This document shows, piece after piece, positions 1-64,000 of a DNA stretch of 64,000 nucleotides; positions within the stretch are counted from its first letter, which is position 1; the number at the start of each line of letters is the position of its first letter. This DNA is from an uncultured bacterium (GTDB taxonomy: Bacteria > Patescibacteriota > Microgenomatia > Levybacterales > UBA12049): the NCBI GenBank assembly GCA_963826535.1, contig CAWGXL010000011.1, positions 64,809 to 128,808 of the forward strand, read 5' to 3'. The notes beneath the pieces are model-generated. The model saw nothing but the letters and a program-made list of their open reading frames with translations, made no database searches and had not been told where the DNA came from. Made by a program: the position numbers and the translations under genes.

Positions 1-484
1 TCAACAAGAAATTATCGAACAAATTAGTGACCTTTATCAACAAATGGGACGAATTCCTCTTAAAAGAGAATATCATCATGCAAGAGCCGCCCGTGAACGT
101 TTTGGCAGTTGGAACAATGCAATAAAAGCAGCAGGGTACAAACCCAATCCCGTTATGTTTGCTAGAAAGCATATCTCAAATGATGGGCATAAGTGTGATT
201 CATTGGCTGAAAAAATCATTGATGATTGGTTGTATAAGCGAAAAATTAATCATAAAAGGAGTATGGAGTATCCTGGAAATTCATTATTCACTGTAGATTT
301 TGTAGTCGGTGATTATTGGATTGAGTTTTTTGGCTTATCTGGCGAACATAAAAGATATGATGAGTTGTTGAAGGAAAAAATAGAATTGGCAAAACAGTAT
401 CATCTGAAATTAATCCAAATTTATCCGCACCACCTCTTTCCAAAAAACCAACTTGCTCAAATTTTGCCGCCAATTCAAAAATAA
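1..484 (+). CDS. Homing-endonuclease-associated repeat plus restriction-endonuclease-like (DUF559/Vsr-like) domain protein, 5' partial
   Basis: ORF is open from nt 2 with no upstream stop. Motif LGRIPLKREY...RFGSWNNAIKAAGY matches the homing-endonuclease-associated repeat pattern. C-terminal TVDFVV...EFFG...KxxY resembles a PD-(D/E)XK/Vsr-like fold. Confidence 0.45.
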   Translation, partial: QQEIIEQISDLYQQMGRIPLKREYHHARAARERFGSWNNAIKAAGYKPNPVMFARKHISNDGHKCDSLAEKIIDDWLYKRKINHKRSMEYPGNSLFTVDFVVGDYWIEFFGLSGEHKRYDELLKEKIELAKQYHLKLIQIYPHHLFPKNQLAQILPPIQK

Positions 485-919
485 TTGTGAGAGTTCGATT
501 CTCAACACCCCGACAAAAAATAGCTTCTATGTTATTTTATCGATAAAGTTACTTCTTGGCTTTGGACCTTTGATCCCATGTTTCTCACGAAATGAATCAT
601 CGCACATTGGATCCTCTCCTAATAGTGTTTTTAGGCCCGTGATAGGCGTTGTAAAATATCTAACCGCATCACCCACTGGATCAGGTTCTCTCCATTTTGT
701 TTCTTTATTCATATATCTCACCCCCTCTAATTTTATATTCACGATGGATTCTACCATCTTTTTAATAGATCAGCAAATTAAACTAACGGTTGCGTGGGGC
801 ACTTTTTTTTCCTAAATTTCTATTAACAGAACGTTCTCAAGCGCTTGTCTTTCCATAAAGGTTTTACTAAGTCAAAGGCTGTTTGATGTTTTTCCACAAG
901 GATATGTTTGGTTAAATTT

Positions 920-1192
920 TTAATTCCTCTTTTTTCCCGACTGTAAATGTCCCTCAGTCATTGCCAAAAGTTTTCCCATTTCAGCGAGAAATTTTTTAGC
1001 ATGTGATCTGCTCATGCCTATGCGGGCAACAATCCGGACCTGGTTTGTGTTAAATACTTTTTGTCCGATATCAAGCACAATCCCGTCTTCATTGGCGTTC
1101 ATAAAAACATTATCCGTATAGACGATTGGTGTTGTATCTAAATTAATATTTAATCCGACTTGTTGGCCTTGTTTTGGTTTAACTTTGTCCAT
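920..1192 (-). CDS. DUF3467 family small protein
   Basis: 90 aa. Layout (N-terminal K/Q-rich, NINLD...VFxNxxE, central hydrophobic core) is typical of DUF3467 proteins common in CPR genomes. Confidence 0.5.
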   Translation of the reverse strand: MDKVKPKQGQQVGLNINLDTTPIVYTDNVFMNANEDGIVLDIGQKVFNTNQVRIVARIGMSRSHAKKFLAEMGKLLAMTEGHLQSGKKRN

Positions 1193-1348
1193 CCCTTCTC
1201 ACCTCCTTCTACGATTATAATCGAGGCTTTCCTTATTGACAATATTATAAAATTTTTGTTAACCTGAATATATATTGTAATTTTTTAAGCTTTATTTTAG
1301 CTTTAAACGAGGTCGAATATTTCGGGCCACATTATAGTATTTATTTTT

Positions 1349-3169
1349 ATGGTTAAGATAGTTGGTATTGCTCAAAAAGATGACGAAGTTATTCTGTATT
1401 ATTCTTTTCAGAGGGGCGGGATAACATTCTTTAAAGAAGTTTCTAGTAAAGATGGATTTTCGTTTGAGGGAAAATCAAATTATATTATCGTAACCGATGA
1501 AAAGAATAAAGAAGATAAGAATTATAAATGGAAGAATATCAAATCCGTAAAGCAAAAAGAAAACTATTATGTTACTTATACGCTTGAGGGAAAAGCAAGT
1601 ACTGAAGCAAACGTGGCTGTTTCACACGACCTTATCCGCTTTACAAAGATAGGAAAAATATCTGCAATTAAAGGTGAATACGCGGTTGTACCACAAATGA
1701 AGTTTAGAAATAGGTTTGTCTGTTATTTTGGCGAGAAAACAATTCAATTAGCATATTCCGGAGACTTTAAAACATGGAAGCTACAAGAAAAAGTTCTTCT
1801 TGAACCTAGAAACGAATTTTTTGATGACACTAATTTAGAAGTCGGCGGTGTATTTACAGAGCAGAATCATATTCTGTTAATTTACTATGTAAAAAAACGG
1901 GATGGTAATTCTATTCGCTACGAAGTGGGAGCGGCTACTTTTAATAAAAAAAATCCAATGGAATTGTTAGATCGAGCTGACGAGCCTATTTGGCAGATCC
2001 CAGAGCAAATGCATACCAAAAAAATAGAGCCTCTTGGTTGTGTATTATTGAAAGATCAATTGATTTTATACTGGCTATTGGGTGAAGATAATATTTATGC
2101 TGTATCATGTCCGGTTCCATTTAAACAAGCAGGTTTAAAAAATAAAATTTTTGCGACACTTAATCGTTTTAAAAATAACCCCATTATCAAGCCGATTTCG
2201 CATCATCCCTGGGAATCCCGAGCTACTTTTAATACAGCAGCTATTTACGCAGACGGTAAAGTGCATTTTGTTTACCGGGCGCTGGGAGATAGCGACTTAT
2301 CGGTATTAGGCTATGCCAGCAGCAAGGACGGAGTGAATATTGATGAGCGGTCAGACTCGCCGATTTATATTCCCCGGGAACCTTTTGAAACTCCGGGACA
2401 GGGTGTACTGGCAAGTATTGCTGACCATTATGCTTGTGGAGGCGGTTATGGAGGCGTGGAGGATCCAAGAATTACGAAAGTTGATGATAAGTTTTATATG
2501 ACATATGTTGCCTTTGATGGCGCAAACCCTCCGCGGGTGGCGCTAACTTCAATAAAGGTAGATGATTTTCTAGGTAAAAAGTGGGATAAATGGGAACGGC
2601 CGAAGCTTATTTCCGCACCGGGCATGGTGAATAAAAACGCGGTTATTTTTCCTGAGAAAGTAAATGGGAAATATGTGGTATTTCATAGAGTATTTCCTAA
2701 TGTTCTAATTGACTTTGTTGATGATTTGAATTTTGATGATTATCTTAAAGGTCAGTATGTTATCACGCCTCGAAAAGGACATTGGGATAGTAAAAAAATC
2801 GGCGCGGGAGCACCCCCAATAAAAACAAAAGACGGATGGCTATTTATATATCAGGCAGTTGGCCAGCATGACTCAAGTAAATATAAAATAGGAGCTATGT
2901 TACTCGATTCCCAAGACCCGACGAAGGTTCTATATCGCTGTAATAAACCGCTTATTACGCCTGATATGGCCTATGAAAATGACGGGCATAAAGCCGGAGT
3001 TGTATATCCATGCGGAGCAGTTGTGAAGGACAATAATCTCATTGTCTATTATGGAGGAGCAGATACGGTTACATGTGCAGCTTCGGAAAATTTAGATAAA
3101 TTCTTGTATGAATTGAAACATAGTCATGAACCAAAACTCCATCGCGTAAGAAGTCAGTTATTTAATTAA
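1349..3169 (+). CDS. Two-domain glycoside hydrolase family 130 (DUF377) protein, beta-mannoside phosphorylase/hydrolase-like
   Basis: Two tandem GH130 modules, each with GxEDPRIT, YYGGAD and PPIKTKDGWL motifs. 606 aa. Confidence 0.7.
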   Translation: MVKIVGIAQKDDEVILYYSFQRGGITFFKEVSSKDGFSFEGKSNYIIVTDEKNKEDKNYKWKNIKSVKQKENYYVTYTLEGKASTEANVAVSHDLIRFTKIGKISAIKGEYAVVPQMKFRNRFVCYFGEKTIQLAYSGDFKTWKLQEKVLLEPRNEFFDDTNLEVGGVFTEQNHILLIYYVKKRDGNSIRYEVGAATFNKKNPMELLDRADEPIWQIPEQMHTKKIEPLGCVLLKDQLILYWLLGEDNIYAVSCPVPFKQAGLKNKIFATLNRFKNNPIIKPISHHPWESRATFNTAAIYADGKVHFVYRALGDSDLSVLGYASSKDGVNIDERSDSPIYIPREPFETPGQGVLASIADHYACGGGYGGVEDPRITKVDDKFYMTYVAFDGANPPRVALTSIKVDDFLGKKWDKWERPKLISAPGMVNKNAVIFPEKVNGKYVVFHRVFPNVLIDFVDDLNFDDYLKGQYVITPRKGHWDSKKIGAGAPPIKTKDGWLFIYQAVGQHDSSKYKIGAMLLDSQDPTKVLYRCNKPLITPDMAYENDGHKAGVVYPCGAVVKDNNLIVYYGGADTVTCAASENLDKFLYELKHSHEPKLHRVRSQLFN

Positions 3170-3172
3170 GCA

Positions 3173-5107
3173 ATGATACAACTGCAACGTTTTTCCGGAA
3201 ATCCAATATTTTTACCTAATGCTGAGAACTCATGGGAACATGAAGCCACTTTCAATGGCTGTGTTGTTAAAAAGGATAAGACTTATCATATGGTTTACCG
3301 CGCGCTCTCCGAGACCCAAAATTATCAGGGAACCTCTATGAAAGTTTCTTCTATAGGATACGCTCAAAGTCCTGACGGACACAATTTTGGTTCCCGCAAA
3401 CTCCTTTTTTCCCCTACGGAAGAATGGGAAATATATGGTTGTGAAGATCCTAGAATTACCTATTTTGATGGGAATTATTATATCTTTTATACCGCTCTGT
3501 CTGTTTTCCCTTTTACAGCATATGGTATAAAGTTAGGCTTGGCTAAAACTAAAGATTTTAAGACATTCGAAAAACATCCTGTTACTACTTTTAATTCAAA
3601 AGCTATGGGGCTTTTTCCTGAAAAAGTGGGGGGTAAAATGGGGGCATTACTTACAGCACACACTGATCTTCACCCGGCAAAAATCGCATTGGCTCTCTTT
3701 GACCGGGAAGAAGATATGTGGTCGCCATATTTTTGGGAAGATTGGTATGAAAATATTAATGAACACATTATTCATCTCCTGCGTGATCTGCGTGATCAAA
3801 TAGAGCTAGGTGCCCCCCCGATTAAAACAAAAGACGGATGGCTTGTAATTTATTCTTATATTAAAAATTATCTGTCTGAAAATAAAAATTTTGGGATTGA
3901 AGCGGTATTACTGGATGGAGATGATCCGAGAAAAGTTCTTGGCAGAACAGAATATCCCATTTTGATTCCTGAGGCTGAATATGAATTGAAGGGTGAGGTA
4001 TCGAATGTTGTTTTCCCTTCGGGAGCTTTGGTGGAGAATGACACGCTCTCAGTTTATTATGGGGCGGCAGATACAAGGATCTGTGTTGCCACTTGTTCTT
4101 TATCCGTATTACTGGATAGTATACGTCCGGAAAAAAAATCGTTCAGTATAAATTATAATGAACATGAAGGTAAATTAGTTCGCTTTGAAGGTAATCCAAT
4201 TATTAGTCCTGTATTGGAACTGGATTGGCAAGCCAGTGGTACTTTTAATCCGGCGGCAATTTATGAAGACGGGAAAGCACATATTCTCTATCGGGCTCAA
4301 TCAAGAGATGGTACTTCGACTTTTGGCTATGCTTCAAGCCGCGACGGGCTTCATATTGATGAGAATCTAGATTATCCTGTGTATTTCCCGCGTGTTGATT
4401 TTGAAAAAAAACCACATCCTTTTGGCAATTCCGGCTGTGAAGATCCGCGTCTTACTAAGATCGGAAACCGTTATTATGTACTATATACAGCTTATAACGG
4501 TGTTAGTTCGCCACGAGTCGCGCTTTCTTCTATAGGCGTTGATGATTTTTTAGCAAAGCGCTGGAATTGGGATCTGCCAAAACTTATTTCGCTTCAGGGA
4601 GTTGACGACAAAGATGCTTGTGTTGTTGAAGGAAAAACGAAAAATACTTATATTTGGTTTCACCGGTTGGGTGACTCTATTTGGATCGAAATTACAGATC
4701 ACATAAATCTTGATGAGAATAATGCGCTTGCCGGAAGCGTTCTTGTCTATCCCAGACCCGATAAATGGGATAGTCTCAAACTTGGCATTGCGGGGCCACC
4801 ATTTGAGACAAAGGAGGGTTGGTTACTTCTTTATCATGGTGTGTCAAAGGAGGGTTCCGTATATAAAGTCGGTACGTTACTTTTGGACTTGCATAATCCT
4901 ACAAAGGTTCTGGCGAGAATTGATGAGCCTATTTTTGAGCCGGAAATGCCTTATGAGCTTGAAGGGCAAATTCCAAACGTTGTTTTTCCCTGCGGTCAGG
5001 TTATTATTAAAGACATGCTGTATGTTTATTATGGAGGAGGAGATAAAGTTGTTGGTGTAGCGACAAGCCCAGTTGAGAATTTGCTAAAAAAACTTTTGAA
5101 GAGATAA
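3173..5107 (+). CDS. Two-domain glycoside hydrolase family 130 (DUF377) protein, paralog of the upstream gene
   Basis: GCEDPRITYFDGNYYIFYTA, YYGAADT and GAPPIKTKDGWL repeated twice. 3-nt spacing from the upstream paralog implies an operon. Confidence 0.7.
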   Translation: MIQLQRFSGNPIFLPNAENSWEHEATFNGCVVKKDKTYHMVYRALSETQNYQGTSMKVSSIGYAQSPDGHNFGSRKLLFSPTEEWEIYGCEDPRITYFDGNYYIFYTALSVFPFTAYGIKLGLAKTKDFKTFEKHPVTTFNSKAMGLFPEKVGGKMGALLTAHTDLHPAKIALALFDREEDMWSPYFWEDWYENINEHIIHLLRDLRDQIELGAPPIKTKDGWLVIYSYIKNYLSENKNFGIEAVLLDGDDPRKVLGRTEYPILIPEAEYELKGEVSNVVFPSGALVENDTLSVYYGAADTRICVATCSLSVLLDSIRPEKKSFSINYNEHEGKLVRFEGNPIISPVLELDWQASGTFNPAAIYEDGKAHILYRAQSRDGTSTFGYASSRDGLHIDENLDYPVYFPRVDFEKKPHPFGNSGCEDPRLTKIGNRYYVLYTAYNGVSSPRVALSSIGVDDFLAKRWNWDLPKLISLQGVDDKDACVVEGKTKNTYIWFHRLGDSIWIEITDHINLDENNALAGSVLVYPRPDKWDSLKLGIAGPPFETKEGWLLLYHGVSKEGSVYKVGTLLLDLHNPTKVLARIDEPIFEPEMPYELEGQIPNVVFPCGQVIIKDMLYVYYGGGDKVVGVATSPVENLLKKLLKR

Positions 5108-5143
5108 CTATCCCCTTTCGTGTTATAATTTGCAGTTAGAATT

Positions 5144-6055
5144 ATGACATTTCTTGAAAAATATCAACTTCTGAAAAAATCTGTTCCCGTTCAGTCGGTG
5201 ATGATTAGAGAGGGTACAATTGAATGTGAGTATGTGGATTTACTTACTAACAGCAGAAATTGCAACTATTGCTTCGATTCATCTTATCTTATAGATAGTA
5301 TTTATACTTCTGTTGGAGCGTGGAGTAAGAAACTAGTAGATTGTACTTTTGTAACAGAATCGGAAAAGTGTTACAAATGTATTGATTCCAATAAATGTTA
5401 TAACTGTACCTATTTGATGGATTGCAATAGTTGTACAGATTGTCATTTCTCTGCCTTTTTAAACTCGTCCTCTGATTGCTTCGGCTGCGTTAGTCTGACT
5501 CATAAGAAACATTGTCTCTTTAATAAGCAATACACCAAAGAGGGGTATTTTAAAAAATTAAATGAGTTGAAAAAAGAAAGTCCGGAAAAGATATTTGCTC
5601 AAATGCTTGAGTTAAAAAAACAGATACCGCATCCAGCAAGTCAGCAAAAAAATAATGAGAATTGTCCTTATGGTGATTATATATATGATTCAAAAAATAG
5701 TTTCTGGTGTTTTAATAGCTACTCCGTTGAAAATTCTGGCTATACCTTTAGTAGTGTGAACGCAAAGAATTGCTGGGATATATGGTGGTCAGGAAGTGGG
5801 GATAAAAAACTTATTGCAGAGCGATGTTATGAATTAGTTGATTCAGGACGTTCTACTTATGATTGTGCCTTTTTAGCATATTGTTTATTTTGTATGAACT
5901 GCTACTACGGTGCATACCTCAAGAACTGTACAGACTGCTTCGGTTGCGTGGGGTTAACAAATAAAAATACTGCGTTTTAAATAACCAACTAACTAAAGTC
6001 CAGTACGAAAAAGCAGTAAGAGATTTTAAGAGAGAACTTGGGTGGAAATTTTAAG
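5144..6055 (+). pseudogene. Cysteine-rich MTFLEKY-family paralog, frameshifted near the 3' end
   Basis: 278-aa ORF ends at GLTNKNTAF*. The conserved family C-terminus (YCVLNNQLTKVQYEKAVRDFKRELGWKF) continues in the +1 frame to about 6055. This is consistent with a 1-nt deletion relative to paralogs (aataaaaagtactg). Confidence 0.6.
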
Positions 6056-6083
6056 TGTATAAGTTTGAATGAATTAAGTTGGA

Positions 6084-6635
6084 CTAAATAGGATCGTCTT
6101 TTAATCTTAGGAGCCATCCGATAAAAGTTGACAATGGATGGAGAAAGAACCAAATAATAAAAAGTATTAGATATAACTCCATACTTAACCTTATATATAG
6201 AGCAGTAAAGAATATGCCTCCTAGGATATAATCAATTTGATCTGCAGGGAACCATGATTTACCGGAGGGAATTTTCAGTTGTCTTTTTAAAAAGCTTTTG
6301 AGAGCATCTCCGAATAACGCACCAAAAGAAGCCAGAAATCCAAAATAAATCGGATTTATAGTATTGTAATTAACAAAAGATACATCTCTGAAAAATTGAA
6401 AGTTATTATATAAAATCGTTTGTAAATATACTGTCACAATACCCGCCACAATTCCAGCTATAAGACCACGTATTGTTTTATGATCGCCCAATATTCTTCG
6501 TTGACGGAACTTCTTATAGAAATCCATTGGATAAGAAAGCTTTTCCAAAACGGGAATCTTTCTCGCAAGAATAGGGGCCAAGTTTCCGAGTCCGGCCGGA
6601 AGAAAGAACCATAGAACAGAGAGGATGATTTTCAT
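6084..6635 (-). CDS. CdsA/CarS-like CTP-transferase family integral membrane protein (CDP-alcohol/CDP-archaeol synthase-like)
   Basis: 183 aa with 5-6 TM helices. GDHKTIRG motif resembles the KTxEG/KTxRG signature of phosphatidate cytidylyltransferase and DUF46 enzymes. Confidence 0.4.
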   Translation of the reverse strand: MKIILSVLWFFLPAGLGNLAPILARKIPVLEKLSYPMDFYKKFRQRRILGDHKTIRGLIAGIVAGIVTVYLQTILYNNFQFFRDVSFVNYNTINPIYFGFLASFGALFGDALKSFLKRQLKIPSGKSWFPADQIDYILGGIFFTALYIRLSMELYLILFIIWFFLHPLSTFIGWLLRLKDDPI

Positions 6636-6805
6636 AACTTAACTATATACTAAATGAGGTGCATTTTATACCCCTATGCTTTCAATATATAATAAGTATA
6701 ATACCTAACGAAGTCCTGCTAGGCGGCGCGGTATAAATCCTTCTGTGGTTTTATTGATAGATATAGTATAATAAACCCGATAATCTTACTTAGAGTTTTA
6801 AACTT

Positions 6806-7381
6806 ATGAAAAAAGTAATTATTGGAATAATAGGAATAATTCTGTTTCTCTTCGGTATCGTAACTTTTTTTAATATATCCAAGGAAGAATCACAGGCTCT
6901 GTCATTGGATAGCGAAAAGGAAATATTTGCTATGATGGATGAAAATAGCCCTCCTCCTTGTTCCTGGGAAGTGAAACCGCCGGAGCGCGTTATGGCTGAA
7001 GATAAATCCCAAGCAATTGTTATTCAAACAACAAATTCGGAGAAAAAGCAATGCGAATCATTCCTAACACTTCGAGCGCCGGGTTTTGAATTGAGCCCTC
7101 CCAAAGAAGAGCAAGCTATAAAATTACCGGCGAAAGGAAAAGGATCGCTTTCGTGGATTCTTACTCCGCACAGAGCCGGAACATTTGAAATCGCGGTCTC
7201 CGATATTATTAATACAAAGGTTTTAGGGATTACGGTAACTAATATATTTGGACTTACTGCTATTCAGGCGAAATTTTCTTCTATACTCTTCAGCCTCTTT
7301 GGCCCAATGCTGACAGTCCCCTGGTGGTGGGATAAATTGCGCCAAAGAAAACAGAAACAAGAGCTTCAGAAAGATGGATAA
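6806..7381 (+). CDS. Hypothetical membrane-anchored protein
   Basis: N-terminal TM/signal anchor, C-terminal hydrophobic helix with WWW. No recognisable domain. Confidence 0.4.
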   Translation: MKKVIIGIIGIILFLFGIVTFFNISKEESQALSLDSEKEIFAMMDENSPPPCSWEVKPPERVMAEDKSQAIVIQTTNSEKKQCESFLTLRAPGFELSPPKEEQAIKLPAKGKGSLSWILTPHRAGTFEIAVSDIINTKVLGITVTNIFGLTAIQAKFSSILFSLFGPMLTVPWWWDKLRQRKQKQELQKDG

Positions 7382-7397
7382 GAAACAAACAAAAGAA

Positions 7398-7685
7398 TTA
7401 AGCTCCAGCGGGATGGATGTTTTTCCTATTAATTTTCTCCATAATCCACATTCTAATCAATTGCGTTGGCCCCAATCCTTTTTCTTTTGCTTCATTTCTA
7501 ACAACATTAAGAGTTTGGGAATCTAAACGGATATTTATTGTTTCTGATAAGTTTTTAGCAAACCTAACTTTTACGGGCTTACCAGCTTTCCAAGCATTAT
7601 CAAAATTTTCTTCCCAAAACTTTGCTTCTTTTTCTCTGTCTTTAAATATTGATTCATTTGGTACAGACTGTTTTGTTTTTTTCAT
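7398..7685 (-). CDS. brnA: BrnA-like antitoxin (CopG/RHH-like C-terminus)
   Basis: 95 aa. Ends with the GKPVKVRFAKNLSETINIRLDSQTLNVVRNEAKEKGLGPTQLIRMWIMEKI pattern typical of BrnA. 3-nt gap to brnT. Confidence 0.55.
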   Translation of the reverse strand: MKKTKQSVPNESIFKDREKEAKFWEENFDNAWKAGKPVKVRFAKNLSETINIRLDSQTLNVVRNEAKEKGLGPTQLIRMWIMEKINRKNIHPAGA

Positions 7686-7687
7686 CT

Positions 7688-7948
7688 TTACACCTCCTTT
7701 TCAAATGCTGTAATTACGTAATAGATACCTTTATCATAAGGCTTTAAATTTCTGTCCTCAGGCGAAAGTACAATCGCTATCTTCTTACCTCTTTTTGTTT
7801 TCCCAACGACCAAAACTCGCTTTCTATAACTTTCAGTTATTGAATACTTACTGTTGCAAACTCCTTCAACTTCCTCAGGTGAAATATTATGTCCTGCAAG
7901 ATGATTTTTATTCCATTCATCCCACACAAGACCATTCACCACAATCAT
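7688..7948 (-). CDS. brnT: BrnT-like toxin (DUF497) of a type II TA pair; ORF extends to 8101 but the family start is probably the internal Met
   Basis: LVWDEWNKNHLAGHNISPEEVEGV matches the BrnT FEWDxxKNxxNxxKHGISFEEA N-terminal signature. Immediately upstream of and co-oriented with the BrnA-like gene. Confidence 0.55.
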   Translation of the reverse strand: MIVVNGLVWDEWNKNHLAGHNISPEEVEGVCNSKYSITESYRKRVLVVGKTKRGKKIAIVLSPEDRNLKPYDKGIYYVITAFEKEV

Positions 7949-8116
7949 ATTTTTTCTTATTGTAGCATGATGTGGCACAAAGTCAAGAAAATTTACAGAA
8001 TGTTTTCTCAAGATGAGCTTGCAATCGCTCCCATCAGAGTGAGAAAATAAAAGTCTGAAATGATTATTAGAAATTACAAAAATCAATCTGGCAAAAAGCA
8101 ATAAATTTGGGCGATA

Positions 8117-9028
8117 TTAGCTAATGAACGGCTGGTAGAAGGTGTCTATATTTTCTTTACTGTTACGAAGAAATGTCAATTGGTGAGGAAGAATTTCTAC
8201 TTCAAATATCTGAGTACTGATTGCAGGATCTCCATCAATTTGTACAAAAGGCTCTCCTTCGATACGAATATGTTTTGCTTTGAAATGTACTTTACCAAGT
8301 TCAGAGTAAAACGGATGCTTGAATCCTTTAAGCCTCAGATTGGTAAGATACGCGTATTTGGTAGAAAATACTGTGCAATCAAGTAGGCCATCATTGAGTT
8401 TAGCCGCCTGTGCAACCACATAATTTTGTCCAATAATTGGACAATTAGCAATTACAAGTGAAGAGGCGGTTGCGTTGAGACTAACCGTCCGATCAATTGT
8501 AAATTTCATTTCTGTCTCAGGATGCATAAAAAATCCCCTAATCGCTGATAGCAAATATGAACGAAGTCCAATATAACGAAAATTATCGCGGATATGAATT
8601 ATTCTGGCATCATAACCCACACTTATATTGAAGATGCCAATCTCCTTTTGCGGGAGGTTTGTTTTTAAAATATCTATGGTGATAGTATTTGGTTTTTTAG
8701 TTAATACATTTACGGCTTTCTCAATACTTTCAACACCAAGACAATAAGCCAGCGCGTTGCCGTATCCAAATGGCAAAATAGTAAGTAATGGCTTCTGGTG
8801 TAATTTTAATACGGTATTGCAGACAGCATTAATTGTCCCATCTCCGCCGGCGACGGCGATTATTTTTGGCTTATGATCATTTATAATTTTTGTAAAATCA
8901 CTTTCAGCAGTCACTTCAACTGGCGGGCTCGAAATGGATTGGAAACGTTTGGTAAATTTTTGCCATTTATTTTTGGCACGGCCTTCATCGGAATGCGGAT
9001 TGAGAAGATACAAAATATTATCAGACAT
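8117..9028 (-). CDS. Diacylglycerol/lipid kinase catalytic-domain protein (YegS/BmrU-like)
   Basis: KIIAVAGGDGTINAV is the DAGK_cat ATP-binding motif. 303 aa. Confidence 0.65.
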   Translation of the reverse strand: MSDNILYLLNPHSDEGRAKNKWQKFTKRFQSISSPPVEVTAESDFTKIINDHKPKIIAVAGGDGTINAVCNTVLKLHQKPLLTILPFGYGNALAYCLGVESIEKAVNVLTKKPNTITIDILKTNLPQKEIGIFNISVGYDARIIHIRDNFRYIGLRSYLLSAIRGFFMHPETEMKFTIDRTVSLNATASSLVIANCPIIGQNYVVAQAAKLNDGLLDCTVFSTKYAYLTNLRLKGFKHPFYSELGKVHFKAKHIRIEGEPFVQIDGDPAISTQIFEVEILPHQLTFLRNSKENIDTFYQPFIS

Positions 9029-9683
9029 AGTTAAAAAATTTATGTTTTATTCTGTTTATAGCCGGACATAGATATGAAATTGGGGAGGAGTACTGCTTAA
9101 TTAGGTTGCCCTTACTTATTAAACTAACCAGACTTTTCATAGTTGGCATTTCATTTATTAACACATACGAGCTACCCATCGCCATTAGACAATGCGAGTC
9201 ACTTGCTGCAGCTATTGCTTTTTCGTTTTTTTGAGCAAACGCCAATGCTTGTGTTGATTTTCCTCTCCATTTAGACCTAGCGTTGAAGACTTCAACGATA
9301 TCAATTGCCGGAATTATTCTTTTTAAAGTATCTATTTTTAATCCTTGTCGTAAAATTTCAAAAGGATGAGGAATATAAACTGTACCACCCTGATCATGGA
9401 TCAATTTAGCTGTATGTAACGCCGGTAAATTATTTGGAACAGTTTTTTGTAAAAATAATCCGATTATTTCTCCTTCAATTGTTGAGATTTCTTCTCCTAC
9501 TATAATTTTCGGTCCAAGTTCCGCAGCCATCTCAAGCGCAAATTTTGTTTCGTTATGATCTGTTATTGCAATACAATCCAGCTTTTCTTTTTCGAGTAGC
9601 GAGGCATATTGATCACGGGATATCCCGCCGTCCGGCGATAAGATTGAATGGGTATGCAAGTCTACTTTGTACTGTTTACTCAT
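9021..9683 (-). CDS. PHP-domain metal-dependent phosphoesterase
   Basis: N-terminal VDLHTHSILSPDG and DHNE motifs are PHP family histidine/aspartate ligands. Overlaps the lipid kinase gene by 8 nt, suggesting an operon. Confidence 0.6.
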   Translation of the reverse strand: MSKQYKVDLHTHSILSPDGGISRDQYASLLEKEKLDCIAITDHNETKFALEMAAELGPKIIVGEEISTIEGEIIGLFLQKTVPNNLPALHTAKLIHDQGGTVYIPHPFEILRQGLKIDTLKRIIPAIDIVEVFNARSKWRGKSTQALAFAQKNEKAIAAASDSHCLMAMGSSYVLINEMPTMKSLVSLISKGNLIKQYSSPISYLCPAINRIKHKFFNYV

Positions 9684-9762
9684 GTTAAGTTCAATTAAAG
9701 TATACCACCACTTCTGATTTTTTGTCTTTGTAATCTAGATTATATATTTTTATAAATTTCTC

Positions 9763-10905
9763 ATGTATAATGTGTTTATGAAAAGGATATTTCCTTTTTC
9801 TGTAATCTTACTTTTAGTACTTCTTATTTCTTCGGGTTTCTATTCTATTGTTCACGCAGCAGATATTAGAAGCAATAATGATCTCTATATTTTCAATAAG
9901 AGTATTCAGGTTGAGACGCCTGTTACAAATGATTTGGTAGCGGCCGGTGGAGATATTGTAGTTGATAATAATGTTAGCGGAAACATTATGGCTGCAGGCG
10001 GCAATTTGCGGATAAATGGAAATACCGAGGGGAGTGTTAGAGTTGCCGGTGGAAATATTGTTATTGAAGGAAACATTGGACGTGATTTAGTGATTGCCGG
10101 GGGATCTGTAAATATTACAGAAACCGCAACAATCGGAGGAGATCTGCTCTTTACAGGAGGAGAACTTACAATGGAGGGTACTGTAAATGGAAAAGCCATG
10201 ATAAACGGAGGTCAAGCGCGAATCGAAGGAACAGTCAATAAACAAGTAGAAGGAAGTTTAGGTAAGTTAGCCTTGGGGTCTCAATCTGTAATTGGCGGAG
10301 ATCTCCGCTACTCATCCCCCGAAAAAGCGATTATTGAAGAAGGCGCAGTTATTAGAGGCACTCAGCAATATACGCCTGTTGAACGACCTAAAAGTAATGC
10401 TGAACAATTTGGCGGCTTCATATCCGCTTTTTCTTTTTATAAATTGATCACCGATATTATTTTAAGCCTTGCGTTTATTTACTTTTTTGGCGCGTTTCTC
10501 CGGCGTTGTCTCACTAGCATTGGGGTATCACCTTTCAGAAACGCAGCATACGGCTTAGCGTTCCTCATCCTTATACCTTTGGTAAGCGTTTTCCTTTTCA
10601 TCCTTATTTGGTTAGGAATTGCCTCATTCCTCTTTTACATTTTAGTACTTATTATTTCTGTTTTTGTTGCCAAAGTTTTTCTGGGTTGGTTTCTTGTCCG
10701 TTGGTGGTACAGGCGCAGTAAAAAAGAATATGTACTTGACTGGAGAGCCGGGGTTATAGGTCCAATCGCACTCTTTCTTATTATTCTAATTCCGCTTATT
10801 GGATGGTTATTTATCGCGATTTTGTATCTGATAAGTATTGGAGCGGTAATCCGCGAACTTGCAATAGTAGCTCAGACACAACAAATATCCCGCAAAAAGA
10901 AATAG
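9763..10905 (+). CDS. Membrane protein with bactofilin-like beta-helical repeats and a C-terminal polytopic domain
   Basis: Signal/TM at the N-terminus. Repeated AAGG(D/N)IxIxGNxxG units. Four to five C-terminal TM helices. Confidence 0.4.
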   Translation: MYNVFMKRIFPFSVILLLVLLISSGFYSIVHAADIRSNNDLYIFNKSIQVETPVTNDLVAAGGDIVVDNNVSGNIMAAGGNLRINGNTEGSVRVAGGNIVIEGNIGRDLVIAGGSVNITETATIGGDLLFTGGELTMEGTVNGKAMINGGQARIEGTVNKQVEGSLGKLALGSQSVIGGDLRYSSPEKAIIEEGAVIRGTQQYTPVERPKSNAEQFGGFISAFSFYKLITDIILSLAFIYFFGAFLRRCLTSIGVSPFRNAAYGLAFLILIPLVSVFLFILIWLGIASFLFYILVLIISVFVAKVFLGWFLVRWWYRRSKKEYVLDWRAGVIGPIALFLIILIPLIGWLFIAILYLISIGAVIRELAIVAQTQQISRKKK

Positions 10906-10974
10906 TCAGAAGTAAGGCCTTTGTTATAATGGGAGTATAAATAACCTACGTTTCTAAGTAGGTTATTAAAGCTT

Positions 10975-11883
10975 ATGACTTTTCTTGAAAAATATGAACT
11001 CCTTATAAAATCTATTCCGGTTCCAGCTGTGACGATTGGCCCAGATACCATTGATTGTGAATACGTTGATAATACCTATAGAAGTAAAAACTGCCATTAC
11101 TGTATCAACGGATCAGACCTCATAGGAGGTATATATACAAATTTGGGATTGGGGATTAAACTTGTAGATTGTGCTTCAGTGGTAGAGTCAGAAAAATGTT
11201 ATGAGTGTAATGATTGCAATAAGTGCCACAGCTGCACATACCTAATGGATTGTAACAGCTGTACGGATTGCCATTTTTCTGCTTTTTTAAATTCTTGTAC
11301 TGAATGCTTCGGTTGTGTAGCGTTAACTCATAAGAAGTATTGTATTTTCAATAAACAATACACAAAAGAAGAATATCTAAAAATGATAATAGAATTAAAA
11401 AAAGAAAAGCCGGAAAAAAATCTTGAAAAAATGGTTGAATTGAAACACAAGATACCGCATCCGGCAAGTCAACAAATAAATAACGAGAATTGTCCTTACG
11501 GGGACTATATATATAATTCTAATAATTGTTATTGGTGTTTTAATAGTTACTATTGTGAAAATTCCGGCTATAATTACGTGAGCGGTAGGGTGAATAACTG
11601 TTGGGATCTCTTTTTCTCAGGTGGAAACATAATTAAAAAAACTATTTCTGAGCGTTGTTATGAATTTGTGGATTCTGCTAATTGCTACGATTGTGCATTT
11701 TTAAACCTTTGTGAAAGTTGCACAAATTGCGACTATGGTACGTGGCTTTTAAACTGTTCCGATTGCTTTGGTTGTGTTGGGTTAAAAAATAAAAAGTACT
11801 GTGTTTTAAATAATCAGCTTACGAAAGTGCAATATGATAAAACTGTTAGAGAGATTAAGAATGAGCTTGGATGGAAATCTTAG
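10975..11883 (+). CDS. Cysteine-rich MTFLEKY-family protein (period-3 CxxC repeats), intact copy
   Basis: 302 aa. Shares the N-terminus MTFLEKYxLLxKSIPVPA, central CTDCHFSAFLNSCTxCFGCV...HKKYCIFNKQYTKEEY and C-terminus CVLNNQLTK..EIKNELGWK with five other copies in the window. A TGTTATAAT extended -10 sits at 10921. Confidence 0.7.
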   Translation: MTFLEKYELLIKSIPVPAVTIGPDTIDCEYVDNTYRSKNCHYCINGSDLIGGIYTNLGLGIKLVDCASVVESEKCYECNDCNKCHSCTYLMDCNSCTDCHFSAFLNSCTECFGCVALTHKKYCIFNKQYTKEEYLKMIIELKKEKPEKNLEKMVELKHKIPHPASQQINNENCPYGDYIYNSNNCYWCFNSYYCENSGYNYVSGRVNNCWDLFFSGGNIIKKTISERCYEFVDSANCYDCAFLNLCESCTNCDYGTWLLNCSDCFGCVGLKNKKYCVLNNQLTKVQYDKTVREIKNELGWKS

Positions 11884-11911
11884 AGCTTATTACTTTCAGG
11901 TTTAATGGAGA

Positions 11912-14900
11912 TTAATTTACTTTCCCATCCGGCTGCATAGCAGTGCCCCCTCCGCCAAAATTTACAGTCCCATTTACTCCATTAGGTGCTTGATATGGAG
12001 GCTGAATACCAGGCTGGTTATTCATTGGCGGTGGTGGAGGTTGGTTTTGAGGTGTACCATTGGCTGGCTGTGGAACATTATTTTGTACAGGAGAGTAGTT
12101 GCCTTGAACCAGAGGCGGATTTTGCCCAGTACCAGACGGTTCAGGATTTTGCGCCGGTGGATTGTTGGGTTGTGAAGGAGGCTGACCTGACTGTCCGTCG
12201 GTAGGATTTTGCTGTCCCTGGCCAAACGGATAGTTCTGACTTGGGTCTGCGGGATTTGTCTGTGGGTTTACCGGCTGACCTACTTCTCCGGCAGGTGGGT
12301 TTTGCCCGGTACCAGGTGGCACCTGGTTATTTGTTTGCTGCGACGCATCCTGGGGTTGAGCTTGCAATTCAGCGGCGGAAGTATTGTTTGATACGTTGTC
12401 AATTGCATTTAAAATCATGATCGCTGTTTCGTCATTTTGTGTTTTTGCTTGATTGAGCTGCTCGATCAATTGCTGAATTTCTTCACTTGTTACCGCATCT
12501 GTCAAATTAAGCAAAGACGTTGCTAATTTATTACCTTTTTGGCTGGCTTCATCTACTTTGGTATGTAAATTCGTATACAACTCTTTTTCATCAGCATTTT
12601 CCGCGGTGATTGGATTGGCAATAAGAAGTAATGGCACTTTTATTTTCATTATTTCATTTTGCTTGATTGCATCCTGAATTGTGGCCAGTATCTCGGCAGC
12701 CAATGGATCGCCTTGATCTTTGGCCTGTTGTAGTTGGGTTTGTAATTGTTCTATGTCGTCATCAGATGTAATATCTGTAATATTTAAAATTTGTTCCGCG
12801 AGGGGATGATTCTGTTTCCCTGCTTCGCTCAGTTTGTCATAAAGATCTGAGAATTTCCTTTTATTTTCAGGTTCGGCTAAATAAAGCGGGTTGCCGAGTT
12901 GCTTCATGAACTTTTTAAATTTAGTTGTGGGATTGGCTTCTAATGCTTCTTCCGAAGCTTTGCTAATTTCACTATTCATGAGTGCGAGAATGTCGGTTGC
13001 CAGTTCGTTTTCAGTATCTTTCCCTTTGTTCAAATCTTCCATTATTTTTTCAATTGCCGATTGAGGCGAATCGGGTTTTAGTTGAAGAATTGCGGTGGCA
13101 ATCACATTGTTGTTCTGGCTTTCAACTACAACTTTATCATGCAGTTCTTTGAATTTATCGCGGGTAGCTACCGATGCTACTGTTTCCGGATTAACTATTG
13201 ATAAGAGAATTTTCTTTTCCCGCTCGATTGCTTTCAGCTGTTGGGCTATACCCGCTGCCAGGTCGAGTATTTCTTTTGCTAACTCGTCACCTTTCTCTTT
13301 CGCATCATTAAGTTTTTGTCTTATATCGCTAATCTCCTTGTCAGGCGTAGACGCGTTTACGGCAAGAATTGCGGCATAAACCGGATTTGCTCCAGTGCCT
13401 GCTGTGACTGTTTCTTTAGTTGCTTTATCTACTTCTGTGCCTGCTGCGGCAGCTTCTGTTTTTGCTTTATCTGCCTCTGTGGGCGCAGGAGTTACATCTG
13501 CGGTTGCTTTATCTATTCCAGTGCTTGCTGAGTTTGTTGCATTGCTTGCTGCGACAACTTTATCGTGTAATTTCTTGAATATTTCCAGGTCGAATCCAGC
13601 TGTTACATCTTCAGGCTTGGCAATTTTCTGTAAAATTACCTTGAATTCGCTATCGGTTAACAGCGTTACATCGCCTGCTTGTCCACCCTTGTTGAAAATG
13701 AATGCATTGATATTTTCATTATAGTCAATAACGATTGTATCCCCCGGCACGAATTTTTTGGAAATGATGGCGAGTGCGATCGGATTTTCTATGGTTGTTT
13801 GGATAAGACGGCGCAGGGGTCTGGCTCCATAGACAGGATCGTATCCATCTTTGGCTAGTTTAGCAATTGCTTTCTCAGTAATTTGTAAATGGAAGCCTTG
13901 CTCCTTTAATAGCCCGGCAGTCTTGGCGATACCAAGCCGCACTATGCCCGCCATGTGCTCAGGGCGAAGCGGCTTAAATATAACTACCTCATCGAAACGG
14001 TTGAGAAGCTCGGGACGTAAGAACTTAATCAGCTCATCTTTGACGATTTTTTGCAGTTCTGTAAATTGCTTGTTTAATTGTTCAGTTGTTAGTTTGACCT
14101 CTTTACCTTGTTTACTTAGGAATTGCTGGATGATAGCGCTCCCGATATTTGAGGTACATATAACTATAGTATTTTTAAAGGAAATAACATTTCCCTTGTT
14201 GTCTGTTAGTCTACCGTCTTCCAGAAGTTGTAATAGAATATTAAAAACGTCGGGATGAGCTTTTTCAATTTCATCAAACAAAACGATTGAGTATGGCTTC
14301 TTTCTAACCGCTTCTGTCAGTACGCCTCCTTCTTCATATCCAACATAGCCCGGAGGCGCGCCTATAAGCTTGGCAACTTCATGCTTTTCCATAAACTCGG
14401 ACATATCCAGACGAGCCATGGCATCATCGCGCCCGAATAATAATTCGGCTAAGGTTTTGGCAAGTTCAGTTTTTCCTACTCCAGTGGGACCAAGAAAGAC
14501 AAAAGAGGCGGTTGGTCTCTGGCCTGATGCGAGTCCAATTCTTCCACGTCGCACTGCTTCGGAAACCGCTACTACAGCTTCTTCTTGGTCGATAAGTCTC
14601 TGATGAATGCGTTCTTCGAGTTTTAGCAATTTTTCACTCTCGTCTTCAGTCAATTTGGTAATGGGAATTCCTGTCCAAGCGCTGACGACTTTCTCAATAT
14701 CGGCTTTTTTCACATCGCTGTCACCCCGTTTGCCTGTGTCTACCTGCAGTTTAACTTCAGCGCATCCCTCATCAAGCAAATCAATAGATTTATCAGGTAG
14801 AAAACGTTCTCCGATATATTTCTTGGCTAGTTTGATTGATTCTTTGAGCGCGTCATCCGGAATTTTAACACGATGGAATTTTTCATATTTTGTACGCAGC

Positions 14901-16276
14901 ACCTTCATCATTTCGAAGGCATTTTCATCACTTGGTTCTTCAGCGGTTACAGGTTGGAAACGGCGCTCAAATGCTTTATCTTTTTCAAAATGCTTGCGGT
15001 ATTCGGTTGTTGTGGTCGCGCCTATAATTTGCAACTGGCCGCGGGCCAGATATGGCTTTACGATATTGGCCGCGTTCATGCCCTCGCTTTCTCCCGCACC
15101 CATAAGAGAATGAATTTCATCTATAAACAGAATAATTGTTCCATTACTACCTAGGACTTCTGTAATTACCCCTTTGATTCTTTCTTCGAATTCGCCTCTA
15201 TGACTTGCACCAGCGACTAATGATGCAACATCCAGTTGAAAGATTCTTTTATTTAATATATCTTTGGGGACAGCATTAGCAACGATTTTTTGCGCTAACC
15301 CTTCGACTATTGCAGTCTTTCCCACACCTGTCTCGCCAATAATAATCGGATTGTTTTTGGTCCTGCGTAAAAGGATATGGAGGATGCGGTCAATTTCTTT
15401 TTCGCGCCCTGCGACAGGATCAAGTTTGCCTTCGCGGGCTTCAGCCGTTAAGTCAATGGCGTATTTTTCTAAAGTTGATTTCCTACCATAACCGCCGGTA
15501 GTTGATTTTGAAAGTTTATCTACAACTACTTCTTTTTTCAGACCAAGTGTTTGCAAAGTTTGTGCGGTTGAGTAATTAGGACCAAAAAGGACTACCAGAA
15601 TATCTTCCGGTGAAATGAAAGTTGATCCACGCATTTTCGCGTCCCGATAAGCTTGGTCAAAAACCTGCTGGGACACATTACTAAGTACCGGCTGACCTTT
15701 GTATGTTCCGACTCTTTCTTTGGCTTGAATTTCTTTGGAAAGCCTGCCTACATCAACCGCAAGTTCACCCAGTAATTTACTTATTTGTTGATCATATAAC
15801 AATCCAAATAATAACTGGTCAGGTTCAATAGATTGCTGATGGATTCTTCTAGATTCTTCTTGTGCGTGCGTTAATACCAGACTTGCTCTTGGATCCAGAT
15901 GTGAAAGGGCTGACGTATCTACTTTTGCAGAGGTGTTACCAAGGGCCGGATTTGTCTGTCCTTTTGGTAATCCGGCGCCAGGATGTCCTTCCGGAGGAGC
16001 TTGTCCTGCTTGTCCTGGGGGTGGATTCCCTGCACTAACAGGTGCTTGATTTTGTTGAGGACCGGCACCCGGTTGAGGAGGCGGTTGTTGTGCTGAATCT
16101 GGCGGTGGTGGCTGCTGATTATTTTGCTGAGGTTGATTTGACCCCTGTGGCGTATTTGCTTGGGCATCCTGGTTATTATATTGTTGATTTGGATCTTGAG
16201 GCGCCGATTGAACAGGTGGCGCCTGGGCTCCTTGTGCTTCCCCGTCTTTTTTTTGATTGAATAATTTTCCAAACAT
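11912..16276 (-). CDS. ClpA/ClpB-type double-AAA+ unfoldase with Pro/Gln-rich disordered tails and a C-terminal about 90-aa helical-repeat region
   Basis: Clp_N-like domain. D1 has Walker [16 protein letters not shown] and Walker [10 protein letters not shown]2 has [35 protein letters not shown] and GARPLRR sensor-2. The linker between D1 and D2 is too short for a ClpB M-domain. No [IVL]G[FL] ClpP-docking loop is seen after [11 protein letters not shown]. Residues about 900-1290 form repeats homologous to the neighbouring giant protein. N- and C-terminal roughly 125-160 aa are P/Q/N/G-rich. Confidence 0.75.
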
Positions 16277-16306
16277 ATTGGCTATATATTAATTAAATAC
16301 TATTAT

Positions 16307-19300
16307 TTACTTCTTTGCAATCTCTTCTTCTTCAGAAAGCGCTTTTGGTTCTTCTTCTTTTTTTATTCCCACTTCAACTTTTTCCTCTTTTTCATCTCCC
16401 AGCTTCAACACTGAAATTACTGTTTTTGCGGCTTTAAGTTTGACGTTGAGATAATCACTTATTTCCTGATAAGAGAATCCTCCCAAAAGCAGGAAAGGTA
16501 GAATGGTTCCCACTTTCTTGAGTCCATCATTTTTCTTATCTGTCTCAGGTGCGAGTAAAAGTGCGAGGGTTTCTTTTATTTCCTCAATCTCTTTCGTAAT
16601 CCATTCTATCCTTCCTTGTTTGTCGTCATTGAAGCCGAAAGGTACAGGAAGAGTCCGATAATTTTCTTCCCACATCTTTTCGATTTCCGTATAATCTTTT
16701 TGCGTAACGGATTGCAGTTTATTACTTTGGGGTACATCAGTTGCATTAATTTGAGAATGTGGCGAAACAGAATGTTTTGCTGCGGTTAAAATACTATCCG
16801 CAGTCTTGTCGCCTTTTTGACTTTTTTCGATAAGCTTCTGGCGTAGATTTTCTATTTTTTGCCGATCAGCCGGTATTTGGACATTTGTTGGGGTGGCGAG
16901 GTTTGCAAGTATTACATGCTCTTTGTGCATTTCTGTGATTTGAGATTTATCCCTAGCCAGAGACATGGCTTCATAACGGACTATATCTTTCATGGTCGGG
17001 AGCTTTAGTTCAACCATAGCCAGGATTTCATTGGAGACCTCGGGTGTGACAATGTTGGTGGCCGCAAATGAGGGGGTTGATATTTCAACTGAAGGCGCTT
17101 CTATATTGACTGCCATGGTTTGGGCTGCTTCCGCGTGTTTGGTTGCAACAGATACTTTGGTTTCTTCGTCAAGGGAAATGGATTTGAGAACATCTTTGGC
17201 TGCATCTTGTTTGGTTTGTAGATAAGAGACGATTTCGGATTGAGAGAAGCCTCCGACTAAAAGGAAGGGCAGAATGTTGGCTACTTCAGAGAGTCCCTGA
17301 TTTACTTTATCCTGATCAGCAGAGTTTAAGAGATTGGTTAAATTACCAATTTTCTCAATATCATCCTTAATCCATTCAGTTCTTGTTCCGGCCATGCCTT
17401 CAGGGACTTCCATATTATTGTAGTTTTCTGTCCACATTTTCTTGACATCTGCTAATTCTTCGGGGGTGACAGTTTGGATGCGGTTGGTTGAGGGAAGAGA
17501 TATTGCCTGTGGCAAAGCCCCTAAAACAGAAGTAGCTACAGATTCACCTTTAAGTTTTTCTTCTTTTAATTTATCACTTAATTTTTGGATATCTGCGCTG
17601 GTTGTTGATTTGTTCACGCTCAAGAGAGAAGTGGCAAGCTCATTGCCGCTTTGACTGGATTTGGCTATGGAATCATGTAATTTGGTCAGGCGCTCACGAT
17701 CAACCGGCGAGGAGATAGAGGCCGGATTGGCGATTTGTTGCAAAACTTGTCTAACTTTGTTGGTCTGTACAGATTTATTAACTGTTGACATAACAGAGGT
17801 AGCTAGAAGATTTGCGCCCTGCTGGCCTTTGTCAAGTTGTTCTCGGATCTTTTGCAGATCTGCATTTGAGGTACTATCGTTTACAGAAAGAATAGTACTG
17901 GCAAGTTCATTCTTCTTATCTTTTTCCTTAACTAGTATCTCATGTAACTTTGTGAATGCAACACGTTCCGATTCAGAAGTGACTGAAGCCGGATTGACGA
18001 TTTGCAGGAGAACGTTTTTGAAGTCTGATGATTGAGTTGCGCTAAAAGCCGCTTTTTGCATAGCAGAACTGGCTGCATTTAAAACTATATCCGCAGTTGC
18101 GTTGCCTTTTTGGCTTTCTTCGAGGAGTTTTTCCCGGAGCTTATCAAATCTAACTCTTTCTGTACTGACAGTAGCTGACGCAGGGTTGGCAATTCTTTCA
18201 AGTGTTTCGCGAACTTTTTGCACCTCTCCAAGTTGCGATTTGTCTCGGGACATTGACATGGTCTCAAAGCGGGCAATATCACGCATTCTGGGTAATTTCA
18301 ATTCAACCATAGCCAGGATTTCATTGGAGACCTCGGGTGTGACAATGTTGGTGGCCGCAAATGAGGGGGTTGATATTTCAACTGAAGGCGCTTCTATATT
18401 GACTGCCATGGTTTGGGCTGCTTCCGCGTGTTTGGTTGCAACAGATACTTTGGTTTCTTCGTCAAGGGAAATGGATTTGAGAACATCTTTGGCTGCATCT
18501 TGTTTGGTTTGTAGATAAGAGACGATTTCGGATTGAGAGAAGCCTCCGACTAAAAGGAAGGGCAGAATGTTGGCTACTTCAGAGAGTCCCTGATTTACTT
18601 TATCCTGATCAGCAGAGTTTAAGAGATTGGTTAAATTACCAATTTTCTCAATATCATCCTTAATCCATTCAGTTCTTGTTCCGGCCATGCCTTCAGGGAC
18701 TTCCATATTATTGTAGTTTTCTGTCCACATTTTCTTGACATCTGCTAATTCTTCGGGGGTGACAGTTTGGATGCGGTTTAAGGAAGGGACACTGATGCTT
18801 GCCTGCTGGGCGGCTGTTGCAAGTACATCTGCGGCAACCGATTCACCTTTAGTCTTGGCTTCATTTAATTTGTCACTTAATTTTTGGATATCTGCGCTAG
18901 TGGTTGATTTATTTACAGATAACAGCGAGGTCGCAAGTTCATTTCCCTTCTGACTTTCTTTTGTCAGGGCTTCATGCAGTTTAGTCATTTTTTCTTTATT
19001 AATAGCTGTAGCTGTGGCGGGGTTGGCGATTTGTTGGAGAACGTCTTTGACTTTGGTCATGTTTTGTGATTTTTGTAAACTGCTACTAATTGTTGTAAGT
19101 ACTTGTGAAGACATAGCAGAGTCTTTTGATTGCTGGAGTTTTTCGCTGATTTTTTCAAGCTCTGTTTGTGTTGTGATATCTTTTACTTGCAAGATTTGGC
19201 CTGCTAATTGGTTGTTATTCTCTTTACTTTCGTGTGCAAGCATGTCGTGGAGTTTGGTCATCTTTTCACGATCAGATGAATTGGTAGCTGAAGCCGGGTT

Positions 19301-21523
19301 GGCGATTTGCTGGAGTACGCTTTTAACTTTGGTCATGTTTTGTGCTTTCTGCAGGCTACCATTGATTGTAGAAAGCAACTGCGAGGACATGGTAGATTCT
19401 TTTGATTGCTGGAGTTTTTCGCTGATTTTTTCAAGTTCTGCTTGTGAAGTAGTATCTTTTACTTGCAATATAGAGGATGCAAGTTGATTATTATTCTCTT
19501 TACTTTCATGTGCAAGCATGTCGTGGAGTTTGGTCATCTTTTCACGATCAGATGAATTGGTAACTGAAGCCGGGTTGGCGATTTGCTGGAGTACGCTTTT
19601 AATTTGGGTAGCTCTGACTGCATTGCTTACCTGAGAGGCTGCTGAGTTGCCAACTGTGCTCTCTTTTACTAATTGATCCCTTATTTTGTCAAGTTCATTT
19701 GCTGTGGTTTTGTCGTTAACAGAGAGAATTGAGCTGGCTAATTGATTACTCTTTTCTTTACTTTCCTTCGAGAGCATGTCATGGAGTTGAGACATTCTCT
19801 CACGATCTACAACATTTGATGTTTGGGCCGGATTGGCAATTTGTTTTAGTATGTTTCTCAAATGTGAATCTGAGGCTTGAACGTTTCTTTGTGATTGATT
19901 ATTGGCGGCTGAATTTATAGCATTTAAGATAGTTGTCGCTACGAGATTTCCCTGTTGAGCCTCTCTGACTATTCTTTCATTCATATTTGCATATCTTTCA
20001 CGTTCTATCGTTGAGGTAACCGCGACCGGGTTACCAATTTTTTCAAGCATTTCACTCATCTTCATTACTTCTTGTCTTTGGCTTGCGTTATTGGATGAAA
20101 GCGCGGTGTCGTATCTGGCGATATCCCGCATTGTAGGAAGCGGGATACTTGCAAAACTTAAAACTTCGGCATTTATTTGAGCATGTGGAACAGAATATGT
20201 TAGAGCGGTACCAGCTCCCTGAGTTTCTCTAATTATTTCTTTGGCTGCGCCGCCAGGCCTCATAGTAGGAGTGAGTGCAATTGGAATATTCACCGACTTT
20301 TTTGTAAATGGTAAAGTCAAGGCAGTGCCTCCAGGCTGAGATCCGGGCGGATATCCTGTAGGTGAAGATGGCGGAACCATCTTATTGCCTAATAAAGTAA
20401 CAAGGTTTTTCATCATTGCGTTATCACCGGAAAAGTTAGCAGCGTAGTCTAAAAAGATTTGCAATAAAATCCAGGGAAGTAGAATAACGATCCATAACAT
20501 TATTAGCGCAACAACATAAAGCATGAAAGTCTCTGTAAGATTAACACTGTTGGTCGGAGTAACGAACTGCCTGGGTCCTCCAAGGAGAATATTTACAGCG
20601 GTGGGATATATAATTTTAGTCGGGTCTTGAATAGCGGGATTGACGAACTGTAAGGGAATTGCCTGTCTCCACATAAATACTAAACCCTGGAGGAAAATCG
20701 CGAAGAGCGGACCATATAATAGCCAGCGGAAGAATTCTCCAATCCAAATCTTGCCAGTATTGCGAACCGGATAAAATAAAAGCAGGAGTGGGAATACCGG
20801 GGATACTATTATAAAGAACCATAAAATTATTTTTCTAATCAATAATATGCCTACCATAACATAGTACGTAAGCGCGGTTAATTTAGTCAGTAATAATGAA
20901 ATAAAGGCTGATTCAGCGTTATAATCACCAAGCAGGCGTAATCCGACAAAGTCCTGGTAGTTCCAACCTACAAAGAGTAAGTCTTGATTGGATATGCAGT
21001 CAGGGGGACAATTAGTGGTGCCTGAACGTAAGAAGAATCCTTGTATTAGATCGGTGAATTGATATAGAAATTGCAGTATTGCGTATGACAAGGCAATTAA
21101 TATCAGTACAGCAGTAAATCTGGGAATAAAACGCATAATAGTGAGACTTCTTCCTCTAGAAATTATAATTATCATGGAGGTTGCTAAAATAACCAATATT
21201 AGAAGAGGCAAAACAATATAGAGGACTATTGTCCACCAAAATTGTGCCAATGGATTAGCCGCGTTGTCGCAATTACGATCGGCTACCTTGGTTACACAAA
21301 CCCATTGGTAATTTAGCAATGTCCAGTTTAGGACGTAACCTGATCGAGCAGCGTTTTTGCCAATAAAGGTTACTTCAGGGTCTACTACCCATAACCCTGC
21401 GGCGGGGGATGCTGTTTGTTGTTGGGCCGGGGCGGGAGCTTGTGCATTGGTAACTGCTACCGGATAAACCAAGGAAACAAAACAATATATTATTGCAAGA
21501 AAAATGGGCAGAAATTTTTTCAT
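16307..21523 (-). CDS. Giant (1738 aa) polytopic membrane protein with an array of about 92-aa helical repeats; N-terminal region VirB6/TrbL-like in topology
   Basis: Signal peptide, then at least 6 TM helices in the first roughly 400 aa. Then about 10 repeats of QIANPAxxTNSSDREKMTKLHDMLAHESKENNNQLASSIL...KISEKLQQSK. A large module (IQTVTPEELADVKKMW...LPFLLVGGFSQSEIVSYL) is present 3 times, two of them identical at nucleotide level. Confidence 0.7.
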   Translation of the reverse strand: MKKFLPIFLAIIYCFVSLVYPVAVTNAQAPAPAQQQTASPAAGLWVVDPEVTFIGKNAARSGYVLNWTLLNYQWVCVTKVADRNCDNAANPLAQFWWTIVLYIVLPLLILVILATSMIIIISRGRSLTIMRFIPRFTAVLILIALSYAILQFLYQFTDLIQGFFLRSGTTNCPPDCISNQDLLFVGWNYQDFVGLRLLGDYNAESAFISLLLTKLTALTYYVMVGILLIRKIILWFFIIVSPVFPLLLLFYPVRNTGKIWIGEFFRWLLYGPLFAIFLQGLVFMWRQAIPLQFVNPAIQDPTKIIYPTAVNILLGGPRQFVTPTNSVNLTETFMLYVVALIMLWIVILLPWILLQIFLDYAANFSGDNAMMKNLVTLLGNKMVPPSSPTGYPPGSQPGGTALTLPFTKKSVNIPIALTPTMRPGGAAKEIIRETQGAGTALTYSVPHAQINAEVLSFASIPLPTMRDIARYDTALSSNNASQRQEVMKMSEMLEKIGNPVAVTSTIERERYANMNERIVREAQQGNLVATTILNAINSAANNQSQRNVQASDSHLRNILKQIANPAQTSNVVDRERMSQLHDMLSKESKEKSNQLASSILSVNDKTTANELDKIRDQLVKESTVGNSAASQVSNAVRATQIKSVLQQIANPASVTNSSDREKMTKLHDMLAHESKENNNQLASSILQVKDTTSQAELEKISEKLQQSKESTMSSQLLSTINGSLQKAQNMTKVKSVLQQIANPASATNSSDREKMTKLHDMLAHESKENNNQLAGQILQVKDITTQTELEKISEKLQQSKDSAMSSQVLTTISSSLQKSQNMTKVKDVLQQIANPATATAINKEKMTKLHEALTKESQKGNELATSLLSVNKSTTSADIQKLSDKLNEAKTKGESVAADVLATAAQQASISVPSLNRIQTVTPEELADVKKMWTENYNNMEVPEGMAGTRTEWIKDDIEKIGNLTNLLNSADQDKVNQGLSEVANILPFLLVGGFSQSEIVSYLQTKQDAAKDVLKSISLDEETKVSVATKHAEAAQTMAVNIEAPSVEISTPSFAATNIVTPEVSNEILAMVELKLPRMRDIARFETMSMSRDKSQLGEVQKVRETLERIANPASATVSTERVRFDKLREKLLEESQKGNATADIVLNAASSAMQKAAFSATQSSDFKNVLLQIVNPASVTSESERVAFTKLHEILVKEKDKKNELASTILSVNDSTSNADLQKIREQLDKGQQGANLLATSVMSTVNKSVQTNKVRQVLQQIANPASISSPVDRERLTKLHDSIAKSSQSGNELATSLLSVNKSTTSADIQKLSDKLKEEKLKGESVATSVLGALPQAISLPSTNRIQTVTPEELADVKKMWTENYNNMEVPEGMAGTRTEWIKDDIEKIGNLTNLLNSADQDKVNQGLSEVANILPFLLVGGFSQSEIVSYLQTKQDAAKDVLKSISLDEETKVSVATKHAEAAQTMAVNIEAPSVEISTPSFAATNIVTPEVSNEILAMVELKLPTMKDIVRYEAMSLARDKSQITEMHKEHVILANLATPTNVQIPADRQKIENLRQKLIEKSQKGDKTADSILTAAKHSVSPHSQINATDVPQSNKLQSVTQKDYTEIEKMWEENYRTLPVPFGFNDDKQGRIEWITKEIEEIKETLALLLAPETDKKNDGLKKVGTILPFLLLGGFSYQEISDYLNVKLKAAKTVISVLKLGDEKEEKVEVGIKKEEEPKALSEEEEIAKK
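17009..17487. repeat. Perfect about 479-bp direct repeat inside the giant gene, copy 1
   Basis: Region 17009-17487 is identical to 18302-18780 (offset 1293 nt). This was checked line by line. Antisense ORFs 16992..17225 and 18102..18518 translate identically. Confidence 0.85.
18302..18780. repeat. Perfect about 479-bp direct repeat inside the giant gene, copy 2
   Basis: See copy 1. Encodes the duplicated module VTPEELADVKKMWTENYNNMEVPEGMAGTRTEW.... Confidence 0.85.
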
Positions 21524-21529
21524 GTTTTT

Positions 21530-21829
21530 TTACTTAGCAAAACCCGGAATGTTTAAAATGTCGACTGCGAGAAATTGGAAAAAAACAAATCCAAAAATTG
21601 CGAGCAATAAACCGGCGATCGCGCAGACTATATAGCTTTTTCCAACATTGAGCTGGTGTGGTTCTCCGCGGGAAGTTAAGATTGTATATCCGCCCCAAAT
21701 TATCATTATCAATGATAGACCGGCAACAAAACCTATTCCGTAACCGTAAAATTTTTGCACAAATCCGATTGGGTCATTTGGCCAGCAGCCAAAGTCTGTT
21801 TGGATTTCATTTAATGCGCAGGCAGCCAT
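21530..21829 (-). CDS. Small two-helix membrane protein, VirB2/TrbC- or VirB3-like (pilin-like)
   Basis: 99 aa with two hydrophobic helices (GFVAGLSLIMIIWGGY and SYIVCAIAGLLLAIFGFVFF) separated by a short polar loop. 6-nt gap to the giant gene. Confidence 0.4.
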   Translation of the reverse strand: MAACALNEIQTDFGCWPNDPIGFVQKFYGYGIGFVAGLSLIMIIWGGYTILTSRGEPHQLNVGKSYIVCAIAGLLLAIFGFVFFQFLAVDILNIPGFAK

Positions 21830-21927
21830 ATTTTAACAGTAACATAATTAAATTTTAAAAACAACTATGCATTTTAAAGATTGTAATATGTCTATACATT
21901 TTTGTTCAACTGTAAGTAAAAAAAGCA

Positions 21928-22305
21928 TTAAGAATGCACATTATGTGAAAGGAGCTTTTTCACATTATCCACTATATCCTCGGGCGTATTATTTGACTTG
22001 AGAAGAAAGGCTTTTGCCCCCCAATTTTTTAAGAGATCTTCGGCATTGGCGTAAATATTCGTTAATACAAGAATAGGAATTTTATTTAGTACAGGATCAT
22101 TCTTTGCAAGCTTGAGAACATCAAAACCACTTACTCTCGGCATTATGAGGTCAAGAAGGACGACATCAGGCTTAAAAGACTTCATCTTTTTAATTCCATC
22201 CTGACCATCAACTGCTGTTTGAACGTCAAATCCCTCATGCACAAATTTATCACGATACATCTCAAGTAGAATTACATCATCCTCTACCAATAAAATCTTA
22301 TTCAT
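21928..22305 (-). CDS. Stand-alone CheY-like receiver-domain response regulator
   Basis: 125 aa REC domain only (LVEDD, DLIMP phospho-acceptor region). Overlaps the upstream paralog by 8 nt. Confidence 0.7.
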   Translation of the reverse strand: MNKILLVEDDVILLEMYRDKFVHEGFDVQTAVDGQDGIKKMKSFKPDVVLLDLIMPRVSGFDVLKLAKNDPVLNKIPILVLTNIYANAEDLLKNWGAKAFLLKSNNTPEDIVDNVKKLLSHNVHS

Positions 22306-22690
22306 ATTTGTCCTTTTTAGAATTACTTAAAACTTCATTTGCTTTTTTTACCACATCTTCAGGTGTTGTATTGGCTTTGATCAAGCAATAAACCGGGCTA
22401 TACTCCATAATCGCTTCAAGTACTTTCCCATCCACATTTAGATTAGTTAATACCATAATCGGAACAGTTTCGCCCCAACTGTCAGCACGCAACTTCTTCA
22501 TCATTTCCATTCCGTTCAATTTCGGTAAAGCAAGATCCAGTAAGATAATATCCGGTTTACGATCCAGTGCCAGCATTAATCCCTTCTCACCGTCTTCCGC
22601 GTTAACAGGATTAAAGTTGCTAAATTGAAATTTATCCTTATACATGTCAGCCAGCACCTGGTCATCTTCTACTATTAATACACTCTTCAT
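22298..22690 (-). CDS. Stand-alone CheY-like receiver-domain response regulator (paralog)
   Basis: 130 aa REC domain only (IVEDD, DLALP). No output domain. Confidence 0.7.
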   Translation of the reverse strand: MKSVLIVEDDQVLADMYKDKFQFSNFNPVNAEDGEKGLMLALDRKPDIILLDLALPKLNGMEMMKKLRADSWGETVPIMVLTNLNVDGKVLEAIMEYSPVYCLIKANTTPEDVVKKANEVLSNSKKDKYE

Positions 22691-22770
22691 AAAAATAACA
22701 TTAAAATCTTACTCCATTTTATACCACTCCACTTTCAAAATGCAAAATGTATAATATTGTGAAGTCCCGC

Positions 22771-25212
22771 TTAGCGTGGCGATGTGGTATTTCCAGTTTC
22801 CTGAACAAATGCAATTTCGCGTCCATTTTCAAGCTCTGTTTTTGCTTTTTTAGCAGTAGGTGTTTCAGCTTTCGGAAGAATAAAAGTAAACGTGCTTCCG
22901 CGACCTGTACTCGATTTTTCTAGTCGCACATCTCCCCCCATCTTGCGGGCAAGTTCGCGTGAAATGTAAAGTCCCAGTCCGGAACCGGCAGGCCTAGTAG
23001 ATTTATATGTACTTAGTTGGGCAAATTTTCGGAATAATTTGCTTTGATCAGCCGGATCTATTCCTGTACCGGTATCGGTAAAAGCAATATACACAAAGTC
23101 ACGCACGCGGTAATATTTGATAGAAATCTTACCCTTATCGGTAAATTTCAATGCATTACCAAGAAGATTATTAAATATATGCCTTACCCACTCAATATCT
23201 GCCTGAACTAAGACTTCCTGCTTACTTTCAACATTTATAACTACCTCTTTTTGCTGCGCAATTGGTTGCAGCGATTTAGTGACATCGTCCAGCACCGGCC
23301 AAAGAGTGAAATTAGTCAACCGAAATTCAATTCTGCCCGTTTGAAGGCGGGAAACATTTAACAGATCATTTATTAAATGAATTTGACGCTTTGCAGAAAC
23401 AGATATATTCTCAAGCGGTTTCTTAAGCTTAGAATTTACAGGTCCATAATCACCATGAAGGATCATTGAAAGGAATCCGTTAATGGCAGTCATGGGAGTC
23501 CTTAGTTCATGTGATGCCATTGAGATAAATTCATCTTTCATTCGACTAACTTCTTTCTCTTTCGTAATATCATGGAAAACCTCTATTGCTCCAAAAAGTT
23601 TATCTTCGAGAGTAATTGGTGTAACAGTAAAGCGCACAGGGAGTTTTGTTTTATCTTTTTTTACATAGTAATTAGTTTTGGATGTTACAATTTTTTTACG
23701 CTGTGAAAGCACTTTGGTCATAGGCCGCGCGTCAAGGGGCAAAATTTTACCGGTCTCATCCTCCATGGGGATTGTATCTACAAGAAGTTTGCCAACCAGC
23801 TCTTTTTCTTTCCATCCAAGAGTTTCGCAGGCAACTTGGTTGACCATTGTAATCTTCCCGTAATTGTCTGTCGCAATAATTCCATCCCCGATACTTGCAA
23901 GCATTGCCTCATCAGTTGTTGTTTCCTGAAGCATTGTTTCTTCTAAAATCTTGCTTTCTGTTATATCATGAAAGTTAATCACAACCGCGTTGACATCCGG
24001 TTCAAAGAGCAAATTTGTGCCGGTTGCTTCGACCCAAATAGTCTTTTTATCTTTCCGGATACTTTGGTATTCCACCGTTACAACACCCCTTGGTTTAACA
24101 ACCAACTCAGCAAGTTTACCCATAGTCATCTTTCTATTTGCGGCAGCTACAAGATCAAATCCGTTTTTTCCAATTAATTCTTCCGGCGAATAGCCCAAAA
24201 TTCGCTTAACCGACGGGCTTGCAAAGCTTATTTTTGAAGTCGCGTCAATGAGAACAACGCCATCAGAACTGTTTTCAATAAGCGCTTGAAATCGTTGCTC
24301 ATGCGACACCAGAGCTTTTTCACTTTTGCGGATTGCGAGAACTGTTGCGGCAAATGTCAATCCTGTAAGTGAAAAAATACCCAAAAACAGCTGTAATAAG
24401 ATGAGTGATTGATTGATAGTTGGTGCATTTGAAAATGGTCCTTGTCCGCCCAACGTAGCAAATATAGCAATTCCCGCCATAAACAGAGTTGTAACCGTAG
24501 CTCCTTTTTGTCCAAACCAAAACGCAATCCAGACAGCAATCGGAATACTCAAATAAGGATAGGGGAGAATTCCGGTAAAGACAATTACAGCAATTATAAA
24601 AAGAATAATTAGCGTGAGAAAAAAATGAAGCGCTTTTTTAAAATCAAGACGTATCCTCAGAGCACGTCCCCAAACTAAAAGTAACGGAGCCACAACAAGT
24701 GCTCCTCCCATATCTCCGAGCCACCATGTTGTCCACACCGACCAAAATTCACTCCAGCTCGCGAGCCCGCCAATAATAAGCGTTACAACACCTATATCAG
24801 CGCTCACCATCGTACTTAGCATTGCTCCAAAAAAAGTAAACTTAAATATATTTGAAACACTATCAAAAGCATGGAGGCCATTGGCAAGTTTATTTACTAA
24901 ATATGCACCAACTACGCCTTCCAAGCTGTTTCCCAGCGCAATTCCAAGAGAAGTTGCTATAGTCCCAGCTGTAGTAAAATTGACAAAAAAAGCGCCCAGA
25001 AAAATTGCAGGGACAACCCGGTTTCCAAAAAGAAGAATTGATGCCAGTGCGATGCCTGTCGGCGCCCAAATTGCTGTCGCACTTGGATTTACAGAAGCAA
25101 GTGACAGGCCTAATTTGCCCGCGGCTATATATGCTAATGCAATAATGATATTAAGAAGGATTATCTTAATCAAAGTGAGTGGCCAAAATTTGTGATGGAT
25201 CTTTTCTATCAT
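22771..25212 (-). CDS. Sensor histidine kinase with N-terminal polytopic (MASE1-like) membrane domain, two PAS domains, HisKA and HATPase_c
   Basis: About 8 TM helices, then PAS-like segments (SDGVVLID..., GDGIIATDNYGKITMVNQ). H-box FISMASHELRTPM. G-boxes GTGIDPAD and GSGLGLYISRELA. Confidence 0.8.
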   Translation of the reverse strand: MIEKIHHKFWPLTLIKIILLNIIIALAYIAAGKLGLSLASVNPSATAIWAPTGIALASILLFGNRVVPAIFLGAFFVNFTTAGTIATSLGIALGNSLEGVVGAYLVNKLANGLHAFDSVSNIFKFTFFGAMLSTMVSADIGVVTLIIGGLASWSEFWSVWTTWWLGDMGGALVVAPLLLVWGRALRIRLDFKKALHFFLTLIILFIIAVIVFTGILPYPYLSIPIAVWIAFWFGQKGATVTTLFMAGIAIFATLGGQGPFSNAPTINQSLILLQLFLGIFSLTGLTFAATVLAIRKSEKALVSHEQRFQALIENSSDGVVLIDATSKISFASPSVKRILGYSPEELIGKNGFDLVAAANRKMTMGKLAELVVKPRGVVTVEYQSIRKDKKTIWVEATGTNLLFEPDVNAVVINFHDITESKILEETMLQETTTDEAMLASIGDGIIATDNYGKITMVNQVACETLGWKEKELVGKLLVDTIPMEDETGKILPLDARPMTKVLSQRKKIVTSKTNYYVKKDKTKLPVRFTVTPITLEDKLFGAIEVFHDITKEKEVSRMKDEFISMASHELRTPMTAINGFLSMILHGDYGPVNSKLKKPLENISVSAKRQIHLINDLLNVSRLQTGRIEFRLTNFTLWPVLDDVTKSLQPIAQQKEVVINVESKQEVLVQADIEWVRHIFNNLLGNALKFTDKGKISIKYYRVRDFVYIAFTDTGTGIDPADQSKLFRKFAQLSTYKSTRPAGSGLGLYISRELARKMGGDVRLEKSSTGRGSTFTFILPKAETPTAKKAKTELENGREIAFVQETGNTTSPR

Positions 25213-25320
25213 GGTGCAGTAATTTAACTATAGTAAAATAATGTCATAAAAAGCAATTTATTTTTGTGAATATTTACTAATTTAGTAACTATTTATTTCT
25301 TTAATATGTCAATTCGGGTA

Positions 25321-25349
25321 TTGACGGGTAGAATAAAATATTGTATTAT
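25321..25349 (+). promoter_or_regulatory. Sigma70-like promoter upstream of tuf (TTGACG-N17-TATTAT)
   Basis: Sequence ttgacgggtagaataaaatattgtattat lies 54 nt upstream of the tuf start. This is pattern-based only. Confidence 0.4.
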
Positions 25350-25402
25350 ACAATTATTCTCATAGAAGGAATGAGATTTCTTTTTTTTGTAAAAACTAAT
25401 TT

Positions 25403-26581
25403 ATGGCAGTATTTAAGAGAGACAAGCCACATGTAAATATTGGAACTATCGGTCATGTAGATCACGGAAAAACAACGTTAACTGCTGCAATCACTACCGT
25501 CCTTTCAAAAAAAGGATTTGCTCAGGCTAAAAAATACGAGGATATTGATAATGCCCCTGAGGAAAAGGCGCGTGGAGTCACGATTAACATTTCTCACATG
25601 GAATATGAGACCGAGAAGCGTCACTATGCTCATATTGATGCTCCGGGACACGCTGATTATATTAAGAACATGATCACAGGCGCCGCTCAAATGGATGGCG
25701 CGATACTTGTTGTCTCAGCTCCCGACGGACCTATGCCGCAAACCCGGGAACATATTTTATTAGCTTATCAAGTAGGAGTTCCTTCAATTGTTGTTTTTCT
25801 CAACAAAACCGATATGGTTCAAGACGCGGAACTTCTTGAACTTGTTGAAATGGAAGTGCGCGAACTACTAACCAAGTATCACTTCCCAGGTGACAAAACT
25901 CCAATAATCCGAGGGTCAGCCCTCAAAGCTCTTGAAGGAGATGCAGAAGCCGAAAAACAAATCCTGGAACTTATGAAGACAGTAGACGAATATATCCCAA
26001 CGCCGGTAAGACCATTGGACAAGCCGTTACTTATGCCGGTTGAAGATGTCTTTTCTATAAAGGGACGCGGAACTGTAGTTACCGGAAGAATTGAAAGAGG
26101 GCTTGTCAAAGTCAATGATACTGTAGAGATCGTCGGAATCCGCGATACCAAACCAACAGTAGTAACCGGAGTTGAGATGTTTAAGAAGCAACTTAATGAT
26201 GGACAGGCAGGCGACAATGTAGGTCTTCTACTTCGAGGACTCGAAAAAGATGATGTTGAACGCGGGCAAGTTGTTGCTAAACCCGGATCCATTACACCGC
26301 ACACTGAATTTGAAGCTGAAGCTTATGTGCTTACGAAAGAAGAAGGCGGGCGTCACACACCATTCTTTACCGGTTATCGTCCACAATTTTATATTCGCAC
26401 AACAGATGTGACCGGAAACGTTGCTCTTCCACAAGGTGTTGAGATGGTTATGCCGGGAGACAGTACAAAGATGACAGTGAAGCTAATTGTACCCGTCGCT
26501 TTAGAAGAAGGACAAAGATATGCAATCCGCGAAGGTGGAAGAACAGTTGGAGCAGGAGTTATAACCAAGATAATTAAATAA
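25403..26581 (+). CDS. tuf: Elongation factor Tu
   Basis: [23 protein letters not shown]1 motif, DAPGH and NKTD motifs. 392 aa. Confidence 0.95.
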
Positions 26582-26629
26582 ATAGTACTTTAACAGTCTG
26601 TTTGTCCTGATTAAATCGGGTTTGGATAT

Positions 26630-26938
26630 ATGCCAAAAGGAAGAATTAGAGTTAGATTAAAAAGCTATGATGCACGCGTGCTTGACGTATGTTGTCAGCA
26701 AATTCTAGACTCAGTTATAAGAACAGGCGCGAAAGTAGTAGGACCTGTCCCCCTTCCGACAGACAGAAGTGTTTATGCAGTCAACAAATCGCCTTTTATT
26801 GACAAGGACGCAAGAGATCATTTCGAGATCCGTGTCCATAAACGTTTGGTAGATATTATATCTCCAACAGACAAAACAATTGACAGTTTAACAAATTTGC
26901 AATTACCAGCCGGTGTCGATGTGGAGCTGAAAATGTGA
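26630..26938 (+). CDS. rpsJ: 30S ribosomal protein S10
   Basis: IRVRLKSYDARVLD...GPVPLPT S10 signature. Confidence 0.9.
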   Translation: MPKGRIRVRLKSYDARVLDVCCQQILDSVIRTGAKVVGPVPLPTDRSVYAVNKSPFIDKDARDHFEIRVHKRLVDIISPTDKTIDSLTNLQLPAGVDVELKM

Positions 26939-27018
26939 TGCCCAAACAATCATTAATGCAATTCATGATTTTGATGATGTAGAGCCTAATTAGGGAGTGC
27001 GGAGAGCATATATTTTAC

Positions 27019-27046
27019 GCAAGATAGCCTAAGGCTATCTTTTTTT
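27019..27046 (+). terminator. Intrinsic-terminator-like hairpin plus T8 between rpsJ and rplC
   Basis: Sequence agatagcc-taa-ggctatct is followed by tttttttt, ending 7 nt before the rplC start. It could act as an attenuator. Confidence 0.45.
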
Positions 27047-27052
27047 TGTCTT

Positions 27053-27925
27053 ATGATTCAAACACTATTTGGAGAGAAAATTGAGCAAACACAAATGTTT
27101 TTGGTTGACGGAACACGTATTCCTGTTACGGTAATCGCTGTGCCGGACAATACTATTGTACAAGTAAAGACTCAGGAGAAAGATAAATATACCGCTGTTC
27201 AAATTGGCGTAGGCAAAAAGAAAAAACCAAGTAAGCCTGCGCTCGGACATGCAAAAAAAGCCGGCTTGGATTTTGCGCCTTATGTAATTAAGGAAATAAA
27301 AATTAATCAAGAAGATTCCTCAGCTCAGATCAAAGCGGATTCAGCTGATCCCGATTTAATCGGGACAGATGGGGAAAGTTCATCAAAAGTGGGGGGGTAT
27401 TTAAAAATTGAAGAAGTTTTCAAACCCGGCGATATTGTTGATGTAACAGGAACATCCAAAGGCAAAGGTTTTGCAGGAGTGGTAAAAAGACATGGTTTTA
27501 AAGGCGGGCCTAAAACACACGGGCAGTCAGACCGAGAGCGCGCACCAGGTTCAATCGGCCAAACAACCACACCGGGAAGAGTTTATAGAGGAAAGCGTAT
27601 GGCCGGTCGTATGGGTCACGAAGTAGTGACTGTTAAAAATCTGAAAGTTGTCAGCGTTGACGAAGTCAATAAAAAACTGTATGTTGCCGGGCTTATACCC
27701 GGCGTAAAAAATTCTATCGTCTTTATCACCCGCAAAGGAGAAAGCAAAAAAATCGTTCCATTATATAAAGAGGAACCAAAAGAGGTGCCTAAAGAAAAAG
27801 AAGCCCTTAATCCAGTTCCCGATAGTGCCGAAACAACAGAGCCAAAAGCGGTCGAGGTAAAATCTGAGGAAAAGAAAAAAAACAAAGTAATAAAAGCAGA
27901 TAAGAAGGAGGGAGAGGAAAAATAG
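27053..27925 (+). CDS. rplC: 50S ribosomal protein L3 with internal insertion and K/E-rich C-terminal extension
   Basis: GTSKGKGFAGVVKRHGFKGGPKTHGQS L3 core. Extra segment ADSADPDLIGTDGESSSK and roughly 70-aa lysine/glutamate-rich tail. Confidence 0.9.
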   Translation: MIQTLFGEKIEQTQMFLVDGTRIPVTVIAVPDNTIVQVKTQEKDKYTAVQIGVGKKKKPSKPALGHAKKAGLDFAPYVIKEIKINQEDSSAQIKADSADPDLIGTDGESSSKVGGYLKIEEVFKPGDIVDVTGTSKGKGFAGVVKRHGFKGGPKTHGQSDRERAPGSIGQTTTPGRVYRGKRMAGRMGHEVVTVKNLKVVSVDEVNKKLYVAGLIPGVKNSIVFITRKGESKKIVPLYKEEPKEVPKEKEALNPVPDSAETTEPKAVEVKSEEKKKNKVIKADKKEGEEK

Positions 27926-27985
27926 CTATTAGCTGTCGGCTATCAGCTGTCTGATAGCTATAAGCTGAATGCTTTAAGCTAAATT
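27924..27985 (+). repeat. Structured intergenic repeat in the r-protein cluster, copy 1 (before rplD)
   Basis: Contains agctattagctgtcggctatcag-ctgt-ctgatagc, a hairpin with stem GCTATCAG/CTGATAGC. Confidence 0.5.
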
Positions 27986-28777
27986 ATGGTTAGAATAAAA
28001 AAAACAGAAGAAAAAGTAAAAAAAAGCGTAACTGTGTCAGGCAAAACAAGGGTAACTAAACCTAAAAAGGCAACTATTGTTGCAAAATCAGTAGAAGGGA
28101 TAAAAAAATCAAATAAGCTGATGGCAGAAGTCTTTGATTTGGATGGCAAAATAGTAGAAAAAATTTCGCTTCCGGAGGAAATTTTCGGAGTCAAAATAAA
28201 TAAGGTGTTAATCGCACAGGCAGTAAGAGTTTATCGCGCTAATCAAAGGCAGGGTAACGCCTCAACCAAGACTCGCGGTGAAGTCCAGGGGTCAACACGG
28301 AAAATTTACCGCCAAAAAGGAACCGGCAGGGCTAGGCATGGATCAATACGCGCTCCAATTTTTGTGCATGGCGGAATTGTCGGCGGTCCCAAGCCCCGCG
28401 ATTACAGTTTGCATCTACCACAAAAAATGAAAAGGGCAGCGCTATTCTCTGCTCTGACTGATAAATTCGGCAAAGGAGAAATTAAGTTTCTGCAAGGATT
28501 TGAGAAGATCGAACCGAAAACTAAAAAGTTTATAAATGCTATGGACAAATTAGGTTTAAACGGAAAGAGGAAGAAAATTCTTATTATCACAGGTGCAGAA
28601 ATTGAAAATCTAAAAAGAGGTGCAAGGAACGTTGAAGGAGTAAGCATAACTGCAGCTATTAGATTAAATACATATGATATACTCAGCCATTGGCAAGTAC
28701 TATTTATGAAAGATGCGATAGTGGAATTAAAAAATCGTTTCTTAGATAAAGCGAAAATAGAGAGTAAAAAAATATGA
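27986..28777 (+). CDS. rplD: 50S ribosomal protein L4 with N-terminal K-rich extension
   Basis: [44 protein letters not shown]4 signature. Confidence 0.9.
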
Positions 28778-29109
28778 ACAATCAGCAAGTTATTATTAGT
28801 CCAATTATTACTGAAAAGGCAATGAAGGCAACTGAAGGTGGAAAATATAGCTTCATAGTTGCAATTAAAGCTTCAAAATCAGATATAAAATTAGCTGTAG
28901 CAAGTATGTTTAAAGTAAGCGTTATAAATGTACAAACCAGCATCGTCAAAGGCAGGCAAAAAAGAAATGGCAGCCGGAGGATTGAAACTACTGAGCCGCA
29001 ATGGAAAAAAGCGATTGTTAAACTAAAAAAGGGAGAAAAAATAGGTATCTTTGAACCAGGAGGCGGGGACGAAGAAAAAGAGAAGAAAGACAAGAAAAAG
29101 AAGAAATAA
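28774..29109 (+). CDS. rplW: 50S ribosomal protein L23 with K/E-rich C-terminal tail
   Basis: IISPIITEKAMK...KYSFIV L23 pattern. 4-nt overlap with rplD. Confidence 0.85.
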   Translation: MNNQQVIISPIITEKAMKATEGGKYSFIVAIKASKSDIKLAVASMFKVSVINVQTSIVKGRQKRNGSRRIETTEPQWKKAIVKLKKGEKIGIFEPGGGDEEKEKKDKKKKK

Positions 29110-29137
29110 CGAGTTTTTAAAAAAATGATATAATGCT

Positions 29138-29887
29138 ATGAAACTAAAAATAATTCGAAAAAAACATGGAGGTCGTGATGCGCAAGGTAAAGTAGCAGTA
29201 AGGCATCAAGGAGGAGAGCACAAGCGATTTATCCGCAATATAGATTTTAAGCGTAACAAATTCAATATTGTCGGCAGGATTGAATCGATAGAATATGATC
29301 CAAATCGAACTTGCGACATAGCTCTTGTGCATTATGTTGACGGTGATAAGCGATATATTCTCGCGCCAGAGGGATTAAAGATAAATGATTCTATTCTTGC
29401 CGGGAAAGAAGTTGAGCCGAAAATCGGCAATGCCCTTCCTCTAGCCCAAATGCCTATTGGAACAATTGTTCATAATATTGAACTAACACCGGGAAGAGGC
29501 GGACAAATGGCCCGAAGCGCAGGTACGGCTGCGTCAGTCACGGCCCGGGAGAATGGGTTTGCCCATATCAAACTACCTTCAGGGGAATTACGAAGAATCA
29601 GAGAGGAAGCTCTTGCAACAGTCGGCCAATTAGGCAACGTTGAATGGAAAAACGAAAGTCTTGGTAAAGCCGGACGTTCCAGGAATATGGGTATTCGCCC
29701 GACAGTAAGAGGTGTCGCGCAAAATCCCCGCTCGCATCCGCATGGAGGAGGAGAAGGTCGTAGCGGAATCGGTATGCCCTCTCCTAAAACCTTTGCAGGA
29801 AGAAAAGCAGTAGGCAAAACACGCAAAAGGAATAAGCATTCGAATAAATATATTTTACAAAGAAGAAACAGCAAAAGAGATAAATAA
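29138..29887 (+). CDS. rplB: 50S ribosomal protein L2 (appears to lack the canonical N-terminal about 35 residues)
   Basis: VRHQGGEHKRFIRNIDFKRNK...YDPNRTCDIALV and GRSGIGMPSPKT L2 motifs. An in-frame stop 12 nt upstream precludes a longer N-terminus. Confidence 0.85.
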   Translation: MKLKIIRKKHGGRDAQGKVAVRHQGGEHKRFIRNIDFKRNKFNIVGRIESIEYDPNRTCDIALVHYVDGDKRYILAPEGLKINDSILAGKEVEPKIGNALPLAQMPIGTIVHNIELTPGRGGQMARSAGTAASVTARENGFAHIKLPSGELRRIREEALATVGQLGNVEWKNESLGKAGRSRNMGIRPTVRGVAQNPRSHPHGGGEGRSGIGMPSPKTFAGRKAVGKTRKRNKHSNKYILQRRNSKRDK

Positions 29888-29893
29888 TAAAAT

Positions 29894-30178
29894 ATGTCAA
29901 GAAGCAGTAAAAAAGGACCATACATTGACCCAAGAATATTAAAAAAAGTCCTGAAGCAAAAAGAAACGGGCAATAACGATCCAATTAAAACCTGGTCACG
30001 ACCATGTCAAATTCCACCAGAATTTGTAGGTCATACGTTCCACGTGCATAACGGGAAGAATTTTATTAAAGTCTTTGTACTTGAAAACATGGTAGGTTAT
30101 AGGCTTGGAGAATTTGCGCCTACCCGGATATTCAGAGGTCACGGAAAAGTAGTAGCAAGAGAAATTAGTAAAACTTAA
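29894..30178 (+). CDS. rpsS: 30S ribosomal protein S19
   Basis: [15 protein letters not shown]...[17 protein letters not shown]. Confidence 0.9.
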
Positions 30179-30191
30179 TAAAAAATATTAT

Positions 30192-30644
30192 ATGGAAATC
30201 AGAGCAGTTGCCAAATCAGTCAGAATGAGCCCAAGAAAAATCCGACTAGTCGCGGATATGGTTAGGAATCTCTCAATTGATAATGCCTTACTCGCGTTGC
30301 AGGCAACGCCAAAAAGAGCCGCACTACCGCTTGCAAAAACGCTCAAAAGCGCGGTTGCAAATGCAGTAAACAATGCCGGACTCGATAAAAATGGCCTGAT
30401 AATTGAAAGCATAAATATCACGGAAGGCAGCAGTCTTAAACGCTTCTGGCCATCCACAAGAGGAAGAATTCATCCGTATAAAAAGAGAAGTAGTAACATT
30501 AGAATTGTCTTAAAAGCAAAAGAAATAAAAGCAACGCCAAAAAAGAAAGAGGAGAAAAAAGGTAAAGAAGCTAAAAATCCGCCAGCTGGCCCCGATTTAA
30601 TCGGGACGGGCGGAGAAAAAGTGAGTAAGAAAGGGAAAAAATAA
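30192..30644 (+). CDS. rplV: 50S ribosomal protein L22 with about 45-aa K-rich C-terminal extension
   Basis: AVAKSVRMSPRKIRLVADMVRN L22 start. Extension contains PAGPDLIGTGGEK. Confidence 0.85.
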   Translation: MEIRAVAKSVRMSPRKIRLVADMVRNLSIDNALLALQATPKRAALPLAKTLKSAVANAVNNAGLDKNGLIIESINITEGSSLKRFWPSTRGRIHPYKKRSSNIRIVLKAKEIKATPKKKEEKKGKEAKNPPAGPDLIGTGGEKVSKKGKK

Positions 30645-31294
30645 TGGGGCAGAAAGTTAATCCACATATTATAAGAATAGGAACTGTTTACAACTGGGAC
30701 AGTCGCTGGTTTGATGAAAAGCGATATAAAGAAACTGTGTTAGAAGATTACCAGATTCGGAAAAATTTAATGGAGAGACTAAAGATCGCCGGAATAGCCA
30801 AAACAGAAATTGAGCGGTCAATCAATAGTTTACGAATAATAGTTTATGTTTCACGCCCGGGTATTGTAATTGGGCGAGCCGGTACGGGTCTTGAAGATCT
30901 GAAAAAATTTATTACACAACTATTCCGGAAAATTCGAAATGGCAAAAATCTGCCTAAGCTTGATATCCGGGTAGAGCCGGTTAAGGAGCCAAACCTTGAT
31001 GCATATTTAGTAGCAACTAATGTTGCGGATCAGCTCTTGAGACGTCTTCCTTTCAAAAGAATACTGGCAACCACAGCAGATAAAGTAATGACCGCCCGCG
31101 CAAAAGGGGTAAAAATCGTACTTTCCGGTCGTATAGGAGGATCAGAAATAGGCAGACGCGAAAAAATTCATATTGGTACAGTACCACTTTCAACAATCCG
31201 GGAAGATATCAGTTACGCCCAGGTTCCTGCGTTAACCAAAAAGGGCTATATTGGGGTAAAAGTATGGATAAATAGAGCACAAGAGAAAAAATAG
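30644..31294 (+). CDS. rpsC: 30S ribosomal protein S3
   Basis: MGQKVNPHIIRIGTVYNWDSRWF KH-domain start. Confidence 0.9.
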   Translation: MGQKVNPHIIRIGTVYNWDSRWFDEKRYKETVLEDYQIRKNLMERLKIAGIAKTEIERSINSLRIIVYVSRPGIVIGRAGTGLEDLKKFITQLFRKIRNGKNLPKLDIRVEPVKEPNLDAYLVATNVADQLLRRLPFKRILATTADKVMTARAKGVKIVLSGRIGGSEIGRREKIHIGTVPLSTIREDISYAQVPALTKKGYIGVKVWINRAQEKK

Positions 31295-31360
31295 CTGTCA
31301 GCTATTAGCTATCAGCTTTTAGATGTATGATAGCAGAAAACTGAAAGCGAAAAGCTAACT
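31292..31360 (+). repeat. Structured intergenic repeat in the r-protein cluster, copy 2 (before rplP)
   Basis: Sequence tagctgtcagctattagctatcagcttttagatgtatgatagcagaaa is near-identical to copy 3. Confidence 0.55.
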
Positions 31361-31361
31361 T

Positions 31362-31769
31362 ATGTTAGAGCCAAGAAAACAAAAATATAGAAAGCAGATG
31401 CGAGATAACATGAAGGGGCGGGCAACCCGCGGGTTAAGTTTGGCATTCGGCGAATTTGGTTTATCCACCCAAGATATGGGATGGATCTCAAGTAAACAAA
31501 TTGAGGCTGCTCGCCGTGCTATAGCGCACTATACACAAAGAGGAGGAAGAATCTGGATTAGAATTTTTCCTGATAAGCCAATCAGTAAAAAGCCGCCGGA
31601 GGTAAGAATGGGTGGCGGAAAAGGAGACTTACACGAATTTGTCGCACCGGTCAAACCCGGAAGAATGCTTTTTGAAATGAGCGGAGTGACACTGGAGATT
31701 GCGAAAGAGGCATTAAGATTGGCCTCTCATAAATTACCGGTTAAAACAAAATTTGTAGTAAAAGAATAA
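31362..31769 (+). CDS. rplP: 50S ribosomal protein L16
   Basis: [25 protein letters not shown]16 start. Confidence 0.9.
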
Positions 31770-31821
31770 CATACAACTGGAGTCCTGACTAAGTCGGGAT
31801 GATAAGGAAAATAAAAATAAT

Positions 31822-32031
31822 ATGAAAGCGAAAGATAAAAAAGAATTACACGGAAGAACGGAAAACGAATTATTAAAAATGGTTAAAGACGGGGAAGAGA
31901 TCTTATTGACGTACAGACTCGACAAAGTGCAGAATAAATTGAAAAATACGCGCGATTTGTTTAATACACGCAAAAAAATTGCTATTTTGCGCACAATTTT
32001 AAGAGAAAAGGAGTTGATCAAAAATGTCTAA
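31822..32031 (+). CDS. rpmC: 50S ribosomal protein L29
   Basis: 69-aa helical protein at the conserved position between rplP and rpsQ. Confidence 0.7.
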   Translation: MKAKDKKELHGRTENELLKMVKDGEEILLTYRLDKVQNKLKNTRDLFNTRKKIAILRTILREKELIKNV

Positions 32032-32341
32032 AATATTGCAAGGAAAAGTTATATCTAATAAAATGAAAGGGACTGCGGTTGTCGAAGTATCCCGAATTTT
32101 TCCTCATCCGTTGTATAAAAAACTTCTAAAAAGAAGCAAAAAATATAAAGTTGATACCAAGGGCGAGAAACTGGAAGTTGGCAAAATAGTGAAAATAATC
32201 GAAACCAGGCCAATTGCCAAAGACAAACACTTTGCGATTTATACAAACGCAAAGAAACCTGTTGTGTCAGCAACAAAAGAAAAAACAACTAAGAGTTTGT
32301 TTGAAAAGCCAAAAAAGTTGTTATCTCGACCGAAGCGATAG
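32024..32341 (+). CDS. rpsQ: 30S ribosomal protein S17
   Basis: KVISNKMKGTAVVEV...KYKVD...ETRPI S17 pattern. Confidence 0.85.
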   Translation: MSKILQGKVISNKMKGTAVVEVSRIFPHPLYKKLLKRSKKYKVDTKGEKLEVGKIVKIIETRPIAKDKHFAIYTNAKKPVVSATKEKTTKSLFEKPKKLLSRPKR

Positions 32342-32453
32342 CGTAGTGGAGAGATCTCACCCCACAAAGTTGCTAGGTGGTATGAGATTCACCCAAAGGG
32401 TACTATCCACTTTGTGGTGTCGCCTAGACTCCTGTTGGTCGCTCGGAATGACA
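32342..32453. repeat. MITE-like palindromic element, copy 1 (truncated left end), family with GTCATT...AATGAC termini
   Basis: Region 32342-32453 is a near reverse-complement match to 46229-46341 (shared cgtagtggagRgatctca and ggtcgctcgRaatgaca blocks). It starts at the rpsQ stop codon. Confidence 0.55.
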
Positions 32454-32493
32454 AATTTTAAACAGACTCTAAGATAAAAAAGGAGAAAAAAGT

Positions 32494-32868
32494 ATGATAC
32501 AAATGCGAACGATTCTTACCGCAGCAGATAATAGCGGGGCAAAACAACTAACAGTTATCCATGTTTTCGGTGGCTCGAAGAGAAGATTTGGACACATTGG
32601 AGACATTGTTAATGTTGTGGTTAAAACAGCCATGCCGCATGGCCAGGTAAAAGATGGTGAGATATGCAAGGCTGTTGTAGTCCGAACCAGAAAAGAATAT
32701 CGCCGGTCTGACGGATCATACATTAGATTTTCAAATAATGCGGCAGTAATTATCGATAATGCCAAAGACAAAAATCCTAAAGGCACGCGTATTTTTGGTC
32801 CGATTGCCCGTGAAGTCCGTGAAGCTGGGTTTGCCAAAATTGCCAGTATGGCAACGGAGGTAGTGTAG
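32494..32868 (+). CDS. rplN: 50S ribosomal protein L14
   Basis: [17 protein letters not shown]...[11 protein letters not shown]14 signature. Confidence 0.9.
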
Positions 32869-32914
32869 ATGAGGGTAAAAGGTAAAGGGTTAAGGGTAAA
32901 GAAAAATAAACAGT

Positions 32915-33232
32915 ATGAAACTCAAAAAAGGTGACGAAGTAAAAATAACAATTGGAAAAGATGCCGGTAAAACCGGAAAGATCGAAAAAGTATTTACCAA
33001 AGAACAAAAAGTGCTTGTCTCAGGTGCGAACCAGTATAAAAGGCATGTGAAGGCGCGCGTTCCGGGCAAAAAGTCGGAAATTATAACAATTACTAAACCT
33101 TTACCCGTAGGCAATGTTGCGCTCATTTGTCAAAAATGCAAGCAACTAACCAGAGTTGGATACAAATTTATTAAAGATGATAAAATAAGAATTTGTAGAA
33201 AATGTAACGAGGAAATAAGTGAGAAAAAGTGA
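32915..33232 (+). CDS. rplX: 50S ribosomal protein L24 (KOW) with C-terminal CxxC...CxxC zinc-ribbon-like tail
   Basis: KKGDEVKITIGKDAGKTGKI KOW motif. C-terminal CQKC...CRKC. Confidence 0.8.
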   Translation: MKLKKGDEVKITIGKDAGKTGKIEKVFTKEQKVLVSGANQYKRHVKARVPGKKSEIITITKPLPVGNVALICQKCKQLTRVGYKFIKDDKIRICRKCNEEISEKK

Positions 33233-33816
33233 CATATATGGAAAGCAAAACTTTACAAGAACAATTTAAAACAACGATAGCCAAGAAATTGCAGGAGAAG
33301 CTGAAAATGAAAAACTTACTGGCTCTACCGCATATGACTAAAATAGTTGTCAATATCGGAGTAAAAGATGCTGTCGTAGACAAGAAAAATATTGAACGGA
33401 TGGAAAAGGCACTATCCTTAATTACAGGCCAAAAACCAAAAATCACTAAAGCCAAAAAGGCTATTGCTACTTTTAAGCTACGCCAAGGCGATCCGATCGG
33501 TCTGGTCGTTACAATTCGCGGTAAAAGAATGTATGCATTTTTTGAAAAAATTGTTAAAATTGTACTTCCCCGCATGAGAGATTTTCGCGGCATCAATAGA
33601 AAAAGTTTTGACGGACATGGAAATTATACTCTTGGGCTGCATGAATATTCGGTTTTTCCGGAGATTGATCCGGCTAGCGTAGATAGGTTACAAGGACTGG
33701 AAATTATATTTGTTACAACCGCGCCAGACAATAATACAGGCATTATATTACTTGAAGCAATGGGGATGCCATTCGCAAAAGAACTCGCACAGCGAAAAGC
33801 TGGAGATATGGTATAA
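33229..33816 (+). CDS. rplE: 50S ribosomal protein L5
   Basis: Conserved position. NRKSFDGHGNYTLGLHEYSVFPEI L5 motif. Confidence 0.85.
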   Translation: MTYMESKTLQEQFKTTIAKKLQEKLKMKNLLALPHMTKIVVNIGVKDAVVDKKNIERMEKALSLITGQKPKITKAKKAIATFKLRQGDPIGLVVTIRGKRMYAFFEKIVKIVLPRMRDFRGINRKSFDGHGNYTLGLHEYSVFPEIDPASVDRLQGLEIIFVTTAPDNNTGIILLEAMGMPFAKELAQRKAGDMV

Positions 33817-33983
33817 TTCCAAAGCTGATAAAAATATGACATTAAATTCGAATATCGAAGCACGAAATTCGAAACAAATTCAAATGTTCAAAATACAAAT
33901 GACAAAAACGTTTTGAATTTGAAAATTAGAATTTTGAAAATTGTTTAGGATTTCGATATTCGGATTTCGGATTTATTTAGGAT

Positions 33984-34169
33984 ATGGCTAAATTATCAAA
34001 CATTGTAAAATTTAAAAGAAAACAAAAATTTGCGGTCCGCATGATGAGCCGCTGTGGTATTTGCGGGAGAAACCGTGCGTATATGCGTAGGTTCGGTTTA
34101 TGCAGAATTTGTTTTCGCGAAAGAGCAATGAAGGGCGAATTGCCCGGAGTACTTAAAGCAAGTTGGTAA
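33984..34169 (+). CDS. rpsZ: 30S ribosomal protein S14 type Z (zinc-binding)
   Basis: 61 aa with [23 protein letters not shown] zinc-ribbon S14 signature. Confidence 0.9.
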
Positions 34170-34215
34170 GCCCGGTTAAACTCCGATTAAATTGGAGAAT
34201 TCGGGATAAAAATAT

Positions 34216-34608
34216 ATGATGAATTATACGACAGGAGATTTTATTATACAGTTGAAAAATGCATCCCGAGCTAGAATTAGAGAGGTATATATGCCCTTTT
34301 CCAATACCAAAAAAGCTATCGGGAAAGTATTAATAAAAGAAAGATTTCTAGAAGAAGTTAAAGAGGAAGAAATTGAAGGGAAAAAAGTATTATATGTAAA
34401 ACTTCGATATCAGGCAAGGCGCCCAGTATTAACTGACGTTGCTATAGTTTCCAAGCCATCTCTGCGGGTATATGTTGGCGCAAATGAAATAGTTAAGTAT
34501 CAAAGAGGGGCACAAACAGCCATCCTATCAACTAATAACGGTATAATGACCGGAAAGGAGGCCTTAAAAAAAGGGGTCGGTGGCGAACTCCTCTTTAAGA
34601 TTTGGTAG
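34216..34608 (+). CDS. rpsH: 30S ribosomal protein S8
   Basis: TGDFIIQLKNA...ILSTNNGIMTGKEA S8 pattern. Confidence 0.85.
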   Translation: MMNYTTGDFIIQLKNASRARIREVYMPFSNTKKAIGKVLIKERFLEEVKEEEIEGKKVLYVKLRYQARRPVLTDVAIVSKPSLRVYVGANEIVKYQRGAQTAILSTNNGIMTGKEALKKGVGGELLFKIW

Positions 34609-34612
34609 TAAT

Positions 34613-35164
34613 ATGTCAAAAATAGGAAAAGCGTCAATTGAAATAAAAAGCGGTATAACAACATCAATACAAGGAAGTATCGTAAAAATAGCAGGCCCAA
34701 AAGGGCAATTTGAATATCATGTTCCAGTTGGATTTGAAATTGTTATAAATGAGGGGAAAATACAGGTATTGCCAAAAGGGAAAACGGATAAAAATAGCAG
34801 CGCGATGTATGGATTAGTAAGAGCAAGTATTGCTAATATGGTAAAAGGCGTAGAAAAAGAATTCGAAAAAAAACTTGAACTATCCGGAGTTGGCTACAAA
34901 GCGCAAATGCAGGGACAAGATTTGATGCTCTCGCTTGGCTTCGCGCGTCCTGTGAATTACAAATCCAAGCCCGGTATAAAAATTGCAGTTGTTGATAACG
35001 TTGTTGTTATTACGGGAATAGATAAGTCGCTGGTTGGTGAGGCTGCGGCAAAAATCCGCGCAATCAAACCGCCTGAGCCATATAAAGGAAAAGGGATTAA
35101 ATATAAAGGCGAAAAAATAAGAAGAAAAGCTGGAAAAGCTGCCAAAGCAGTCGGAACTAAATGA
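34613..35164 (+). CDS. rplF: 50S ribosomal protein L6 (start placed at the ATG after the rpsH stop; the longer ORF from 34580 overlaps rpsH)
   Basis: MSKIGKASIEI...two-domain L6 pattern. Confidence 0.8.
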   Translation: MSKIGKASIEIKSGITTSIQGSIVKIAGPKGQFEYHVPVGFEIVINEGKIQVLPKGKTDKNSSAMYGLVRASIANMVKGVEKEFEKKLELSGVGYKAQMQGQDLMLSLGFARPVNYKSKPGIKIAVVDNVVVITGIDKSLVGEAAAKIRAIKPPEPYKGKGIKYKGEKIRRKAGKAAKAVGTK

Positions 35165-35243
35165 GACGAAGACGCAAGACTTAAGATGTAAGGCTTAAGG
35201 TTTGCGAACATATATCGTATATCGTAAGTCTAAAGTCATAAAT

Positions 35244-35573
35244 ATGAGCAGAATAAAAAGAGAAAAAAGAATAAGAAAGAAGATTGAACATGTCTCGAAT
35301 AGGCCAAGGTTGAGCGTTTTCAGGTCCAACAAATATGTGTATGCGCAAATCGTCGACAAATTTGGCAAAACTCTTTTGGGTCTGACGGAAAAAAGCTTAG
35401 AAAAAAAAGGGGCAACCAGAATTGAAAACGCAAAAGAATTAGGGAAAGCTATTGCGAAAATCGCGCTTGATAAAAAAATTAAAGAAGTCGTCTTTGACAA
35501 GGGTAGATTTGCATATCACGGAAAAGTCAAGGCCGTGGCTGAAGGAGCAAGAGAAGGAGGATTACAGTTTTAA
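35244..35573 (+). CDS. rplR: 50S ribosomal protein L18
   Basis: RKKIEHVSNRPRLSVFRSNKYVYAQIVD L18 signature. Start chosen at MSRIKREK. Confidence 0.85.
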   Translation: MSRIKREKRIRKKIEHVSNRPRLSVFRSNKYVYAQIVDKFGKTLLGLTEKSLEKKGATRIENAKELGKAIAKIALDKKIKEVVFDKGRFAYHGKVKAVAEGAREGGLQF

Positions 35574-35579
35574 AAGACT

Positions 35580-36068
35580 ATGAATTATAACAGACGAGAC
35601 CAAGCGCAATCAGAATACGAAGAACAAATTGTGGAAATCAACCGGGTCTCCAAAAAAACCAAGGGGGGTAATAAAATCGGCTTTTCCGCTTTAGCTGTTG
35701 TCGGAGACAAGAAAGGCAAAGTAGGCGTGGGACTCGGAAAAGCGCCTGATGTCTCGGCCGCGATTAAAAAAGGGATCAGCCGGGCAAAAAAGCACTTAAT
35801 TGAAGTACCGCTAACCCGCGGAACAATTCCTTTTAGAATAGATATCAAACTCGGTGCAGCTAAGATTATGCTCAAGCCGGCGCCTCCCGGGAGTGGTATT
35901 ATTGCAGGAGGCGCAGTGAGAAGCGTTGTTGCAGCAGCGGGAATTCAAAATATCTCAACTAAAGTTCTTGGTACAACCAATCCCGCCAGCAATGTAGCGG
36001 CGACTATAGAAGCCCTGAAGAGATTAAGTGACCTGGCTCAACGGGATATAGCGCGAAGAAAGTTATGA
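35580..36068 (+). CDS. rpsE: 30S ribosomal protein S5
   Basis: VSKKTKGGNKIGFSALAVVGDKKGKVGVGLGKA S5 motif. Confidence 0.9.
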   Translation: MNYNRRDQAQSEYEEQIVEINRVSKKTKGGNKIGFSALAVVGDKKGKVGVGLGKAPDVSAAIKKGISRAKKHLIEVPLTRGTIPFRIDIKLGAAKIMLKPAPPGSGIIAGGAVRSVVAAAGIQNISTKVLGTTNPASNVAATIEALKRLSDLAQRDIARRKL

Positions 36069-36514
36069 ATTTAACTGATCTAACCAAAATAACAGCTAAA
36101 AGTAAAAAAAGAGTCGGCCGTGGGCATGGTAGTGGCCGAGGTAAAACATCCGGCAGAGGCACAAAGGGTCAACTTGCAAGGAATAATCCGAAGCTTGATT
36201 TTGACGGCGACGGAACTCCTTTAATTAGAAAACTTCCCTTCCTGCGTGGAAAAGGAAGAAATAATTCATTACAACAAAAACCATTAATTATCAATATCGA
36301 CAGCCTCAATATATTTTCTGAAGGAGCAGTTGTAGACATCGAAGCTCTTGTCAAGCACAGGTTGGTTCGTCTCAATGAAGCAAAAGAATATGGAGTAAAA
36401 ATTTTAGGAGACGGGGAAATCCAAAAATCTTTAACTATAAAACTACCCATCTCCAAAAACGCTGCCAAAAAAATTGAAGTAGCAGGAGGCAAAATCGAAT
36501 TGTTACATGAATAA
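36065..36514 (+). CDS. rplO: 50S ribosomal protein L15 (no L30 gene between rpsE and rplO)
   Basis: [23 protein letters not shown]15 motif. 4-nt overlap with rpsE. Confidence 0.9.
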
Positions 36515-37799
36515 ATTTCTCGATATCCTGAAAAACAGCTTTAAATCGCCGGAAATTCGTAAAAAGATCTTATTTACTCTTTTCATCCTTTTCATAGTCA
36601 GAATTTTCGCGCATATCCCAGTTGCCGGTGTAAATCTGGAAGCCCTCAAAAATTTATTTGACAGCAATCAATTTCTCAGTTTGCTTAATATTTTTTCAGG
36701 AGGCACACTGGCAAATTTTTCAATTATAGGTCTTGGGCTCAATCCATATATTAACGCTTCGATTATAATTCAATTACTAACCATGGTTTTCCCAAAGCTC
36801 GAAGAACTCTCGAAAGAAGGAGACTCGGGAAGAAGAAAGATTAATCAATATACTAGATTTTTGACAATTCCCTTAGCTGTGCTCCAGGGCATCGGCATGT
36901 ATGCACTCCTTAATAGCCAAGGAATTATAGGCGCTCTTAGTCCGGTGGCGTTTATCTCATTTGTAGCAATCATGACTTCCGGTACAGTTTTTCTAGTCTG
37001 GCTGGGTGAACTAATTACTGAACGCGGAATTGGCAACGGAATTTCGCTCTTAATTGCGGCGGGTATCTTAGGCGGGATTCCGGTTATAATCGGACAAACA
37101 CTTACAACTGCTACAGCTGAAACCGCAGCGAACACTTTGATACTTATCGCATTATCCCTAGTCGTTATCGCAGGTATTATAGTTGTCAATGAAGCAACGC
37201 GACAAATTACTGTCTTTTACGCCAAACGTGTACGGGGAAACAAAACGTATGGCGGACAGACCACGCATTTGCCCCTTCGCCTCAATCAGGCAGGCGTTAT
37301 TCCGATCATTTTCGCGGTTTCAATAGTTCTACTACCGGCCTTGCTGGCGAATTTCCTGCGTACTTCAAATAATCAAATTCTACGCAGCATATCAGAGAAT
37401 GTTAATATCTGGTTTGATCCAAGCGGCGTTATATACAATGTTTTTTACTTCCTGCTTGTTGTTGGTTTTACTTATTTCTACACGGCAATTATTTTCAACC
37501 CAAAAAAAATTGCCGAAGAAATCCAAAAGTATGGCGGCTTTATTCCGGGAATCAGGCCAGGGAAGCCTACCTCCGTATACCTTAATTACATTCTAGTCAG
37601 AATTACACTGGTTGGTGCAAGCTTTTTGGGAATTATTGCCATCATGCCATCCTTTGCCGGTACAGCAACCGGTATTCAGACATTATTCCTCGGAGGCACA
37701 GGAGTTCTTATCGTGGTAAGTGTCATCCTTGAGACTTTCAAATCCATTGAAGCCAGTTTAGTCATGAGAAACTATGAATCATTTTTACAAACTAAATAA
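36507..37799 (+). CDS. secY: Preprotein translocase subunit SecY
   Basis: 430 aa with 10 TMs. Conserved operon position after rplO. Confidence 0.9.
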
Positions 37800-37863
37800 C
37801 ATTTAAAAGACCTCACCCTACCCTCTCCTATGAGGAGAGGGAAAATGAGGATGGAATAATTAT

Positions 37864-38421
37864 ATGAAGTTAATTTTACTGGGTATACAGGGAGCGGGCA
37901 AATCAACACAAGGAAACCTGCTCAAGAAAAAATTCAACATTCATTACCTTTCAACGGGTCACATCTTCCGTGATCTAGCCAAAGAGCATACTATTATTGG
38001 AAGAAGAATAAAAGAAACCATGAACGCGGGCTATCTTATACCTGACAAGCAAACTTTGAAAATAGTCTCCGAGTATTTAAGCCGCCCTGAATATCAAAAA
38101 GGCTATATTATGGATGGATTCCCTAGAACTGTCAAACAAGCCGAGAGTTTCGAAAACGGTATTGATAAGGTAATTTATCTTAAGGTTTCAGATCCTGAAG
38201 CACTATGGCGGCTCTCCTTCCGTAACCATGATGACGGTAGGCAAGACGAAACGCTTGCTGCAATTCGCAAACGGATTATGTTATATCATAAATATACTGA
38301 CCCGGTGCTGGATTTCTACAGAAAGCATAGGAAGCTTGTAGAAATTGACGGGGAACAAAAGATAATAGATATTCACAGGGAAATCCTCGACAAACTAGGA
38401 ATAAAAAACCATAAAAAATAA
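37864..38421 (+). CDS. adk: Adenylate kinase (short form without zinc lid)
   Basis: GIQGAGKSTQ P-loop, YIMDGFPRTVKQAE NMP-binding motif. Confidence 0.85.
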   Translation: MKLILLGIQGAGKSTQGNLLKKKFNIHYLSTGHIFRDLAKEHTIIGRRIKETMNAGYLIPDKQTLKIVSEYLSRPEYQKGYIMDGFPRTVKQAESFENGIDKVIYLKVSDPEALWRLSFRNHDDGRQDETLAAIRKRIMLYHKYTDPVLDFYRKHRKLVEIDGEQKIIDIHREILDKLGIKNHKK

Positions 38422-38428
38422 ATCCTCT

Positions 38429-38983
38429 ATGAAATATATTATTGCGCTTGTCGGAATGCCAGGATCCGGAAAAAGCGAAGCGGCGGCTTACCTGCAAAAG
38501 AAAGATATACCATTTATAAGGTTCGGAGACTTAACAGATGCAACTATTAAGGAGATGGGCCTGCCGCTTACTCCCGAAAACGAACAGATTGCAAGAGAAA
38601 AATTAAGAAAAGAATTTGGCATGGATATATATGCCATAAAAGCAAATCCTAAAATACAACCTTTATTAGAAATCCATCCGGTTATAGGGTTAGATGGGTT
38701 ATATTCCTGGGAGGAATATGTTTATTTAATTAAGCGTTTTCCACAACTGATAATTCTACATATTTTTGCGCAACCTAAGATACGATATGAACGCCTGTCA
38801 AAAAGAACTATCAGACCGCTTACCCTCGACCAAGCCCGAGCAAGAGATATTGCTGAAATTAATAAATTACACAAAGCCGGGCCAATTGCAATTGCCGATT
38901 ATATGATTGAAAATAATAGCGAGGACCTTAATATATTATACGGTAAGCTTGATAACCTACTCGCCCGTTTAGAAATAAAATAA
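38429..38983 (+). CDS. UPF0200/AAA_17-like P-loop nucleotide kinase
   Basis: IALVGMPGSGKSEAAAYL P-loop. Overall similarity in layout to archaeal-type adenylate/dephospho-CoA kinase-like UPF0200 proteins. Confidence 0.45.
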   Translation: MKYIIALVGMPGSGKSEAAAYLQKKDIPFIRFGDLTDATIKEMGLPLTPENEQIAREKLRKEFGMDIYAIKANPKIQPLLEIHPVIGLDGLYSWEEYVYLIKRFPQLIILHIFAQPKIRYERLSKRTIRPLTLDQARARDIAEINKLHKAGPIAIADYMIENNSEDLNILYGKLDNLLARLEIK

Positions 38984-39005
38984 CTTTAAGATATGCAAAA
39001 TAATT

Positions 39006-39116
39006 TGTCATTCCCCTGGACAGGGGAATCCAGAAGATATAAATAACTCTTCCTTATAAAGGTTAAATAGAAAAACTTATTTTTACCTACTGGATTCCCG
39101 CGTTCGCGGGAATGAC
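39006..39116. repeat. MITE-like palindromic element with termini tgtcattccc / gggaatgac and internal hairpins
   Basis: Terminal inverted repeats at 39006-39015 and 39108-39116. Internal hairpins attcccctg-gac-aggggaat and attcccgcg-ttc-gcgggaat. Intergenic between the kinase gene and map. Confidence 0.55.
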
Positions 39117-39135
39117 GTTGGTCTGCTTTAGACGA

Positions 39136-39930
39136 GTAAATCTTATGATTCATATTAAGTCAGCGGAGGAAATTAAAATAATGATAGCCGGAGGACGTAT
39201 CTTAAGTGATGTTCTTTTTGAGGTTTTGGATGCAGTACGTCCTGGCATCAAGGAAATAGAAATAGACCGGCTGGCTGAAAAATTGATCCGCGAAAAAGGT
39301 GGAGAACCGGGCTTTATGCGCGTCAAGGGTTACCGTCATACGACCTGCATGTCCACCAATGATATTATCGTTCATGGTATTCCGGGTAATTATATATTTA
39401 AAGAAGGTGATGTGGTGGGAATTGACTGTGGCGTCTACTATCAGGGTTTCCATTCGGATATGTCTGAAAGTATAAGTATCAAAAACGGTAAACCTCATTA
39501 TTATACAGGCCGAGAAACAGGTGGTACGGAGATTGATAAATTTCTAACAATTGGTAAAAAAGCATTAAACGAAGCGATCAAGGTCGCCATCCCCGGAAAT
39601 CGCGTAGGGGCAATCTCAAAGACTATCCAAGATATTGTTGAAATAAAAGCAGGATACTCAATCGTAAGAAGTTTAATTGGCCATGGAGTAGGACGAGAAT
39701 TACACGAAGAACCTGAAGTACCCGGCTACCTATTAGGGGATATCAAACATACTCCACCTCTTCAAGAAGGGATGACGATCGCTGTCGAAATTATTTATAA
39801 TATGGGCACACCGGAAGTTGTAATTGACAAAGATGGCTGGACAATTCGTACCAAAGATGGCAAATTGGCAGGTCTCTTTGAAAGATCTATCGCGATAACT
39901 AAAAATAGCCCGCTAATTTTGACAAAATAA
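39136..39930 (+). CDS. map: Methionine aminopeptidase type I
   Basis: MIHIKSAEEIKIM...metal ligands in GIDCG, HGVGRELHEEP and EI(I)YN blocks. Confidence 0.85.
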   Translation, partial: VNLMIHIKSAEEIKIMIAGGRILSDVLFEVLDAVRPGIKEIEIDRLAEKLIREKGGEPGFMRVKGYRHTTCMSTNDIIVHGIPGNYIFKEGDVVGIDCGVYYQGFHSDMSESISIKNGKPHYYTGRETGGTEIDKFLTIGKKALNEAIKVAIPGNRVGAISKTIQDIVEIKAGYSIVRSLIGHGVGRELHEEPEVPGYLLGDIKHTPPLQEGMTIAVEIIYNMGTPEVVIDKDGWTIRTKDGKLAGLFERSIAITKNSPLILTK

Positions 39931-39985
39931 ACTACATCTAAATATTTCGGTTGCCCTATGGAGCGTAGTTTGATATAATGTTTGG

Positions 39986-40207
39986 ATGGCTCACCAAGGC
40001 TCATTCGAAAAAGATGGGGTTGTAAAGGAGGCTTTGCCAAATACATTATTTCGGGTTGAGCTTGAAGATGGGACAATTGTTCTTTGTCATCTATCAGGCA
40101 AAATGAGAATGAATTTTATAAAAATTTTACCGGGAGACAAGGTGCGGATTGAAATGACACCATACGACCCGAATAGAGGCAGGATAATACTGCGCTACAA
40201 TAGGTAG
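39986..40207 (+). CDS. infA: Translation initiation factor IF-1
   Basis: S1-like [31 protein letters not shown]...RIILRY. Confidence 0.85.
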
Positions 40208-40222
40208 ATAGGAAATAAACTT

Positions 40223-40396
40223 ATGAAAGTACAAGCAAGTGTAAAAAAAAGGTGCATGAAATGTAAGATAATCAGACGCAAAGGGGTTGTACGCGTCACG
40301 TGTGAGAATCCCAGACACAAACAGAGACAAGGGTGAAGAAAGTTTAAAGTGCAAAGTGCAAAATTCAAAGTTACATAAGGAAATTTTTTATAATTA
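40223..40396 (+). CDS. rpmJ: 50S ribosomal protein L36 with atypical extended C-terminus (possible 1-nt indel)
   Basis: [32 protein letters not shown] matches L36. The canonical ...HKQRQG* ending is replaced by ...[26 protein letters not shown]. An extra A in cacaacag would restore HKQRQG-stop. Confidence 0.6.
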
Positions 40397-40442
40397 ATCC
40401 CTTAACTTTAAACTTTGCGATTTGAGAATTTAGTTTTTATTT

Positions 40443-40856
40443 ATGAGAATTGCAGGAGTTAATATACCGGACGAAAAAAGAATTGAAATTTCGCTAGCTT
40501 ACATTTACGGTATTGGACGAAGTAATGCCAAGGGCGTGTTAGAAAAGTCCAAAATTGATGGCGGAAAACCCACAAAGACATTGACAGAAGAAGAAATAAA
40601 ACGGCTCACAGGGGTGTTGGACAAATATAAAATCGAGGGAGATTTGAGAACTGAAATAGCAGGTAATATTCGCAGATTAAAAGAAACTGGTGCATACCGC
40701 GGAATAAGGCATACGCGTAATCTTCCTTCCCGCGGCCAAAGGACACGTTCCAATGCGCGTACCAAAAGAGGCAAGAGAGTGACTATTGGCGCAATCAAGA
40801 AAGAGATAATGGCAAAGACCACGGCAGCACAAGGCGCAAAGCAGCCGGGAAAGTAA
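40443..40856 (+). CDS. rpsM: 30S ribosomal protein S13
   Basis: MRIAGVNIPDEKRIEISLAYIYGIG S13 start. Confidence 0.9.
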   Translation: MRIAGVNIPDEKRIEISLAYIYGIGRSNAKGVLEKSKIDGGKPTKTLTEEEIKRLTGVLDKYKIEGDLRTEIAGNIRRLKETGAYRGIRHTRNLPSRGQRTRSNARTKRGKRVTIGAIKKEIMAKTTAAQGAKQPGK

Positions 40857-40859
40857 CAT

Positions 40860-41273
40860 ATGGCAGAAAAAGAGACAAAGAAAACTACTAAAACCAGGCA
40901 CAAGCCGAAAGCAGTGAAGAACCGTTACACACAGCATGGAAGAATCTATATTACTTCAACTTTTAATAATACCTTAATCACTGTCACAAATGACAAAGGC
41001 GATACACTAGGCTGGAGTTCATCAGGTCATCGTGGTTTTAAAGGCACTCGTAAATCAACACCCTATGCAGCGTCCCTGAGTGTTGAAGATGTTACCAAAA
41101 GACTCATTGAAAAAGGACTTAAGACTGTGGATGTCTATGTCAAAGGCCCGGGTAGTGGTCGGGATTCATCACTTCGGGCAATTAAAACATCAGGATTATC
41201 AATTGTATCTATTGCGGACATTACGCCAATACCACACAATGGACCAAGGGCGAAAAAGAAGAGTAGAGTGTAA
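40860..41273 (+). CDS. rpsK: 30S ribosomal protein S11
   Basis: GRIYITSTFNNTLITVTNDKGDTLGWSSSG S11 motif. Confidence 0.9.
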   Translation: MAEKETKKTTKTRHKPKAVKNRYTQHGRIYITSTFNNTLITVTNDKGDTLGWSSSGHRGFKGTRKSTPYAASLSVEDVTKRLIEKGLKTVDVYVKGPGSGRDSSLRAIKTSGLSIVSIADITPIPHNGPRAKKKSRV

Positions 41274-41278
41274 AAATG

Positions 41279-41346
41279 TAGCTGTCAGCTATTGGCTATC
41301 AGCTTTTAGATGTCTGATAGCAGAAAGCTTACAACAGAGAGCTAAA
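41279..41346 (+). repeat. Structured intergenic repeat in the r-protein cluster, copy 3 (before rpsD)
   Basis: Sequence tagctgtcagctattggctatcagcttttagatgtctgatagcagaaa has the same palindrome tagctg-t-cagcta and hairpin gctatcag...ctgatagc. Confidence 0.55.
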
Positions 41347-41348
41347 TT

Positions 41349-41951
41349 ATGGCAAGATATAGAGGACCAAAACATAAACTAGCAAGGCGCGCCGGAGTAA
41401 ATTTGTTAGAAAAGACATCGGCAAGCTTGATGCGCAGGCTCAATACGCCACCGGGTCTGCATGGCAAAAAAAGGAAAAGGAGACTTTCCGAATTCGGACA
41501 ACAATTAAAGGAAAAACAGAAAGCAAAGTCCGTGTATGGATTGCTAGAAAAGCAATTTAAGAAATTGCTCCAACACGTATCCAAACAAAAAGGAGATACA
41601 GAGGAACTACTCTTATCGCTTCTTGAACGAAGACTTGATAATATTGTGTATAGACTTGGTTTTGCCAAATCCAGATTTATGGCCCGCCAGTTAGTAACTC
41701 ATGGGCACATCATACTAAATAACAAAAAAATGACGATCCCCTCTTATGAATTGAAAGCAGGTGATGTAGTGTCGCTAGGTGCCAAAATGCAAAAAAATGC
41801 GCTGGTTATTAAAACAATAGATGAAATGAAAGATACGATCGCGTTTCTTGAAAGACAAGGGGGAGCGGGTAAATTAGTCAGGATGCCAACACCTGACGAT
41901 ATTAAGCCTCCTTTTAATACAAGACAAATTATTGAATATTATTCCAGATAA
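41349..41951 (+). CDS. rpsD: 30S ribosomal protein S4
   Basis: MARYRGPKHKLARR start and S4-domain RLDNIVYRLGFAKSR. Confidence 0.9.
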   Translation: MARYRGPKHKLARRAGVNLLEKTSASLMRRLNTPPGLHGKKRKRRLSEFGQQLKEKQKAKSVYGLLEKQFKKLLQHVSKQKGDTEELLLSLLERRLDNIVYRLGFAKSRFMARQLVTHGHIILNNKKMTIPSYELKAGDVVSLGAKMQKNALVIKTIDEMKDTIAFLERQGGAGKLVRMPTPDDIKPPFNTRQIIEYYSR

Positions 41952-41972
41952 TGATACAATCATACACATAAT

Positions 41973-42905
41973 ATGGATGACTTTAATTTTAAAGTAAAAG
42001 AAGTAACTATTTCTCCTGATTACGGAGAGTTTGCTATTGAACCATTGGAGCCGGGTTACGGACATACAATGGGAAATGCGCTTCGCCGCGTCTTATACAC
42101 TTCTATTCCGGGTGCGGCAATAACAACGGTTCGCATTAACGGTGTAAAACATAAATTTTCAACCCACAAAGGCCTTAAGGAAAATATTGTTGACTTGCTA
42201 CTTAATCTGAAAGAGGTGACTTTTCGTCTTAGTGAAAACAAACCAAGCGCGACAATCAAGCTTTCTGTCAAAGAGTCAAAGAAAATTACCGCAAATGATC
42301 TGGAAGTAACCGATGGTGTTGAAGTAATTAATAAAGATCAATATATTGGCTCCTTATCCGGAAATAACGTAAAGCTGGATGTAGAAATGACTATTGAAAA
42401 AGGTTTCGGCTATTCTCTGGCAGAAGAAAGAAAAGCGGATGCTTTAGGTGTTATTACAACCGACTCGGTCTTCTCGCCTGTTAAACGTGTTAATTACAAT
42501 GTAGTTGCTACCCGGGTCGGAAGACAAACTAATCTTGACAAGCTTATACTCAAGATTTGGACCAATGGAACAATTGCTCCTGGCGAAGCGCTCAATCAAG
42601 CTTCCAAAATTTTAGCTTCCTACTTCCTGCAGATTTACGAACCAAAAGGTGAGGAGGGAACAGTTGTTGAAAATAAAACTCAGACTCTCAAATTTCCAGA
42701 AGGAGTACTTAAAATGACTATAGATGAACTTGACCTTCCGACCCGTATTTATAATAGTCTGCGCAATGGTGGAATAGAGACTATAGAACAGTTAATTAAC
42801 ACTCCCCGAAAAGATCTAATTTCTATGCGCAATATGGGCGGTAAATCAATCTCCACTATTAAAGAGAAACTTGTGGAAAGAGGCATCGACTTGGCAAACG
42901 CATAA
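41973..42905 (+). CDS. rpoA: DNA-directed RNA polymerase alpha subunit
   Basis: NTD GYGHTMGNALRRVL and CTD LDLPTRIYNSLRNGGIETIEQL motifs. Confidence 0.9.
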   Translation: MDDFNFKVKEVTISPDYGEFAIEPLEPGYGHTMGNALRRVLYTSIPGAAITTVRINGVKHKFSTHKGLKENIVDLLLNLKEVTFRLSENKPSATIKLSVKESKKITANDLEVTDGVEVINKDQYIGSLSGNNVKLDVEMTIEKGFGYSLAEERKADALGVITTDSVFSPVKRVNYNVVATRVGRQTNLDKLILKIWTNGTIAPGEALNQASKILASYFLQIYEPKGEEGTVVENKTQTLKFPEGVLKMTIDELDLPTRIYNSLRNGGIETIEQLINTPRKDLISMRNMGGKSISTIKEKLVERGIDLANA

Positions 42906-42919
42906 TCCCCCCTTAATTT

Positions 42920-43360
42920 ATGAGAAAAAATGTTTTTGGAAGACAACTGAAAAGAGATTCAAATGAGCGAAAAGCGCTTTTTAAAAACTTGCTAAGCTCA
43001 TTAGTGCTGCATGAAAGTATTACAACATCACATGCCAAAGCAAAAGCGATCAAGCCTAGTGCCGACAAACTCATTACCTATACAAAAAAAGGTGGCCTTC
43101 ACGCCTATCGAATGCTTGAACCGGAATTATCAACTGAGGCGGTCAAAAAGCTATTAAATACAATTGCGCCAAGATTTACAAACCGACATGGAGGTTATAC
43201 GAGAATTATCAAAGTAGGGAATAGACTCAAAGATAATTCCAGTGAGGTTATTCTTGAATGGACAGAAAAAGGCATAAATCCAAAGACGGCAAACCTAGAA
43301 TCAGCAAGTGAGAATCCCCAAAAAACCGCTAAGAAAGAAACGAAGGTAAAGAAAAAATGA
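42920..43360 (+). CDS. rplQ: 50S ribosomal protein L17
   Basis: GRQLKRDSNERKALFKNLLSSLVLHESITTS L17 pattern. Confidence 0.85.
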   Translation: MRKNVFGRQLKRDSNERKALFKNLLSSLVLHESITTSHAKAKAIKPSADKLITYTKKGGLHAYRMLEPELSTEAVKKLLNTIAPRFTNRHGGYTRIIKVGNRLKDNSSEVILEWTEKGINPKTANLESASENPQKTAKKETKVKKK

Positions 43361-43794
43361 ACAGAGTAGCAACACAACCAACAAAAGCAAATCAAATAAA
43401 AAGAGAATGGCATTTAGTTGATGTCAAAAATGAAACGCTTGGTAGAATTTCGACCAAGATTGCACTAATGCTTATGGGCAAAAGCAAGCCCTACTTTGTC
43501 CGCAATCTTGACTGCGGTGATTATGTCGTTGTCCTCAATTCCAAAGCTGTCCGGCTCACCGGCAAAAAAGAAGAAAATAAGGCATATAAGCGTCACTCCG
43601 GCTATCCCGGTGGTTTCAGATCTGAGACAGTGCGTGAATTACGTGACCGCAGGCCTGAAGATATAATTAAAAAAAGCGTAAAAGGGATGTTGCCGGATAA
43701 TCGTCTCAAAGACAAAATGTTAGCCAGATTATTTGTTTTTCCCGGAGAAGAACACACTTATAAAGATAAATTAAAAATTCAAAGCACCAAATAA
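43357..43794 (+). CDS. rplM: 50S ribosomal protein L13
   Basis: REWHLVDVKNETLGRISTKIALMLMGK L13 start. 4-nt overlap with rplQ. Confidence 0.9.
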   Translation: MNRVATQPTKANQIKREWHLVDVKNETLGRISTKIALMLMGKSKPYFVRNLDCGDYVVVLNSKAVRLTGKKEENKAYKRHSGYPGGFRSETVRELRDRRPEDIIKKSVKGMLPDNRLKDKMLARLFVFPGEEHTYKDKLKIQSTK

Positions 43795-43898
43795 CAAATA
43801 ATATCAAAATTCAAATAATTAAATCCAAAACATGTTTTGATATTTGAATTTAAATATTTGTATTTATTTGGAATTTGTAATTTATATAATACAACTAT

Positions 43899-44381
43899 AT
43901 GGTAGATACAGAACAAAAGACAACGAGTACAAAGAAACCTCTTAAGAGGGAGTTTGTCTCTGCAACCGGCAAACGCAAAGAAGCGGTCGCTCGTGTGCGG
44001 TTATATCAATTTGTCAAAGAAAGCCTTACATGGGCAAACGTACCTGTTAAAAAGGGTGAAATGTTAGTAAATCAAAAACCGATTGCAGAATATTTTCCAA
44101 GCACAGCTGAACAGCATCGGTATACAGAACCACTGCGTATTACTAACGCACATCAAAATAATTACGCCTTTACGATCAAAGTCGTAGGCGGCGGGCATGC
44201 AGGACAACTTGATGCGGTAATTGCGGGGATTTCTAATGTGCTACAAAAACTTGATCCTGAAAAATACCGCCCGATTTTAAAGAAAAAAGGGTTTCTTACC
44301 CGCGACGCGCGGATCAGACAGCGCCGAAACATAGGCACCGGGGGTAAGGCACGGCGTCAGAAACAGTCTCCAAAACGGTAA
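43899..44381 (+). CDS. rpsI: 30S ribosomal protein S9 with N-terminal extension
   Basis: C-terminal GGGHAGQ...RRNIGTGGKARRQKQSPKR S9 signature. Confidence 0.85.
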   Translation: MVDTEQKTTSTKKPLKREFVSATGKRKEAVARVRLYQFVKESLTWANVPVKKGEMLVNQKPIAEYFPSTAEQHRYTEPLRITNAHQNNYAFTIKVVGGGHAGQLDAVIAGISNVLQKLDPEKYRPILKKKGFLTRDARIRQRRNIGTGGKARRQKQSPKR

Positions 44382-44390
44382 AGAATAGCC

Positions 44391-46205
44391 ATGGCTTCTA
44401 CAAAAGCAATTAAAGCAGGATACTCTGCAAAACTCGACGGCAAGGCTGCTTATATTCGCAATTATCTTTCAGATAGTAGTTTAAATAAAATAAAAGTTTT
44501 GCGAACTCATCAAGGGATTGCTGATTTTTGTTACAAAAATAGCTCCACTTTCAAGAAAGATTTTTTAAGCCGTATTGGAGTAAAAAAATTAAAAACTTAC
44601 CGCAGCCATGTTGATAAAAAGGAACTCGAAGATTTTATAATGCGATTATCCCAGTTCGATGGCGAGTGCGTTTTCCTGCTAAAAGATACTTTTGATTTAC
44701 TCAATTCTTATCAAGAAAAAACAGGTAAGGGTTCCGGCATTTTGGTAAATAGAAACTTTCTTTGCAGAAGAGAAGAGGATTATTTTTCGTTGATTGAGAT
44801 TATCTATAAATCCCTAGCTCAATCAGTTAACATAAATGATTTTTCAGAAAAATATTTTGCTCTATTCCATCAATTACTACAAAAAAACCCACATTTTCTA
44901 GATAAAGCAAAAAAGCTCTTTGAGTACGTATTAGCCCACACGAGCAAGCAAAAGATTATTTTTGTTGACATGGGATTTCAGTTTACCTTCTCACTTTTCT
45001 GTGTTGCAGCAAGCAGGTATTTCGGTAATGGGAAAATATGCACTGATTTTTATAGTTTTTCGACTTATACCTGGTTACAAGAGTTTTTTAAAAATAAATA
45101 TTTTTCCGCAAAGAGTGAGGTTGTTTTAGAATTAGAACTTGAAGCAATTGAGAATTTTCAAAACTCTTTACAGAACAAGGCATCCGGGGCAATGGTTGGA
45201 TTTGCAATTGGCGATGCCCTTGGTTTTCCGGTCGCAGGAATTGATAAAAGAGATATTTTAAAATTCGTTAAAGGAGAAATTGGCTCGTTTTTAGAAAATA
45301 AAAAGCACCCATTTTTTAATAATCTAAAGAAAGGGCAGTACACGGATAATACTAAATTATTGATGATTTCTGCAAAGCATCTAATTAAAAATGGTGATTT
45401 TGTGATTGAAAAATATCAGAATAATTTAGCAAACTGGGGTAAAAAAATTTTGCGCAATCCTCACACTGAAAGGTGGGCAGGGCCTACAGCGATAAAAGCT
45501 GTTAAAAATTTGATCGACGGAAAAAGTTATCTTGATTCCGGCTCAACTACAACCGAATCATGTTCTGCAACGTATCGAGTAATTCCTTTGGGCATTTTCA
45601 ATCATCCTTTTGCAAAGAATGGAATTGATAAGCTAAAAAATTCTGCTGAAATTTCGGCTATGATTACTCATAATTCCGAAATTTCTAAGACAGGAGCAGC
45701 AATAACAGCTTTTATTATTGGAGATTTGATGTGCGGCATAATTCCTGAAAAAGCGGTTAATGCTTCCCTATTGGAAGTTGGCGAGACGGGTAAAAATAAA
45801 CTCTTGATTGAGAAAATACGGCAAGCTGTAGATTTCAGTAAAACTAAAGGGGTTGAATTTGGCAGAAATGAATTCGGAACAGGATCCCCTATTTATCAAA
45901 CACTACCGCTTGCTATTTTCTGTTTTCTTAAATTTCAGAATGATTTTGAAAAAGCAGTTATTGCAGCGGCAAATTCATTTCGGGACGATTCGCTAGAGGA
46001 GAAAAAGCGATTGCAAAAATATTCCTGGGAGGAACAATTGCAGAATGCAAAAGGTGGAAATACAGATGGTATAGCCGGTTTGACGGGCGCTTTTGTTGGC
46101 GCACATCTTGGTGTCAGTAAAATACCAAGAAAATTTTTGGGTATCGAAGACGAAAAAATGCTCGAGACACTTGGCAAGAAACTATTGTACATTAAGATAA
46201 TCTGA
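44391..46205 (+). CDS. Two-part protein: unknown N-terminal about 250 aa plus C-terminal ADP-ribosylglycohydrolase (ARH/DraG-like) domain
   Basis: GFAIGDALGFPVAG and YTDNTKLLMIS match the ARH family GDALG and TDDT metal-site motifs. Starts 10 nt after rpsI. Confidence 0.55.
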   Translation: MASTKAIKAGYSAKLDGKAAYIRNYLSDSSLNKIKVLRTHQGIADFCYKNSSTFKKDFLSRIGVKKLKTYRSHVDKKELEDFIMRLSQFDGECVFLLKDTFDLLNSYQEKTGKGSGILVNRNFLCRREEDYFSLIEIIYKSLAQSVNINDFSEKYFALFHQLLQKNPHFLDKAKKLFEYVLAHTSKQKIIFVDMGFQFTFSLFCVAASRYFGNGKICTDFYSFSTYTWLQEFFKNKYFSAKSEVVLELELEAIENFQNSLQNKASGAMVGFAIGDALGFPVAGIDKRDILKFVKGEIGSFLENKKHPFFNNLKKGQYTDNTKLLMISAKHLIKNGDFVIEKYQNNLANWGKKILRNPHTERWAGPTAIKAVKNLIDGKSYLDSGSTTTESCSATYRVIPLGIFNHPFAKNGIDKLKNSAEISAMITHNSEISKTGAAITAFIIGDLMCGIIPEKAVNASLLEVGETGKNKLLIEKIRQAVDFSKTKGVEFGRNEFGTGSPIYQTLPLAIFCFLKFQNDFEKAVIAAANSFRDDSLEEKKRLQKYSWEEQLQNAKGGNTDGIAGLTGAFVGAHLGVSKIPRKFLGIEDEKMLETLGKKLLYIKII

Positions 46206-46228
46206 AAAGGCCCTATTATGCATCAATT

Positions 46229-46341
46229 GTCATTTCGAGCGACCAAAGGGAGTCGAGAAATCTCATCGTACATGCAAAATCAAATTCTGTCTTTTCGGTC
46301 TAATCAGTGGTATGAGATCCCTCCACTACGGTCGGGATGAC
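46229..46341. repeat. MITE-like palindromic element, full copy (tgtcatttcgagcgacc ... ggtcgggatgaca)
   Basis: Imperfect terminal inverted repeats. Reverse-complement match to 32342-32453. Confidence 0.55.
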
Positions 46342-46350
46342 AAAAGGAGA

Positions 46351-47256
46351 CTATTCCACCCACCCTAATTCTATTTTGATCTCTTTTACAGACTTTTCAT
46401 ATTGGTCTTTGGTCAACTGATTGTTTAAGATACAATATTTTTTATTTTTTAATCCCACACAACCGAAGCAGTCGGAGCAATTTTTAAGATACGCGCCATA
46501 GTGGCAATTTGTACAACTAAAAGAAAAACTTAGAAAGACACAATTATAGCAACAGTCTGTCCATACATGTTCATAGCATTGCTCTGAAATTTTTTTTGAT
46601 TCTGTGTCCCCTCCGGCAAAATACATATCCCAACAGTTTTTCATCATGCCAGCTTGATAACTATAACCGGAGTTTTCAGCGTAATAAACCGCAAAGCACC
46701 AATAACAATTTTTTGAATCATAGATATAATTTCCATATATACAATTCTCGCTATTGAACTGCTGGTTTGCCGGATGCGGTATCTTTTCTTTTAATTCAAG
46801 CAGTTGAGCAAGGATCTTTTCCGGTTTTTCTTTCTTTAATTCTTCTAACTTTTTCAGATATTCCTCTTTCGTATATTGTTTGTTGAAAATACAATATTTT
46901 TTATGAGTAAGACCAACGCAACCGAAGCAGTCAGTACAAGAGTTTAAAAAGGCAGAGTAATGGCAATCTGTACAATTATTACATTCGATAAGGTATGTGC
47001 AACTATGAGATTTTGTACATTCAATACTTTGAAAACACTTCTCCGATTCAAAAACGGACGTACAATCTACGAGGCTCGTACCCATACTACGATTCGCATA
47101 AATACTGTCATAAAGTCTGTATGAATCAAAGCAGTAATAACTGTTCTTACTAATATCGACCATATCTACATATTCACAAGCAACATTATCTCTAATCATT
47201 ACAGCCGGCACGGGAACAGATTTTTTTAGGAGCGCATATTTTTCAAGGAAGGTCAT
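46351..47256 (-). CDS. Cysteine-rich MTFLEKY-family protein (array position A)
   Basis: 301 aa. Family N- and C-termini. 3' end and upstream region are nucleotide-identical to paralogs. Confidence 0.7.
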   Translation of the reverse strand: MTFLEKYALLKKSVPVPAVMIRDNVACEYVDMVDISKNSYYCFDSYRLYDSIYANRSMGTSLVDCTSVFESEKCFQSIECTKSHSCTYLIECNNCTDCHYSAFLNSCTDCFGCVGLTHKKYCIFNKQYTKEEYLKKLEELKKEKPEKILAQLLELKEKIPHPANQQFNSENCIYGNYIYDSKNCYWCFAVYYAENSGYSYQAGMMKNCWDMYFAGGDTESKKISEQCYEHVWTDCCYNCVFLSFSFSCTNCHYGAYLKNCSDCFGCVGLKNKKYCILNNQLTKDQYEKSVKEIKIELGWVE

Positions 47257-47288
47257 TGATCGATATTATAGCAGTAATTTATTGTTGA

Positions 47289-48197
47289 TTATATTTTCCA
47301 CCCTAATTCTATTTTGATCTCTTTTACAGACTTTTCGTATTGTTCTTTGGTTAGCTGATTATTTAAAATACAATATTTTTTTTTGGAGAGTCCTACGCAT
47401 CCGAAGCAGTCGGTGGAGTTCCTAAGATCTGCGCTATAGTAGCAATGCGTGCAATACTCAGAATTGTTTAAATACGCACATTCATAATTAGCATCAGAAT
47501 CAGTAATTTCATAACAGCGTTCAGAAAAAATTCTTTTGTTTACATCTCCTCCGTTATAAAAGCCATCCCAGCAGTTTTTCAACAGTCCTCCTATTGTTAA
47601 ATAACCAGAATTTTCACTTTCGTAACTGTTAAAGCACCAATAGCAGTTTTTTGAATCATACATGTAATTTCCATATAGGCAATTTTCACTATTGAACTGC
47701 TGGCTTGCTGGATGGGGGATTTTTTGTTTTAAATCAAACATTTTCTTGAGTAAGTTATCATGCTTCTCTTTTTTCAATTCATCAACCTTTTTCAGATATT
47801 CCTCTTTAGAGTACTGCTTATTAAAAATGCAATATTTTTTGTGTGTTAAGCCAATACAGCCGAAGCAATTTGTGCAATTGTTTAAATAAGCCGATAAATG
47901 ACAATCAGTAGAATTGTTTGAATCAAAAATATAAGTGCAGCTATGGCATTTAGTTGAGTCAACTGACTCGTAGCATTTTTCTGATTCCATTTGTACAAAA
48001 GTACAATCTACAAGTTTATTCCCCCAGCAATAGTAACAATATATACTATCTACGAGCAAATAACAGCCGATGCTATAATAGCAATTTTTACTGCTATAAC
48101 AATAATCTACGTAGTGACAATCAATTGAATGGGTACCAATTGCAGCCGGGACAGGAATTGATTTTTTAAGGAGTTGGTATTTTTCAATGAATGTCAT
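47289..48197 (-). CDS. Cysteine-rich MTFLEKY-family protein (array position B)
   Basis: 302 aa. Shares the upstream block ttaagaagtatgccttatttaaac with copy B'. Confidence 0.7.
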   Translation of the reverse strand: MTFIEKYQLLKKSIPVPAAIGTHSIDCHYVDYCYSSKNCYYSIGCYLLVDSIYCYYCWGNKLVDCTFVQMESEKCYESVDSTKCHSCTYIFDSNNSTDCHLSAYLNNCTNCFGCIGLTHKKYCIFNKQYSKEEYLKKVDELKKEKHDNLLKKMFDLKQKIPHPASQQFNSENCLYGNYMYDSKNCYWCFNSYESENSGYLTIGGLLKNCWDGFYNGGDVNKRIFSERCYEITDSDANYECAYLNNSEYCTHCYYSADLRNSTDCFGCVGLSKKKYCILNNQLTKEQYEKSVKEIKIELGWKI

Positions 48198-48345
48198 AAT
48201 TCAGTTAAGAAGTATGCCTTATTTAAACATACAAGTTGGGTATTTACAAGCAAAAATAATAAGTGCATGAAAGTTTTGCTTGACTAGAGTTTAGGATGGG
48301 TAAAAACTTTGTAGTTTATTATAAATTACTAATTATTTGCAATAA

Positions 48346-49258
48346 TTAATATTTCCACCCAAGCTCTTTTTTTATAATTTTTACTGCTTTTTCGTATTGT
48401 TCTTTTGTAAGCTGATTATTCAAAATACAGTATTTTTTATTCTTAAGTCCCACACAGCCGAAGCAGTCTGTGCAGTTTGTAAGATCTGCGCTATGGTAAC
48501 AATTCGTGTTATTCTCAGAATTATATAAATAGGCGCATTCATAATTACATCTGGATTCAGTCAATTCATAACATCGCTCTGACTTTGTTTTGGTACCAGG
48601 AATCCCACCAGAGCGAAACATATCCCAACATTTTATTGCACTAGCAATAACAAATATATAGCCGGAATCTTCGCTATAAAATGCGCTAAAACTCCAAAAA
48701 CAATTTTTGGAGTCATATAAATAATTCCCATAAGGAGAATTTTCAGTGTTGGACTGCTGGCTTGCGGGATGTGGGATTTGTTTTTTTAATTCATTCATTC
48801 GCTCAAGAATTTTTTCCGGCTTTTCTTTTTTTAATTCAGAAAGTTTTTTAAAATACTCATCTTTTTTATATTGTTTATTAAATATGCAATACTTCTTGTG
48901 GCTTAGAGCAACACAACCAAAGCAATCTGTGCATGAGTTTAATAAAGCGGAAAAATGACAGTCTGTACTGTTATTGCATTCTATAAGATATGTAGAGCTA
49001 TAGCACTTTGTACATGCAACACATTCATAGCAGTTTTCAGACTCATACAAATATGAGCATTCAACAAGATTATTACTGGCGGCACAGAAATAAGTATAAA
49101 TACAGTACTCGAAGAGTGCTCCCGTCAAAACAGTAATAGCAATTTTTACTTCTGTATGTACCGTCTACATATTCACTGTCAACGGTATACGGACCAATCG
49201 ACACAGATTGAACGGGGATGGATTTTTTTAGGAGTTGGTATTTTTCAAGAAAGGTCAT
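48346..49258 (-). pseudogene. Cysteine-rich MTFLEKY-family paralog (array position A'), frameshifted near the 5' end
   Basis: Family N-terminus MTFLEKYQLLKKSIPVQSV lies in ORF 49073..49258. The remainder lies in ORF 48346..49128 in another frame. Confidence 0.6.
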
Positions 49259-49290
49259 AGATCGATATTATAGCAGTAATTTATTGATGA

Positions 49291-50199
49291 TTATATTTTC
49301 CACCCTAATTCTTTTTTTATTTCTTTTACAGATTTTTCATATTGTTCTTTGGTTAACTGATTATTTAATATACAATATTTTTTTTTGGAGAGTCCTACGC
49401 AACCAAAACAGTCTGTGCAGTTTCTGAGATCGGCGCTGTAATTACAATTCGTGTTATATTCGGAATTGTTTAAATACGCACATTCATAATTAGCATCTGA
49501 ATCAATACATTCATAACAGCGCTCAGAGAAAATTTTCTTGTTCCAATCGCCTCCACAATAAAAGAGTTCCCAACTATTTTTCATTAAGCCGCTCATGCTA
49601 AAATATCCGGAATTTTCACACTCATAACTATTAAATGCCCAGTAACAATTTTTTGAATCATAAATATAATTTCCATAAAGACAGTTCTCAGTGTTGAATT
49701 GTTGGCTTGCTGGATGCGGTATACTTTTCTTCAATTCAAACATTCTCTTGAGTAGTATTTCAGGATTTTCTTTTTTTAACTCTCGGACCCTTTTAACATA
49801 CTCTTCTTTACTGTACTGTTTATTAAAGATGCAGTATTTTTTGTGTGTCAGCGCAACACAACCGAAGCAATCTGTACATTTGTTTAAATATGCCGAGAAA
49901 TGACAATCAGTAGAATTGTTTGAATCAAAAATATAAGTGCAGCTATGGCATTTAGTTGAGTCAACTGACTCGTAGCATTTTTCTGATTTCACCTGTACAT
50001 AAGTACAATCTACAAGTTTATTTCCCCAGCAATAGTACGAATATAAACCATCTACTTGTAAAAAACAGCCAATACTATAATGACAATTTTTACTACTGTA
50101 GCAATAATCCACATAGTCACAATCAACCGAATGAGAACCTATATAAGCCGGCACAGGAATGGATTTTTTTAGGAGTTGGTATTTTTCAAGGAAGGTCAT
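49291..50199 (-). CDS. Cysteine-rich MTFLEKY-family protein (array position B')
   Basis: 302 aa. Highly similar to 47289..48197, including the flanking non-coding sequence. Confidence 0.7.
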   Translation of the reverse strand: MTFLEKYQLLKKSIPVPAYIGSHSVDCDYVDYCYSSKNCHYSIGCFLQVDGLYSYYCWGNKLVDCTYVQVKSEKCYESVDSTKCHSCTYIFDSNNSTDCHFSAYLNKCTDCFGCVALTHKKYCIFNKQYSKEEYVKRVRELKKENPEILLKRMFELKKSIPHPASQQFNTENCLYGNYIYDSKNCYWAFNSYECENSGYFSMSGLMKNSWELFYCGGDWNKKIFSERCYECIDSDANYECAYLNNSEYNTNCNYSADLRNCTDCFGCVGLSKKKYCILNNQLTKEQYEKSVKEIKKELGWKI

Positions 50200-50290
50200 A
50201 TTTTGATTAAGAAGTATGCCTTATTTAAACACACAAGGCGGGTATTTACAAGCAAAAATTAAATAACTACTCACTTAGTAACCAAAAATT

Positions 50291-50383
50291 GTCATTGCGA
50301 GGAGCACCCCGCTGAGCGGGGGCGACGAAGCAATCTCCATTAACAATGGGATTGCCGCGCTCTCCCGATTTAATCGGGATCGC
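50291..50383. repeat. MITE-like palindromic element (gtcattgcgag ... ctcgcaatgac) containing the cccgatttaatcggg hairpin
   Basis: 11-nt perfect terminal inverted repeats. Internal hairpins cccgctgagcggg and cccgatttaatcggg. Lies 69 nt upstream of metG. Confidence 0.55.
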
Positions 50384-50451
50384 TCGCAATGACATCCAGT
50401 GAGCAGGTAGAATATGAAACCTTGTGTATCTAGCTTCAGTCTGATAAAATT

Positions 50452-51906
50452 TTGCAAATGGCCAAGTTTTATATTACCAATGCTATCCCCTACGTAAACG
50501 CTCGTCCTCATATCGGTCATGCGCTGGAATTTGTGCAGTCGGATTGTTTGGCACGCTATCATTCGTTGCTGGGGGATGAAGTTATGCTTTTATGCGGGGG
50601 CGACGAGAATGCTTTAAAAAATGTCCAGGCAGCTGAAAAAGCGGGAAAACCTATTCAGGAATTTGTCGATACTAATACGAAAGTTTTTTTAGATTTATCC
50701 AAAAAACTCCATGTGCAATTTGATGCCTGGCAAAAAGGCAGTGATATGAAACACCACGCCGCAAGTCAGGACTTGTGGGAACTCTGTGCAAAGAGCGGAG
50801 ATATTTATAAAAAATCCTATAAAGGGTTGTATTGTGTGGGCTGTGAGGCATTTTATACGGAAAGTGAGTTAGATGAGAATGGGGAATGCTTTGAACATCC
50901 CGGAAAAAAGCTTGAAATTGTTGAAGAGGAAAATTATTTTTTCCGGCTCTCAAAATATGAAAGCCAGATCCGCGGTTTAATTGAAACAGATAAATTAAAA
51001 ATAGTGCCATTAGCTCATAAAAATGAAGTTCTAGCTTTCTTAAAAAGAGGGCTGCAAGACTTTAGCATCTCCCGAAGTGATGAGCGAGCTAAAAATTGGG
51101 GAGTGCCTGTTCCCGGAGATAACTCGCAAAGAATGTATGTTTGGTTTGATGCATTGAATATATATATGAGCGGGATAGGTTTTCCAAGTGATGAAAAAAC
51201 TTATAAAAAATGGTGGCCTGCCGATGTCCATGTGATCGGAAAAGGAATTATCCGATTCCATGCCTTATATTGGCCGGGAATTTTACTTTCGGCAAAACTG
51301 GCTTTGCCCAAATCACTTTTTGTGCATGAATACTTTACAGTAAATGGACAAAAGATGTCCAAAACGCTTGGGAATGTAATTGATCCTTTCGAACTAATAC
51401 GGAAATATGGGGCCGAATCATTAAGATATTATTTTCTCGCGAAATTTTCACCTTTTTCCGATGGGGATTTTTCAGAAGAGAAATTTATTGATGTATATAA
51501 TGCTGATTTAGCAAATGGACTGGGGAATCTGATTGCCCGCGTAGCTAAATTGTGCGAAACTATTGATTACCAACAAATGGGTTCGGAAAGTCGCGTAAGC
51601 GAACATGTAATTGAGGACAGCGAATATACCAAAGCATTACAAGAATTCAAGTTTAATGAAGCGGTTAGCTCAGTATGGAGAAAAATTACGGCACTTGATC
51701 AATACATAAATCAAGAAAAACCTTGGGACTTAATAAAAACAAATAGTCAGAAATTGCCGACAATACTAGCACACTGCGTCGATCAAATACAAGAAATTAG
51801 TCTACTTCTAAAACCTTTTATGCCCCAAACATCGGAAAAGATTCTGGAGCAATTCAAGGGGCCGAAAATAGTTGCCCAGAAACCTCTGTTTCCAAGAATA
51901 AAATGA
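50452..51906 (+). CDS. metG: Methionyl-tRNA synthetase (short form, no C-terminal tRNA-binding domain)
   Basis: NAIPYVNARPHIGHALE (HIGH region), zinc knuckle CVGCEAF...C, KMSKTLGN. Confidence 0.9.
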   Translation: MQMAKFYITNAIPYVNARPHIGHALEFVQSDCLARYHSLLGDEVMLLCGGDENALKNVQAAEKAGKPIQEFVDTNTKVFLDLSKKLHVQFDAWQKGSDMKHHAASQDLWELCAKSGDIYKKSYKGLYCVGCEAFYTESELDENGECFEHPGKKLEIVEEENYFFRLSKYESQIRGLIETDKLKIVPLAHKNEVLAFLKRGLQDFSISRSDERAKNWGVPVPGDNSQRMYVWFDALNIYMSGIGFPSDEKTYKKWWPADVHVIGKGIIRFHALYWPGILLSAKLALPKSLFVHEYFTVNGQKMSKTLGNVIDPFELIRKYGAESLRYYFLAKFSPFSDGDFSEEKFIDVYNADLANGLGNLIARVAKLCETIDYQQMGSESRVSEHVIEDSEYTKALQEFKFNEAVSSVWRKITALDQYINQEKPWDLIKTNSQKLPTILAHCVDQIQEISLLLKPFMPQTSEKILEQFKGPKIVAQKPLFPRIK

Positions 51907-52763
51907 TCGATGCGCACTGCCATCTCAATTTCCACTCATTTGAAAAAGATTACGACGAGGTAGTCAAGAATGCTATTGCTGCAGGCGTCACAAAAATAAT
52001 TAATGCAGGCACTCAAATAAGCTCAAGCAAATGGGCTGTTGATTTGGCAGAAAAGTATGAAAATTTATATGCGGTGGCCGGTGTTCACCCGCATCACGCG
52101 GATAAAATCCCCCCAACCCCCTTTACTAAAGGGGGCAAGAGGGATTTGGGGGCTGCCGAAGGTAATTGGTTGGAAGACCTTGAGAATATTGCCAGACACC
52201 CAAAGGTTGTTGGAATTGGTGAATGCGGACTGGATTATTTTAACTATCAATCAAACGGGATCGTTGAACCAAGAATACAAAAAAAAATATTTATTGATCA
52301 TTTAGAACTTGCCCATAAATTAAAACTTCCTTTGCAAATTCATAGTAGGGATGAGAGTGCAAGACAGGATATTTTAGAAATACTTAAATACCATTATGAT
52401 TTGCTGCAACCTGTGCCTGGGATGTTCCATTGTATGGCTGGGTCAATAGATTCGTTAAAAAGAGTACTTGAATTAGGATTTTATGTGGGTTTTGATGGCA
52501 ATATTACATATAAAGGAATACCATCCGGTGAACCGGAGCCGTTAGTAAAGTTAGTAGAATACGCACCACTTGACCGAATAGTAATTGAAACAGACAGCCC
52601 TTATCTCCCACCTATTCAATATAGAGGCCAAAGAAATGAGCCTAAATATGCTATAATAACAGGAGAATTCGTTGCTAAAGTCAAAGGTGTTCCATTTGAA
52701 AAAGTAGTGGAGCAAACAGACAAGAACGTATATACTGTCTTTAGTAAGTTAAAAACATTATGA
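51903..52763 (+). CDS. tatD: TatD-family metal-dependent hydrolase with an internal about 13-aa insertion
   Basis: MIDAHCHLN, GVHPHHA and GECGLDY TatD motifs. Extra segment IPPTPFTKGGKRD is encoded by a GC-rich hairpin. Confidence 0.8.
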   Translation: MIDAHCHLNFHSFEKDYDEVVKNAIAAGVTKIINAGTQISSSKWAVDLAEKYENLYAVAGVHPHHADKIPPTPFTKGGKRDLGAAEGNWLEDLENIARHPKVVGIGECGLDYFNYQSNGIVEPRIQKKIFIDHLELAHKLKLPLQIHSRDESARQDILEILKYHYDLLQPVPGMFHCMAGSIDSLKRVLELGFYVGFDGNITYKGIPSGEPEPLVKLVEYAPLDRIVIETDSPYLPPIQYRGQRNEPKYAIITGEFVAKVKGVPFEKVVEQTDKNVYTVFSKLKTL

Positions 52764-54253
52764 CTTCCTTTTTTTCAAAAATATTCCAGCGGTATCCGAT
52801 AAAAACACGGCGTTCATTGGAATTATTGCCTGGGTTTTTGGTTTGGACCGTTATATTATTTCCTATTTGGGGATCATTTCTAATTCCGACAACTGTTGCC
52901 TATTTTATTCTCTTTTTCGATATCTTCTTCTTCTATAAATCATTTTCCCTGAGCATAACAGCCTCAATTGCATCCAAAAAAATAAGAGAGACAGAAAAAC
53001 AAAACTGGTTTGAAAAAGTTAAACAACTCCCAAATGAGAATCAGGTCCACCACGTTTTGGTAATTCCCAACTATAAGGAGAAGACGGAAAAAATCCGGAC
53101 AACATTACAAGCATTAGCCCGACAATCATATCCAGCAACGCGTCTACATGTTGTTCTTGCAATGGAATTGCGGGAAAAAGAAGCACATGCCCGAGCGGCT
53201 ATACTTATTAAAGAATACAAACACGTCTTTGGCAGTATTTTTGCGACTTATCATCCGGATTTACCCATGGAAGTAAAAGGCAAATCATCCAACGAGGCAT
53301 TTGCCGGCAGAGCTGCTTATCATGAGCTTTTCGAAAAGGGGCATTTAGATATTAATTATGCAACTGTATCCTCGGTTGATGCTGATTCAATTTTTGATAA
53401 AGAATTTTTTGCTCATTTGGCGTATAAATTTCTAACTGACAACAAACGATATAACAAATTCTGGCAATCAGCAACTGTATACCACAATAATGTGTGGCAA
53501 GTACCTGCTCCTACGCGAATTATTTCTTTTTTTGGGAGCCTATGGCGTACAGCGTTATTAGTCCAAGGAGACAGGCTTATTCCCAATTCTACCTATTCGC
53601 TTTCATTTAAATTGCTTAAAGAAATAGACTTCTGGGATGTAGATGTTATTCCGGAAGATTACCGCATATTCTTTAAAGCTTTTTTCCGGATGAAGGGCCA
53701 GATTTGGGTTGAACCAATTTTTCTCAAAACTTCCATGGACACGGCGCAGTCTGTAGGGTATATAAACAGTTTAAGGAATAAATATGATCAGGAACGAAGA
53801 TGGGCATGGGGCGTATCGGATGACCCATTATTTATTCAATGGTGGCTGACTGTCCCCGGCTTACCGTTCGTGAGAAAAACTCTGCTCCTATACCATGTTC
53901 TACTCGACCATATTCTCTGGCCGACTAATTGGTTCATAGTAACTATTGCAGCCAATATCATGGCTCTGTTAAATCCTGTATTTTCAAGGACATCGCTCGG
54001 ATATTACTTGCCGCAGTTAGCAGGGGTTCTTTTAAATACATGCCTGATAGCTCTGGTTGTAATGTTGTATATTGATTATAAGAACCGGCCGGAAAATGCT
54101 AAGTTACCACTCAGGCGCAAATTGTTATTTCCGCTCGAATTTCTGCTCATGCCGGTTGTGGGTTTTTTCCTGTCAGCTCTACCAGCTCTAATATCTCATA
54201 CCCAACTTATGCTCGGAAAAAGGATGGAATATAAAGTGACTGAAAAAGTGTAA
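52760..54253 (+). CDS. Integral-membrane processive family-2 glycosyltransferase (cellulose/chitin-synthase-like)
   Basis: VDADS (DxD) and QERRWAWG (QxxRW) motifs, flanked by N- and C-terminal TM helices. Confidence 0.6.
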   Translation: MTSFFSKIFQRYPIKTRRSLELLPGFLVWTVILFPIWGSFLIPTTVAYFILFFDIFFFYKSFSLSITASIASKKIRETEKQNWFEKVKQLPNENQVHHVLVIPNYKEKTEKIRTTLQALARQSYPATRLHVVLAMELREKEAHARAAILIKEYKHVFGSIFATYHPDLPMEVKGKSSNEAFAGRAAYHELFEKGHLDINYATVSSVDADSIFDKEFFAHLAYKFLTDNKRYNKFWQSATVYHNNVWQVPAPTRIISFFGSLWRTALLVQGDRLIPNSTYSLSFKLLKEIDFWDVDVIPEDYRIFFKAFFRMKGQIWVEPIFLKTSMDTAQSVGYINSLRNKYDQERRWAWGVSDDPLFIQWWLTVPGLPFVRKTLLLYHVLLDHILWPTNWFIVTIAANIMALLNPVFSRTSLGYYLPQLAGVLLNTCLIALVVMLYIDYKNRPENAKLPLRRKLLFPLEFLLMPVVGFFLSALPALISHTQLMLGKRMEYKVTEKV

Positions 54254-54469
54254 GCTTCTTTGTTTTGGAAATTGCGTTATAGTTATTTATGATACTAACT
54301 CTCCTTTTGGCAGTGGAGCCCAGGCTGTAGTAGTCTTTCCTCAAAACTGATTTTACTATTTACTTTATGACCTCGACCAAATCGCCCAATCCATCCGCTA
54401 CACCCCCTGAAAACTAGTAATTATATACTTCTTACTTTTTTATATTTGTTTTGGTAAAATACACGAGCT

Positions 54470-55393
54470 ATGGCTATATATAAACAATCTGGAAATAAGC
54501 TAATTTTGATTAAAGAAAAGAAAATTGATTTAGAAAAAACAATACAAAATCTTGTCGAAGAAAATTTAGAAGAGCTTTTTAATTTAAGTTTTGTATCAAC
54601 TGAATTTCCTCTTAACAATTTAAGAATTGATACCTTGGCATTTGACGAAGAGCTTAAGTCTTTTGTAATTATTGAATATAAGAAAGATAGAAGTATAAGT
54701 ATTATTGACCAAGGATACGCCTATTTAGCCATCCTTCTCAATAATAAAGCGGATTTCGTATTAGAATATAACGAGAGATGTAAAAAAAATTTAAGAAAAG
54801 ACGATATCGACTGGTCCCAATCAAAAGCTATATTCATCGCATCGTCCTTTACCACTTATCAGCAAGAAGCTATTGGCTTTCAGAATTTACCTATAGAACT
54901 GTGGGAAGCAAAGAAATATGATAGTGATTTGGTAACGTTAAATCAAATAAAGGCCTCAGAAAAAAGCGCAAGTATAAAAACTATTGCGAAAAACCAAGAT
55001 GTTGAAAGAGTATCTAGGGAAATAAAACAATATTCTATAGAAGATCACGTAAAACCGACATGGAATAAAGCTAGGGAATTATTTAACATTTTTTCCCAGC
55101 GAGTTCTAGAGCTTGATCCCCGTTTTGAAATGCATCCAGTAAAATATTACATCGGGTTTAATATTGAAAACAAGGTAGTATTTAATGTAAAAATTAGATC
55201 ATCAAAACTACTTCTTGAACTGTACAGAGTGAAGCCAGAAGATTTGAAAGACCCGGAAAAAAGAACAAGATATAGAAAAAATAGTTTTGAATACTACAAC
55301 AAACACGTAACGCAGTTTGATATTGATAACGAAGATGATATTGATTATGCAGTATCGTTAGTGAAGCAAGTTTACAAGAAATTTATAGAGTAA
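54470..55393 (+). CDS. PD-(D/E)XK nuclease-superfamily protein, function unknown
   Basis: IDTLAFDEELKSFVIIEYKKD conforms to the D...(D/E)xK core. Confidence 0.4.
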   Translation: MAIYKQSGNKLILIKEKKIDLEKTIQNLVEENLEELFNLSFVSTEFPLNNLRIDTLAFDEELKSFVIIEYKKDRSISIIDQGYAYLAILLNNKADFVLEYNERCKKNLRKDDIDWSQSKAIFIASSFTTYQQEAIGFQNLPIELWEAKKYDSDLVTLNQIKASEKSASIKTIAKNQDVERVSREIKQYSIEDHVKPTWNKARELFNIFSQRVLELDPRFEMHPVKYYIGFNIENKVVFNVKIRSSKLLLELYRVKPEDLKDPEKRTRYRKNSFEYYNKHVTQFDIDNEDDIDYAVSLVKQVYKKFIE

Positions 55394-55503
55394 AAAAATT
55401 AAGAACAATATTTCACTTTAAAGGTTCGGTGTCAAGCCGATACATCCGGAGCCGCAATTAGGGTGACAATCACAATGAAGAAAAAACTTATCAATCAAAA
55501 AGT

Positions 55504-56013
55504 ATGAGTAGAACAACGGAACAAGAAATAGATGAAATAAAACTTGCGCTTGAAGGGTTAGAGGACACACATCCTGATTACATGCCTCCTGAATTGAAAG
55601 AGATTCAGACGAGAGTGCTAGCCGTACACGCTCATCTGGAAAACACTCTTGAGACTAGGATCCTTCTTCAACTCAAAAAAGAAGTGCCCAACCTGGATGA
55701 TAAAACAAGACATGCAATCGCCTGGTCAATCCGACCTGTACTTGAATCACTCTAATATAAAGGAAAACTAGAAATCGTGAAAAACTATAAAGATGGCGCG
55801 ATTGAAAACTCACTCTCAAAAGTAAACAAGTATAGAATCGAGTTTGCACACCCACGCGGTATGGAACTTCGTAACAAGTACAACGCCGCAACCTCACAGG
55901 GTTTAGAGAATATAAGGAACGTCTATCGGTGTTTATTACAAGCATATCGAGAGATGGACAATTACTTTATCAAAATTGATGGCGTGCCGAAGATGAAGGA
56001 AAAACAATCATGA
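55504..56013 (+). pseudogene. HEPN-like small protein gene interrupted by a single in-frame TAA (ORFs 55504..55755 and 55777..56013 share one frame)
   Basis: The two ORFs share one frame and are separated only by the TAA at 55756-55758. The downstream part contains RIEFAH, an Rx4H HEPN-like motif. Confidence 0.4.
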
Positions 56014-56164
56014 TTGCAGATCTTTTCAAAGGATTTGATGAGTGAATTTACCAGCTTCGTGTAAATTAACTTCGCGCATTTTCTTTATGGAAATTCTTTA
56101 AGTTTTATTTGCAAACTTTTACATAAATTTGCCAAATTGAGGTTAGAATTGTTATAATCAGCTT

Positions 56165-56365
56165 ATGAAACAGAATAAAATAAATTTTGCAGAACTGCTT
56201 AAAAACTATAAAACAGGATGGGTTGGGATTTCATCGGATTTCAACTCTGTTGTCCTTAGCGGGAAAACACTTAAAGATGTCATGAATAAAGCTAAAAAAA
56301 TAAAAGGAAAAATCTATTTTTTCCCCGCCGGGCAATCTTATTCTGATTTTATAGGACAAAAATAG
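56165..56365 (+). CDS. Small protein, putative antitoxin-like partner of the downstream aspartyl protease
   Basis: 66 aa. Stop is 1 nt before the downstream start. No recognisable catalytic motif. Confidence 0.3.
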   Translation: MKQNKINFAELLKNYKTGWVGISSDFNSVVLSGKTLKDVMNKAKKIKGKIYFFPAGQSYSDFIGQK

Positions 56366-56366
56366 A

Positions 56367-56777
56367 ATGAGGTTCAAATATAGTCAGCTTCCTTCAGTAA
56401 AAAGCAAAGTAGTTCTAGCTCCTATCGTACCAATAACTTTTAAACACAAGGATAATGAATTTTCGACCTTCGCCCTAGTTGATTCAGGTGCTTCCAGCGC
56501 AATGATCTCAACAGTTATCGCAGAAGTTTTAGGAATCGATTGGGACAAAATCCCAACAGAAGTTGGTTTTACTCCTAGTGGACAATTTAGATTTCACACG
56601 GCAAAAAATATTGAGGCAGAGATAAACGGAAATAAATTTTCAATTAACCTCAGCATTGCAGAGGGAATATCTCCTTATCAGTGCATTTTTGGCCAAAAAG
56701 ATATATTTCAAAAAGCGAAAATCATCTTCGAAGCATATAATCAGGAATTCGAAATAATATTCAGAGATTATAATTAA
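56367..56777 (+). CDS. Retropepsin-like (clan AA) aspartic protease
   Basis: ALVDSGAS matches the D(S/T)GA active-site motif. 136 aa single-domain. Confidence 0.55.
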   Translation: MRFKYSQLPSVKSKVVLAPIVPITFKHKDNEFSTFALVDSGASSAMISTVIAEVLGIDWDKIPTEVGFTPSGQFRFHTAKNIEAEINGNKFSINLSIAEGISPYQCIFGQKDIFQKAKIIFEAYNQEFEIIFRDYN

Positions 56778-56801
56778 CCCTATAGACACTTTTAAATCAA
56801 T

Positions 56802-57116
56802 GTGAAAAGCATCCATAAAGAGAGAAAACAAAATAACATCCAAATACCCATAGACGACTTGAAATTTATTTTAGGTAAAGAATGGGAGGAATTCGAGAAT
56901 AAAATAACTACGCACTGTTATTGTGGACGCTGTAAATCAGATTATGTTTCTACAATAACAAACTACACAGTCACCTTTAATGACCTTAATGACATAGTCC
57001 TAAAAGGGTTCTGCAAAAGATGTAATTCTCCCATCGGCAGGTACGTCGAAACTGGTGAAGTCAAAAAATATATAAATTCAATTAAAGAATTAAGAAATAG
57101 ATATACAAAAAATTGA
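56802..57116 (+). CDS. Zinc-ribbon hypothetical protein
   Basis: HCYCGRC...CKRCNSP four-Cys arrangement. Confidence 0.3.
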   Translation: MKSIHKERKQNNIQIPIDDLKFILGKEWEEFENKITTHCYCGRCKSDYVSTITNYTVTFNDLNDIVLKGFCKRCNSPIGRYVETGEVKKYINSIKELRNRYTKN

Positions 57117-57174
57117 TCGGGATTTATAATCTTTACGAGTTGGCAGAGTAGAGATAAAAATCGTGGAGGTAAGG

Positions 57175-57579
57175 CTAATAGGTTTTCTCAAACACTTTCG
57201 TTCCCTTTTTTATCTTTATAATTTTGTCAGTTGTGACTTTTAGTAAAGAATTAGAAACCATATTTTCACTTATCTCATTCAATAACTTAGCGCAGACGTT
57301 GTTAACTCGAATTGGGGTTGACGAACTTACAGATATGACTATAACACCAGGATGGTTTGTTAAGTTTGCCTCATTATAATAAATAAAATCGCGATCTAGC
57401 GTTATAAGAACTTTTTTTAGCTTCTTGCTTACGGCAAGATGTATTTGATCTCTCTTATTAATTTGTTTCTTATCATATGCGTGGATTATGGAATAGCCTA
57501 ATGATTTTAAGTAAGTAACGCTTGGGACTGGAAAACATTCGTCTGCATAAAACTGAATACGAAGTTTTCTAGAGGGCAT
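57175..57579 (-). CDS. DUF5615 (PIN-like/Mut7-C) toxin-like protein; probable start at MPSRK internal to the longer ORF
   Basis: IQFYADECFP and LDRDFIYY motifs. Classic DUF433-DUF5615 pairing with short overlap. Confidence 0.5.
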   Translation of the reverse strand: MPSRKLRIQFYADECFPVPSVTYLKSLGYSIIHAYDKKQINKRDQIHLAVSKKLKKVLITLDRDFIYYNEANLTNHPGVIVISVSSSTPIRVNNVCAKLLNEISENMVSNSLLKVTTDKIIKIKKGTKVFEKTY

Positions 57580-57769
57580 AAGAAGAAGCAAAATCCCTCT
57601 TCTTAATTTCATCTATAGCAGATTCTATATCTTTTCTTTTCAACCACGGATAAGATGCCAAAAAATCGCTTATTCCATAACCTTCTTTGATGTAATCAAG
57701 TAGATATTTAATTGGGACTTTACTTCCTCGAATTACGTCATTATTTTCTTTAATTGCGGTAGTTTTCAT
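57569..57769 (-). CDS. DUF433 antitoxin-like protein
   Basis: IRGSKVPIKYLLDYIKEGYGISDFLASYPWLKRKDIESAIDE fits the DUF433 pattern. Sits upstream of its DUF5615 partner. Confidence 0.55.
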   Translation of the reverse strand: MKTTAIKENNDVIRGSKVPIKYLLDYIKEGYGISDFLASYPWLKRKDIESAIDEIKKRDFASSYAL

Positions 57770-58086
57770 AATAAATCCTCTTATCCGACCCTATATCTTA
57801 TCCAAATGTACGCTTGGAACGAGCACGCAAAGGCGCCAATTCGGATATAGGGTCTTTGTAAGGTAATTATAGATTATCTATGTAAATATATCAATATATA
57901 TCAAGAATACTAAATTAATCAAAGTGGCTCAAAATTCTATGTCTCAATATTATAATCCGGATCGCAAATTAAATCCCTCCCAACTTCCCTTTAGAAAAGG
58001 CAGAGGAAGGATTGCAAGTTCCTTAAGCCTTGATTGTTTTCTGAATCGGTAGAAGCTATAATAAATTTGATTGATTATAAGTCTGA

Positions 58087-59589
58087 ATGAATACCCTACA
58101 AAAAATCGAGAAAAGGAAAGAAACCTGGTTTCTTCTTTTAATAGTTTTTATTTTTTTTCTGTTACAACTACCGTCCCTGATTGAGCCACTCTGGTATGGT
58201 GATGAAGGAATATATGAAGTTGTCGCAATGGCCTTGAATAACGACAGACAATTGTACAGCCAAATATGGGACAACAAGCCTCCTTTGCTATATATTATTT
58301 ATGCTGCCGCTCACGCAGATCAATTTACCGTCCGGTTTCTTTCACTATTAATCGGCGCTGTATCCGTAATTCCTTTTTATTACCTCTCGAAAAATCTTTT
58401 TCGTGTGCCAAAAATAAACAGTATTACAACAGCCGTTTATGTGCTTTTTATTGCGACACCATTTCTCGAAGGTAACGTCGCCAATGCTGAAAACTTCATG
58501 CTTTTACCGATCATAGCATCTGCGTTTTTGGTTTATAAAGTTTCAGAAATTCAAGTATCTAATCATAAACGTATATCAGCAAACTTAATTCTTAATACTA
58601 AAGATTCCATAATTTTTATTGCGGGTCTTCTACTTGGAATAGCCTTTTTGTTAAAAACAGTTGCAATATTTGATTTTGCGGCGTTTTTTCTTTTTATAAG
58701 TTTTATTAAACCATTCAATAAACAATTAATAAGAATCCTTGGAATTTATACTCTTGGACTACTATTGCCGATTCTGGTAACAGTTGGCTTTTTTGCAGCA
58801 CAGGGTAATCTTGCAGATTTTATTCAAGCAACTTTTTTTGGCAATATTGACTATGTCAGTTATGCGAATATTTTAATAATACCGCAGGGGTTTTTAATCG
58901 TAAAATTACTTATATTGTTTGTTGCGGTAATGCTAATTTATAAGAGAAGAAAATTACTTCCTCACTCTGTCATTTTTATATTTCTCTGGTTTTTATTTTC
59001 ATTATTTAACTTAATTTTTTCCGGAAGAATATGGACACATTATCTGCTTATAATAGCCCCATGTGCAGTATTAATGCTGGGCTTATTATATTACGAAAAA
59101 GCTAAAAAATTAAAAAATGTTGCGTTTGGGCTTTTACTTCTTCTGATCTTTATATCGATTGCGCATTTCAGAATAAATATAGAGACAATAACAAATACGG
59201 CAATGTATTATCAAAACTTCGTGTTTTTTATTGCCGATAAAAAGAGTACAGTCGCCTACCAAGACTACTTTGACAAAAGTGTATCCCGTGATTATGAAAT
59301 TGCGCAATTCATAGCAAATAAAACCGAACCCGAAGACACAATATTTATCTGGGGAAATAATCCGCAAATCTATGTGTTGTCTAACAAATTGCCTCCGGGT
59401 AAGTATACGGTCGAGTACCATATAAACCAAAACCCTAAACACATTGCAGAAACTGCCGAAGATATCAGAAGAACCAAGCCAAAATACGTAATTATTTTAC
59501 CGGAAATGAACAATTTTCCATTTACAATAAGGGAATATACAAATAAATATAGCTTAAAAGGTACCGATATTTATGAAAGGACTCTTTAA
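58087..59589 (+). CDS. GT-C fold glycosyltransferase (ArnT/PMT-like, GT39/GT83)
   Basis: At least 11 TM helices. N-terminal loop PLWYGDEGIYEVVAMAL (DE motif) typical of polyprenyl-phosphate-sugar-dependent GT-C enzymes. Confidence 0.55.
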   Translation: MNTLQKIEKRKETWFLLLIVFIFFLLQLPSLIEPLWYGDEGIYEVVAMALNNDRQLYSQIWDNKPPLLYIIYAAAHADQFTVRFLSLLIGAVSVIPFYYLSKNLFRVPKINSITTAVYVLFIATPFLEGNVANAENFMLLPIIASAFLVYKVSEIQVSNHKRISANLILNTKDSIIFIAGLLLGIAFLLKTVAIFDFAAFFLFISFIKPFNKQLIRILGIYTLGLLLPILVTVGFFAAQGNLADFIQATFFGNIDYVSYANILIIPQGFLIVKLLILFVAVMLIYKRRKLLPHSVIFIFLWFLFSLFNLIFSGRIWTHYLLIIAPCAVLMLGLLYYEKAKKLKNVAFGLLLLLIFISIAHFRINIETITNTAMYYQNFVFFIADKKSTVAYQDYFDKSVSRDYEIAQFIANKTEPEDTIFIWGNNPQIYVLSNKLPPGKYTVEYHINQNPKHIAETAEDIRRTKPKYVIILPEMNNFPFTIREYTNKYSLKGTDIYERTL

Positions 59590-59926
59590 AAAGATAAATG
59601 CCGACAAGATCATTAGATTAGCTACTTTTTTTTCTTTTGGCTTTCAAATATTTCATCTAGTCTACTTAGTTATTACCTATCCATACTTGCCACCATTCTT
59701 ACCTCTATTTAATCAAATGCCCTGGGGCGAAGAGCGCCTTGGGACAAAAATTGAAATCTTTCTTCCATTTTTAATAACGATATCATTTTTTTCACTTAAT
59801 CTATTTCTAACGCTTCGAATTCATGAAAAAATGCCGCTATTAGCACGTATTCTAAGTATTATTGGTTTACTTATCGCTATTCTAAGTTTTATTTTTATAA
59901 TACGTACAATTCAGTTAGTAATATAA
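59573..59926 (+). CDS. Small polytopic membrane protein
   Basis: 117 aa with 3-4 TM helices. Overlaps the GT-C gene end. Confidence 0.3.
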   Translation: MKGLFKKINADKIIRLATFFSFGFQIFHLVYLVITYPYLPPFLPLFNQMPWGEERLGTKIEIFLPFLITISFFSLNLFLTLRIHEKMPLLARILSIIGLLIAILSFIFIIRTIQLVI

Positions 59927-59928
59927 AT

Positions 59929-61023
59929 ATGACTCTTTTTCCTTCACTTGTTTTAGTTCCTTTCCTTCTGGCATTTATTATAACTGCCTGTCTTACGCCT
60001 TTAGCCATTAAGTACATGAAAAAATTCGGTATGATAGATCATCCAAAAGTGCATAAACATCCGGCAATTGTTCATACTAAGCCAACCCCGCGCGGCGGCG
60101 GAATTCCTCTTTTTTGCGGAGCGTTAATTACCGGATTATTAGTTCTACCGATTACAAAAATTACGGTGAGCATCTTTTTTGCAGCGCTACTTGCGCTGGT
60201 AATTGGTATCATCGATGACAAATTAAATGCAAAGTCAAAAGATGTATCGCCTTATCTGCGCTTTCTTGTCAACATATTAACTGCAATTATTGTTGTCGGT
60301 AGCGGGGTTAGCATCAAGTTTATAACAAATCCATTCGGAGGAATATTTCAGTTAGACGTAATAAATATTCCACTGCTTATATTACCATTTTCAATATTGT
60401 TATCTGATCTTGTTTCAATTATTTGGTTAATTTGGATCATGAATATGCTGAATTGGAGTAAGGGAATTGACGGACAAATGCCGGGTATAGTTGCAATTTC
60501 CGCAATTGTAATTGGAATTCTTAGCTTAAGATTTATTCCCTCAGGAGATCTTGCTTTGCTAGATGTGAAATTATCATTTATCATCGCGGGCTGCGCTGTA
60601 GGTTTTTTGATTTTTAATTTCTATCCTGCAAAAATATTTCCGGGCTATGGTGCGACTGCGTTATATCTACTCCTGGGAGTTGTTTCAATTCTTTCCGGCG
60701 CCAAACTTGCGACAGCAATTCTAGTGATGGGTGTTCCTACAGTAGATGCGCTTTTTACAATTGGCAGGAGGATCTATCAAAGACAACACCCCTTTAAAGG
60801 AGACAATAAGCATTTACATCACATTCTTTTGCGCCTAGGTTACAGCCAACGGCAAATAGCCTTGTTTTATTGGGTCATCTCTGCTATATTGGGTATAATT
60901 TCTTTAACATTGCAGAGTCCCAGCAAAGTATTTGCTATTATAATGTTATTAGTAATAACAATAGGTGCACTTTTTTTCCTGCACGTTATTGCCAAAAATG
61001 ATACCGATAAAATTACTTCGTGA
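59929..61023 (+). CDS. Polyprenyl-phosphate N-acetylhexosamine-1-phosphate transferase (WecA/MraY family)
   Basis: About 10 TM helices. DDKLNA...NMLNWSKGIDG and IFPGYGAT blocks resemble the MraY/WecA DDxxD and NxxNxxDGIDG motifs. Confidence 0.6.
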   Translation: MTLFPSLVLVPFLLAFIITACLTPLAIKYMKKFGMIDHPKVHKHPAIVHTKPTPRGGGIPLFCGALITGLLVLPITKITVSIFFAALLALVIGIIDDKLNAKSKDVSPYLRFLVNILTAIIVVGSGVSIKFITNPFGGIFQLDVINIPLLILPFSILLSDLVSIIWLIWIMNMLNWSKGIDGQMPGIVAISAIVIGILSLRFIPSGDLALLDVKLSFIIAGCAVGFLIFNFYPAKIFPGYGATALYLLLGVVSILSGAKLATAILVMGVPTVDALFTIGRRIYQRQHPFKGDNKHLHHILLRLGYSQRQIALFYWVISAILGIISLTLQSPSKVFAIIMLLVITIGALFFLHVIAKNDTDKITS

Positions 61024-61936
61024 TTATCTGAGGCTCTTACGTCCGCGACAATGGACGAAAAATCTTGCTATTTTTGCAGCTATTACATTCAGCGGCAATC
61101 TCTTCAATTTCCAGATAATTGATAAAGTGTTTTATGGTTTTATTATATTCTGCTGTCTTTCTTCGGCGATATATATTATTAATGACATTTTTGATATCAA
61201 AAAAGATAAGCTGCATCCATTTAAGAAATACCGTCCCCTAGCCCAAGGTGATATTCCGCTCATGTCTGCGGGGATTTTAGCATTTCTTTTAGGAATGTTT
61301 TCCTTAATTGGCAGCTATATGGTATCCCCGGCCTTTTTTGTAATTACTTTTTGCTATTTAATGCTCCAACTTTCTTACACTACAATTTTTAAACATCTTA
61401 TGATTCTGGATATTCTAGTGCTCGCTGGAGGGTATATTTTACGTGTTTATGCGGGTGAAATTGTGAGCGGTTCACATATCTCAGCTTGGCTACTTTTGAC
61501 AACGATTTCATTATCACTCTTTCTGGTCATAGGGAAAAGAAAATCGGAATTAACGTTGCTCAGTTCTTATACAGGTTCCCAGGTTACTGCCACACGCAAA
61601 ACACTTTCACATTATTCTGAAAATTTACTTGACGTGTATGCCTCAATTTTTGCAACTTCAACATTCATCTCATATGCGCTATTTACTTTTTTAGAGTACC
61701 CCAAAGGGCCTCCATTATTCGATGAAATACTGCCGGTGTATGTAAATGAATATCTGCAAAAAAAATGGCTGATGCTAACTATCATTCCGGTAGTATATGG
61801 TCTTATGCGTTATTTGCAGGATATTTACGAGAAACATGAAGGCGAAAGTCCTGAAAGAGTTATTTTTTCCGATAAGCAACTCCTAACAGCCCTAATTATC
61901 TGGACAGTATTAGTTATAGCAATAATTTATTCGTAA
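60998..61936 (+). CDS. UbiA-family prenyl/phosphoribosyl transferase (decaprenyl-phosphate phosphoribosyltransferase-like)
   Basis: NDIFDIKKDKLHPFKKYRPLAQG matches the UbiA NDxxDxxxD motif and RPLxxG. Overlaps the upstream gene. Confidence 0.55.
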   Translation: MIPIKLLRDYLRLLRPRQWTKNLAIFAAITFSGNLFNFQIIDKVFYGFIIFCCLSSAIYIINDIFDIKKDKLHPFKKYRPLAQGDIPLMSAGILAFLLGMFSLIGSYMVSPAFFVITFCYLMLQLSYTTIFKHLMILDILVLAGGYILRVYAGEIVSGSHISAWLLLTTISLSLFLVIGKRKSELTLLSSYTGSQVTATRKTLSHYSENLLDVYASIFATSTFISYALFTFLEYPKGPPLFDEILPVYVNEYLQKKWLMLTIIPVVYGLMRYLQDIYEKHEGESPERVIFSDKQLLTALIIWTVLVIAIIYS

Positions 61937-61989
61937 AAAGTTTAATCTACTATTGACAAGATGTACATAATATGCCATTATAACGATAT

Positions 61990-62280
61990 ATGAATACCAT
62001 TAGACTATCCGCTACCGCAGCGAGAAATAAATTTTTTCAACTTTTAGACCAGGTAGCTCAGGGCGCGGAAGTGGTTATTGAAAAAGACAAGAAAGAGGTC
62101 GCGGTGCTCTCTCCAAGAAAGACAAAAACCGACTGGGAGGGGTTAAGAAAAGCCTCTGCGGCAGCGCATGGTATTTTTAAAGATTACAGTATTGAAGAAA
62201 TTGCTCCTTTAAGAAAAAAAAGTGCTTGGAAAAGATTTGGAGAATGGGACAAAGGACTTTATCTTTCTAAAAAGAAATGA
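61990..62280 (+). CDS. Phd/YefM-family antitoxin
   Basis: N-terminal SATAARNKFFQLLDQVAQGAEVVIEK pattern. 4-nt overlap with the PIN gene. Confidence 0.6.
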   Translation: MNTIRLSATAARNKFFQLLDQVAQGAEVVIEKDKKEVAVLSPRKTKTDWEGLRKASAAAHGIFKDYSIEEIAPLRKKSAWKRFGEWDKGLYLSKKK

Positions 62281-62660
62281 AAATAGTTCTTGATACCAGC
62301 ATTTTGATTGATAATCTTAGAGGTGGAAAACTGTGGAACAAACTCCTTGATAGAACTGAAGAACAAGATGCGAAGCTTTATATCCCCACAATCGTCATTT
62401 ACGAGTTATATGCAGGCAAGAGCACAAGAAATACTAAGATAAGGAATCTTATTACGAGTCTGATAAAAAATTTTAGGAGAATAGAACTAACTGAAGAAAT
62501 TGCCAAACGCAGCGGAGAAATGCACAGAGACCTGGGAATGCGGTTTGGACCTCAAGATTATATTATTGCCTCTTCAGCAATAGAATTAAATGCAACTCTG
62601 GTGACTCTTAATAAAAAACATTTTAAACAAATTCCCAATCTTACATTATATCCATTGTAA
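62277..62660 (+). CDS. vapC: PIN-domain VapC-like toxin
   Basis: MKIVLDTSILID start with acidic PIN residues. 127 aa. Confidence 0.6.
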   Translation: MKIVLDTSILIDNLRGGKLWNKLLDRTEEQDAKLYIPTIVIYELYAGKSTRNTKIRNLITSLIKNFRRIELTEEIAKRSGEMHRDLGMRFGPQDYIIASSAIELNATLVTLNKKHFKQIPNLTLYPL

Positions 62661-62667
62661 TTTATTC

Positions 62668-63144
62668 ATGAAACCAAAGTTATACTTAATGTGCGGACTT
62701 CCAGGTTCAGGAAAAACAAAATTTGCAAGAAATTTTAATGAGGAGAAAAGCGGGATTGTTTTTTCAAGTGATGAATGGTTGATAAAAATGTTTGGTCGCA
62801 ATTTTCCACCTGCACAATTCAAAGATAAACAAACTCAAGCACGGGAAGCTATTGATAAACAAGCAGAAAAGACTATTAAACAAGGTAAAGATGTAATACT
62901 TGACTTTGGATTTTGGAAAAGGGAGGATAGAAAAAAATATATTGAAAAAGGAAAATCGTGGGGAGCTGAAGTTGTAATATATTATTTCACCAAGGATTTT
63001 AATATTCTGCTTGAAAGGCTAATGAGACGAGGAGAAAATTTACCTAATGATGCATTAGTGGTAAGCGAAGAAATGCTCCTTAAATTTTCAGAAGAATTTG
63101 AACCACCCGGTGAATCGGAAACCGAAATTGTCATAATTAGTTGA
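62668..63144 (+). CDS. P-loop kinase (AAA_33/zeta-toxin-like)
   Basis: LMCGLPGSGKTKFA Walker A. 158 aa. Confidence 0.45.
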   Translation: MKPKLYLMCGLPGSGKTKFARNFNEEKSGIVFSSDEWLIKMFGRNFPPAQFKDKQTQAREAIDKQAEKTIKQGKDVILDFGFWKREDRKKYIEKGKSWGAEVVIYYFTKDFNILLERLMRRGENLPNDALVVSEEMLLKFSEEFEPPGESETEIVIIS

Positions 63145-63224
63145 ATATCAACTTGCTACTACTTCCCCTCCGCATCTATTGCCCTTGCCATAGCGCGGAT
63201 GGAAATAGTACAATTAGCCTACGA

Positions 63225-64000
63225 ATGAAGAAAATATTGATTACAGGGGGTACGGGATTTCTTGGGGTTCATTTGGCCAGACGGTTGTTAAAAGATAATC
63301 ATATTGTAACACTTTTTGACTTAGCAGACTTGGATGCGGAGGATCTTAAGGGTAAAGTTAACGTCATAAAAGGCGATATCCGCAATAAAACAGCTATTGA
63401 TAAAGCAATAAAAAAGCATGAATACGTAGTGCACGCAGCGGCAGCTTTGCCGATTCAGGTTACTAAAAAAAGTATTTTTAGCGTGAATATCGACGGGACG
63501 CGCAATGTTTTAGAAGCATGCCTGCACCATAAAGTAAAAAGGGTTATTTTTATTTCCTCAACGGCGGTTTATGGCGTACCCAAACACTTACCCGAAGAAG
63601 AAACGAGTCCACTCGATCCAATTGGATATTATGGAGAGTCAAAAATAGCAGGTGAAAAACTTTGTCAAGAATATGGAGAAAAGGGATTATCAATAAATAT
63701 TTTCCGGCCCAAAACTTTTTTGGGCACTGAGCGTTTGGGAGTATTTGAGTTGTGGTTTGAAGCAATTTACAATAATAGAAGAGTATATATTTTAGGAAAA
63801 GGCCACAATAAATATCAACTCTTGGCTGTAAGCGATGTGGTTGACGCGATTGAAAAAGCGCTCTTCACAAAAGTAAGCGGAGAAATTTTTAATATCGGAG
63901 CCGGCGAATTCGGAACCTGGCGGGAAGATTTAGGCTCAGTTATTTCCCATGATAAATCCAGTTCAAAAATTACCTCTCTTCCAACGCTTCCTGCGCAATT
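63225..64000 (+). CDS. NAD-dependent epimerase/dehydratase (SDR family), 3' partial at window end
   Basis: ILITGGTGFLGVHLARRLL Rossmann GxxGxxG. YGESK catalytic Tyr-Lys. The ORF runs off the window. Confidence 0.7.
   Translation, partial: MKKILITGGTGFLGVHLARRLLKDNHIVTLFDLADLDAEDLKGKVNVIKGDIRNKTAIDKAIKKHEYVVHAAAALPIQVTKKSIFSVNIDGTRNVLEACLHHKVKRVIFISSTAVYGVPKHLPEEETSPLDPIGYYGESKIAGEKLCQEYGEKGLSINIFRPKTFLGTERLGVFELWFEAIYNNRRVYILGKGHNKYQLLAVSDVVDAIEKALFTKVSGEIFNIGAGEFGTWREDLGSVISHDKSSSKITSLPTLPAQ

What the first reader, a model, noticed from the sequence alone, without database searches (positions are those of the whole stretch)
17009..18780. Perfect 479-bp direct repeat (1293-bp spacing) plus ~100-bp near-identical tandem repeats inside the giant gene
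Region 17009-17487 equals 18302-18780 exactly. Further near-identical blocks occur at about 19237-19330 and 19507-19600. A perfect repeat longer than a sequencing read's k-mer is either a very recent intragenic duplication or an assembly collapse or expansion. It would also be a substrate for RecA-mediated repeat-number variation of the surface-exposed repeat array, as at contingency loci.
Basis: seen in the sequence. Interest (0 to 1): 0.6.

Follow-up and report, generated by a model that had tools for sequence, protein, structure and literature searches.

The report
Gene-conversion tract inside a repeat protein gene
Two copies of a 159-codon module inside a giant membrane-protein gene of an uncultivated ultrasmall bacterium are identical at every base because one copy recently overwrote the other, which is an ordinary way for repeat proteins to evolve.

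Summary
The repeat is real. 17009-17485 equals 18302-18778 exactly: 477 nt, not 479, at an offset of 1293 nt and in frame. It is not a recent duplication. The rest of the 1293-nt unit is only 54-65% identical between copies, with third codon positions near saturation (about 41%).

In two related species the flanks group by position, so the duplication predates speciation. The sister species independently carries a 502-nt exact repeat over the same module. A third relative has the two copies at 72% amino-acid identity. The best explanation is intragenic gene conversion (concerted evolution) between two copies of a roughly 160-aa helical module.

The gene encodes a 1738-aa protein. It has a diverged TrbL/VirB6-like membrane domain followed by three nested super-repeats. 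It sits in a conserved trio: pilin-like gene, this gene, and a ClpB-like ATPase whose tail carries the same ~90-aa repeat.

The correct pair is 19233-19330 and 19509-19606, 97% identical.

"Surface-exposed" is unproven; loop charges favour a cytoplasmic location. An assembly artefact is unlikely, but the exact copy number needs long reads. Known phenomenon; moderately interesting host gene.

The parts
16307..21523 (-). Giant gene, 1738 aa: signal peptide, polytopic TrbL/VirB6-like membrane domain, then three nested super-repeats
   Evidence: Single ORF. Over 200 homologues in Patescibacteria metagenome-assembled genomes. No Pfam or NCBIfam hit for this protein itself. Thirteen of 27 distant homologues hit Pfam TrbL/VirB6 at the same region, and one exceeds the gathering score.
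20444..21523 (-). N-terminal membrane domain (aa 1-360), 48-81% identical across the family
   Evidence: Alignment A3. AlphaFold2 gives long helices at 91-122, 127-165, 200-240, 256-286 and 330-367, with mean pLDDT 64.8. Loop-charge analysis. No fold match in the PDB.
18302..18778 (-). Exact repeat, first copy in gene orientation: module C copy 1, codons 916-1074
17009..17485 (-). Exact repeat, second copy in gene orientation: module C copy 2, codons 1347-1505
   Evidence: AlphaFold2 models residues 8-113 as a helical bundle (pLDDT above 90 over most of it) followed by a roughly 50-aa disordered linker.
16310..16726 (-). Third, C-terminal copy of module C (aa 1600-1738), 41% identical to copies 1 and 2; not homogenised
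18296..20140 (-). Super-repeat 1 (aa 462-1076): LPxMxDIxRY anchor, five ~90-aa 'IANP' repeats, module C
17003..18295 (-). Super-repeat 2 (aa 1077-1507, 1293 nt): anchor, three IANP repeats, module C
19008..19607 (-). 276-nt tandem repeat (two adjacent IANP units), 84-85% identical, containing a 97%-identical 98-nt block (19233-19330 and 19509-19606)
21530..21829 (-). 99-aa ORF with two hydrophobic segments directly upstream; weak T4SS-pilin-like
   Evidence: Pfam T4SS_pilin E=0.0097 and NCBIfam Mbov_0395 pilin-like E=3.4e-4, both below the curated cut-offs. Present upstream of the homologue in most related loci.
11912..16276 (-). ClpB/ClpC-like double AAA+ ATPase (1454 aa) directly downstream
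   Evidence: Found downstream of the giant-gene homologue in nearly every locus with enough flank.
12377..13651 (-). C-terminal tail of the ClpB-like protein (aa 876-1300) with about five copies of the same IANP-type repeat
   Evidence: A profile of the giant protein's repeats hits this tail with full-sequence E=2.8e-56.

Best explanation
The 477-nt perfect repeat is a recent intragenic gene-conversion tract. The gene encodes a diverged TrbL/VirB6-like membrane protein of a Patescibacteria (candidate phyla radiation) bacterium. Its long C-terminal extension is built from three old super-repeats, each made of an anchor motif, a variable number of ~90-aa helical 'IANP' repeats, and a ~160-aa module C. 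Super-repeats 1 and 2 were already distinct before this lineage split from its two nearest known relatives. Later, non-reciprocal homologous recombination copied module C from one super-repeat onto the other, without a crossover, so copy number did not change. This erased every difference, synonymous ones included, over 159 codons, while the sequence on either side stayed diverged. The same process acted independently in the sister species and, more weakly, on the adjacent 276-nt tandem repeats.

Shown: exact identity, sharp tract boundaries, saturated flanks, flanks that group by position across species, and an independent tract in the sister species.

Inferred: the recombination machinery involved, that both assemblies report the true copy number, and that the two identical copies can now support in-frame gain or loss of a 431-codon unit by unequal crossover.
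For:: 477-nt exact match; identity falls to 60-72% just upstream of 17009 and to background beyond 17485.

this window's tract is 159 codons, 100% identical at all positions. Its flanks are 65% and 54% identical at the nucleotide level, with third-position identity of 42% and 41%. The sister species has a 166-codon tract at 100%, with flanks at 57% and 51%. The third relative shows 72% nucleotide and 45% third-position identity over the same region.

module C is 100% identical within each of the two species but only about 75% (amino acid) and 70% (nucleotide) identical between them.

at sites that distinguish the third relative's two copies, the flanks of copy 1 in both species match its copy 1 (24:2 and 29:5 downstream). 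The flanks of copy 2 lean towards its copy 2 upstream (11:29 and 11:27) and are weaker or ambiguous downstream (7:16 and 12:11).

the sister locus (GCA_964564035.1) is a separate assembly with an exact 502-nt repeat at offset 1296. Its boundaries lie within about 5 codons of those here.

the two tandem IANP units are 85% (nucleotide) and 76% (third position) identical within this genome, against 69-75% and 33-49% for same-position units between species.

module copy number is 1-5 and gene length roughly 700-2768 aa across the family, as expected if recombination among repeats recurs.
Against: No reads are available, so neither the perfect identity nor the copy number is verified. Short-read assemblers can smooth over a few real differences between near-identical repeats.

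Only two of 87 related loci carry exact repeats longer than 100 nt. That count is biased downwards, because short-read assemblies break at such repeats; 23 of 74 metagenome contigs end inside the gene.

The expected mosaic of copy-1-like and copy-2-like segments inside the tract is not statistically significant (p=0.057 and p=0.24).

Present-day copies in the third relative are only about 72% identical, which is low for RecA-type recombination. The converting copies must therefore have been more alike when conversion happened, or were kept alike by repeated conversion.
Confidence: 0.8

Rival explanations
1. Assembly artefact. The two copies are not truly identical, or the true copy number differs. 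Possible causes are a collapsed extra unit, one repeat path used twice, or consensus smoothing of near-identical repeats.
For: A 477-nt exact repeat exceeds typical short-read k-mers, and this gene family often breaks assemblies: 23 of 74 metagenome contigs run off inside the gene. No reads were available to test depth.
Against: The repeat has two different left flanks and two different right flanks, all in one open frame. The three-module layout with about 431-codon spacing is colinear in two relatives. A separately assembled sister species shows its own exact repeat on the same module with a different sequence. Copies as diverged as those in the third relative (72% nucleotide identity) would form separate assembly paths, not one merged path. 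At most, a few percent of real divergence could have been smoothed away.
Confidence: 0.1
2. A very recent tandem duplication of the 1293-nt unit, with the rest of the unit diverging afterwards.
For: The spacing is an exact multiple of three, and the two units share the same domain order.
Against: About 816 of the 1293 nt are 54-65% identical with near-saturated third positions. That cannot arise while 477 adjacent nt accumulate no change at all. Flanks match same-position copies in other species, which places the duplication before speciation.
Confidence: 0.03
3. Nucleotide-level selection keeps the two segments identical, for example through an embedded RNA or DNA element or an internal regulatory site.
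For: None specific. Identity at synonymous sites could in principle reflect constraint on the DNA or RNA itself.
Against: The same segment is only about 70% identical, with 37% third-position identity, between this genome and the sister species. There is therefore no conserved nucleotide-level element. The sequence varies freely between species and is identical only within a genome.
Confidence: 0.02

Closest known systems
Extended VirB6 proteins of Rickettsiales (for example Anaplasma phagocytophilum VirB6-3 and VirB6-4)
   Same: A TrbL/VirB6-type polytopic membrane domain is followed by a very long hydrophilic C-terminal extension made of repeats. Repeat number differs between strains and changes gene length (PMC7648143, read).
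   Different: There is no sequence similarity in the extensions. Here the host is a Patescibacteria bacterium, and the repeats are nested rather than a simple 3' tandem array. The TrbL match is only transitive, through homologues. A neighbouring ClpB-like ATPase carries the same repeat. The Rickettsiales extensions are reported as surface exposed, whereas charge analysis here favours the cytoplasm.
Concerted evolution by gene conversion in bacterial repeat-protein genes, such as the identical tandem repeats of streptococcal alpha C/Rib and staphylococcal SasG/Aap (from my own knowledge, not checked here)
   Same: Repeats inside one ORF are identical at the DNA level, including synonymous sites. 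Homologous recombination maintains them, and copy number changes in frame.
   Different: Those are contiguous tandem arrays homogenised along their whole length. Here two dispersed copies, 1293 nt apart, are homogenised over one module only, with old diverged sequence between them. That pattern points to conversion without crossover.
Patescibacteria type IV secretion components (VirB2-like pilins, VirB6)
   Same: A pilin-like gene next to a VirB6-like gene. PMC12102498 reports VirB2-like pilins widely in Patescibacteria. It also notes that VirB6 homologues are scarce in Microgenomatia, and suggests extreme sequence divergence as the reason.
   Different: I found no VirB4 among the neighbouring genes I scanned. 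The partner gene is a ClpB-like ATPase, which that paper does not mention (0 occurrences of 'ClpB').
Contingency loci (simple-sequence-repeat phase variation)
   Same: Repeats inside a gene that can change in number through errors of replication or recombination.
   Different: Contingency loci use units of 1-7 nt that shift the reading frame and switch the gene on or off. Here the units are 276 and 1293 nt, always in frame, so only protein length would change. No population heterogeneity was shown.

Membership tests
Gene-conversion tract / concerted evolution of paralogous repeats | Copies within a genome are more alike than same-position copies between species | tested here: met
   100% identity within this genome and within the sister species, against about 75% amino-acid and 70% nucleotide identity between them.
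Gene-conversion tract / concerted evolution of paralogous repeats | Flanking sequence keeps its position-specific ancestry, showing the duplication is older than the tract | tested here: met
   At informative sites, copy-1 flanks match the third relative's copy 1 (24:2 and 29:5 downstream). Copy-2 flanks lean to its copy 2 upstream (11:29 and 11:27) and less clearly downstream (7:16 and 12:11).
Gene-conversion tract / concerted evolution of paralogous repeats | Identity extends to synonymous sites and ends abruptly | tested here: met
   Third-position identity is 100% in the tract and 41-42% in the flanks. The exact run ends at 17009 and 17485.
Gene-conversion tract / concerted evolution of paralogous repeats | Mosaic ancestry inside the tract, or an identifiable donor copy | tested here: inconclusive
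   Maximum chi-square breakpoint test: p=0.057 for this window and p=0.24 for the sister species.
Recent tandem duplication | The whole duplicated unit is near-identical | tested here: not met
   Only 477 of 1293 nt are identical; the rest is 54-65% identical.
TrbL/VirB6 (Pfam PF04610) | Profile match above the curated threshold | tested here: inconclusive
   This protein has no hit, even at E<=1 for its N-terminal domain. Homologue P0112 scores 27.8 bits against a cut-off of 25.9. Thirteen of 27 distant homologues hit at E<=0.1 on the same region, aa ~105-280.
TrbL/VirB6 (Pfam PF04610) | Polytopic membrane domain with N-terminus outside, about five membrane spans, a conserved tryptophan in a cytoplasmic loop, and a cytoplasmic C-terminus | tested here: inconclusive
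   Long helices in the AlphaFold2 model, which has only moderate confidence. Invariant W260 and W267 in a positively charged loop. Charge pattern fits five spans plus one re-entrant segment. No fold match to any solved structure.
TrbL/VirB6 (Pfam PF04610) | Encoded with other type IV secretion genes (VirB4, VirB3, VirB8) | tested here: not met
   The neighbours scanned are a weak pilin-like ORF, a ClpB-like ATPase, response regulators, a histidine kinase and unrelated enzymes. I did not scan the whole window, and the rest of the genome was not available.
Contingency locus | Hypermutable short repeat tract causing reversible on/off switching | tested here: not met
   The repeat units are 276 and 1293 nt, all multiples of three. 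No short-unit tract was reported in the gene.
Contingency locus | Copy-number heterogeneity within a population | not testable with these tools
   No reads, and no same-species contigs. The closest relatives found share about 73% identity in this protein.

The most novel reading that the evidence does not exclude
The conserved trio (pilin-like gene, extended VirB6-like protein, ClpB-like ATPase) is a distinct Patescibacteria-specific envelope machine. In this reading the VirB6-like protein's C-terminal repeat array is a cytoplasmic docking scaffold. It and the tail of the Hsp100-type unfoldase carry the same ~90-aa repeat because they bind each other or a common partner. Homogenisation of module C would then be favoured because identical docking modules are interchangeable. 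This would amount to a type IV-like channel coupled to a Clp/Hsp100 motor rather than to the usual coupling ATPase.
Probability: 0.15. Interest if true: 0.7.

Novelty: new member of a known kind. Interest (0 to 1): 0.4.

Why it matters
The repeat itself is a clean, cross-species example of intragenic gene conversion. It also carries a practical warning. Genes of this family are hard to assemble, and their copy number in metagenome-assembled genomes should not be trusted without long reads.

The host gene matters more. It appears to be the highly diverged VirB6-type protein that a recent survey found scarce in Microgenomatia (PMC12102498). It always travels with a pilin-like gene and a ClpB-like ATPase. 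In this genome and its closer relatives the ATPase shares the gene's repeat. If that trio is one machine, it is an uncharacterised envelope system in a group of bacteria thought to live attached to other cells. The repeat array would be its most rapidly changing part.

Tried and rejected
1. Mosaic ancestry inside the tract. By eye the module looked like a patchwork of copy-1-like and copy-2-like segments. The permutation test was not significant, so I do not claim it.

3. Fold identification of the membrane domain. The model has only moderate confidence (pLDDT 64.8), with no PDB fold match and no PDB sequence match.

4. Exact look-up of the window protein's contig found nothing on record. Cluster look-up returned no names or accessions, so the source assembly and its sequencing method remain unknown.

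5. Same-species contigs for copy-number comparison. Scans of genome and metagenome collections returned only other species.

6. A first attempt to scan 61 homologues against Pfam exceeded the size limit. I repeated it with 27.

7. A literature search for a link between ClpB and type IV secretion or pilins in Patescibacteria found none in the library.

8. Weak Pfam matches of module C to sigma-70 region 4 and other helix-turn-helix families are far below threshold, and I set them aside.

Full report
**1. The observation**

At an offset of 1293 nt, the window matches itself exactly from 17009 to 17485 (equal to 18302-18778), a run of 477 nt. An independent k-mer search found the same run. It found nothing longer than 91 nt elsewhere in the 64-kb window.

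Just upstream of 17009, identity at this offset is 60-72%. Beyond 17485 it drops to background, because small insertions and deletions shift the register to offsets of 1296 and 1299.

The correct pair is 19233-19330 and 19509-19606, which is 97% identical over 98 nt at offset 276. It lies inside a 276-nt tandem repeat at 19008-19607 with 2.2 copies at 84-85% identity.

**2. Where the repeat sits**

All of this lies in one minus-strand ORF, 16307-21523, encoding 1738 aa. The protein begins with a signal peptide and a polytopic membrane domain (aa 1 to about 360).

The rest consists of three nested super-repeats. Each super-repeat has three parts:
- an anchor motif LPxMxDIxRY, at aa 462, 1077 and 1508;
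- a run of ~90-aa helical repeats marked by the motif I-A-N-P (five, three and about one copy respectively);
- a ~160-aa "module C", recognisable by QTVTPEE, KMWxENY and LPFLLxGGFS.

The perfect repeat is exactly module C of super-repeats 1 and 2, codons 916-1074 and 1347-1505. Both the tract and its offset are in frame. The third module C, at the C-terminus, is only 41% identical to the other two.

**3. Not a recent duplication**

In a codon alignment of the two copies with about 90 codons of flank on each side, the tract is 100% identical at all three codon positions. The upstream flank is 65% identical and the downstream flank 54%, with third-position identity of 42% and 41%, close to saturation. 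A recent duplication of the 1293-nt unit cannot leave 477 nt untouched while the adjoining 800 nt diverge this far.

**4. Comparison with relatives**

A protein search found more than 200 homologues, all from uncultivated Patescibacteria. Source names include Levybacteria/Levyibacteriota and Parcubacteria. The two nearest share 72-73% identity and are colinear, with the same three modules at about 431-codon spacing.

I retrieved their DNA: the sister species as L001 (GCA_964564035.1) and a third relative as L002. Three results follow:
- **Sister species.** It has its own exact 502-nt direct repeat at offset 1296, covering the same module. The boundaries lie within about 5 codons of those here.
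- **Divergence between the two species.** The module is only about 75% (amino acid) and 70% (nucleotide) identical between them, with 37% third-position identity.
- **Third relative.** It has no exact repeat. Its two copies are 72% identical.

At sites that distinguish the third relative's two copies, the flanks of copy 1 in both other species match its copy 1, strongly so downstream (24:2 and 29:5). The flanks of copy 2 lean towards its copy 2 upstream (11:29 and 11:27) and less clearly downstream (7:16 and 12:11).

Flanks therefore group by position, while the module groups by genome. This is the signature of gene conversion after an old duplication, and it occurred independently in two lineages.

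The two adjacent IANP tandem units show a milder form of the same effect. Within this genome they are 85% (nucleotide) and 76% (third position) identical. Same-position units between species are 69-75% and 33-49% identical.

**5. Is it an assembly artefact?**

I could not examine reads. Several points argue against an artefact:
- The repeat has four distinct junctions within one open frame.
- The architecture is shared with two relatives.
- A separate assembly of another species shows the same pattern with a different sequence.
- Copies as diverged as those in the third relative would form separate assembly paths and would not merge.

Two possibilities remain open. A few real differences may have been smoothed away. 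An additional identical unit may have been collapsed.

Exact repeats longer than 100 nt appear in only 2 of 87 related loci. That is an underestimate, because short-read assemblies break at such repeats. Twenty-three of 74 metagenome contigs end inside this gene.

**6. What the gene is**

The window's protein has no Pfam or NCBIfam match. Among more distant homologues, 13 of 27 hit Pfam TrbL/VirB6 at the same place (aa ~105-280), and one exceeds the curated threshold.

Directly upstream is a 99-aa ORF with two hydrophobic segments. It has weak, sub-threshold matches to two type IV secretion pilin families. Directly downstream is a ClpB/ClpC-like double AAA+ ATPase.

This three-gene order recurs in essentially every related locus with enough flanking sequence. 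A profile built from the giant protein's IANP repeats also hits the C-terminal tail of the ClpB-like protein (aa 876-1300, about five copies, E=2.8e-56). In more distant loci, the tail's best match falls inside the giant gene itself rather than after the ATPase domains.

A recent survey of type IV secretion in Patescibacteria reports that VirB6 homologues are scarce in Microgenomatia and suggests extreme divergence as the reason. It does not mention ClpB (PMC12102498).

Module C folds as a confident helical bundle followed by a disordered linker. It has no match among solved structures. A profile of module C finds only 349 representative clusters among 1.84 billion proteins, most with a single C-terminal copy. 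Multi-module proteins such as this one are therefore derived forms.

**7. Inside or outside the cell?**

Across 61 homologues, the short loops at 123-135, 230-231 and 254-266 carry net positive charge (+4.3, +2 and +2). The loops at 30-94, 157-206 and 287-332 are net negative, and the first two carry conserved cysteines.

By the positive-inside rule this gives five membrane spans plus one re-entrant segment. That is the classical VirB6 arrangement, and it places the C-terminal repeats in the cytoplasm. The same repeat on a ClpB-like ATPase, in whose sequence I saw no signal peptide or membrane segment, points the same way.

On the other side, the repeat extensions of Anaplasma VirB6-3 and VirB6-4 are reported to be surface exposed (PMC7648143). 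I consider a cytoplasmic location somewhat more likely, but this is inference.

**8. Consequences and comparison with known systems**

Two identical 477-nt segments 1293 nt apart are ample substrate for homologous recombination. An unequal crossover between them would remove or add a 431-codon unit in frame.

The family shows 1 to 5 modules and complete lengths from about 700 to 2768 aa. This window's protein also lacks two IANP repeats present in both relatives. Such events therefore happen over evolutionary time. Whether they happen within a population is untested.

This is not a contingency locus in the usual sense, because no short frame-shifting repeat is involved. The closest known parallels are the extended VirB6 proteins of Rickettsiales, whose repeat numbers vary between strains, and concerted evolution in repeat-protein genes generally.

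**9. Verdict**

Gene conversion is, with confidence of about 0.8.

The phenomenon is well known, so novelty is low. The host gene and its conserved partnership with a pilin-like gene and a ClpB-like ATPase are uncharacterised and deserve a separate look.

Noticed in passing
window 12377-13651 (-), within gene 11912-16276: The ClpB/ClpC-like AAA+ ATPase next to the giant gene has a C-terminal tail with about five copies of the same ~90-aa IANP repeat found in the giant protein (E=2.8e-56). The tail is followed by a long Q/P/N-rich low-complexity end. I saw no report of a shared repeat on a membrane protein and a neighbouring unfoldase in the papers I read.
   Followed up: partly
window 11912-21829 (-); loci L001-L087: The gene order pilin-like ORF, VirB6-like giant gene, ClpB-like ATPase is conserved in nearly all related loci with enough flank, across proteins only 40-50% identical. 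It looks like one functional unit. I found no VirB4 among the neighbours I scanned.
   Followed up: partly
window 47289-48197 (-) and 49291-50199 (-): Two 302-aa cysteine-rich paralogues with no Pfam match are 83% identical and share a 91-nt exact block (47896-47986 = 49898-49988). This may be another short conversion tract. Two further ORFs of similar size (46351-47256 and 48346-49128) lie between and beside them.
   Followed up: partly
window 13395-13481: A 42-nt tandem repeat (2.1 copies, 80% matches) lies inside the ClpB-like gene's tail region.
   Followed up: no
window 6084-6635 (-): A 183-aa protein matches the CDP-archaeol synthase family (CarS-like, E=1e-28). That is an archaeal-type lipid enzyme family in what is otherwise a bacterial genome.
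   Followed up: no
window 1349-5107 (+): Two adjacent large paralogues (606 and 644 aa) each carry a glycoside hydrolase family 130 (mannooligosaccharide phosphorylase) domain preceded by a long N-terminal region with no family match.
   Followed up: no
window 21928-25212 (-): Immediately upstream of the trio, on the same strand, are a MASE1-PAS-PAS histidine kinase and two single-domain response regulators. This could be a regulatory input to the trio, but that was not examined.
   Followed up: no
L007 1792-1887/2128-2223; L014 3243-3330/3525-3612; L046 4765-4841/5095-5171: Other family members carry shorter exact direct repeats (77-96 nt, offsets 282-336). In L014 and L046 they fall in the repeat region of the giant gene, so small homogenised blocks recur across the family. 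In L007 the repeat lies upstream of the gene.
   Followed up: no
loci L014-L087: Twenty-three of 74 metagenome contigs carrying this gene end inside it, and complete genes range from about 700 to 2768 aa. Lengths and copy numbers reported for this family in draft genomes are likely unreliable.
   Followed up: partly

Follow-up and report, generated by a model that had tools for sequence, protein, structure and literature searches.

A short GC-rich hairpin repeat in the ribosomal protein genes rplC and rplV of a Candidatus Levybacteria genome

A GC-rich hairpin, CCCGATTTAATCGGG, composed of a 6-bp stem and a TTA loop, was found to recur within a 64,000-nt stretch of DNA (referred to here as the window) from an 894-kb genome of Candidatus Levybacteria (Microgenomates, CPR/Patescibacteria), and probably (with an estimated probability of about 0.6) represents the conserved core common to a family of short palindromic repeats, GC-rich and specific to this lineage, that are selfish or neutral in an otherwise AT-rich genome (GC content of the window, 38%). 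Comparison with relatives showed that hairpin DNA has been gained in a lineage-specific manner, namely as 51 nt in rplC, as about 21 nt upstream of rpsJ and in the rplP/rpmC spacer. Both coding copies keep the reading frame and contain no stop codon, and are located in a variable loop of uL3 and in the C-terminal tail of uL22.

Members of the CPR/Patescibacteria are viewed as extremely streamlined, with reduced ribosomes, yet in the present genome selfish-looking palindromes still enter essential ribosomal protein genes. Such entry would offer a concrete mechanism for lineage-specific extensions of ribosomal proteins in Levybacteria (the uL3 loop and the uL22 tail), as well as a bacterial phenomenon comparable with Rickettsia palindromic elements (RPEs) and with the yeast mitochondrial GC clusters in VAR1. 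The inserts also affect ribosomal-protein phylogenies, strain typing and gene calling, the last through spurious small ORFs across GTCATT repeats.

Copies of the hairpin in the window

Table 1. Positions of the hairpin copies and of the larger elements that contain them, counted from the first nucleotide of the window
Feature	Position	Strand	Context and description
Reverse-oriented variant CCTGATTAAATCGGG	26606-26620	+	tuf/rpsJ spacer; CCTGAT-TAA-ATCGGG
In-frame insertion in rplC, 51 nt (17 codons)	27320-27370	+	S90-D106, SAQIKADSADPDLIGTD; double hairpin, TCAGCT..AGCTGA plus core
Core hairpin CCCGATTTAATCGGG, exact	27350-27364	+	inside the rplC insertion; CCCGAT-TTA-ATCGGG, read as PDLIG
Two-tier palindrome	30578-30614	+	rplV C-terminal tail; outer stem TCCGCC/GGCGGA around the core
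Core hairpin CCCGATTTAATCGGG, exact	30591-30605	+	rplV (uL22) tail
Reverse-oriented variant CCTGACTAAGTCGGG	31784-31798 (hairpin 31783-31799)	+	rplP/rpmC spacer; TCCTGAC-TAA-GTCGGGA
Nested palindromic element, 105 nt	50290-50394	+	upstream of metG; 12-bp perfect terminal inverted repeat TGTCATTGCGAG/CTCGCAATGACA, three hairpins inside
Core hairpin CCCGATTTAATCGGG, exact	50364-50378	+	nested element upstream of metG

Five copies of the family were identified in the window (Table 1), of which two are in-frame within coding sequence (uL3 and uL22) and three are non-coding. The exact 6-bp stem and TTA loop element that the initial annotation had placed at 27350 and 30591 was reproduced, and the reading frames agreed with the peptides assigned to these sites (L3, DPDLIGTDGE; L22 tail, GPDLIGTGGE). 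Two further copies given in that annotation exist but were misplaced, as the exact match on the metG side starts at 50364 rather than 50354 (10 nt off) and the variant upstream of rpsJ starts at 26606 rather than 26605. The fifth copy, in the rplP/rpmC spacer, was found by means of local BLAST and a degenerate pattern scan. With up to two mismatches to CCCGATTTAATCGGG allowed, the window contains eight strand-matches at four sites against an expectation of 0.12, a count that was not reached in any of 100 dinucleotide shuffles. In a ranking of the window's 12-mers by number of repeats, CCCGATTTAATC shared second place, and four of the six reading frames of the core are free of stop codons.

The copies in rplC and rplV have a unit of 36 nt in common, CAGCTG-RY-CCCGATTTAATCGGGAC-R-G-RY-GG-R-GAAA, past which their similarity ends abruptly. 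Of the 19 positions that flank the 17-nt core, 13 are identical (P=1.6e-4) and the other six differ by transitions, compared with no differences across the 17 positions of the core itself (Fisher p=0.02). The 36-nt homology, the transition-only changes in the flanks and the unchanged core suggest that these are diverged members of a single family and that neither was recently copied from the other, with the core being kept constant by selection or gene conversion. The metG copy has only a 17-mer (TCCCGATTTAATCGGGA) in common with the rplC copy, and a 16-mer (CCCGATTTAATCGGGA) with the rplV copy.

Several other identities of the hairpin were considered and rejected. None of the five hairpins fits the stem-plus-T-run pattern of an intrinsic terminator, and five copies in 64 kb are far too sparse for a DNA uptake sequence, given the densities at which such sequences generally occur. 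A tRNA anticodon-arm mimic or tRNA-derived sequence was suggested by the anticodon-like loop ATTTAAT, yet ARAGORN called no tRNA in the window, and the tRNA-like contexts seen in metagenomes were either not called as tRNAs or contained the hairpin outside the anticodon arm.

In-frame copies in rplC and rplV

The deduced L3 protein of the window comprises 290 aa and reads ...ADSADPDLIGTDGE... across the insert region; its exact sequence, like that of L22, is recorded from one contig of 894,453 bp. In the closest relative, P0002 (Logan contig L081; 93% DNA identity over 1 kb), rplC lacks exactly 51 nt between codons TC(G/C) and GG(A/G), with both flanks being collinear. Among Levybacteria L3 alignments, for which relatives were taken from GTDB species genomes, the PDLIGT block was present in the window only and was missing from more than 60 other L3 sequences. 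The lack of these 51 nt in a sister with 93% identity and in all other relatives examined argues for a recent event, and the L3 segment is, as judged from these alignments, a derived in-frame insertion. The proposal that this segment is absent from canonical L3 was thereby upheld for L081 and every other Levybacteria L3 examined; orthologue alignment against L081 defined the boundaries of the insert as 51 nt (S90-D106), and the relatives without the element also lack the 17-codon segment, so that no ancestral form of the peptide was encountered. An insertion into rplC had likewise been predicted correctly, although the inserted unit proved to be a 51-nt double hairpin and not the 15-mer alone. 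The empty site in the sister lineage makes the insertion datable and its mechanism testable. An assembly or chimera artefact is extremely improbable: the source genome is metagenome-derived, but nothing specific points to such an error, the insertions are in-frame with perfectly collinear flanking sequence, the contig measures 894 kb, and related hairpins are present in independent assemblies (L081, L005 and L148).

The RNA of the rplC insert was predicted to form two adjacent hairpins (-23.1 kcal/mol, z=-3.2). In an AlphaFold2 model of L3, pLDDT values of 54-59 were obtained across the insert and over residues 91-110, compared with values above 90 for the flanks, with a short helix predicted at residues 86-96 and no confident fold for the insert, and HMMER alignments with solved uL3 structures were interrupted over residues 73-107. 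The low pLDDT of the insert and the breaks in the alignments fit a variable loop of the uL3 globular domain, which, based on general knowledge of uL3, we take to be solvent-exposed. The candidate tryptic peptide covering the insert is ADSADPDLIGTDGESSSK.

When compared with the empty site of L081, the rplC junctions showed no directly repeated target sequence. This empty site, GATTCGGGAGAAAG, resembles the right arm AATCGGGA together with the GGRGAAA located 3' of the core in both coding copies, i.e. the pre-insertion site carried ATTCGGGA..GAGAAA, similar to the right arm and flank of the element. Such a half-site, at the position where the window has the complete right arm, as well as the lack of a target-site duplication, would be expected if the hairpins had been made in place through a replication template-switch that copies the complement of a nearby half-site, with no donor element; upstream of rpsJ, L001 similarly has GTCGG at the position of the L081 right arm GTCGGG. 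An in-place origin is nevertheless considered very unlikely, since independent events cannot explain the identical 16-mer (loop included) in three copies, the identical 17-mer in the two coding copies, or the 36 nt that the latter have in common and in which they differ by transitions only; in addition, the rplC insert amounts to 51 nt and includes a second hairpin.

The deduced L22 protein of the window comprises 150 aa, with a tail reading ...PPAGPDLIGTGGEK..., in which the two-tier palindrome is translated as NPPAGPDLIGTGGE; the palindrome ends 30 nt 5' of the rpsC start, and the candidate tryptic peptide for the tail is NPPAGPDLIGTGGEK. As read from the sequence, deletion of 18 nt around the core gives a perfect palindrome, TCCGCCAGCTGGCGGA. 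The C-terminal tails of uL22 were shown to be hypervariable across the clade, and the tail of the window is not common to relatives: that of the nearest available uL22 relative, P0122/L147, is unalignable and contains no hairpin. The L22 copy was found to be in-frame within a lineage-specific tail, as annotated, but alignment of such hypervariable tails with orthologues yielded no insert boundaries. The spacer between rplV and rpsC spans about 80 nt in L147, compared with none left in the window, and as an alternative to insertion, the rplV extension perhaps captured a hairpin from the former spacer.

In both genes the element is read in the same frame, placing a near-identical 12-residue peptide, (S/P)A(D/G)PDLIGT(D/G)GE, on two large-subunit surface proteins. 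It is conceivable that this peptide is a selected protein motif, for example for docking at the ribosome surface, with the DNA hairpin being incidental. This explanation is highly improbable, as the third-codon positions of the core are all identical and codons in the flanks have changed amino acids (D/G twice), the same DNA is present at three non-coding places, the sister lineage lacks the peptide, and the AlphaFold2 model assigned no confident fold to the insert. A motif of six residues such as PDLIGT is expected by chance tens of thousands of times in the protein database.

Alignments of uL3 and uL22 homologues showed that several Levybacteria carry different, unrelated palindromes at this uL3 loop and in the uL22 tail, likewise in-frame. 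The uL3 protein of P0009/L270 contains a 7-codon insert, LPAGRQV, at the same loop, of which LPAGRQ is encoded by a perfect palindrome, GCCTGCCGGCAGGC. In the uL22 tail of P0220/L148, CCCGATtcaATCGGG (CCCGAT-TCA-ATCGGG) encodes INPDSIGIKSG and is absent from the sister P0221, that of L001/P0163 contains GACCCCGTCTAGCGGGGTC together with a GTCATCCTGAG element, and uL22 of P0159/L271 contains GTCATTCCTGCGAAAGCCGGAATC (VIPAKAGI). Signature peptides of such palindromes were observed in at least a dozen of 120 uL22 homologues.

Other extensions were also noted in these proteins. The C-terminal tails of L3 are long in L002, L003, L005, L007, L010 and L013, with common motifs such as S(G/D)DA(R/Q)Q...ASLSE(S/I)Q, suggestive of either a repeat-derived or a shared extension. 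A uL22 subclade (P0172, P0177, P0179, P0181, P0193, P0205, P0224, P0227 and P0230) possesses a conserved, non-palindromic C-terminal extension with the sequence ...ADAAVEAAL(Y/H)GG..EKK.GV(K/R)ALASRLTGKK.

Non-coding copies and distribution in relatives and metagenomes

The hairpin upstream of rpsJ is located 25 nt past the tuf stop codon and 10 nt ahead of the rpsJ ATG, inside an inserted block of roughly 21 nt (about 26601-26622) present in the window and L081 only; L001 and L004 read AACAGTCTG followed directly by T(C/T)GGAT, without this block. Based on this comparison, the hairpin is a lineage-specific insertion, and no target-site duplication was found at its junctions relative to the empty sites. 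Its L081 equivalent, CCCGAC-TGA-GTCGGG, differs from the window by four transitions, with stem pairing being kept. The hairpin of the rplP/rpmC spacer, 15 nt past the rplP stop codon and 22 nt ahead of the rpmC ATG, was found in no relative examined, and its predicted RNA fold reached -11.4 kcal/mol (z=-3.5). The 105-nt element upstream of metG (DNA fold -39.9 kcal/mol, z=-7.2) can be read as two 'GTCATTGCGAG-[hairpin]-GCAATC' modules in inverted orientation, of which the right module contains the core as its inner hairpin; this copy, annotated as part of a MITE-like element, is located inside a nested palindromic element.

The arrangement of the copies raises the question of a function in RNA. 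The S10 operon accounts for four of the five, all within 5.2 kb (p about 0.02), which counts against a selfish repeat, and four of the five precede a start codon by no more than 90 nt (rpsJ, rpsC, rpmC and metG). Both imperfect copies (rpsJ and rplP/rpmC) and the L005 copy have U.G, not C.A, on the sense strand, and these wobbles, the invariant 17-nt core between diverged flanks and the compensatory T-A/C-G change relative to L081 are equally expected of a functional RNA hairpin. The main rival to the repeat family, compatible with it since the two are non-exclusive, is accordingly a cis-acting mRNA stem-loop of the ribosomal-protein operon, serving stability, processing or regulator binding and tolerated or recruited in coding sequence. 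As a sole explanation it is considered unlikely, because the same positions are empty in all but the closest relative, which argues against conserved regulatory sites, and because nested repeats of unrelated contigs include the hairpin as a module as well. No Rfam 15 family was detected at any copy, either in a gathering-threshold scan of the window or in E-value scans of 26400-32100 and 50200-50480. The stems are weak, with the rpsJ copy (-7.1 kcal/mol) folding no better than shuffled sequences; tolerance alone predicts an intergenic bias, the wobbles could stem from a C-to-T bias on the non-template strand, and constraint on stems is also known in the selfish yeast GC clusters (PMC4478555).

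In 368 kb of S10/spc loci from other Levybacteria, the degenerate pattern was found at five sites (L005, L019 twice, L081 and L148), compared with five in the 64-kb window. JGI metagenomes contained the 16-mer at least 120 times, always as a single copy. Among the 81 occurrences examined, 15 were located within 30 nt of GTCATT or AATGAC, compared with a background of 0.8% (P=8e-10 and 4e-4), and three of these 15 (L188, L212 and L225) exhibited the architecture GTCATTGCGAGGAG[CT]-hairpin-C[GT]ACG, as in the element upstream of metG in the window. This enrichment and this architecture indicate that the hairpin is an interchangeable inner module of widespread nested palindromes of the GTCATT…AATGAC type. 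Perfect outer stems measuring 5 bp or more accompanied 15% of the metagenome matches versus 6% of controls, nesting being common but not the rule, and the remaining occurrences resembled terminators, rRNA helix tips or chance matches. Two further results count against the reading as a selfish repeat: the JGI metagenomes gave no matches to a 27-nt rplC/rplV consensus, and the count of five copies covers the 64-kb window of an 894-kb genome.

A phage origin was rejected, as IMG/VR contained 65 matches to the 15-mer, with one copy per contig and no recurring pattern among the matches listed; a rough chance estimate is of similar order. Candidate in-frame copies among the metagenome matches were also rejected, the spanning ORFs being spurious-looking or ordinary coding sequence. 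In some of these contigs the 16-mer hairpin coincides with structural RNA: it forms the tip of 16S rRNA helix 44 in L207 (about 395-410) and L157 (about 11620-11635), lies within other 16S/23S regions in L199, L155, L194 and L187, and would take the place of the anticodon arm (anticodon UUA) in tRNA-like sequences with D-arm and T-arm motifs in L203 and L219, where ARAGORN calls no tRNA.

Additional palindromic sequences were observed in the window. Hairpin modules of the form GTCATTCCC..GGGAATCC, paired in inverted orientation and differing in their inner sequences (39007-39032 and 39092-39116), occupy the spacer ahead of a methionine aminopeptidase-like gene and belong to the same nested-palindrome class as the element upstream of metG. 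GTCATT-type palindromic fragments are located at 46228-46262 (GTCATTTCGAGCGACCAAAGGGAGTCGAGAAATC) and at 32419-32453 (...GGTCGCTCGGAATGAC), the latter adjoining the S17/L14 boundary. The 114-nt rpsJ/rplC spacer contains a terminator-like hairpin, AAGATAGCC-TAA-GGCTATCTT, followed by T8 (27021-27041), which is kept in L081 with one base change in the 3' arm and may act as an attenuator inside the S10 operon. Furthermore, a 79-nt intergenic repeat, in which AGCTNNCAGCT words are abundant, is present in three copies with 66-85% identity (27910-27988, 31286-31364 and 41273-41351), every copy stopping exactly at the ATG of the next gene, i.e. rplD, rplP and an ORF at 41349, possibly rpsD. The first copy contains the hairpin GCTATCAG-ctgt-CTGATAGC, and the repeat could represent a shared leader or another repeat family. 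A relationship between this repeat and the left half of the rplC insert was rejected, the local alignment score being no better than the genome background.

Comparison with known systems and mode of spread

RPEs are inserted in-frame in ORFs (Ogata et al. 2000, summarised in PMC10969869) and comprise ten defined families in Rickettsia, with a size of about 100-150 bp (PMC10969869). The family described here shares with them a palindromic, hairpin-forming sequence and in-frame insertion into ORFs without disruption (rplC and rplV), the occurrence of palindromes both in intergenic regions and in essential genes of a reduced, AT-rich genome, translation as extra segments, and apparent retention only where the protein fold tolerates them. 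It differs in size, with a core of 15-17 nt, a shared unit of 36 nt and a largest insert of 51 nt, and in its host, which belongs to the Patescibacteria and not the Rickettsiales. The parallel with RPEs drawn in the initial annotation accordingly holds for the behaviour of in-frame hairpins, but does not extend to membership, given the size and host.

Yeast mitochondrial GC clusters are inserted in the ribosomal protein gene VAR1 and in rRNA genes (PMC4464245), and their stems are constrained and vary less than the surrounding sequence, with units merging and shuffling into composite palindromes (PMC4478555). These clusters (e.g. GC42) match the behaviour observed here even more closely than RPEs do: as GC-rich hairpins of an AT-rich genome, they lie largely in non-coding DNA, yet are also found in-frame within a ribosomal protein gene. 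They are, however, organellar and unrelated in sequence, and have a putative AG target-site duplication that is lacking here. The 51-nt double hairpin of rplC also resembles fungal double-hairpin elements. In terms of behaviour, the element thus resembles both RPEs and yeast mitochondrial GC clusters, and is a member of neither.

Other classes of short repeats were also compared. REP/REPIN sequences, which are mobilised by RAYT (Y1 HUH) transposases, are likewise short imperfect palindromes, often terminator-like or intergenic, and the inverted doublets that form a larger hairpin have counterparts in the window (50290-50394 and 39007-39032/39092-39116). The GTAG head is nevertheless absent beside all five copies, which places the family outside this class; moreover, two of the five copies are intragenic, and no RAYT gene was seen in the 64-kb window. 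MITEs can give rise to in-frame fusions (PMC10969869), and the element upstream of metG is similarly small and non-coding with terminal inverted repeats; the rplC, rplV and intergenic copies possess only their own hairpin arms. In contrast to MITEs, the coding copies lack GTCATT terminal repeats, no target-site duplication was found at the datable insertions (rplC and upstream of rpsJ), and no parent IS was identified. In line with the initial annotation, which knew of no description in this lineage, the searchable literature yielded no report of such elements in Levybacteria or in CPR/Patescibacteria at large, and a survey of CPR ribosomes is silent on them.

The lack of a target-site duplication at the rplC and rpsJ junctions counts against a selfish repeat, as does the lack of a transposase among the 20 large non-ribosomal ORFs of the window scanned against Pfam. 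Together with the pre-existing half-site in rplC, these observations point to homology-anchored copying from another member, through gene conversion or a template switch, rather than cut-and-paste transposition as the way in which members of the proposed repeat family would have spread. Hairpins would tend to land in or beside existing palindromes, giving rise to nested elements. Purifying selection would purge those coding insertions that are not a multiple of three, carry stop codons or fall in a structured part of the protein, and the surviving coding copies would be translated into short, flexible stretches of peptide (PDLIGT) that themselves serve no function, whereas intergenic copies may secondarily serve as mRNA stem-loops.

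A bolder version of this scheme, which we regard as rather doubtful, is that of an ultra-short (about 17-36 nt) mobile hairpin module that spreads free of any transposase via micro-homology or palindrome apices and builds the GTCATT…AATGAC repeats, with its invariant core being recognised at the DNA or RNA level by a factor of the host or the element. If true, such a module would constitute a recurrent source of new ribosomal protein loops and tails in Levybacteria.

Further features of the window were recorded alongside the repeat. Four tandem paralogues of about 300 aa are encoded at 46351-50199 (-), with two more located 35-40 kb off at 5144-5980 and 10975-11883 (+); these exhibit 71-76% DNA identity, and both of the two tested had no Pfam match. 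In a 1738-aa ORF at 16307-21523 (-), also without a Pfam match, tandem repeats of 276 nt (19008-19559) occur alongside an internally duplicated stretch of 1.3 kb. A ClpB-like AAA+ protein (11912-16276, -) is unusually long at 1454 aa, extending about 600 residues past the ClpB_D2-small domain. A DUF3800-IX RNA at 57783-57854 (-) represents the only Rfam match of the window at gathering level (39.2 bits, E=8e-5).

Follow-up and report, generated by a model that had tools for sequence, protein, structure and literature searches.

The REP and BIME elements of Enterobacteria are multi-copy, short imperfect palindromes between co-transcribed genes. Their transcripts form stem-loops that influence mRNA stability or translation in a generic way, and their turnover between relatives is fast. 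REPs contain no tandem heptamers but have a conserved GTAG foot, and RAYT transposases mobilise them. The leaders of ribosomal protein (r-protein) operons are conserved across relatives, mimic rRNA sites and are placed at the operon start; in E. coli, both L4 and S4 are autoregulators. The HutP anti-terminator site consists of three NAG triplets spaced 4 nt apart and goes together with a hutP gene and a downstream terminator.

A further group comprises intergenic repeats with a unit of 7 nt. TAACTGA repeats are known from marine Beggiatoaceae, Cyanobacteria and Bacteroidetes (MacGregor 2015, PMC4679880). They are found directly upstream of start codons and within r-protein operons, for instance ahead of the genes for L3 and S4, and are over-represented ahead of translation genes; the BOGUAY genome holds 169 direct sets and one indirect set (PMC4679880). 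TAGCTGA is listed as a one-base variant of this unit, and the genome studied there has no TAGCTGA arrays (PMC4679880). Heptameric SSRs in general are over-represented in bacteria, for which slippage has been proposed as the cause (Rehm 2015, PMC4692102, where Mrazek 2007 is cited on such repeats). In the literature searched, we found no report of heptameric SSRs concentrated in r-protein operon spacers or in Patescibacteria.

Here, we describe three related elements in the ribosomal superoperon of an uncultured patescibacterium, within a 64-kb stretch of its 894-kb genome (hereafter, the window; it contains no rRNA). They span the entire stop-to-start gaps between rplC and rplD, rpsC and rplP, and rpsK and rpsD, and resemble nothing else within the 64 kb:

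27053..28777, + strand: genes flanking copy 1, rplC (L3, 27053-27925) and rplD (L4, 27986-28777), from Pfam
27923..27985, + strand: copy 1, rplC|rplD spacer, 63 nt = 9 heptamers, rplD ATG at 27986; units TAGCTAT TAGCTGT CGGCTAT CAGCTGT / CTGATAG CTATAAG CTGAATG CTTTAAG CTAAATT
27939-27946 / 27951-27958, + strand: core stem of copy 1
30644..31769, + strand: genes flanking copy 2, rpsC (S3, 30644-31294) and rplP (L16, 31362-31769), from Pfam
31292..31361, + strand: copy 2, rpsC|rplP spacer, 70 nt = 10 heptamers, rplP ATG at 31362; units TAGCTGT CAGCTAT TAGCTAT CAGCTTT TAGATGT / ATGATAG CAGAAAA CTGAAAG CGAAAAG CTAACTT
31308-31314 / 31328-31334, + strand: core stem of copy 2
40860..41951, + strand: genes flanking copy 3, rpsK (S11, 40860-41273) and rpsD (S4, 41349-41951), from Pfam
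41279..41348, + strand: copy 3, rpsK|rpsD spacer, 70 nt = 10 heptamers, rpsD ATG at 41349; units TAGCTGT CAGCTAT TGGCTAT CAGCTTT TAGATGT / CTGATAG CAGAAAG CTTACAA CAGAGAG CTAAATT
41295-41302 / 41314-41321, + strand: core stem of copy 3

All copies are exact multiples of 7 nt (63, 70 and 70), running from a TAG up to the base preceding the ATG; the tandem 7-nt units, for which three copies suffice in the heptameric class, are degenerate and parse as 9, 10 and 10 without remainder. A 5' array of YAGCTNT units is followed by its degenerate complement, CTGAWAG, and both arms pair as an imperfect hairpin. TRF reports period 7 (4.4 units) at 31292-31322 and period 14 at 27925-27951. For rplC and rpsC, the stop codon is the TAG with which copies 1 and 2 begin, and in copy 3 the rpsK stop codon (TAA, 41271-41273) ends 5 nt ahead of the first unit. 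At the other side, the arrays finish at position -1 of the ATG, with AGCTAA(A/C)TT-ATG as the shared 3' end.

An initial annotation of this DNA had proposed a repeated hairpin element after rplC, rpsC and rpsK, and Pfam confirms these junctions as L3|L4, S3|L16 and S11|S4. Its 48-mer, as typed, matches exactly at 31292-31339 and 41279-41326 (0 chance matches expected), and AGCTNNNAGCTNNNRGCT is confined to the three sites, with 6 matches vs 0.02 expected. The annotation had overlooked the exact 7-nt multiples, and its details hold for two copies each: copies 2 and 3 contain the palindrome TAGCTGTCAGCTA, and the stem GCTATCAG/CTGATAGC is found in copies 1 and 3, while that of copy 2 has 7 bp (ATGATAGC).

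Copies 2 and 3 are identical at 46 of 48 nt, degenerate units included, so they were copied from one another and did not grow independently. Copy 1 (27923-27985; family D9) is diverged, with an ungapped identity of 66%, and is one 7-nt unit shorter; a covariance model scores it at 77 bits and the other two at 97-98 bits. With filters off, this model finds no further copies in the 64-kb window, and a metagenome scan for the window's version of the element gave no matches. All three copies lie within the r-protein cluster, which holds 25% of the window's intergenic DNA (p ~0.015), in one orientation throughout; copy number and orientation were counted in the 64-kb window of the 894-kb genome.

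The element had been described as conserved, but this part of the proposal fails. The seven closest relatives (81-86% SecY identity) lack it at the same junctions, bar a degenerate remnant (GCTANNN x 4) in genome L118, and a covariance-model search of 1.1 Mb from relatives yields at best 35 bits or less vs 77-98 for the three copies. The ancestral junctions measure only 1-5 nt: across 32-45 Microgenomates relatives, the median gaps are 1, 1 and 5 nt, so the copies are recent insertions or expansions. Absence from relatives is among the outcomes that the initial annotation had itself named as speaking against its proposal. Together with the missing unit in copy 1, it fits the rapid gain, loss and length change among related genomes that characterize heptameric repeats, and the same-site conservation of r-protein leaders is not found.

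Like TAACTGA repeats, the elements consist of tandem intergenic 7-nt units inside r-protein operons, occur patchily across phyla and end a few nt from a start codon, usually without a Shine-Dalgarno sequence; all three arrays end in this way with no canonical ribosome-binding site. Unlike in TAACTGA repeats, however, the unit is TAGCTGA on the other strand, i.e. one base off, with YAGCTNT variants, so that the TAACTGA unit itself is not present; the array consists of degenerate units and runs into its inverted complement, which makes a hairpin instead of a direct repeat, and the entire 63-70-nt composite has been copied as one dispersed repeat. True TCAGTTA/TAACTGA hairpins do occur in Microgenomates relatives (e.g. 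at rpoA|rplQ in genome L160). With the over-represented heptameric SSRs of bacteria, namely the cyanobacterial STRR and the GGGAATC / GGGGAYT repeats of Xanthomonas and Nostoc, the elements share the dominance of period 7, the intergenic concentration, some inverted pairs, differences in length and sequence between close relatives and polymerase slippage as a proposed origin (PMC4692102). Those repeats, however, have G-rich units that were examined for quadruplex formation (PMC4692102), whereas the units here are AGCT-centred and self-complementary. They also resemble REP/BIME elements in being short imperfect palindromes in several copies between co-transcribed genes, with fast turnover; unlike REPs, they are built of tandem heptamers, and GTAG occurs in only one of the three, copy 3 (ATGTAGCT).

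We consider it probable that a short dispersed repeat specific to this genome is present here in three copies and belongs to the known class of intergenic heptameric repeats (cyanobacterial STRR, TAACTGA, GGGAATC) in its hairpin form, a 7-nt array followed by an inverted array. Repeats of this kind change fast and occur between genes in many bacterial phyla, and the elements do not represent a conserved regulatory site.

Three further spacers of the window harbor arrays of the same class with different units:

32872..32901, + strand: AGGGTAA x 4.3, period-7 array, rplN|rplX spacer
33944..33974, + strand: TTTCGGA x 4.4, period-7 array, rplE|rpsN spacer
40346..40371, + strand: AAAGTGC x 3.7, period-7 array, rpmJ|rpsM spacer

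The TTTCGGA array is the 3' arm of a long spacer hairpin (33817-33983; z = -3.8) and the AAAGTGC array the 5' arm of another (40337-40442); related arrays are found at the rpmJ|rpsM junction in genomes L141, L160, L161 and L198, too. The expanded spacers of other lineages contain other heptamer hairpins, with unit sequences that are wholly different between lineages. For instance, L160 has its own ~125-nt family at rpsC|rplP, rpmJ|rpsM and rpsK|rpsD, and L197 has four copies of (TAGNNNN)5+(NNNCTAA)5, which start in or just past the stop codon and end at the ATG. Strong period 7 is seen in 37 of 231 spacers, period 8 in 3 and the other periods from 4 to 12 in none; TRF lists 141 period-7 arrays and 22 or fewer for every other period, so that, among periods 4 to 15, period 7 is at least 6 times as frequent as any other.

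Beyond this lineage, TCAGCTA/TAGCTGA hairpins occur at no fewer than 117 loci, which represent at least 11 phyla, and many of the genomes have several copies; ~1.5 loci are expected by our own calculation. Among the matches listed, five of the 117 lie in or beside the S10-spc-alpha cluster (~0.6 expected), and one more locus is found at rpmI|rplT. Within Microgenomates, heptamer arrays number 1.62 per intergenic kb in r-protein cluster spacers vs 0.24 in flanking spacers (6.8-fold). The class as a whole thus shows a positional bias towards r-protein operons, which supports the initial annotation on this point. Purely neutral slippage does not explain the 7-nt unit, the recurrence across phyla or this preference.

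An unlikely alternative is that the elements are selected, translation-related RNA elements, in which the 7-nt register (NAG-N4 repeated) serves as a platform for an RNA-binding factor or the ribosome, with ribosomal protein S1, a cold-shock protein or a HutP-like oligomer as candidates; they might then act in Shine-Dalgarno-independent initiation or re-initiation, or in setting the stoichiometry of downstream r-proteins. The enrichment in r-protein spacers, both in Microgenomates and among the listed TCAGCTA hairpins, speaks for it, as do the over-representation of the related TAACTGA repeats before translation genes, the end of the arrays exactly at the start codon with its common sequence, the single orientation within each family (three copies in the window, four in L197, three in L160) and, as cited in PMC4679880, the binding of one heptamer per protein by CspB. 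The copies do show NAG-N4 periodicity, with UAG or CAG every 7 nt, and no terminator follows them. Yet the units differ so completely between lineages that no single sequence-specific factor fits, and the binding factor itself is hypothetical. Close relatives do without the elements, the multi-phylum hairpins among the matches listed are placed roughly as expected for random intergenic positions (co-directional/convergent/divergent 57/17/17), and in many relatives the heptamer spacers are followed by a normal GGAGG Shine-Dalgarno sequence. In the genome studied here, a weak or missing Shine-Dalgarno sequence is normal (anti-SD duplex energies of +0.4, -2.1 and -2.9 kcal/mol for the copies vs a genome median of -1.5 kcal/mol) and hence no argument for translational coupling. 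A bolder version, which we hold to be quite unlikely, takes heptamer-array hairpins as a pan-bacterial intercistronic class, actively generated or selected, with a specific tie to operons for r-proteins and translation and with a 7-nt reading register. If so, a conserved component would read them, for example the ribosome, S1, Csp or the replication/transcription machinery, with TCAGCTA/TAACTGA (at least 11 phyla) as its preferred substrate, and the three copies would be functional parts of the Patescibacteria superoperon, involved in r-protein stoichiometry or Shine-Dalgarno-free re-initiation.

A role in RNase processing or mRNA stability is possible; that the elements are selected for it, in the manner of E. 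coli intercistronic REP stem-loops, with the hairpin setting cleavage points or blocking 3' exonucleases and so tuning the mRNA levels of operon segments, appears distinctly unlikely. The position between cistrons, the stable predicted hairpins (-18 to -24 kcal/mol, z-scores -1.9 to -3.4) and the occurrence of hairpins at no fewer than 11 superoperon junctions of this genome are consistent with such a role, and so is the strand bias in all expanded cluster spacers, where folding favours the sense over the antisense strand (141 vs 80, p = 8e-7), as does the count of G-U pairs (635 vs 449). However, this bias vanishes in the period-7 subset (16 vs 16) and points both ways in the three copies; these differ by no compensatory changes that would speak for selection on RNA structure, and the stems (8 bp plus 4-bp AGCU blocks) are short and poor substrates for RNase III. 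In the wider spacer set, the outermost helix encloses 0.75 of the spacer vs 0.62 in shuffled sequences; as this is barely above the shuffled value, the notion of a stem bridging stop and start rests mainly on the three copies.

Under the preferred reading, as heptameric repeats in hairpin form, the arrays would originate and change length through 7-nt replication slippage, and the inverted arm would probably stem from template switching. They may persist in spacers because they carry stop codons and fold upon themselves. Transcribed within the polycistronic mRNA, each would form an intercistronic stem-loop, an imperfect rod of paired 5' (YAGCURU x 4-5) and 3' (CUGAWAG-like) arms, whose predicted base adjoins the upstream stop codon and lies 4-5 nt ahead of the downstream AUG. 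Any effect is most likely generic, in that the stem-loop may slow 3'-to-5' mRNA decay, and downstream translation may continue to require a ribosome to terminate at the UAG and melt the 5' arm. The element would be neither a promoter nor the binding site of a particular r-protein.

An internal promoter, as one of the earlier suggestions had it, or an intrinsic terminator or attenuator within the superoperon is highly improbable. The elements are hairpins, and a -10-like hexamer, TATGAT, occurs in copy 2 but has no counterpart in copies 1 and 3. A consensus scan for sigma-70 promoters (-35/-10, 16-18 nt spacing) gives none that overlaps a copy in the best 60 of 69 promoter-like sites; likewise, 0 of 16 terminator-like sites overlap a copy, and no T-run (U-run in the RNA) follows the stem.

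The remaining suggestion, a lineage-specific mimic of an r-protein binding site for internal autoregulation by L4 or S4, is just as improbable. Two elements do lie directly upstream of rplD and rpsD, as predicted structured RNAs ahead of known regulators' genes like the S10/L4 and alpha-operon/S4 leaders of E. coli and the ribosomal leaders in Rfam, and a TCAGCTA hairpin is found at rpsK|rpsD in a Gemmatimonadota genome (L028). But rplP, too, follows a copy of the element, and hairpins of the same heptamer type stand before rplE, rpsE, rpoA and rplT as well as next to many genes of other kinds, across at least 11 phyla, which makes a mimic of a single r-protein's rRNA site implausible. Unlike r-protein leaders, the elements are repeated, lie between internal cistrons, are not conserved in relatives and have no Rfam match, either at the gathering threshold or up to E = 10. 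A better candidate for a leader is the rpsJ|rplC spacer, which is long in 18 of 18 relatives and has a co-varying, terminator-like hairpin at its 3' end.

The 48-nt string singled out in the initial annotation is present exactly at 31292-31339 and at 41279-41326 of the window, with none expected by chance; 27923-27985 holds a third copy that has diverged further. As stated there, the copies recur between ribosomal protein (r-protein) genes, which we could identify with Pfam:

27923-27985: copy 1, in the rplC|rplD spacer (L3|L4)
31292-31361: copy 2, in the rpsC|rplP spacer (S3|L16), with the 48-nt string at 31292-31339
41279-41348: copy 3, in the rpsK|rpsD spacer (S11|S4), with the 48-nt string at 41279-41326

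The members of this repeat family (D9) share 66%, 100% and 85% identity with the reference copy. Within the 64 kb, the spaced pattern AGCTNNNAGCTNNNRGCT is confined to the three copies (6 matches versus 0.02 expected), and a covariance model built from them, run on the window with filters off, scores them at 98, 97 and 77 bits, the next plus-strand match reaching 13.7 bits. At each junction, the element fills the intergenic gap. In copies 1 and 2, the upstream gene terminates on the element's own TAG; in copy 3, it terminates on a TAA that ends 5 nt ahead of the element. All three copies end in AGCTAA(A/C)TT at their 3' end, with the ATG directly after.

The palindrome and hairpin reported in the initial annotation are indeed visible, but a simpler structure underlies both. 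The copies are unbroken runs of 7-nt units, with lengths of 63, 70 and 70 nt corresponding to 9, 10 and 10 units; a period of 7/14 was reported independently by TRF. Their 5' half consists of four to five YAGCTNT units (TAGCTGT, CAGCTAT, TAGCTAT, CAGCTTT, TAGATGT), and their 3' half is a degenerate, purine-rich complement thereof (CTGATAG, CAGAAAG, CTGAAAG ... CTAAATT). A MAFFT alignment of the elements alone puts the difference between copy 1 and the other two at exactly one unit. Copies 2 and 3 are identical at 46 of 48 nt. As a result of the self-complementarity of AGCU, the halves are predicted to pair into an imperfect rod (-18 to -24 kcal/mol, z -1.9 to -3.4). In each of the three folds, a UAGCU unit of the 5' half is the pairing partner of the 3' AGCUA, which occupies -9 to -5 relative to the AUG. 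Copies 1 and 2 contain stop codons in all three frames, copy 3 in two.

SecY assigns the organism, whose source contig spans 894 kb, to Patescibacteria/Microgenomates; an identical rpsC occurs in the run ERR12035939. Among available relatives, the seven closest (SecY identity 81-86%) supplied r-protein clusters for comparison, as did 80 JGI metagenome loci. The element is missing from all seven closest relatives, and the junctions are mostly tight:

Spacers at the three junctions in relatives
rplC|rplD: median gap 1 nt; gap of at least 40 nt in 6 of 32 relatives
rpsC|rplP: median gap 1 nt; gap of at least 40 nt in 7 of 45 relatives
rpsK|rpsD: median gap 5 nt; gap of at least 40 nt in 13 of 43 relatives

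The covariance model scored at most 35 bits across 1.1 Mb of relatives, its weak matches there being other heptamer families, and a scan of the JGI metagenomes for a lineage-specific version with the TTTTAGATGT segment returned 0 matches. The conservation in relatives on which the initial annotation had staked its proposal is thus lacking. Since the element is absent from the relatives and the junctions are tight, it is a recent acquisition of this genome, and the junctions were tight ancestrally, before its insertion. One of the relatives' loci, L118, carries at rpsC|rplP a degenerate array, (GCTANNN)x4, with the 3' end ...AGCTAAATATT-ATG, and another array at rplV|rpsC with the 3' end GAGCTAACTT-ATG.

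An internal promoter, one of the roles initially considered, finds no counterpart in the consensus scan: among the promoter-like sites listed, no sigma-70-like site overlaps any copy. The same scan gave no terminator-like site overlapping the copies, and we rejected an intrinsic terminator. In Rfam, no family was found for the window copies at the gathering threshold or at E-values up to 10. Our analysis hence lends no support to a conserved, lineage-specific regulatory element, be it a promoter or an r-protein mimic: the element is a young, genome-specific repeat rather than a new r-protein regulator. Recognizing it as a repeat avoids its misannotation as a leader or an internal promoter.

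Autoregulation of this operon more likely resides in the conserved leader of the rpsJ|rplC spacer (window 26939-27052). Each of the 18 relatives with both genes has a long spacer here (median 156 nt). The spacer carries a conserved ATGCCCAA motif close to its 5' end, and is closed by a terminator-like hairpin (27021-27041) and a T-run directly 5' of rplC. The stem of this hairpin co-varies by lineage (GATAGCC/GGCTATC, GCGACTG/CAGTCGC, GTGGCC/GGCCAC), and in some lineages the spacer includes a TATAAT-like box; it has no match in Rfam. It is a candidate attenuator-type r-protein leader, located before rplC rather than rpsJ.

The three-copy element is instead a hairpin-form addition to a known class of intergenic heptamer repeats. 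Our literature search found no paper with the exact repeat sequence and no description of such heptamer repeats in Patescibacteria. The closest description found is that of TAACTGA direct repeats in Beggiatoaceae, Cyanobacteria and Bacteroidetes (MacGregor, 2015; PMC4679880), from which the window unit, read on the opposite strand as TAGCTGA, differs by one base. The TAACTGA repeats mostly precede start codons closely, with no ribosome-binding site, are over-represented ahead of translation genes, and occur in r-protein operons, including before the genes for L3 and S4; TAGCTGA is listed as a one-base variant that forms no arrays in that genome (PMC4679880). More generally, heptameric simple sequence repeats are over-represented in bacteria, in part as inverted pairs, and differ between close relatives; polymerase slippage has been proposed as their cause (Rehm, 2015; PMC4692102).

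In the relatives, long spacers often hold heptamer hairpins of another type. A set of 231 distinct spacers (at least 40 nt) includes 37 with at least 18/21 self-matches at period 7, compared with 0.05 in shuffled controls; at the same cut, there are three spacers at period 8 and none at periods 4-6 or 9-12. Likewise, TRF finds 141 arrays of at least three copies at period 7, versus no more than 22 at each of the other periods between 4 and 15. The units depend on the lineage and include TCAAATA, TTCAAAA/CTTTTAA, GTTGAGA/TCTCAAC and CTAGTNA, among others. On the 607-kb contig of L160, one family of ~125 nt occupies rpsC|rplP, rpmJ|rpsM and rpsK|rpsD, and rpoA|rplQ bears a TCAGTTN/NAACTGA hairpin, a type found in its true form in the Microgenomates relatives L160, L135 and L143. 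In L197, a (TAGNNNN)5+(NNNCTAA)5 element occurs four times, starting in or just past the upstream stop codon and ending at the ATG. The window itself has four further period-7 arrays, two of which form the arms of long hairpins:

32872-32901: AGGGTAA array, rplN|rplX spacer
33944-33974: TTTCGGA array, rplE|rpsN spacer
35165-35201: NNTTAAG array, rplF|rplR spacer
40346-40371: AAAGTGC array, rpmJ|rpsM spacer

In Microgenomates loci of at least 12 kb, the density of period-7 arrays is 1.62 per kb of spacer DNA inside the r-protein cluster (74 in 45.6 kb), as opposed to 0.24 per kb outside (5 in 21.0 kb), and the cluster's share of the window's intergenic DNA, one quarter, contains all three copies. 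The heptamer class is placed non-randomly, although its sequence is not conserved, and it favours r-protein operons.

Hairpins of the TCAGCTA type extend well beyond this lineage. Scanning one genome per GTDB species with the pattern AGCTNNNRGCTATCAGCTN{2,12}TGATAGC yielded at least 117 loci, whereas our calculated chance expectation for 596 Gb is ~1.5. These hairpins have the form (AGCTATC)n-loop-(GATAGCT)n, with the variants AGCTGTC, AGCTTTC, AGCTCTC and GGCTATC. The matches listed span Acidobacteriota, Gemmatimonadota, Cyanobacteria, Armatimonadota, Planctomycetota, Chloroflexota, Bacteroidota, Omnitrophota, Patescibacteria, Bacillota and several proteobacterial groups; many of the genomes hold several loci each, and cultured carriers include Geothrix paludis, Dyadobacter sp. 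Leaf189, Hymenobacter sp. ISL-91, Moorena bouillonii and Ferrimonas. Five of the 117 loci listed lie in or directly beside the S10-spc-alpha cluster, where we estimate ~0.6 to be expected, and a sixth lies at another r-protein junction; none of the r-protein-junction cases among the matches listed is from a cultured strain:

L079: rplX|rplE, S10-spc-alpha cluster
L028: rpsK|rpsD, S10-spc-alpha cluster
L009: rpsD|rpoA, S10-spc-alpha cluster
L072: rplR|rpsE, S10-spc-alpha cluster
L025: after rplQ, in the S10-spc-alpha cluster or directly beside it
L010: rpmI|rplT, beyond these five

In about one-eighth of the matches listed, the neighbouring gene ends in a stop codon provided by the first unit. 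With 57 co-directional, 17 convergent and 17 divergent gene contexts among the matches listed, based on crude ORF calls of which at least one (L010) is wrong, we discarded an orientation bias, as these numbers approximate random intergenic placement. Rfam matched no family in 20 of the multi-phylum loci. Viral contigs scanned with the general pattern gave 0 matches, and there is therefore no sign of a phage vector. Some copies have loops and flanks in common (e.g. L040, L099 and L105). In Longimicrobiaceae, the heptamer arrays, (AGCTATC)n and (GATAGCT)n, are the inverted ends of a composite 140-160-nt repeat with a non-repeat core, seen at L079 6020-6170 and L028 5590-5760 on one contig as well as in L040, L099 and L105. 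It resides at rplX|rplE and rpsK|rpsD of one r-protein cluster, plus elsewhere in the genome, and is MITE-like, with heptamer arrays for its terminal repeats.

The three-copy element is a recently acquired copy family of heptamer-array hairpins in transcribed spacers. Slippage by 7 nt would lengthen and shorten such arrays, template switching might provide the inverted arm, and the whole composite could then have been copied from junction to junction, as the near-identity of copies 2 and 3 suggests. In the mRNA, the arms would pair such that the base of the stem adjoins the stop codon and lies 4-5 nt ahead of the AUG, and a ribosome that finishes translation at the UAG would open the 5' arm and so expose the start region; alternatively, the stem-loop may slow 3' exonucleases. 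The three copies show no compensatory changes, and period-7 spacers show no bias between sense and antisense folding; when all expanded spacers are pooled, the sense strand folds better (141 vs 80, p = 8e-7). A hairpin bridging stop and start was rejected as a general rule, with enclosure by the outermost helix barely above shuffled controls. We also dropped an argument for translational coupling from missing Shine-Dalgarno sequences, because weak ones are the rule in this genome: over the window's called genes, the median anti-Shine-Dalgarno duplex is -1.5 kcal/mol, and 21% of 72 genes have one of -4 kcal/mol or stronger. These tests gave no proof of selection on the RNA, so we can only infer the element's function; a generic intercistronic RNA role is possible. 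Neutral slippage fails to account for why 7 nt, a TCAGCTA-type unit or r-protein operons should be preferred. The wider heptamer pattern is more useful than the three-copy element, which alone is ordinary, and three results offer concrete test points for what bacterial heptamer repeats do and how they arise: period 7 is nearly the sole tandem period in the r-protein spacers examined, arrays are ~7x denser within r-protein clusters than adjoining them, and TCAGCTA-unit hairpins occur at r-protein junctions of distant phyla.

Several other features of the window deserve mention. Six paralogous ORFs of ~260-300 aa (DNA identity 61-86%), four of them in tandem, are present, and Pfam gave no match for the two searched:

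5144-5980 and 10975-11883, plus strand: paralogous ORFs
46351-47256, 47289-48197, 48346-49128 and 49291-50199, minus strand: paralogous ORFs

On the minus strand, 11912-16276 encodes a 1454-aa ClpB-like AAA+ protein, whose recognized domains end near residue 850 and are followed by a long C-terminal extension; beside it, a 1738-aa ORF (16307-21523, minus strand) has internal repeats of 276 nt and ~1.3 kb and no Pfam match. In Rfam, 57783-57854 (minus strand) matches the DUF3800-IX RNA (39.2 bits, gathering score 36.8), and WsnRNA46 is a sub-threshold match (37.4 bits, E = 1e-4, gathering score 65.3) at 38990-39136 (minus strand), in the spacer before map, which holds GTCATTCCCCTGGACAGGGGAATCC-type hairpins. 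A second small hairpin family, GTCCTGAYTAARTCGGG, is found at 26604-26620 (tuf|rpsJ) and 31782-31798 (rplP|rpmC). Finally, a TG-extended promoter-like site, TTGCCC-17-TATAAT, within 39951-39988 ends 6 nt before the infA ATG (39986), so that infA may be leaderless; TGATATAAT likewise precedes rplB (29138).

Follow-up and report, generated by a model that had tools for sequence, protein, structure and literature searches.

Inverted pairs of Ssn-type hairpins in a ribosomal-protein gene cluster resemble gene-less miniatures of hairpin-nuclease-hairpin units

Small GIY-YIG nucleases target NTS and Ssn-related motifs (SRMs) in single-stranded DNA (ssDNA) (Chenal et al., Nat Commun 2025, PMC11893778). 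An SRM is an oriented ssDNA hairpin that consists of GTC, a palindromic arm beginning with AT, a loop, the complementary arm, and C; it is bound by the single-domain GIY-YIG nucleases of the Ssn family, which cut just upstream of it. In Neisseria meningitidis, cleavage depends critically on GTC, and binding on the C that follows the palindrome (PMC11893778). The family is defined by CDD cd10448, and Ssn is described only as an ssDNA endonuclease, and no transposition chemistry is known for it (PMC11893778).

The stretch of DNA that we analyzed (the window; 64 kb) is from a bacterium of the candidate phyla radiation (CPR) and contains four short elements, c1 to c4 (103–134 bp), that are located in the ribosomal-protein gene cluster (S10-spc-alpha) and in nearby intergenic regions. 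Each element consists of two hairpin modules in inverted orientation that follow the grammar GTC/AT..arm..loop..arm'..AT/C, with GTC pointing outward; the termini are invariantly GTCAT...ATGAC, usually TTGTCAT...ATGACAA, and all four elements are devoid of coding capacity. We consider it probable (roughly 0.7) that the elements are inverted pairs of SRM hairpins and gene-less miniatures of hairpin-gene-hairpin units; their apparent terminal inverted repeats would then be hairpins recognized by GIY-YIG ssDNA nucleases of the Ssn type. Because the elements look like gene-less versions of hairpin-nuclease-hairpin units from related bacteria, they extend the repeat system described in 2025 and do not reveal a new one.

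The initial annotation placed a family of four MITE-like elements at these sites. The elements are present there, and their neighbor genes are confirmed by Pfam (S17/L14, AAA-kinase/Map, ADP-ribosylglycohydrolase, and MetRS); the true extents are 32320–32453, 39007–39116, 46229–46341, and 50291–50393, so the proposed start of c1 (32342) and end of c4 (50383) have been revised. Instead of one family, we find three hairpin specificities: NTS/dRS3 (c2), A/B (c1 and c3), and ATTGC (c4). The terminal motif that had been proposed, GTCATT(S)C, describes c2 and c4; it fits neither c3 (GTCATTTC / GTCATCCC) nor the left terminus of c1. The description of c1 and c3 as reverse-complement near-matches applies to their termini (GTCATTYCGAGCGACCAA..GGAGTC and GAGATCYCTCCACTACG), not to the complete elements, which are identical at 81 of 144 positions (56%).

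The element c1 (32320–32453, 134 bp) is located within the 3' tail of the S17 gene (rpsQ) and precedes rplN (L14). Its left module is B-type with an extended loop (32320–32356, plus strand; GTT/ATCTC-GACCGAAGCGATAGCGTAGTGGA-GAGAT/C); this hairpin (GTTATCTCGACC...GAGATC), in which GTC is mutated to GTT, is within the S17 ORF and supplies its final seven codons and TAG stop (32339–32341), so that the C-terminus of S17 (32024–32341, plus strand), ...LLSRPKR*, is encoded by the element. The loop sequence CGAAGCGATAGCG recurs in six other loci (L163, L180, L191, L195, L197, and L203). The right module is A-type with an imperfect arm (32388–32453, minus strand; GTC/ATTCC-GAGCGACCAACAGGAGTC-(35-nt inner stem-loop)-TGAAT/C): it has one arm mismatch, as judged by eye, and a weak ssDNA fold, and its long-loop variant is shared with the metagenome locus L203, which contains a full-length homologue of c1 (106/135 identical) with the terminus GTCATCCCGACC intact. 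Downstream of c1, a remnant of the old S17 tail (..KIKKEKKV*) survives and overlaps the ATG of L14. In every element-free locus from relatives that carries this junction, S17 and L14 overlap by 4 nt; c1 is therefore an insertion that rewrote the last seven codons of S17. We suggest that it landed in a dispensable, Lys-rich tail, the last codons of which it would have replaced.

The element c2 (39007–39116, 110 bp) separates the second adenylate-kinase-like gene from map. Its 62-nt A+T-rich spacer is enclosed by two hairpins of the NTS/dRS3 type, each with CCAG after it; both ends have the dRS3 form ATTCCC-N8-GGGAAT. The left module (39007–39030, plus strand; GTC/ATTCCC-CTGGACAG-GGGAAT/C) forms an ssDNA hairpin of −6.7 kcal/mol and, by hand comparison, is one position removed from the published SRM regular expression. 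The right module (39090–39117, minus strand; CGTCATTCCCGCGAACGCGGGAATCCAG) is identical at 28 of 28 positions to the Neisseria NTS consensus CGTCATTCCCGCGMAVGCGGGAATCYRG (PMC11893778) and forms an ssDNA hairpin of −8.0 kcal/mol (z −3.3). A c2-type composite is also present in a Levyibacteriota locus (L122, 7386–7479). At the c2 site, the relatives have a gap of 1–79 nt; the map ORF has its first ATG (39112) within the c2 terminus, and the start that aligns with those of the relatives is 39146.

The element c3 (46229–46341, 113 bp) is flanked by two convergent genes, one for ADP-ribosylglycohydrolase and one for a paralogous protein of 301 aa. Near-identical copies of its left, A-type module (46229–46262, plus strand; GTC/ATTTC-GAGCGACCAAAGGGAGTCGAG-GAAAT/C) are found in five IMG/VR contigs (L012, L018, L028, L065, and L082), and a module identical to its right, B-type module (46316–46341, minus strand; GTC/ATCCC-GACCGTAGTGGA-GGGAT/C) is present in many phyla. 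The element c4 (50291–50393, 103 bp) lies between two divergent genes, that of a 302-aa paralogue (minus strand) and metG (plus strand), and is composed of two ATTGC-type modules arranged back to back with a 14-nt spacer. The left module (50291–50335, plus strand; GTC/ATTGC-GAGGAGC(ACCCCGCTGAGCGGGGGC)GACGAA-GCAAT/C) was identified by the grammar scan; for the right module (50350–50393, minus strand; GTC/ATTGC-GAGCGA(TCCCGATTAAATCGGGA)GAGCGCG-GCAAT/C), which has a similar counterpart in IMG/VR (L063), the ssDNA fold is −11.7 kcal/mol (z −2.7).

The 8-mer GTCATTNC alone is not enriched in the window (12 matches, 7.2 expected). The full hairpin grammar has seven matches, compared with 1.78 ± 1.35 in 200 shuffles (maximum 6), and six of these are the termini of c2, c3, and c4, as three outward-facing inverted pairs; the strict scan is thus passed by six of the eight termini, and the left end of c1 passes when GTC is relaxed to GTY. 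The published degenerate SRM expression is failed by seven of the eight termini, the loops being longer than it allows; its sole match in the window (0.06 expected) is the right module of c2. As ssDNA, the A- and B-type modules are thermodynamically weak (−2.3 to −4.6 kcal/mol, with non-significant z-scores). The inner 18-mer of the B-hairpin has 71 matches in 66 genome loci, and in 46 of these the other arm, GTCATCNCGAC, is directly upstream; the arms covary perfectly (C-G in 27, T-A in 19, mixed in none). These loci contain 203 grammar hairpins in 448 kb and 55 inverted pairs with lengths of 58–202 nt (mode 90 nt). Other CPR genomes and metagenomes (L203, L122, L138, and L089) contain miniatures with an architecture of the c1, c2, and c3 types.

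We performed an unbiased clustering of the 641 ORFs located within 1.5 kb of these hairpins. A GIY-YIG protein of ~90–100 aa is the only family that recurs near the hairpins across unrelated genomes and phyla; these proteins match GIY-YIG only in Pfam (E-values of 1e-14 to 1e-19), the basis on which they are assigned, and NCBIfam and PDB hold no model that is specific to them. The hairpins cluster on both sides of the GIY-YIG genes, and a metagenome scan adds further cases (L200, L159, and one gammaproteobacterial lineage); close homologues are annotated from Curtiss-, Davies-, Gottesman-, Roizman-, and Blackburnbacteria, Paceibacterota, and Saccharimonadales. In other Patescibacteria, A/B and ATTGC hairpins bracket genes for 94- and 98-aa single-domain GIY-YIG proteins, respectively, in units of ~375–390 bp. 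Two of these (L206, 9948–10335; L204, 9949–10323) have the order TT/B-hairpin..ATACCAC, 94-aa GIY-YIG gene, GTGGTATGAGATTCCTCGAC..A-hairpin/AA; their ends and sub-terminal sequences (ATCTCATACCAC and ATGAGAT(T)TCTCGAC) are those of c3 and of miniatures in L122 and L138, so that, in sequence, c3 matches a GIY-YIG-gene-carrying unit minus the gene. Similarly, GTCATTGCGAGGAG..GACGAAGCAATC modules of the c4 left type bracket the gene for a 98-aa GIY-YIG paralogue in L204 (12115–12496) and recur in L206. Within the 64-kb window, we found no ssn/GIY-YIG gene or remnant.

Seven syntenic loci of relatives (SecY 81–86% identical; about 105 kb) contain none of the elements; their sole grammar match (L155, 12801–12845) is evidently due to chance. 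The sites of c3 and c4 have no orthologous empty counterpart because their neighbor genes are lineage-specific. The initial MITE-like reading is retained for the architecture and history of the elements (terminal inverted repeats, non-coding sequence, counterparts that share these ends and carry a gene, and element-free relatives), although these are not classical MITEs; how the elements are mobilized we can only infer. A putative Ssn nuclease, encoded elsewhere in the genome or formerly present, would nick the single-stranded form on opposite strands, at each of the two outer TT/GTCAT boundaries, after which the unit would be copied or moved by host replication or repair. A second possibility, compatible with the first, is that the hairpins are Ssn targets on incoming ssDNA, by analogy with NTS in Neisseria transformation.

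In the explanation that competes best, the same Ssn-target hairpins are kept by the host for control of DNA uptake and recombination, with Ssn cutting incoming ssDNA that bears them, and are not selfish miniatures that still move. This explanation concerns function, not identity, so it is compatible with the miniature reading and both could be true. Patescibacteria are dependent on DNA uptake, which counts in its favor, as does the exact NTS at the right end of c2. In N. meningitidis, SsnA/NTS modulates natural transformation, and domestication has been proposed (PMC11893778). However, the window contains just eight modules in 64 kb, at heterogeneous positions, three different specificities are found side by side, the syntenic loci of the relatives lack the modules, and one module disrupts the tail of a ribosomal protein; we therefore regard retention by the host as unlikely.

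A role in RNA, that is, as terminators, attenuators, mRNA stabilizers, or small RNA genes, seems improbable. The folds of c2 (z −6.1 / −8.5) and c4 (z −6.6 / −6.8) are far beyond those of shuffled sequences on both strands, c1 and c2 are inside a long operon, the ATGACA termini weakly resemble outward −35 elements (32448 and 39011), and the match of c2 to Rfam WsnRNA46, an sRNA transcribed in Wolbachia, spans the complete model (E about 1e-4). The folds of c1 and c3, however, are not significantly beyond shuffles (z −1.2 to −2.5). The terminator alternative is not supported: no T-tract or terminator call is associated with any element, and the positions are intra-operon (two), convergent (one), and divergent (one), with c1 and c3 oppositely oriented; the small RNA alternative is not supported by Rfam membership, since c2 is the only element with a match, and its 37.4 bits, which derive from the shared SRM-type termini, fall well short of the gathering score (65.3). 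Moreover, the same operon in relatives runs without the elements, the arms covary without G-T intermediates, as expected if both DNA strands matter, and SsnA does not bind RNA (PMC11893778).

Movement of REP/BIME- or PATE-like repeats by a Y1 transposase (RAYT or the TnpA of IS200/IS605), with an incidental GIY-YIG link, is very improbable. Extragenic palindromic hairpins in inverted pairs that lack target-site duplications are indeed expected for REP/BIME and IS200/IS605 derivatives, and the Ssn paper draws this analogy (PMC11893778); however, the family that recurs around the hairpins across phyla is the small GIY-YIG protein alone, not a Y1 transposase or TnpB-like ORF, the GIY-YIG gene is precisely bracketed by the hairpins in CPR genomes, and the ends of IS200/IS605, unlike those of the elements, are not inverted repeats. 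We give scarcely any weight to classical cut-and-paste MITEs derived from a DDE-transposase IS with GTCAT... terminal inverted repeats: the elements are non-coding, about 100–135 bp, bounded by inverted repeats, and inserted relative to related genomes, but the target-site duplications that the initial annotation had proposed to look for are absent at lengths of at least 5 bp in 114 pairs (2–3 bp, below chance; 4 bp, 2 observed and 0.7 expected), no IS with these ends occurs in any fetched locus, and the "repeats" are themselves hairpins with covarying arms.

Among known systems, bacterial MITEs, such as Correia elements, and Rickettsia palindromic elements are likewise short palindromic insertions at gene boundaries that may lengthen an ORF or substitute its end, as c1 does for S17; the elements described here differ in that they have neither a target duplication (TA or other) nor a DDE parent IS, and their termini are the protein-recognition hairpins of another system. 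REP/BIME with RAYT and the PATEs of IS200/IS605 share with them hairpin extragenic repeats, the lack of target-site duplications, the existence of gene-less miniatures, and the link to a gene for a small nuclease, with repeats on either side of that gene; the differences are a GIY-YIG nuclease in place of a Y1 HUH transposase and ends that are inverted copies, not left and right ends that differ and are carried by the same strand. Neisseria intergenic mosaic elements (NIMEs) are repeat units flanked by dRS3 (ATTCCC-N8-GGGAAT). In architecture, c2 resembles them, with an intergenic 62-nt spacer between two inverted dRS3-form repeats; however, the phylum is unrelated, and the arms of c1, c3, and c4 (ATTTC/ATCCC and ATTGC) are not dRS3. 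The likeness of c2 to WsnRNA46 (RF02625) extends over the whole model (GTCAT-hairpin-ATCCAG, A+T-rich spacer, CTGGAT-hairpin-ATGAC), although the spacers are unrelated and the score is below gathering; Wolbachia, for which Ssn has been characterized, is one of the SRM-rich genera (PMC11893778). The elements differ from NTS-ssnA-NTS in that they are discrete, gene-less two-hairpin miniatures with no ssn within 64 kb and putative cleavage by Ssn, and their hosts, the Patescibacteria (CPR), are not mentioned in the main text of the SRM paper (PMC11893778). With NTS, SRMs, and NTS-ssnA-NTS, they share oriented hairpins with GTC upstream and C directly after the palindrome (the right end of c2 being the NTS consensus), multi-copy and mostly intergenic occurrence across phyla, and the flanking, on both sides, of genes for ~94-aa single-domain GIY-YIG proteins by the same types of hairpin (PMC11893778).

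The four intergenic elements described in the initial annotation are real once their coordinates are corrected: the first (c1, 32320-32453) starts at 32320, and the fourth (c4, 50291-50393) ends at 50393, not 50383; the second (c2) and third (c3) are located at 39007-39116 and 46229-46341. At 32320 the sequence reads GTTATCTCGACC..., a degenerate mirror of the right terminus of c1, and a full-length metagenome homologue of c1 (locus L203; 106/135 identical) has an intact GTCATCCCGACC at this position. The names assigned to the neighboring genes (S17, L14, two adenylate-kinase-like genes, Map, S9, ADP-ribosylglycohydrolase, and MetRS) agree with Pfam; S17 (32024-32341) and L14 (32494-32868) are the neighbors of c1, the ADP-ribosylglycohydrolase-domain protein (44391-46205) precedes c3, and MetRS (from about 50452) follows c4. 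The window (~38% G+C) carries the S10-spc-alpha ribosomal-protein cluster; among named organisms, its SecY is closest to that of a 'Patescibacteria group bacterium' (81%), followed by Candidatus Levybacteria (73%), so the host is a CPR/Patescibacteria genome.

The elements (103-134 bp) contain no ORF, have terminal inverted repeats in every case, and are each an inverted pair of modules, that is, GTC, an arm starting with AT, a loop (sometimes itself a stem-loop), the complementary arm, and C. Both ends of c2 are NTS/dRS3-type modules (ATTCCC-N8-GGGAAT, then CCAG), with ATTCCC-CTGGACAG-GGGAAT and ATTCCC-GCGAACGC-GGGAAT placed around 62 nt; c1 and c3, in opposite orientations, combine an A module (GTCATTYCGAGCGACC..GAGTCGAGRAATC) with a paired B module (GTCATCYCGACCGTAGTGGAGRGATC); and c4 has ATTGC-type modules (ATTGC..GCAAT with G+C-rich inner hairpins). 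The likeness of c1 (reverse complement) and c3, which the initial annotation called near-matches, is confined to their ends (overall identity 81/144).

A literature search that started from the dRS3-like form of c2 led to the Ssn proteins, small GIY-YIG ssDNA nucleases (Chenal et al., 2025; PMC11893778). SsnA, a 94-aa single-domain GIY-YIG nuclease, binds the Neisseria repeat NTS as ssDNA and cuts a few nucleotides upstream; the NTS, CGTCATTCCCGCGMAVGCGGGAATCYRG, includes dRS3 (ATTCCC-N8-GGGAAT), and SsnA does not act on dsDNA, RNA, or the reverse strand (PMC11893778). In N. meningitidis, cleavage depends on the three nucleotides 5' of the palindrome, and binding on the C 3' of it; Ssn-related motifs (SRMs) flank ssn homologues across phyla (PMC11893778). 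The right end of c2 (39090-39117, minus strand) agrees with the NTS consensus at 28/28 positions; the other seven termini do not fit this consensus, which is Neisseria-specific. The published SRM pattern (HGTCWYN(0-2)YYVSBRHN(0-5)WNVSBRGN(0-2)RNCYNB), a search heuristic that its authors built from 29 genomes and not a definition, matches once in the window (0.06 expected), at the right end of c2; the left end of c2 misses it by one position, and the six A, B, and ATTGC termini have loops longer than it allows. Six of the eight termini pass a strict scan for the oriented hairpin, with GTC 5' and C 3' of the palindrome, the positions on which Ssn cleavage and binding depend.

Because the SRM pattern caught only one of the eight termini, we wrote a simpler grammar based on arm complementarity. 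A strict scan of the window gave seven sites (1.78 +/- 1.35 in 200 dinucleotide shuffles), six of which are the termini of c2, c3, and c4 with GTC outward in every case. The left end of c1 has GTT for GTC and passes once GTC is relaxed to GTY; the right end of c1 contains an inner stem-loop of 35 nt and departs from the grammar by one mismatch in the arm. The short motif GTCATTNC by itself is not enriched in the window (12 matches, 7.2 expected). Folding as ssDNA gives stable hairpins for the modules of c2 and c4 (-6.7 to -11.7 kcal/mol), whereas those of types A and B fold weakly and are indistinguishable from shuffles; for the latter, the case for pairing of the arms draws on covariation. 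The fold of c4 is cloverleaf-like, and we considered and rejected a tRNA.

The relation of the A/B and ATTGC modules to Ssn was examined independently of the SRM regular expression. The inner 18-mer of the B module, CGTAGTGGAGRGATCTCA, is absent from IMG/VR; in the genome collection it has 71 matches at 66 loci (Patescibacteria, Gammaproteobacteria, Firmicutes, Bacteroidota, Chloroflexota, and others). The 5' arm GTCATCNCGAC, on which the query placed no constraint, is directly upstream in 46 of the 71 matches, and its variable position covaries with the R of the pattern (C with G in 27, T with A in 19, mixed in 0). These loci contain 203 grammar hairpins in 448 kb, and 55 outward-facing inverted pairs (58-202 nt, most commonly 90 nt) that mostly combine one A-like and one B-like module, that is, the architecture of c1 and c3. 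A metagenome scan with the sub-terminal motif of c1 and c3, GTGGAGRGATCTCAYMCCAC, identified 48 loci (G+C 0.31-0.56, mostly low), many with c1- or c3-like miniatures. A Levyibacteriota genome (L122, 7386-7479) carries a miniature of the c2 type. B-type modules (GTCATCCCGACCGTAGTGGAGGGATCTCACACCAC) also occur in L142 (~1773), L105 (~4666), L161, L169, and L185; the sequence that follows the module is conserved between Collierbacteria and other Patescibacteria, so the module may form part of a conserved coding region, either inside it or fused to it.

On viral contigs the broad pattern GTCATTNCGAGCGAYC gave mostly chance matches; a dozen of the matches on phage contigs are true A- or ATTGC-type modules, none with a GIY-YIG neighbor. 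In one of the phage contigs (L082) many A-type modules fill the intergenic space of the structural region; in another viral contig (L018, IMG/VR 3300017971_000759) two tandem A-type modules are in frame within a large terminase-like ORF (804-2432, minus strand; ..LVARNDGFGMVARNDG..).

Clustering of the 641 ORFs located no farther than 1.5 kb from a hairpin match showed that one family alone recurs across unrelated genomes: a protein of ~90-100 aa, present at six loci, that matches Pfam GIY-YIG (PF01541; E 1e-14 to 1e-19) and nothing else. The other clusters are translated repeats or orthologues from sister MAGs. At five of the six loci hairpin modules are stacked on both sides of the GIY-YIG gene. 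Single-domain GIY-YIG genes are flanked by A/B or ATTGC hairpins in L129, L143, L096, L118, L090, L200, L204, and L206; in L115 the gene is 275 nt from the hairpin, and the grammar scan gave no match there. In the metagenome scan, the GIY-YIG gene begins at most ~70 nt from a GTGGAGRGATCTCAYMCCAC-type module in L200, L159, and one gammaproteobacterial lineage. We do not rely on L159 as a composite with two GIY-YIG copies (the assembly is apparently chimeric or degraded). The annotations among the best 120 homologues of the L200 protein include Curtiss-, Blackburn-, Davies-, Gottesman-, and Roizmanbacteria, Paceibacterota, and Saccharimonadales; neither NCBIfam nor the PDB provided a specific model or family-level name for these small proteins.

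The gene-carrying units can be compared directly with c3. In L206 (9948-10335) and L204 (9949-10323), the unit, bounded by TT and AA, reads GTCATCCCGACC..GTGGAGGGATCTAATACCAC, a 94-aa GIY-YIG ORF, and GTGGTATGAGATTCCTCGAC..CGCTCGGAATGAC; on the minus strand c3, also bounded by TT and AA, reads GTCATCCCGACCGTAGTGGAGGGATCTCATACCAC, a 53-nt spacer region, and ATGAGATTTCTCGAC..GCTCGAAATGAC. By sequence, c3 is this hairpin-GIY-YIG-hairpin unit minus its gene. L204 has a second GIY-YIG paralogue (98 aa, 55% identical to the first) located between GTCATTGCGAGGAG..GACGAAGCAATC modules, the type found in c4. The 64-kb window contains no ssn gene or remnant. Two relatives of the genome studied here have an 84-89-aa GIY-YIG gene beside tRNA-Phe and upstream of infA (L002, 17269-17705; L152, 14202-14728), which on reading we take to be of the UPF0213/YhbQ-like type; these genes are of a different type, lack GTCAT hairpins, and do not count toward the presence of Ssn in this lineage. 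Beyond the L002 gene the 3' part of the tRNA is partly repeated, the pattern that integration of an element at the tRNA might leave; the window contains neither a UPF0213-like GIY-YIG gene nor a tRNA.

The history of the sites was examined by comparison with seven syntenic loci from relatives (L001-L004, L152, L153, and L155; SecY 81-86% identical). None of the four elements is present in these loci (~105 kb), in which the grammar gives a single match, evidently by chance. In every relative locus that includes the junction, the S17 stop and the L14 start overlap by 4 nt; in the window, 152 nt separate them. Here S17 ends in ...PKK-LLSRPKR*, with its last seven codons and TAG within the left module of c1, and a vestige of the earlier Lys-rich tail (..KIKKEKKV*) persists downstream of c1, where it overlaps the L14 ATG as in L002. 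The kinase-map gap that holds c2 is 128 nt in the window and 1-79 nt in the relatives; c3 and c4 are without an available empty site because their neighboring genes are lineage-specific. The map ORF has its first ATG (39112) within the c2 terminus (GGAATGAC), and the start that aligns with the relatives is the ATG at 39146; automatic annotation would probably over-extend Map by 11 codons.

What kind of element this is can be judged against several alternatives. A dedicated regulatory role is argued against by the mixed positions (two within operons, one convergent, and one divergent) and by the opposite orientations of c1 and c3; the elements are nevertheless likely to have side effects on the mRNA of the operon. 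The (A)ATGACA termini produce outward sigma-70-like matches of 9/12 at 32448-32475 (plus strand, toward L14) and 39011-38983 (minus strand, toward the kinase gene); promoter-like matches overall are not above chance (70 vs 57.5 +/- 8.5). The proposal that the elements are small RNA genes draws on their structure and on one family: in RNA folding of both strands c2 and c4 are stable (z -6.1 to -8.5 vs shuffles) and c1 and c3 are marginal (z -1.2 to -2.5), and at a relaxed threshold c2 alone matches Wolbachia WsnRNA46 (Rfam RF02625); however, its score is 37.4 bits against a gathering score of 65.3, and no element exceeds an Rfam gathering threshold.

The initial annotation's term 'MITE-like' describes the architecture well (short, without an ORF, and ending in inverted repeats), but derivation from a DDE transposon, that is, a classical MITE, fails: no target-site duplication of at least 5 bp was found in 114 inverted pairs, including those of the window, and shorter ones (2-4 bp) are no more frequent than chance predicts. 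In 51 of the 114 pairs TT and AA flank the element, which prolongs the inverted repeat. Gene-carrying units with the same ends exist, and their sole gene encodes the GIY-YIG nuclease, which is without demonstrated transposase activity. Repeats of the REP/BIME type, mobilized by a Y1 (RAYT) transposase, fail because the 641 hairpin-adjacent ORFs contain no recurrent family of that kind, only GIY-YIG. Intrinsic terminators are not supported: the 18 terminator-like sites in 31500-51000 all lie clear of the elements, none of which is followed by a T-run.

The window also contains repeats of other kinds. An intergenic family of ~79 nt (66-85% identical; AGCTGTCAGCTATTAGCTATCAGCT..GATAGC..AAGCTAAxTTATG) has copies at 27915-27985, 31286-31364, and 41273-41351, each ending at the ATG of the following ribosomal gene (L4, L16, and S4). 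Other gaps in the ribosomal cluster are occupied by long A+T-rich palindromic tracts (33830-33985, 40335-40440, and 43795-43890: TTCGAAT/ATTTCGGATTT, AAAGTGCAAAG, and a 16% G+C palindrome), an intergenic filler different in kind from the GTCAT elements. A solitary hairpin between secY and the first kinase gene (37808-37850; CCTCACCCTACCCTCTCC-TATGA-GGAGAGGG..GAGG) lacks the GTCAT motif and resembles another repeat common in metagenomes. Six paralogues of ~300 aa with no Pfam match (71-86% DNA identity) are encoded at 5144-5980 and 10975-11883 (plus strand) and, in tandem between c3 and c4, at 46351-47256, 47289-48197, 48346-49128 (its 5' end looks truncated), and 49291-50199 (minus strand). 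Two very large ORFs on the minus strand (11912-16276 and 16307-21523; 1454 and 1738 aa) have internal repeats of 276 bp and 1.3 kb and strong AT skew, and are followed by a small T4SS-pilin-like ORF (21530-21829). The only Rfam match at the gathering threshold in the window, a DUF3800-IX RNA (57783-57854, minus strand; 39.2 vs 36.8 bits), adjoins a DUF5615 gene (57175-57612) and not a DUF3800 gene.

We conclude that each of the four elements is an inverted pair of Ssn-related hairpins that carries no gene, that together they represent three specificities, and that they have been inserted into a CPR genome; their architecture is MITE-like, but they are not classical MITEs. From the occurrence of both gene-carrying and gene-less pairs, the outward geometry of the cut sites, the insertions, and the absence of duplicated target sites, we infer that Ssn mobilizes the hairpin units. 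By analogy with the N. meningitidis mutagenesis, the GTT at the left end of c1 would impair cleavage; therefore, c1 may be an immobilized copy. Our broader proposal, to which we assign a probability of about 0.3, is that hairpin-GIY-YIG-hairpin units and their gene-less miniatures may constitute an active, unrecognized class of prokaryotic mobile element: the ~94-aa Ssn-type nuclease would mobilize them, the termini would be its recognition hairpins, insertion would occur with no target duplication, and several specificities would coexist in tiny CPR genomes, where even the ribosomal-protein superoperon would have been invaded.

The Ssn/SRM system, first characterized in 2025, is now placed in Patescibacteria, with three hairpin specificities in 18 kb of a ~0.9 Mb genome, one of them letter-for-letter the Neisseria NTS. 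In the annotation of CPR genomes and metagenomes, such modules account for many short 'hypothetical proteins' that are spurious and for gene ends that look odd, and the CPR sets of nuclease and hairpin (94 aa with A/B, 98 aa with ATTGC) are candidates for new ssDNA-cutting specificities.

Among known repeats, the Neisseria intergenic mosaic element (NIME) is a 50-150-bp repeat unit flanked by inverted dRS3; c2 alone is like a NIME, as judged by its dRS3 ends, with inverted dRS3 (ATTCCC-N8-GGGAAT) around 62 nt. In a whole-model alignment c2 also resembles WsnRNA46, with GTCAT-hairpin..CCAG and CTGG..hairpin-ATGAC in both; this is a likeness of kind, not membership. Wolbachia is one SRM-rich genus and has a characterized Ssn (PMC11893778). 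NTS-type hairpins that flank genes for ~94-aa single-domain GIY-YIG proteins are known from Neisseria, where the NTS-ssnA-NTS arrangement was noted as IS-like; the activity demonstrated so far for the Ssn family is only ssDNA cleavage, with an effect on Neisseria transformation (PMC11893778). This kind of hairpin had already been described in 2025; the IS-like behavior, only raised in that study, gains comparative evidence from gene-carrying and gene-less forms with the same ends, insertion-free relatives, the rewritten S17 tail, and insertion with no target duplication, so that the case for mobility goes somewhat beyond the earlier description.
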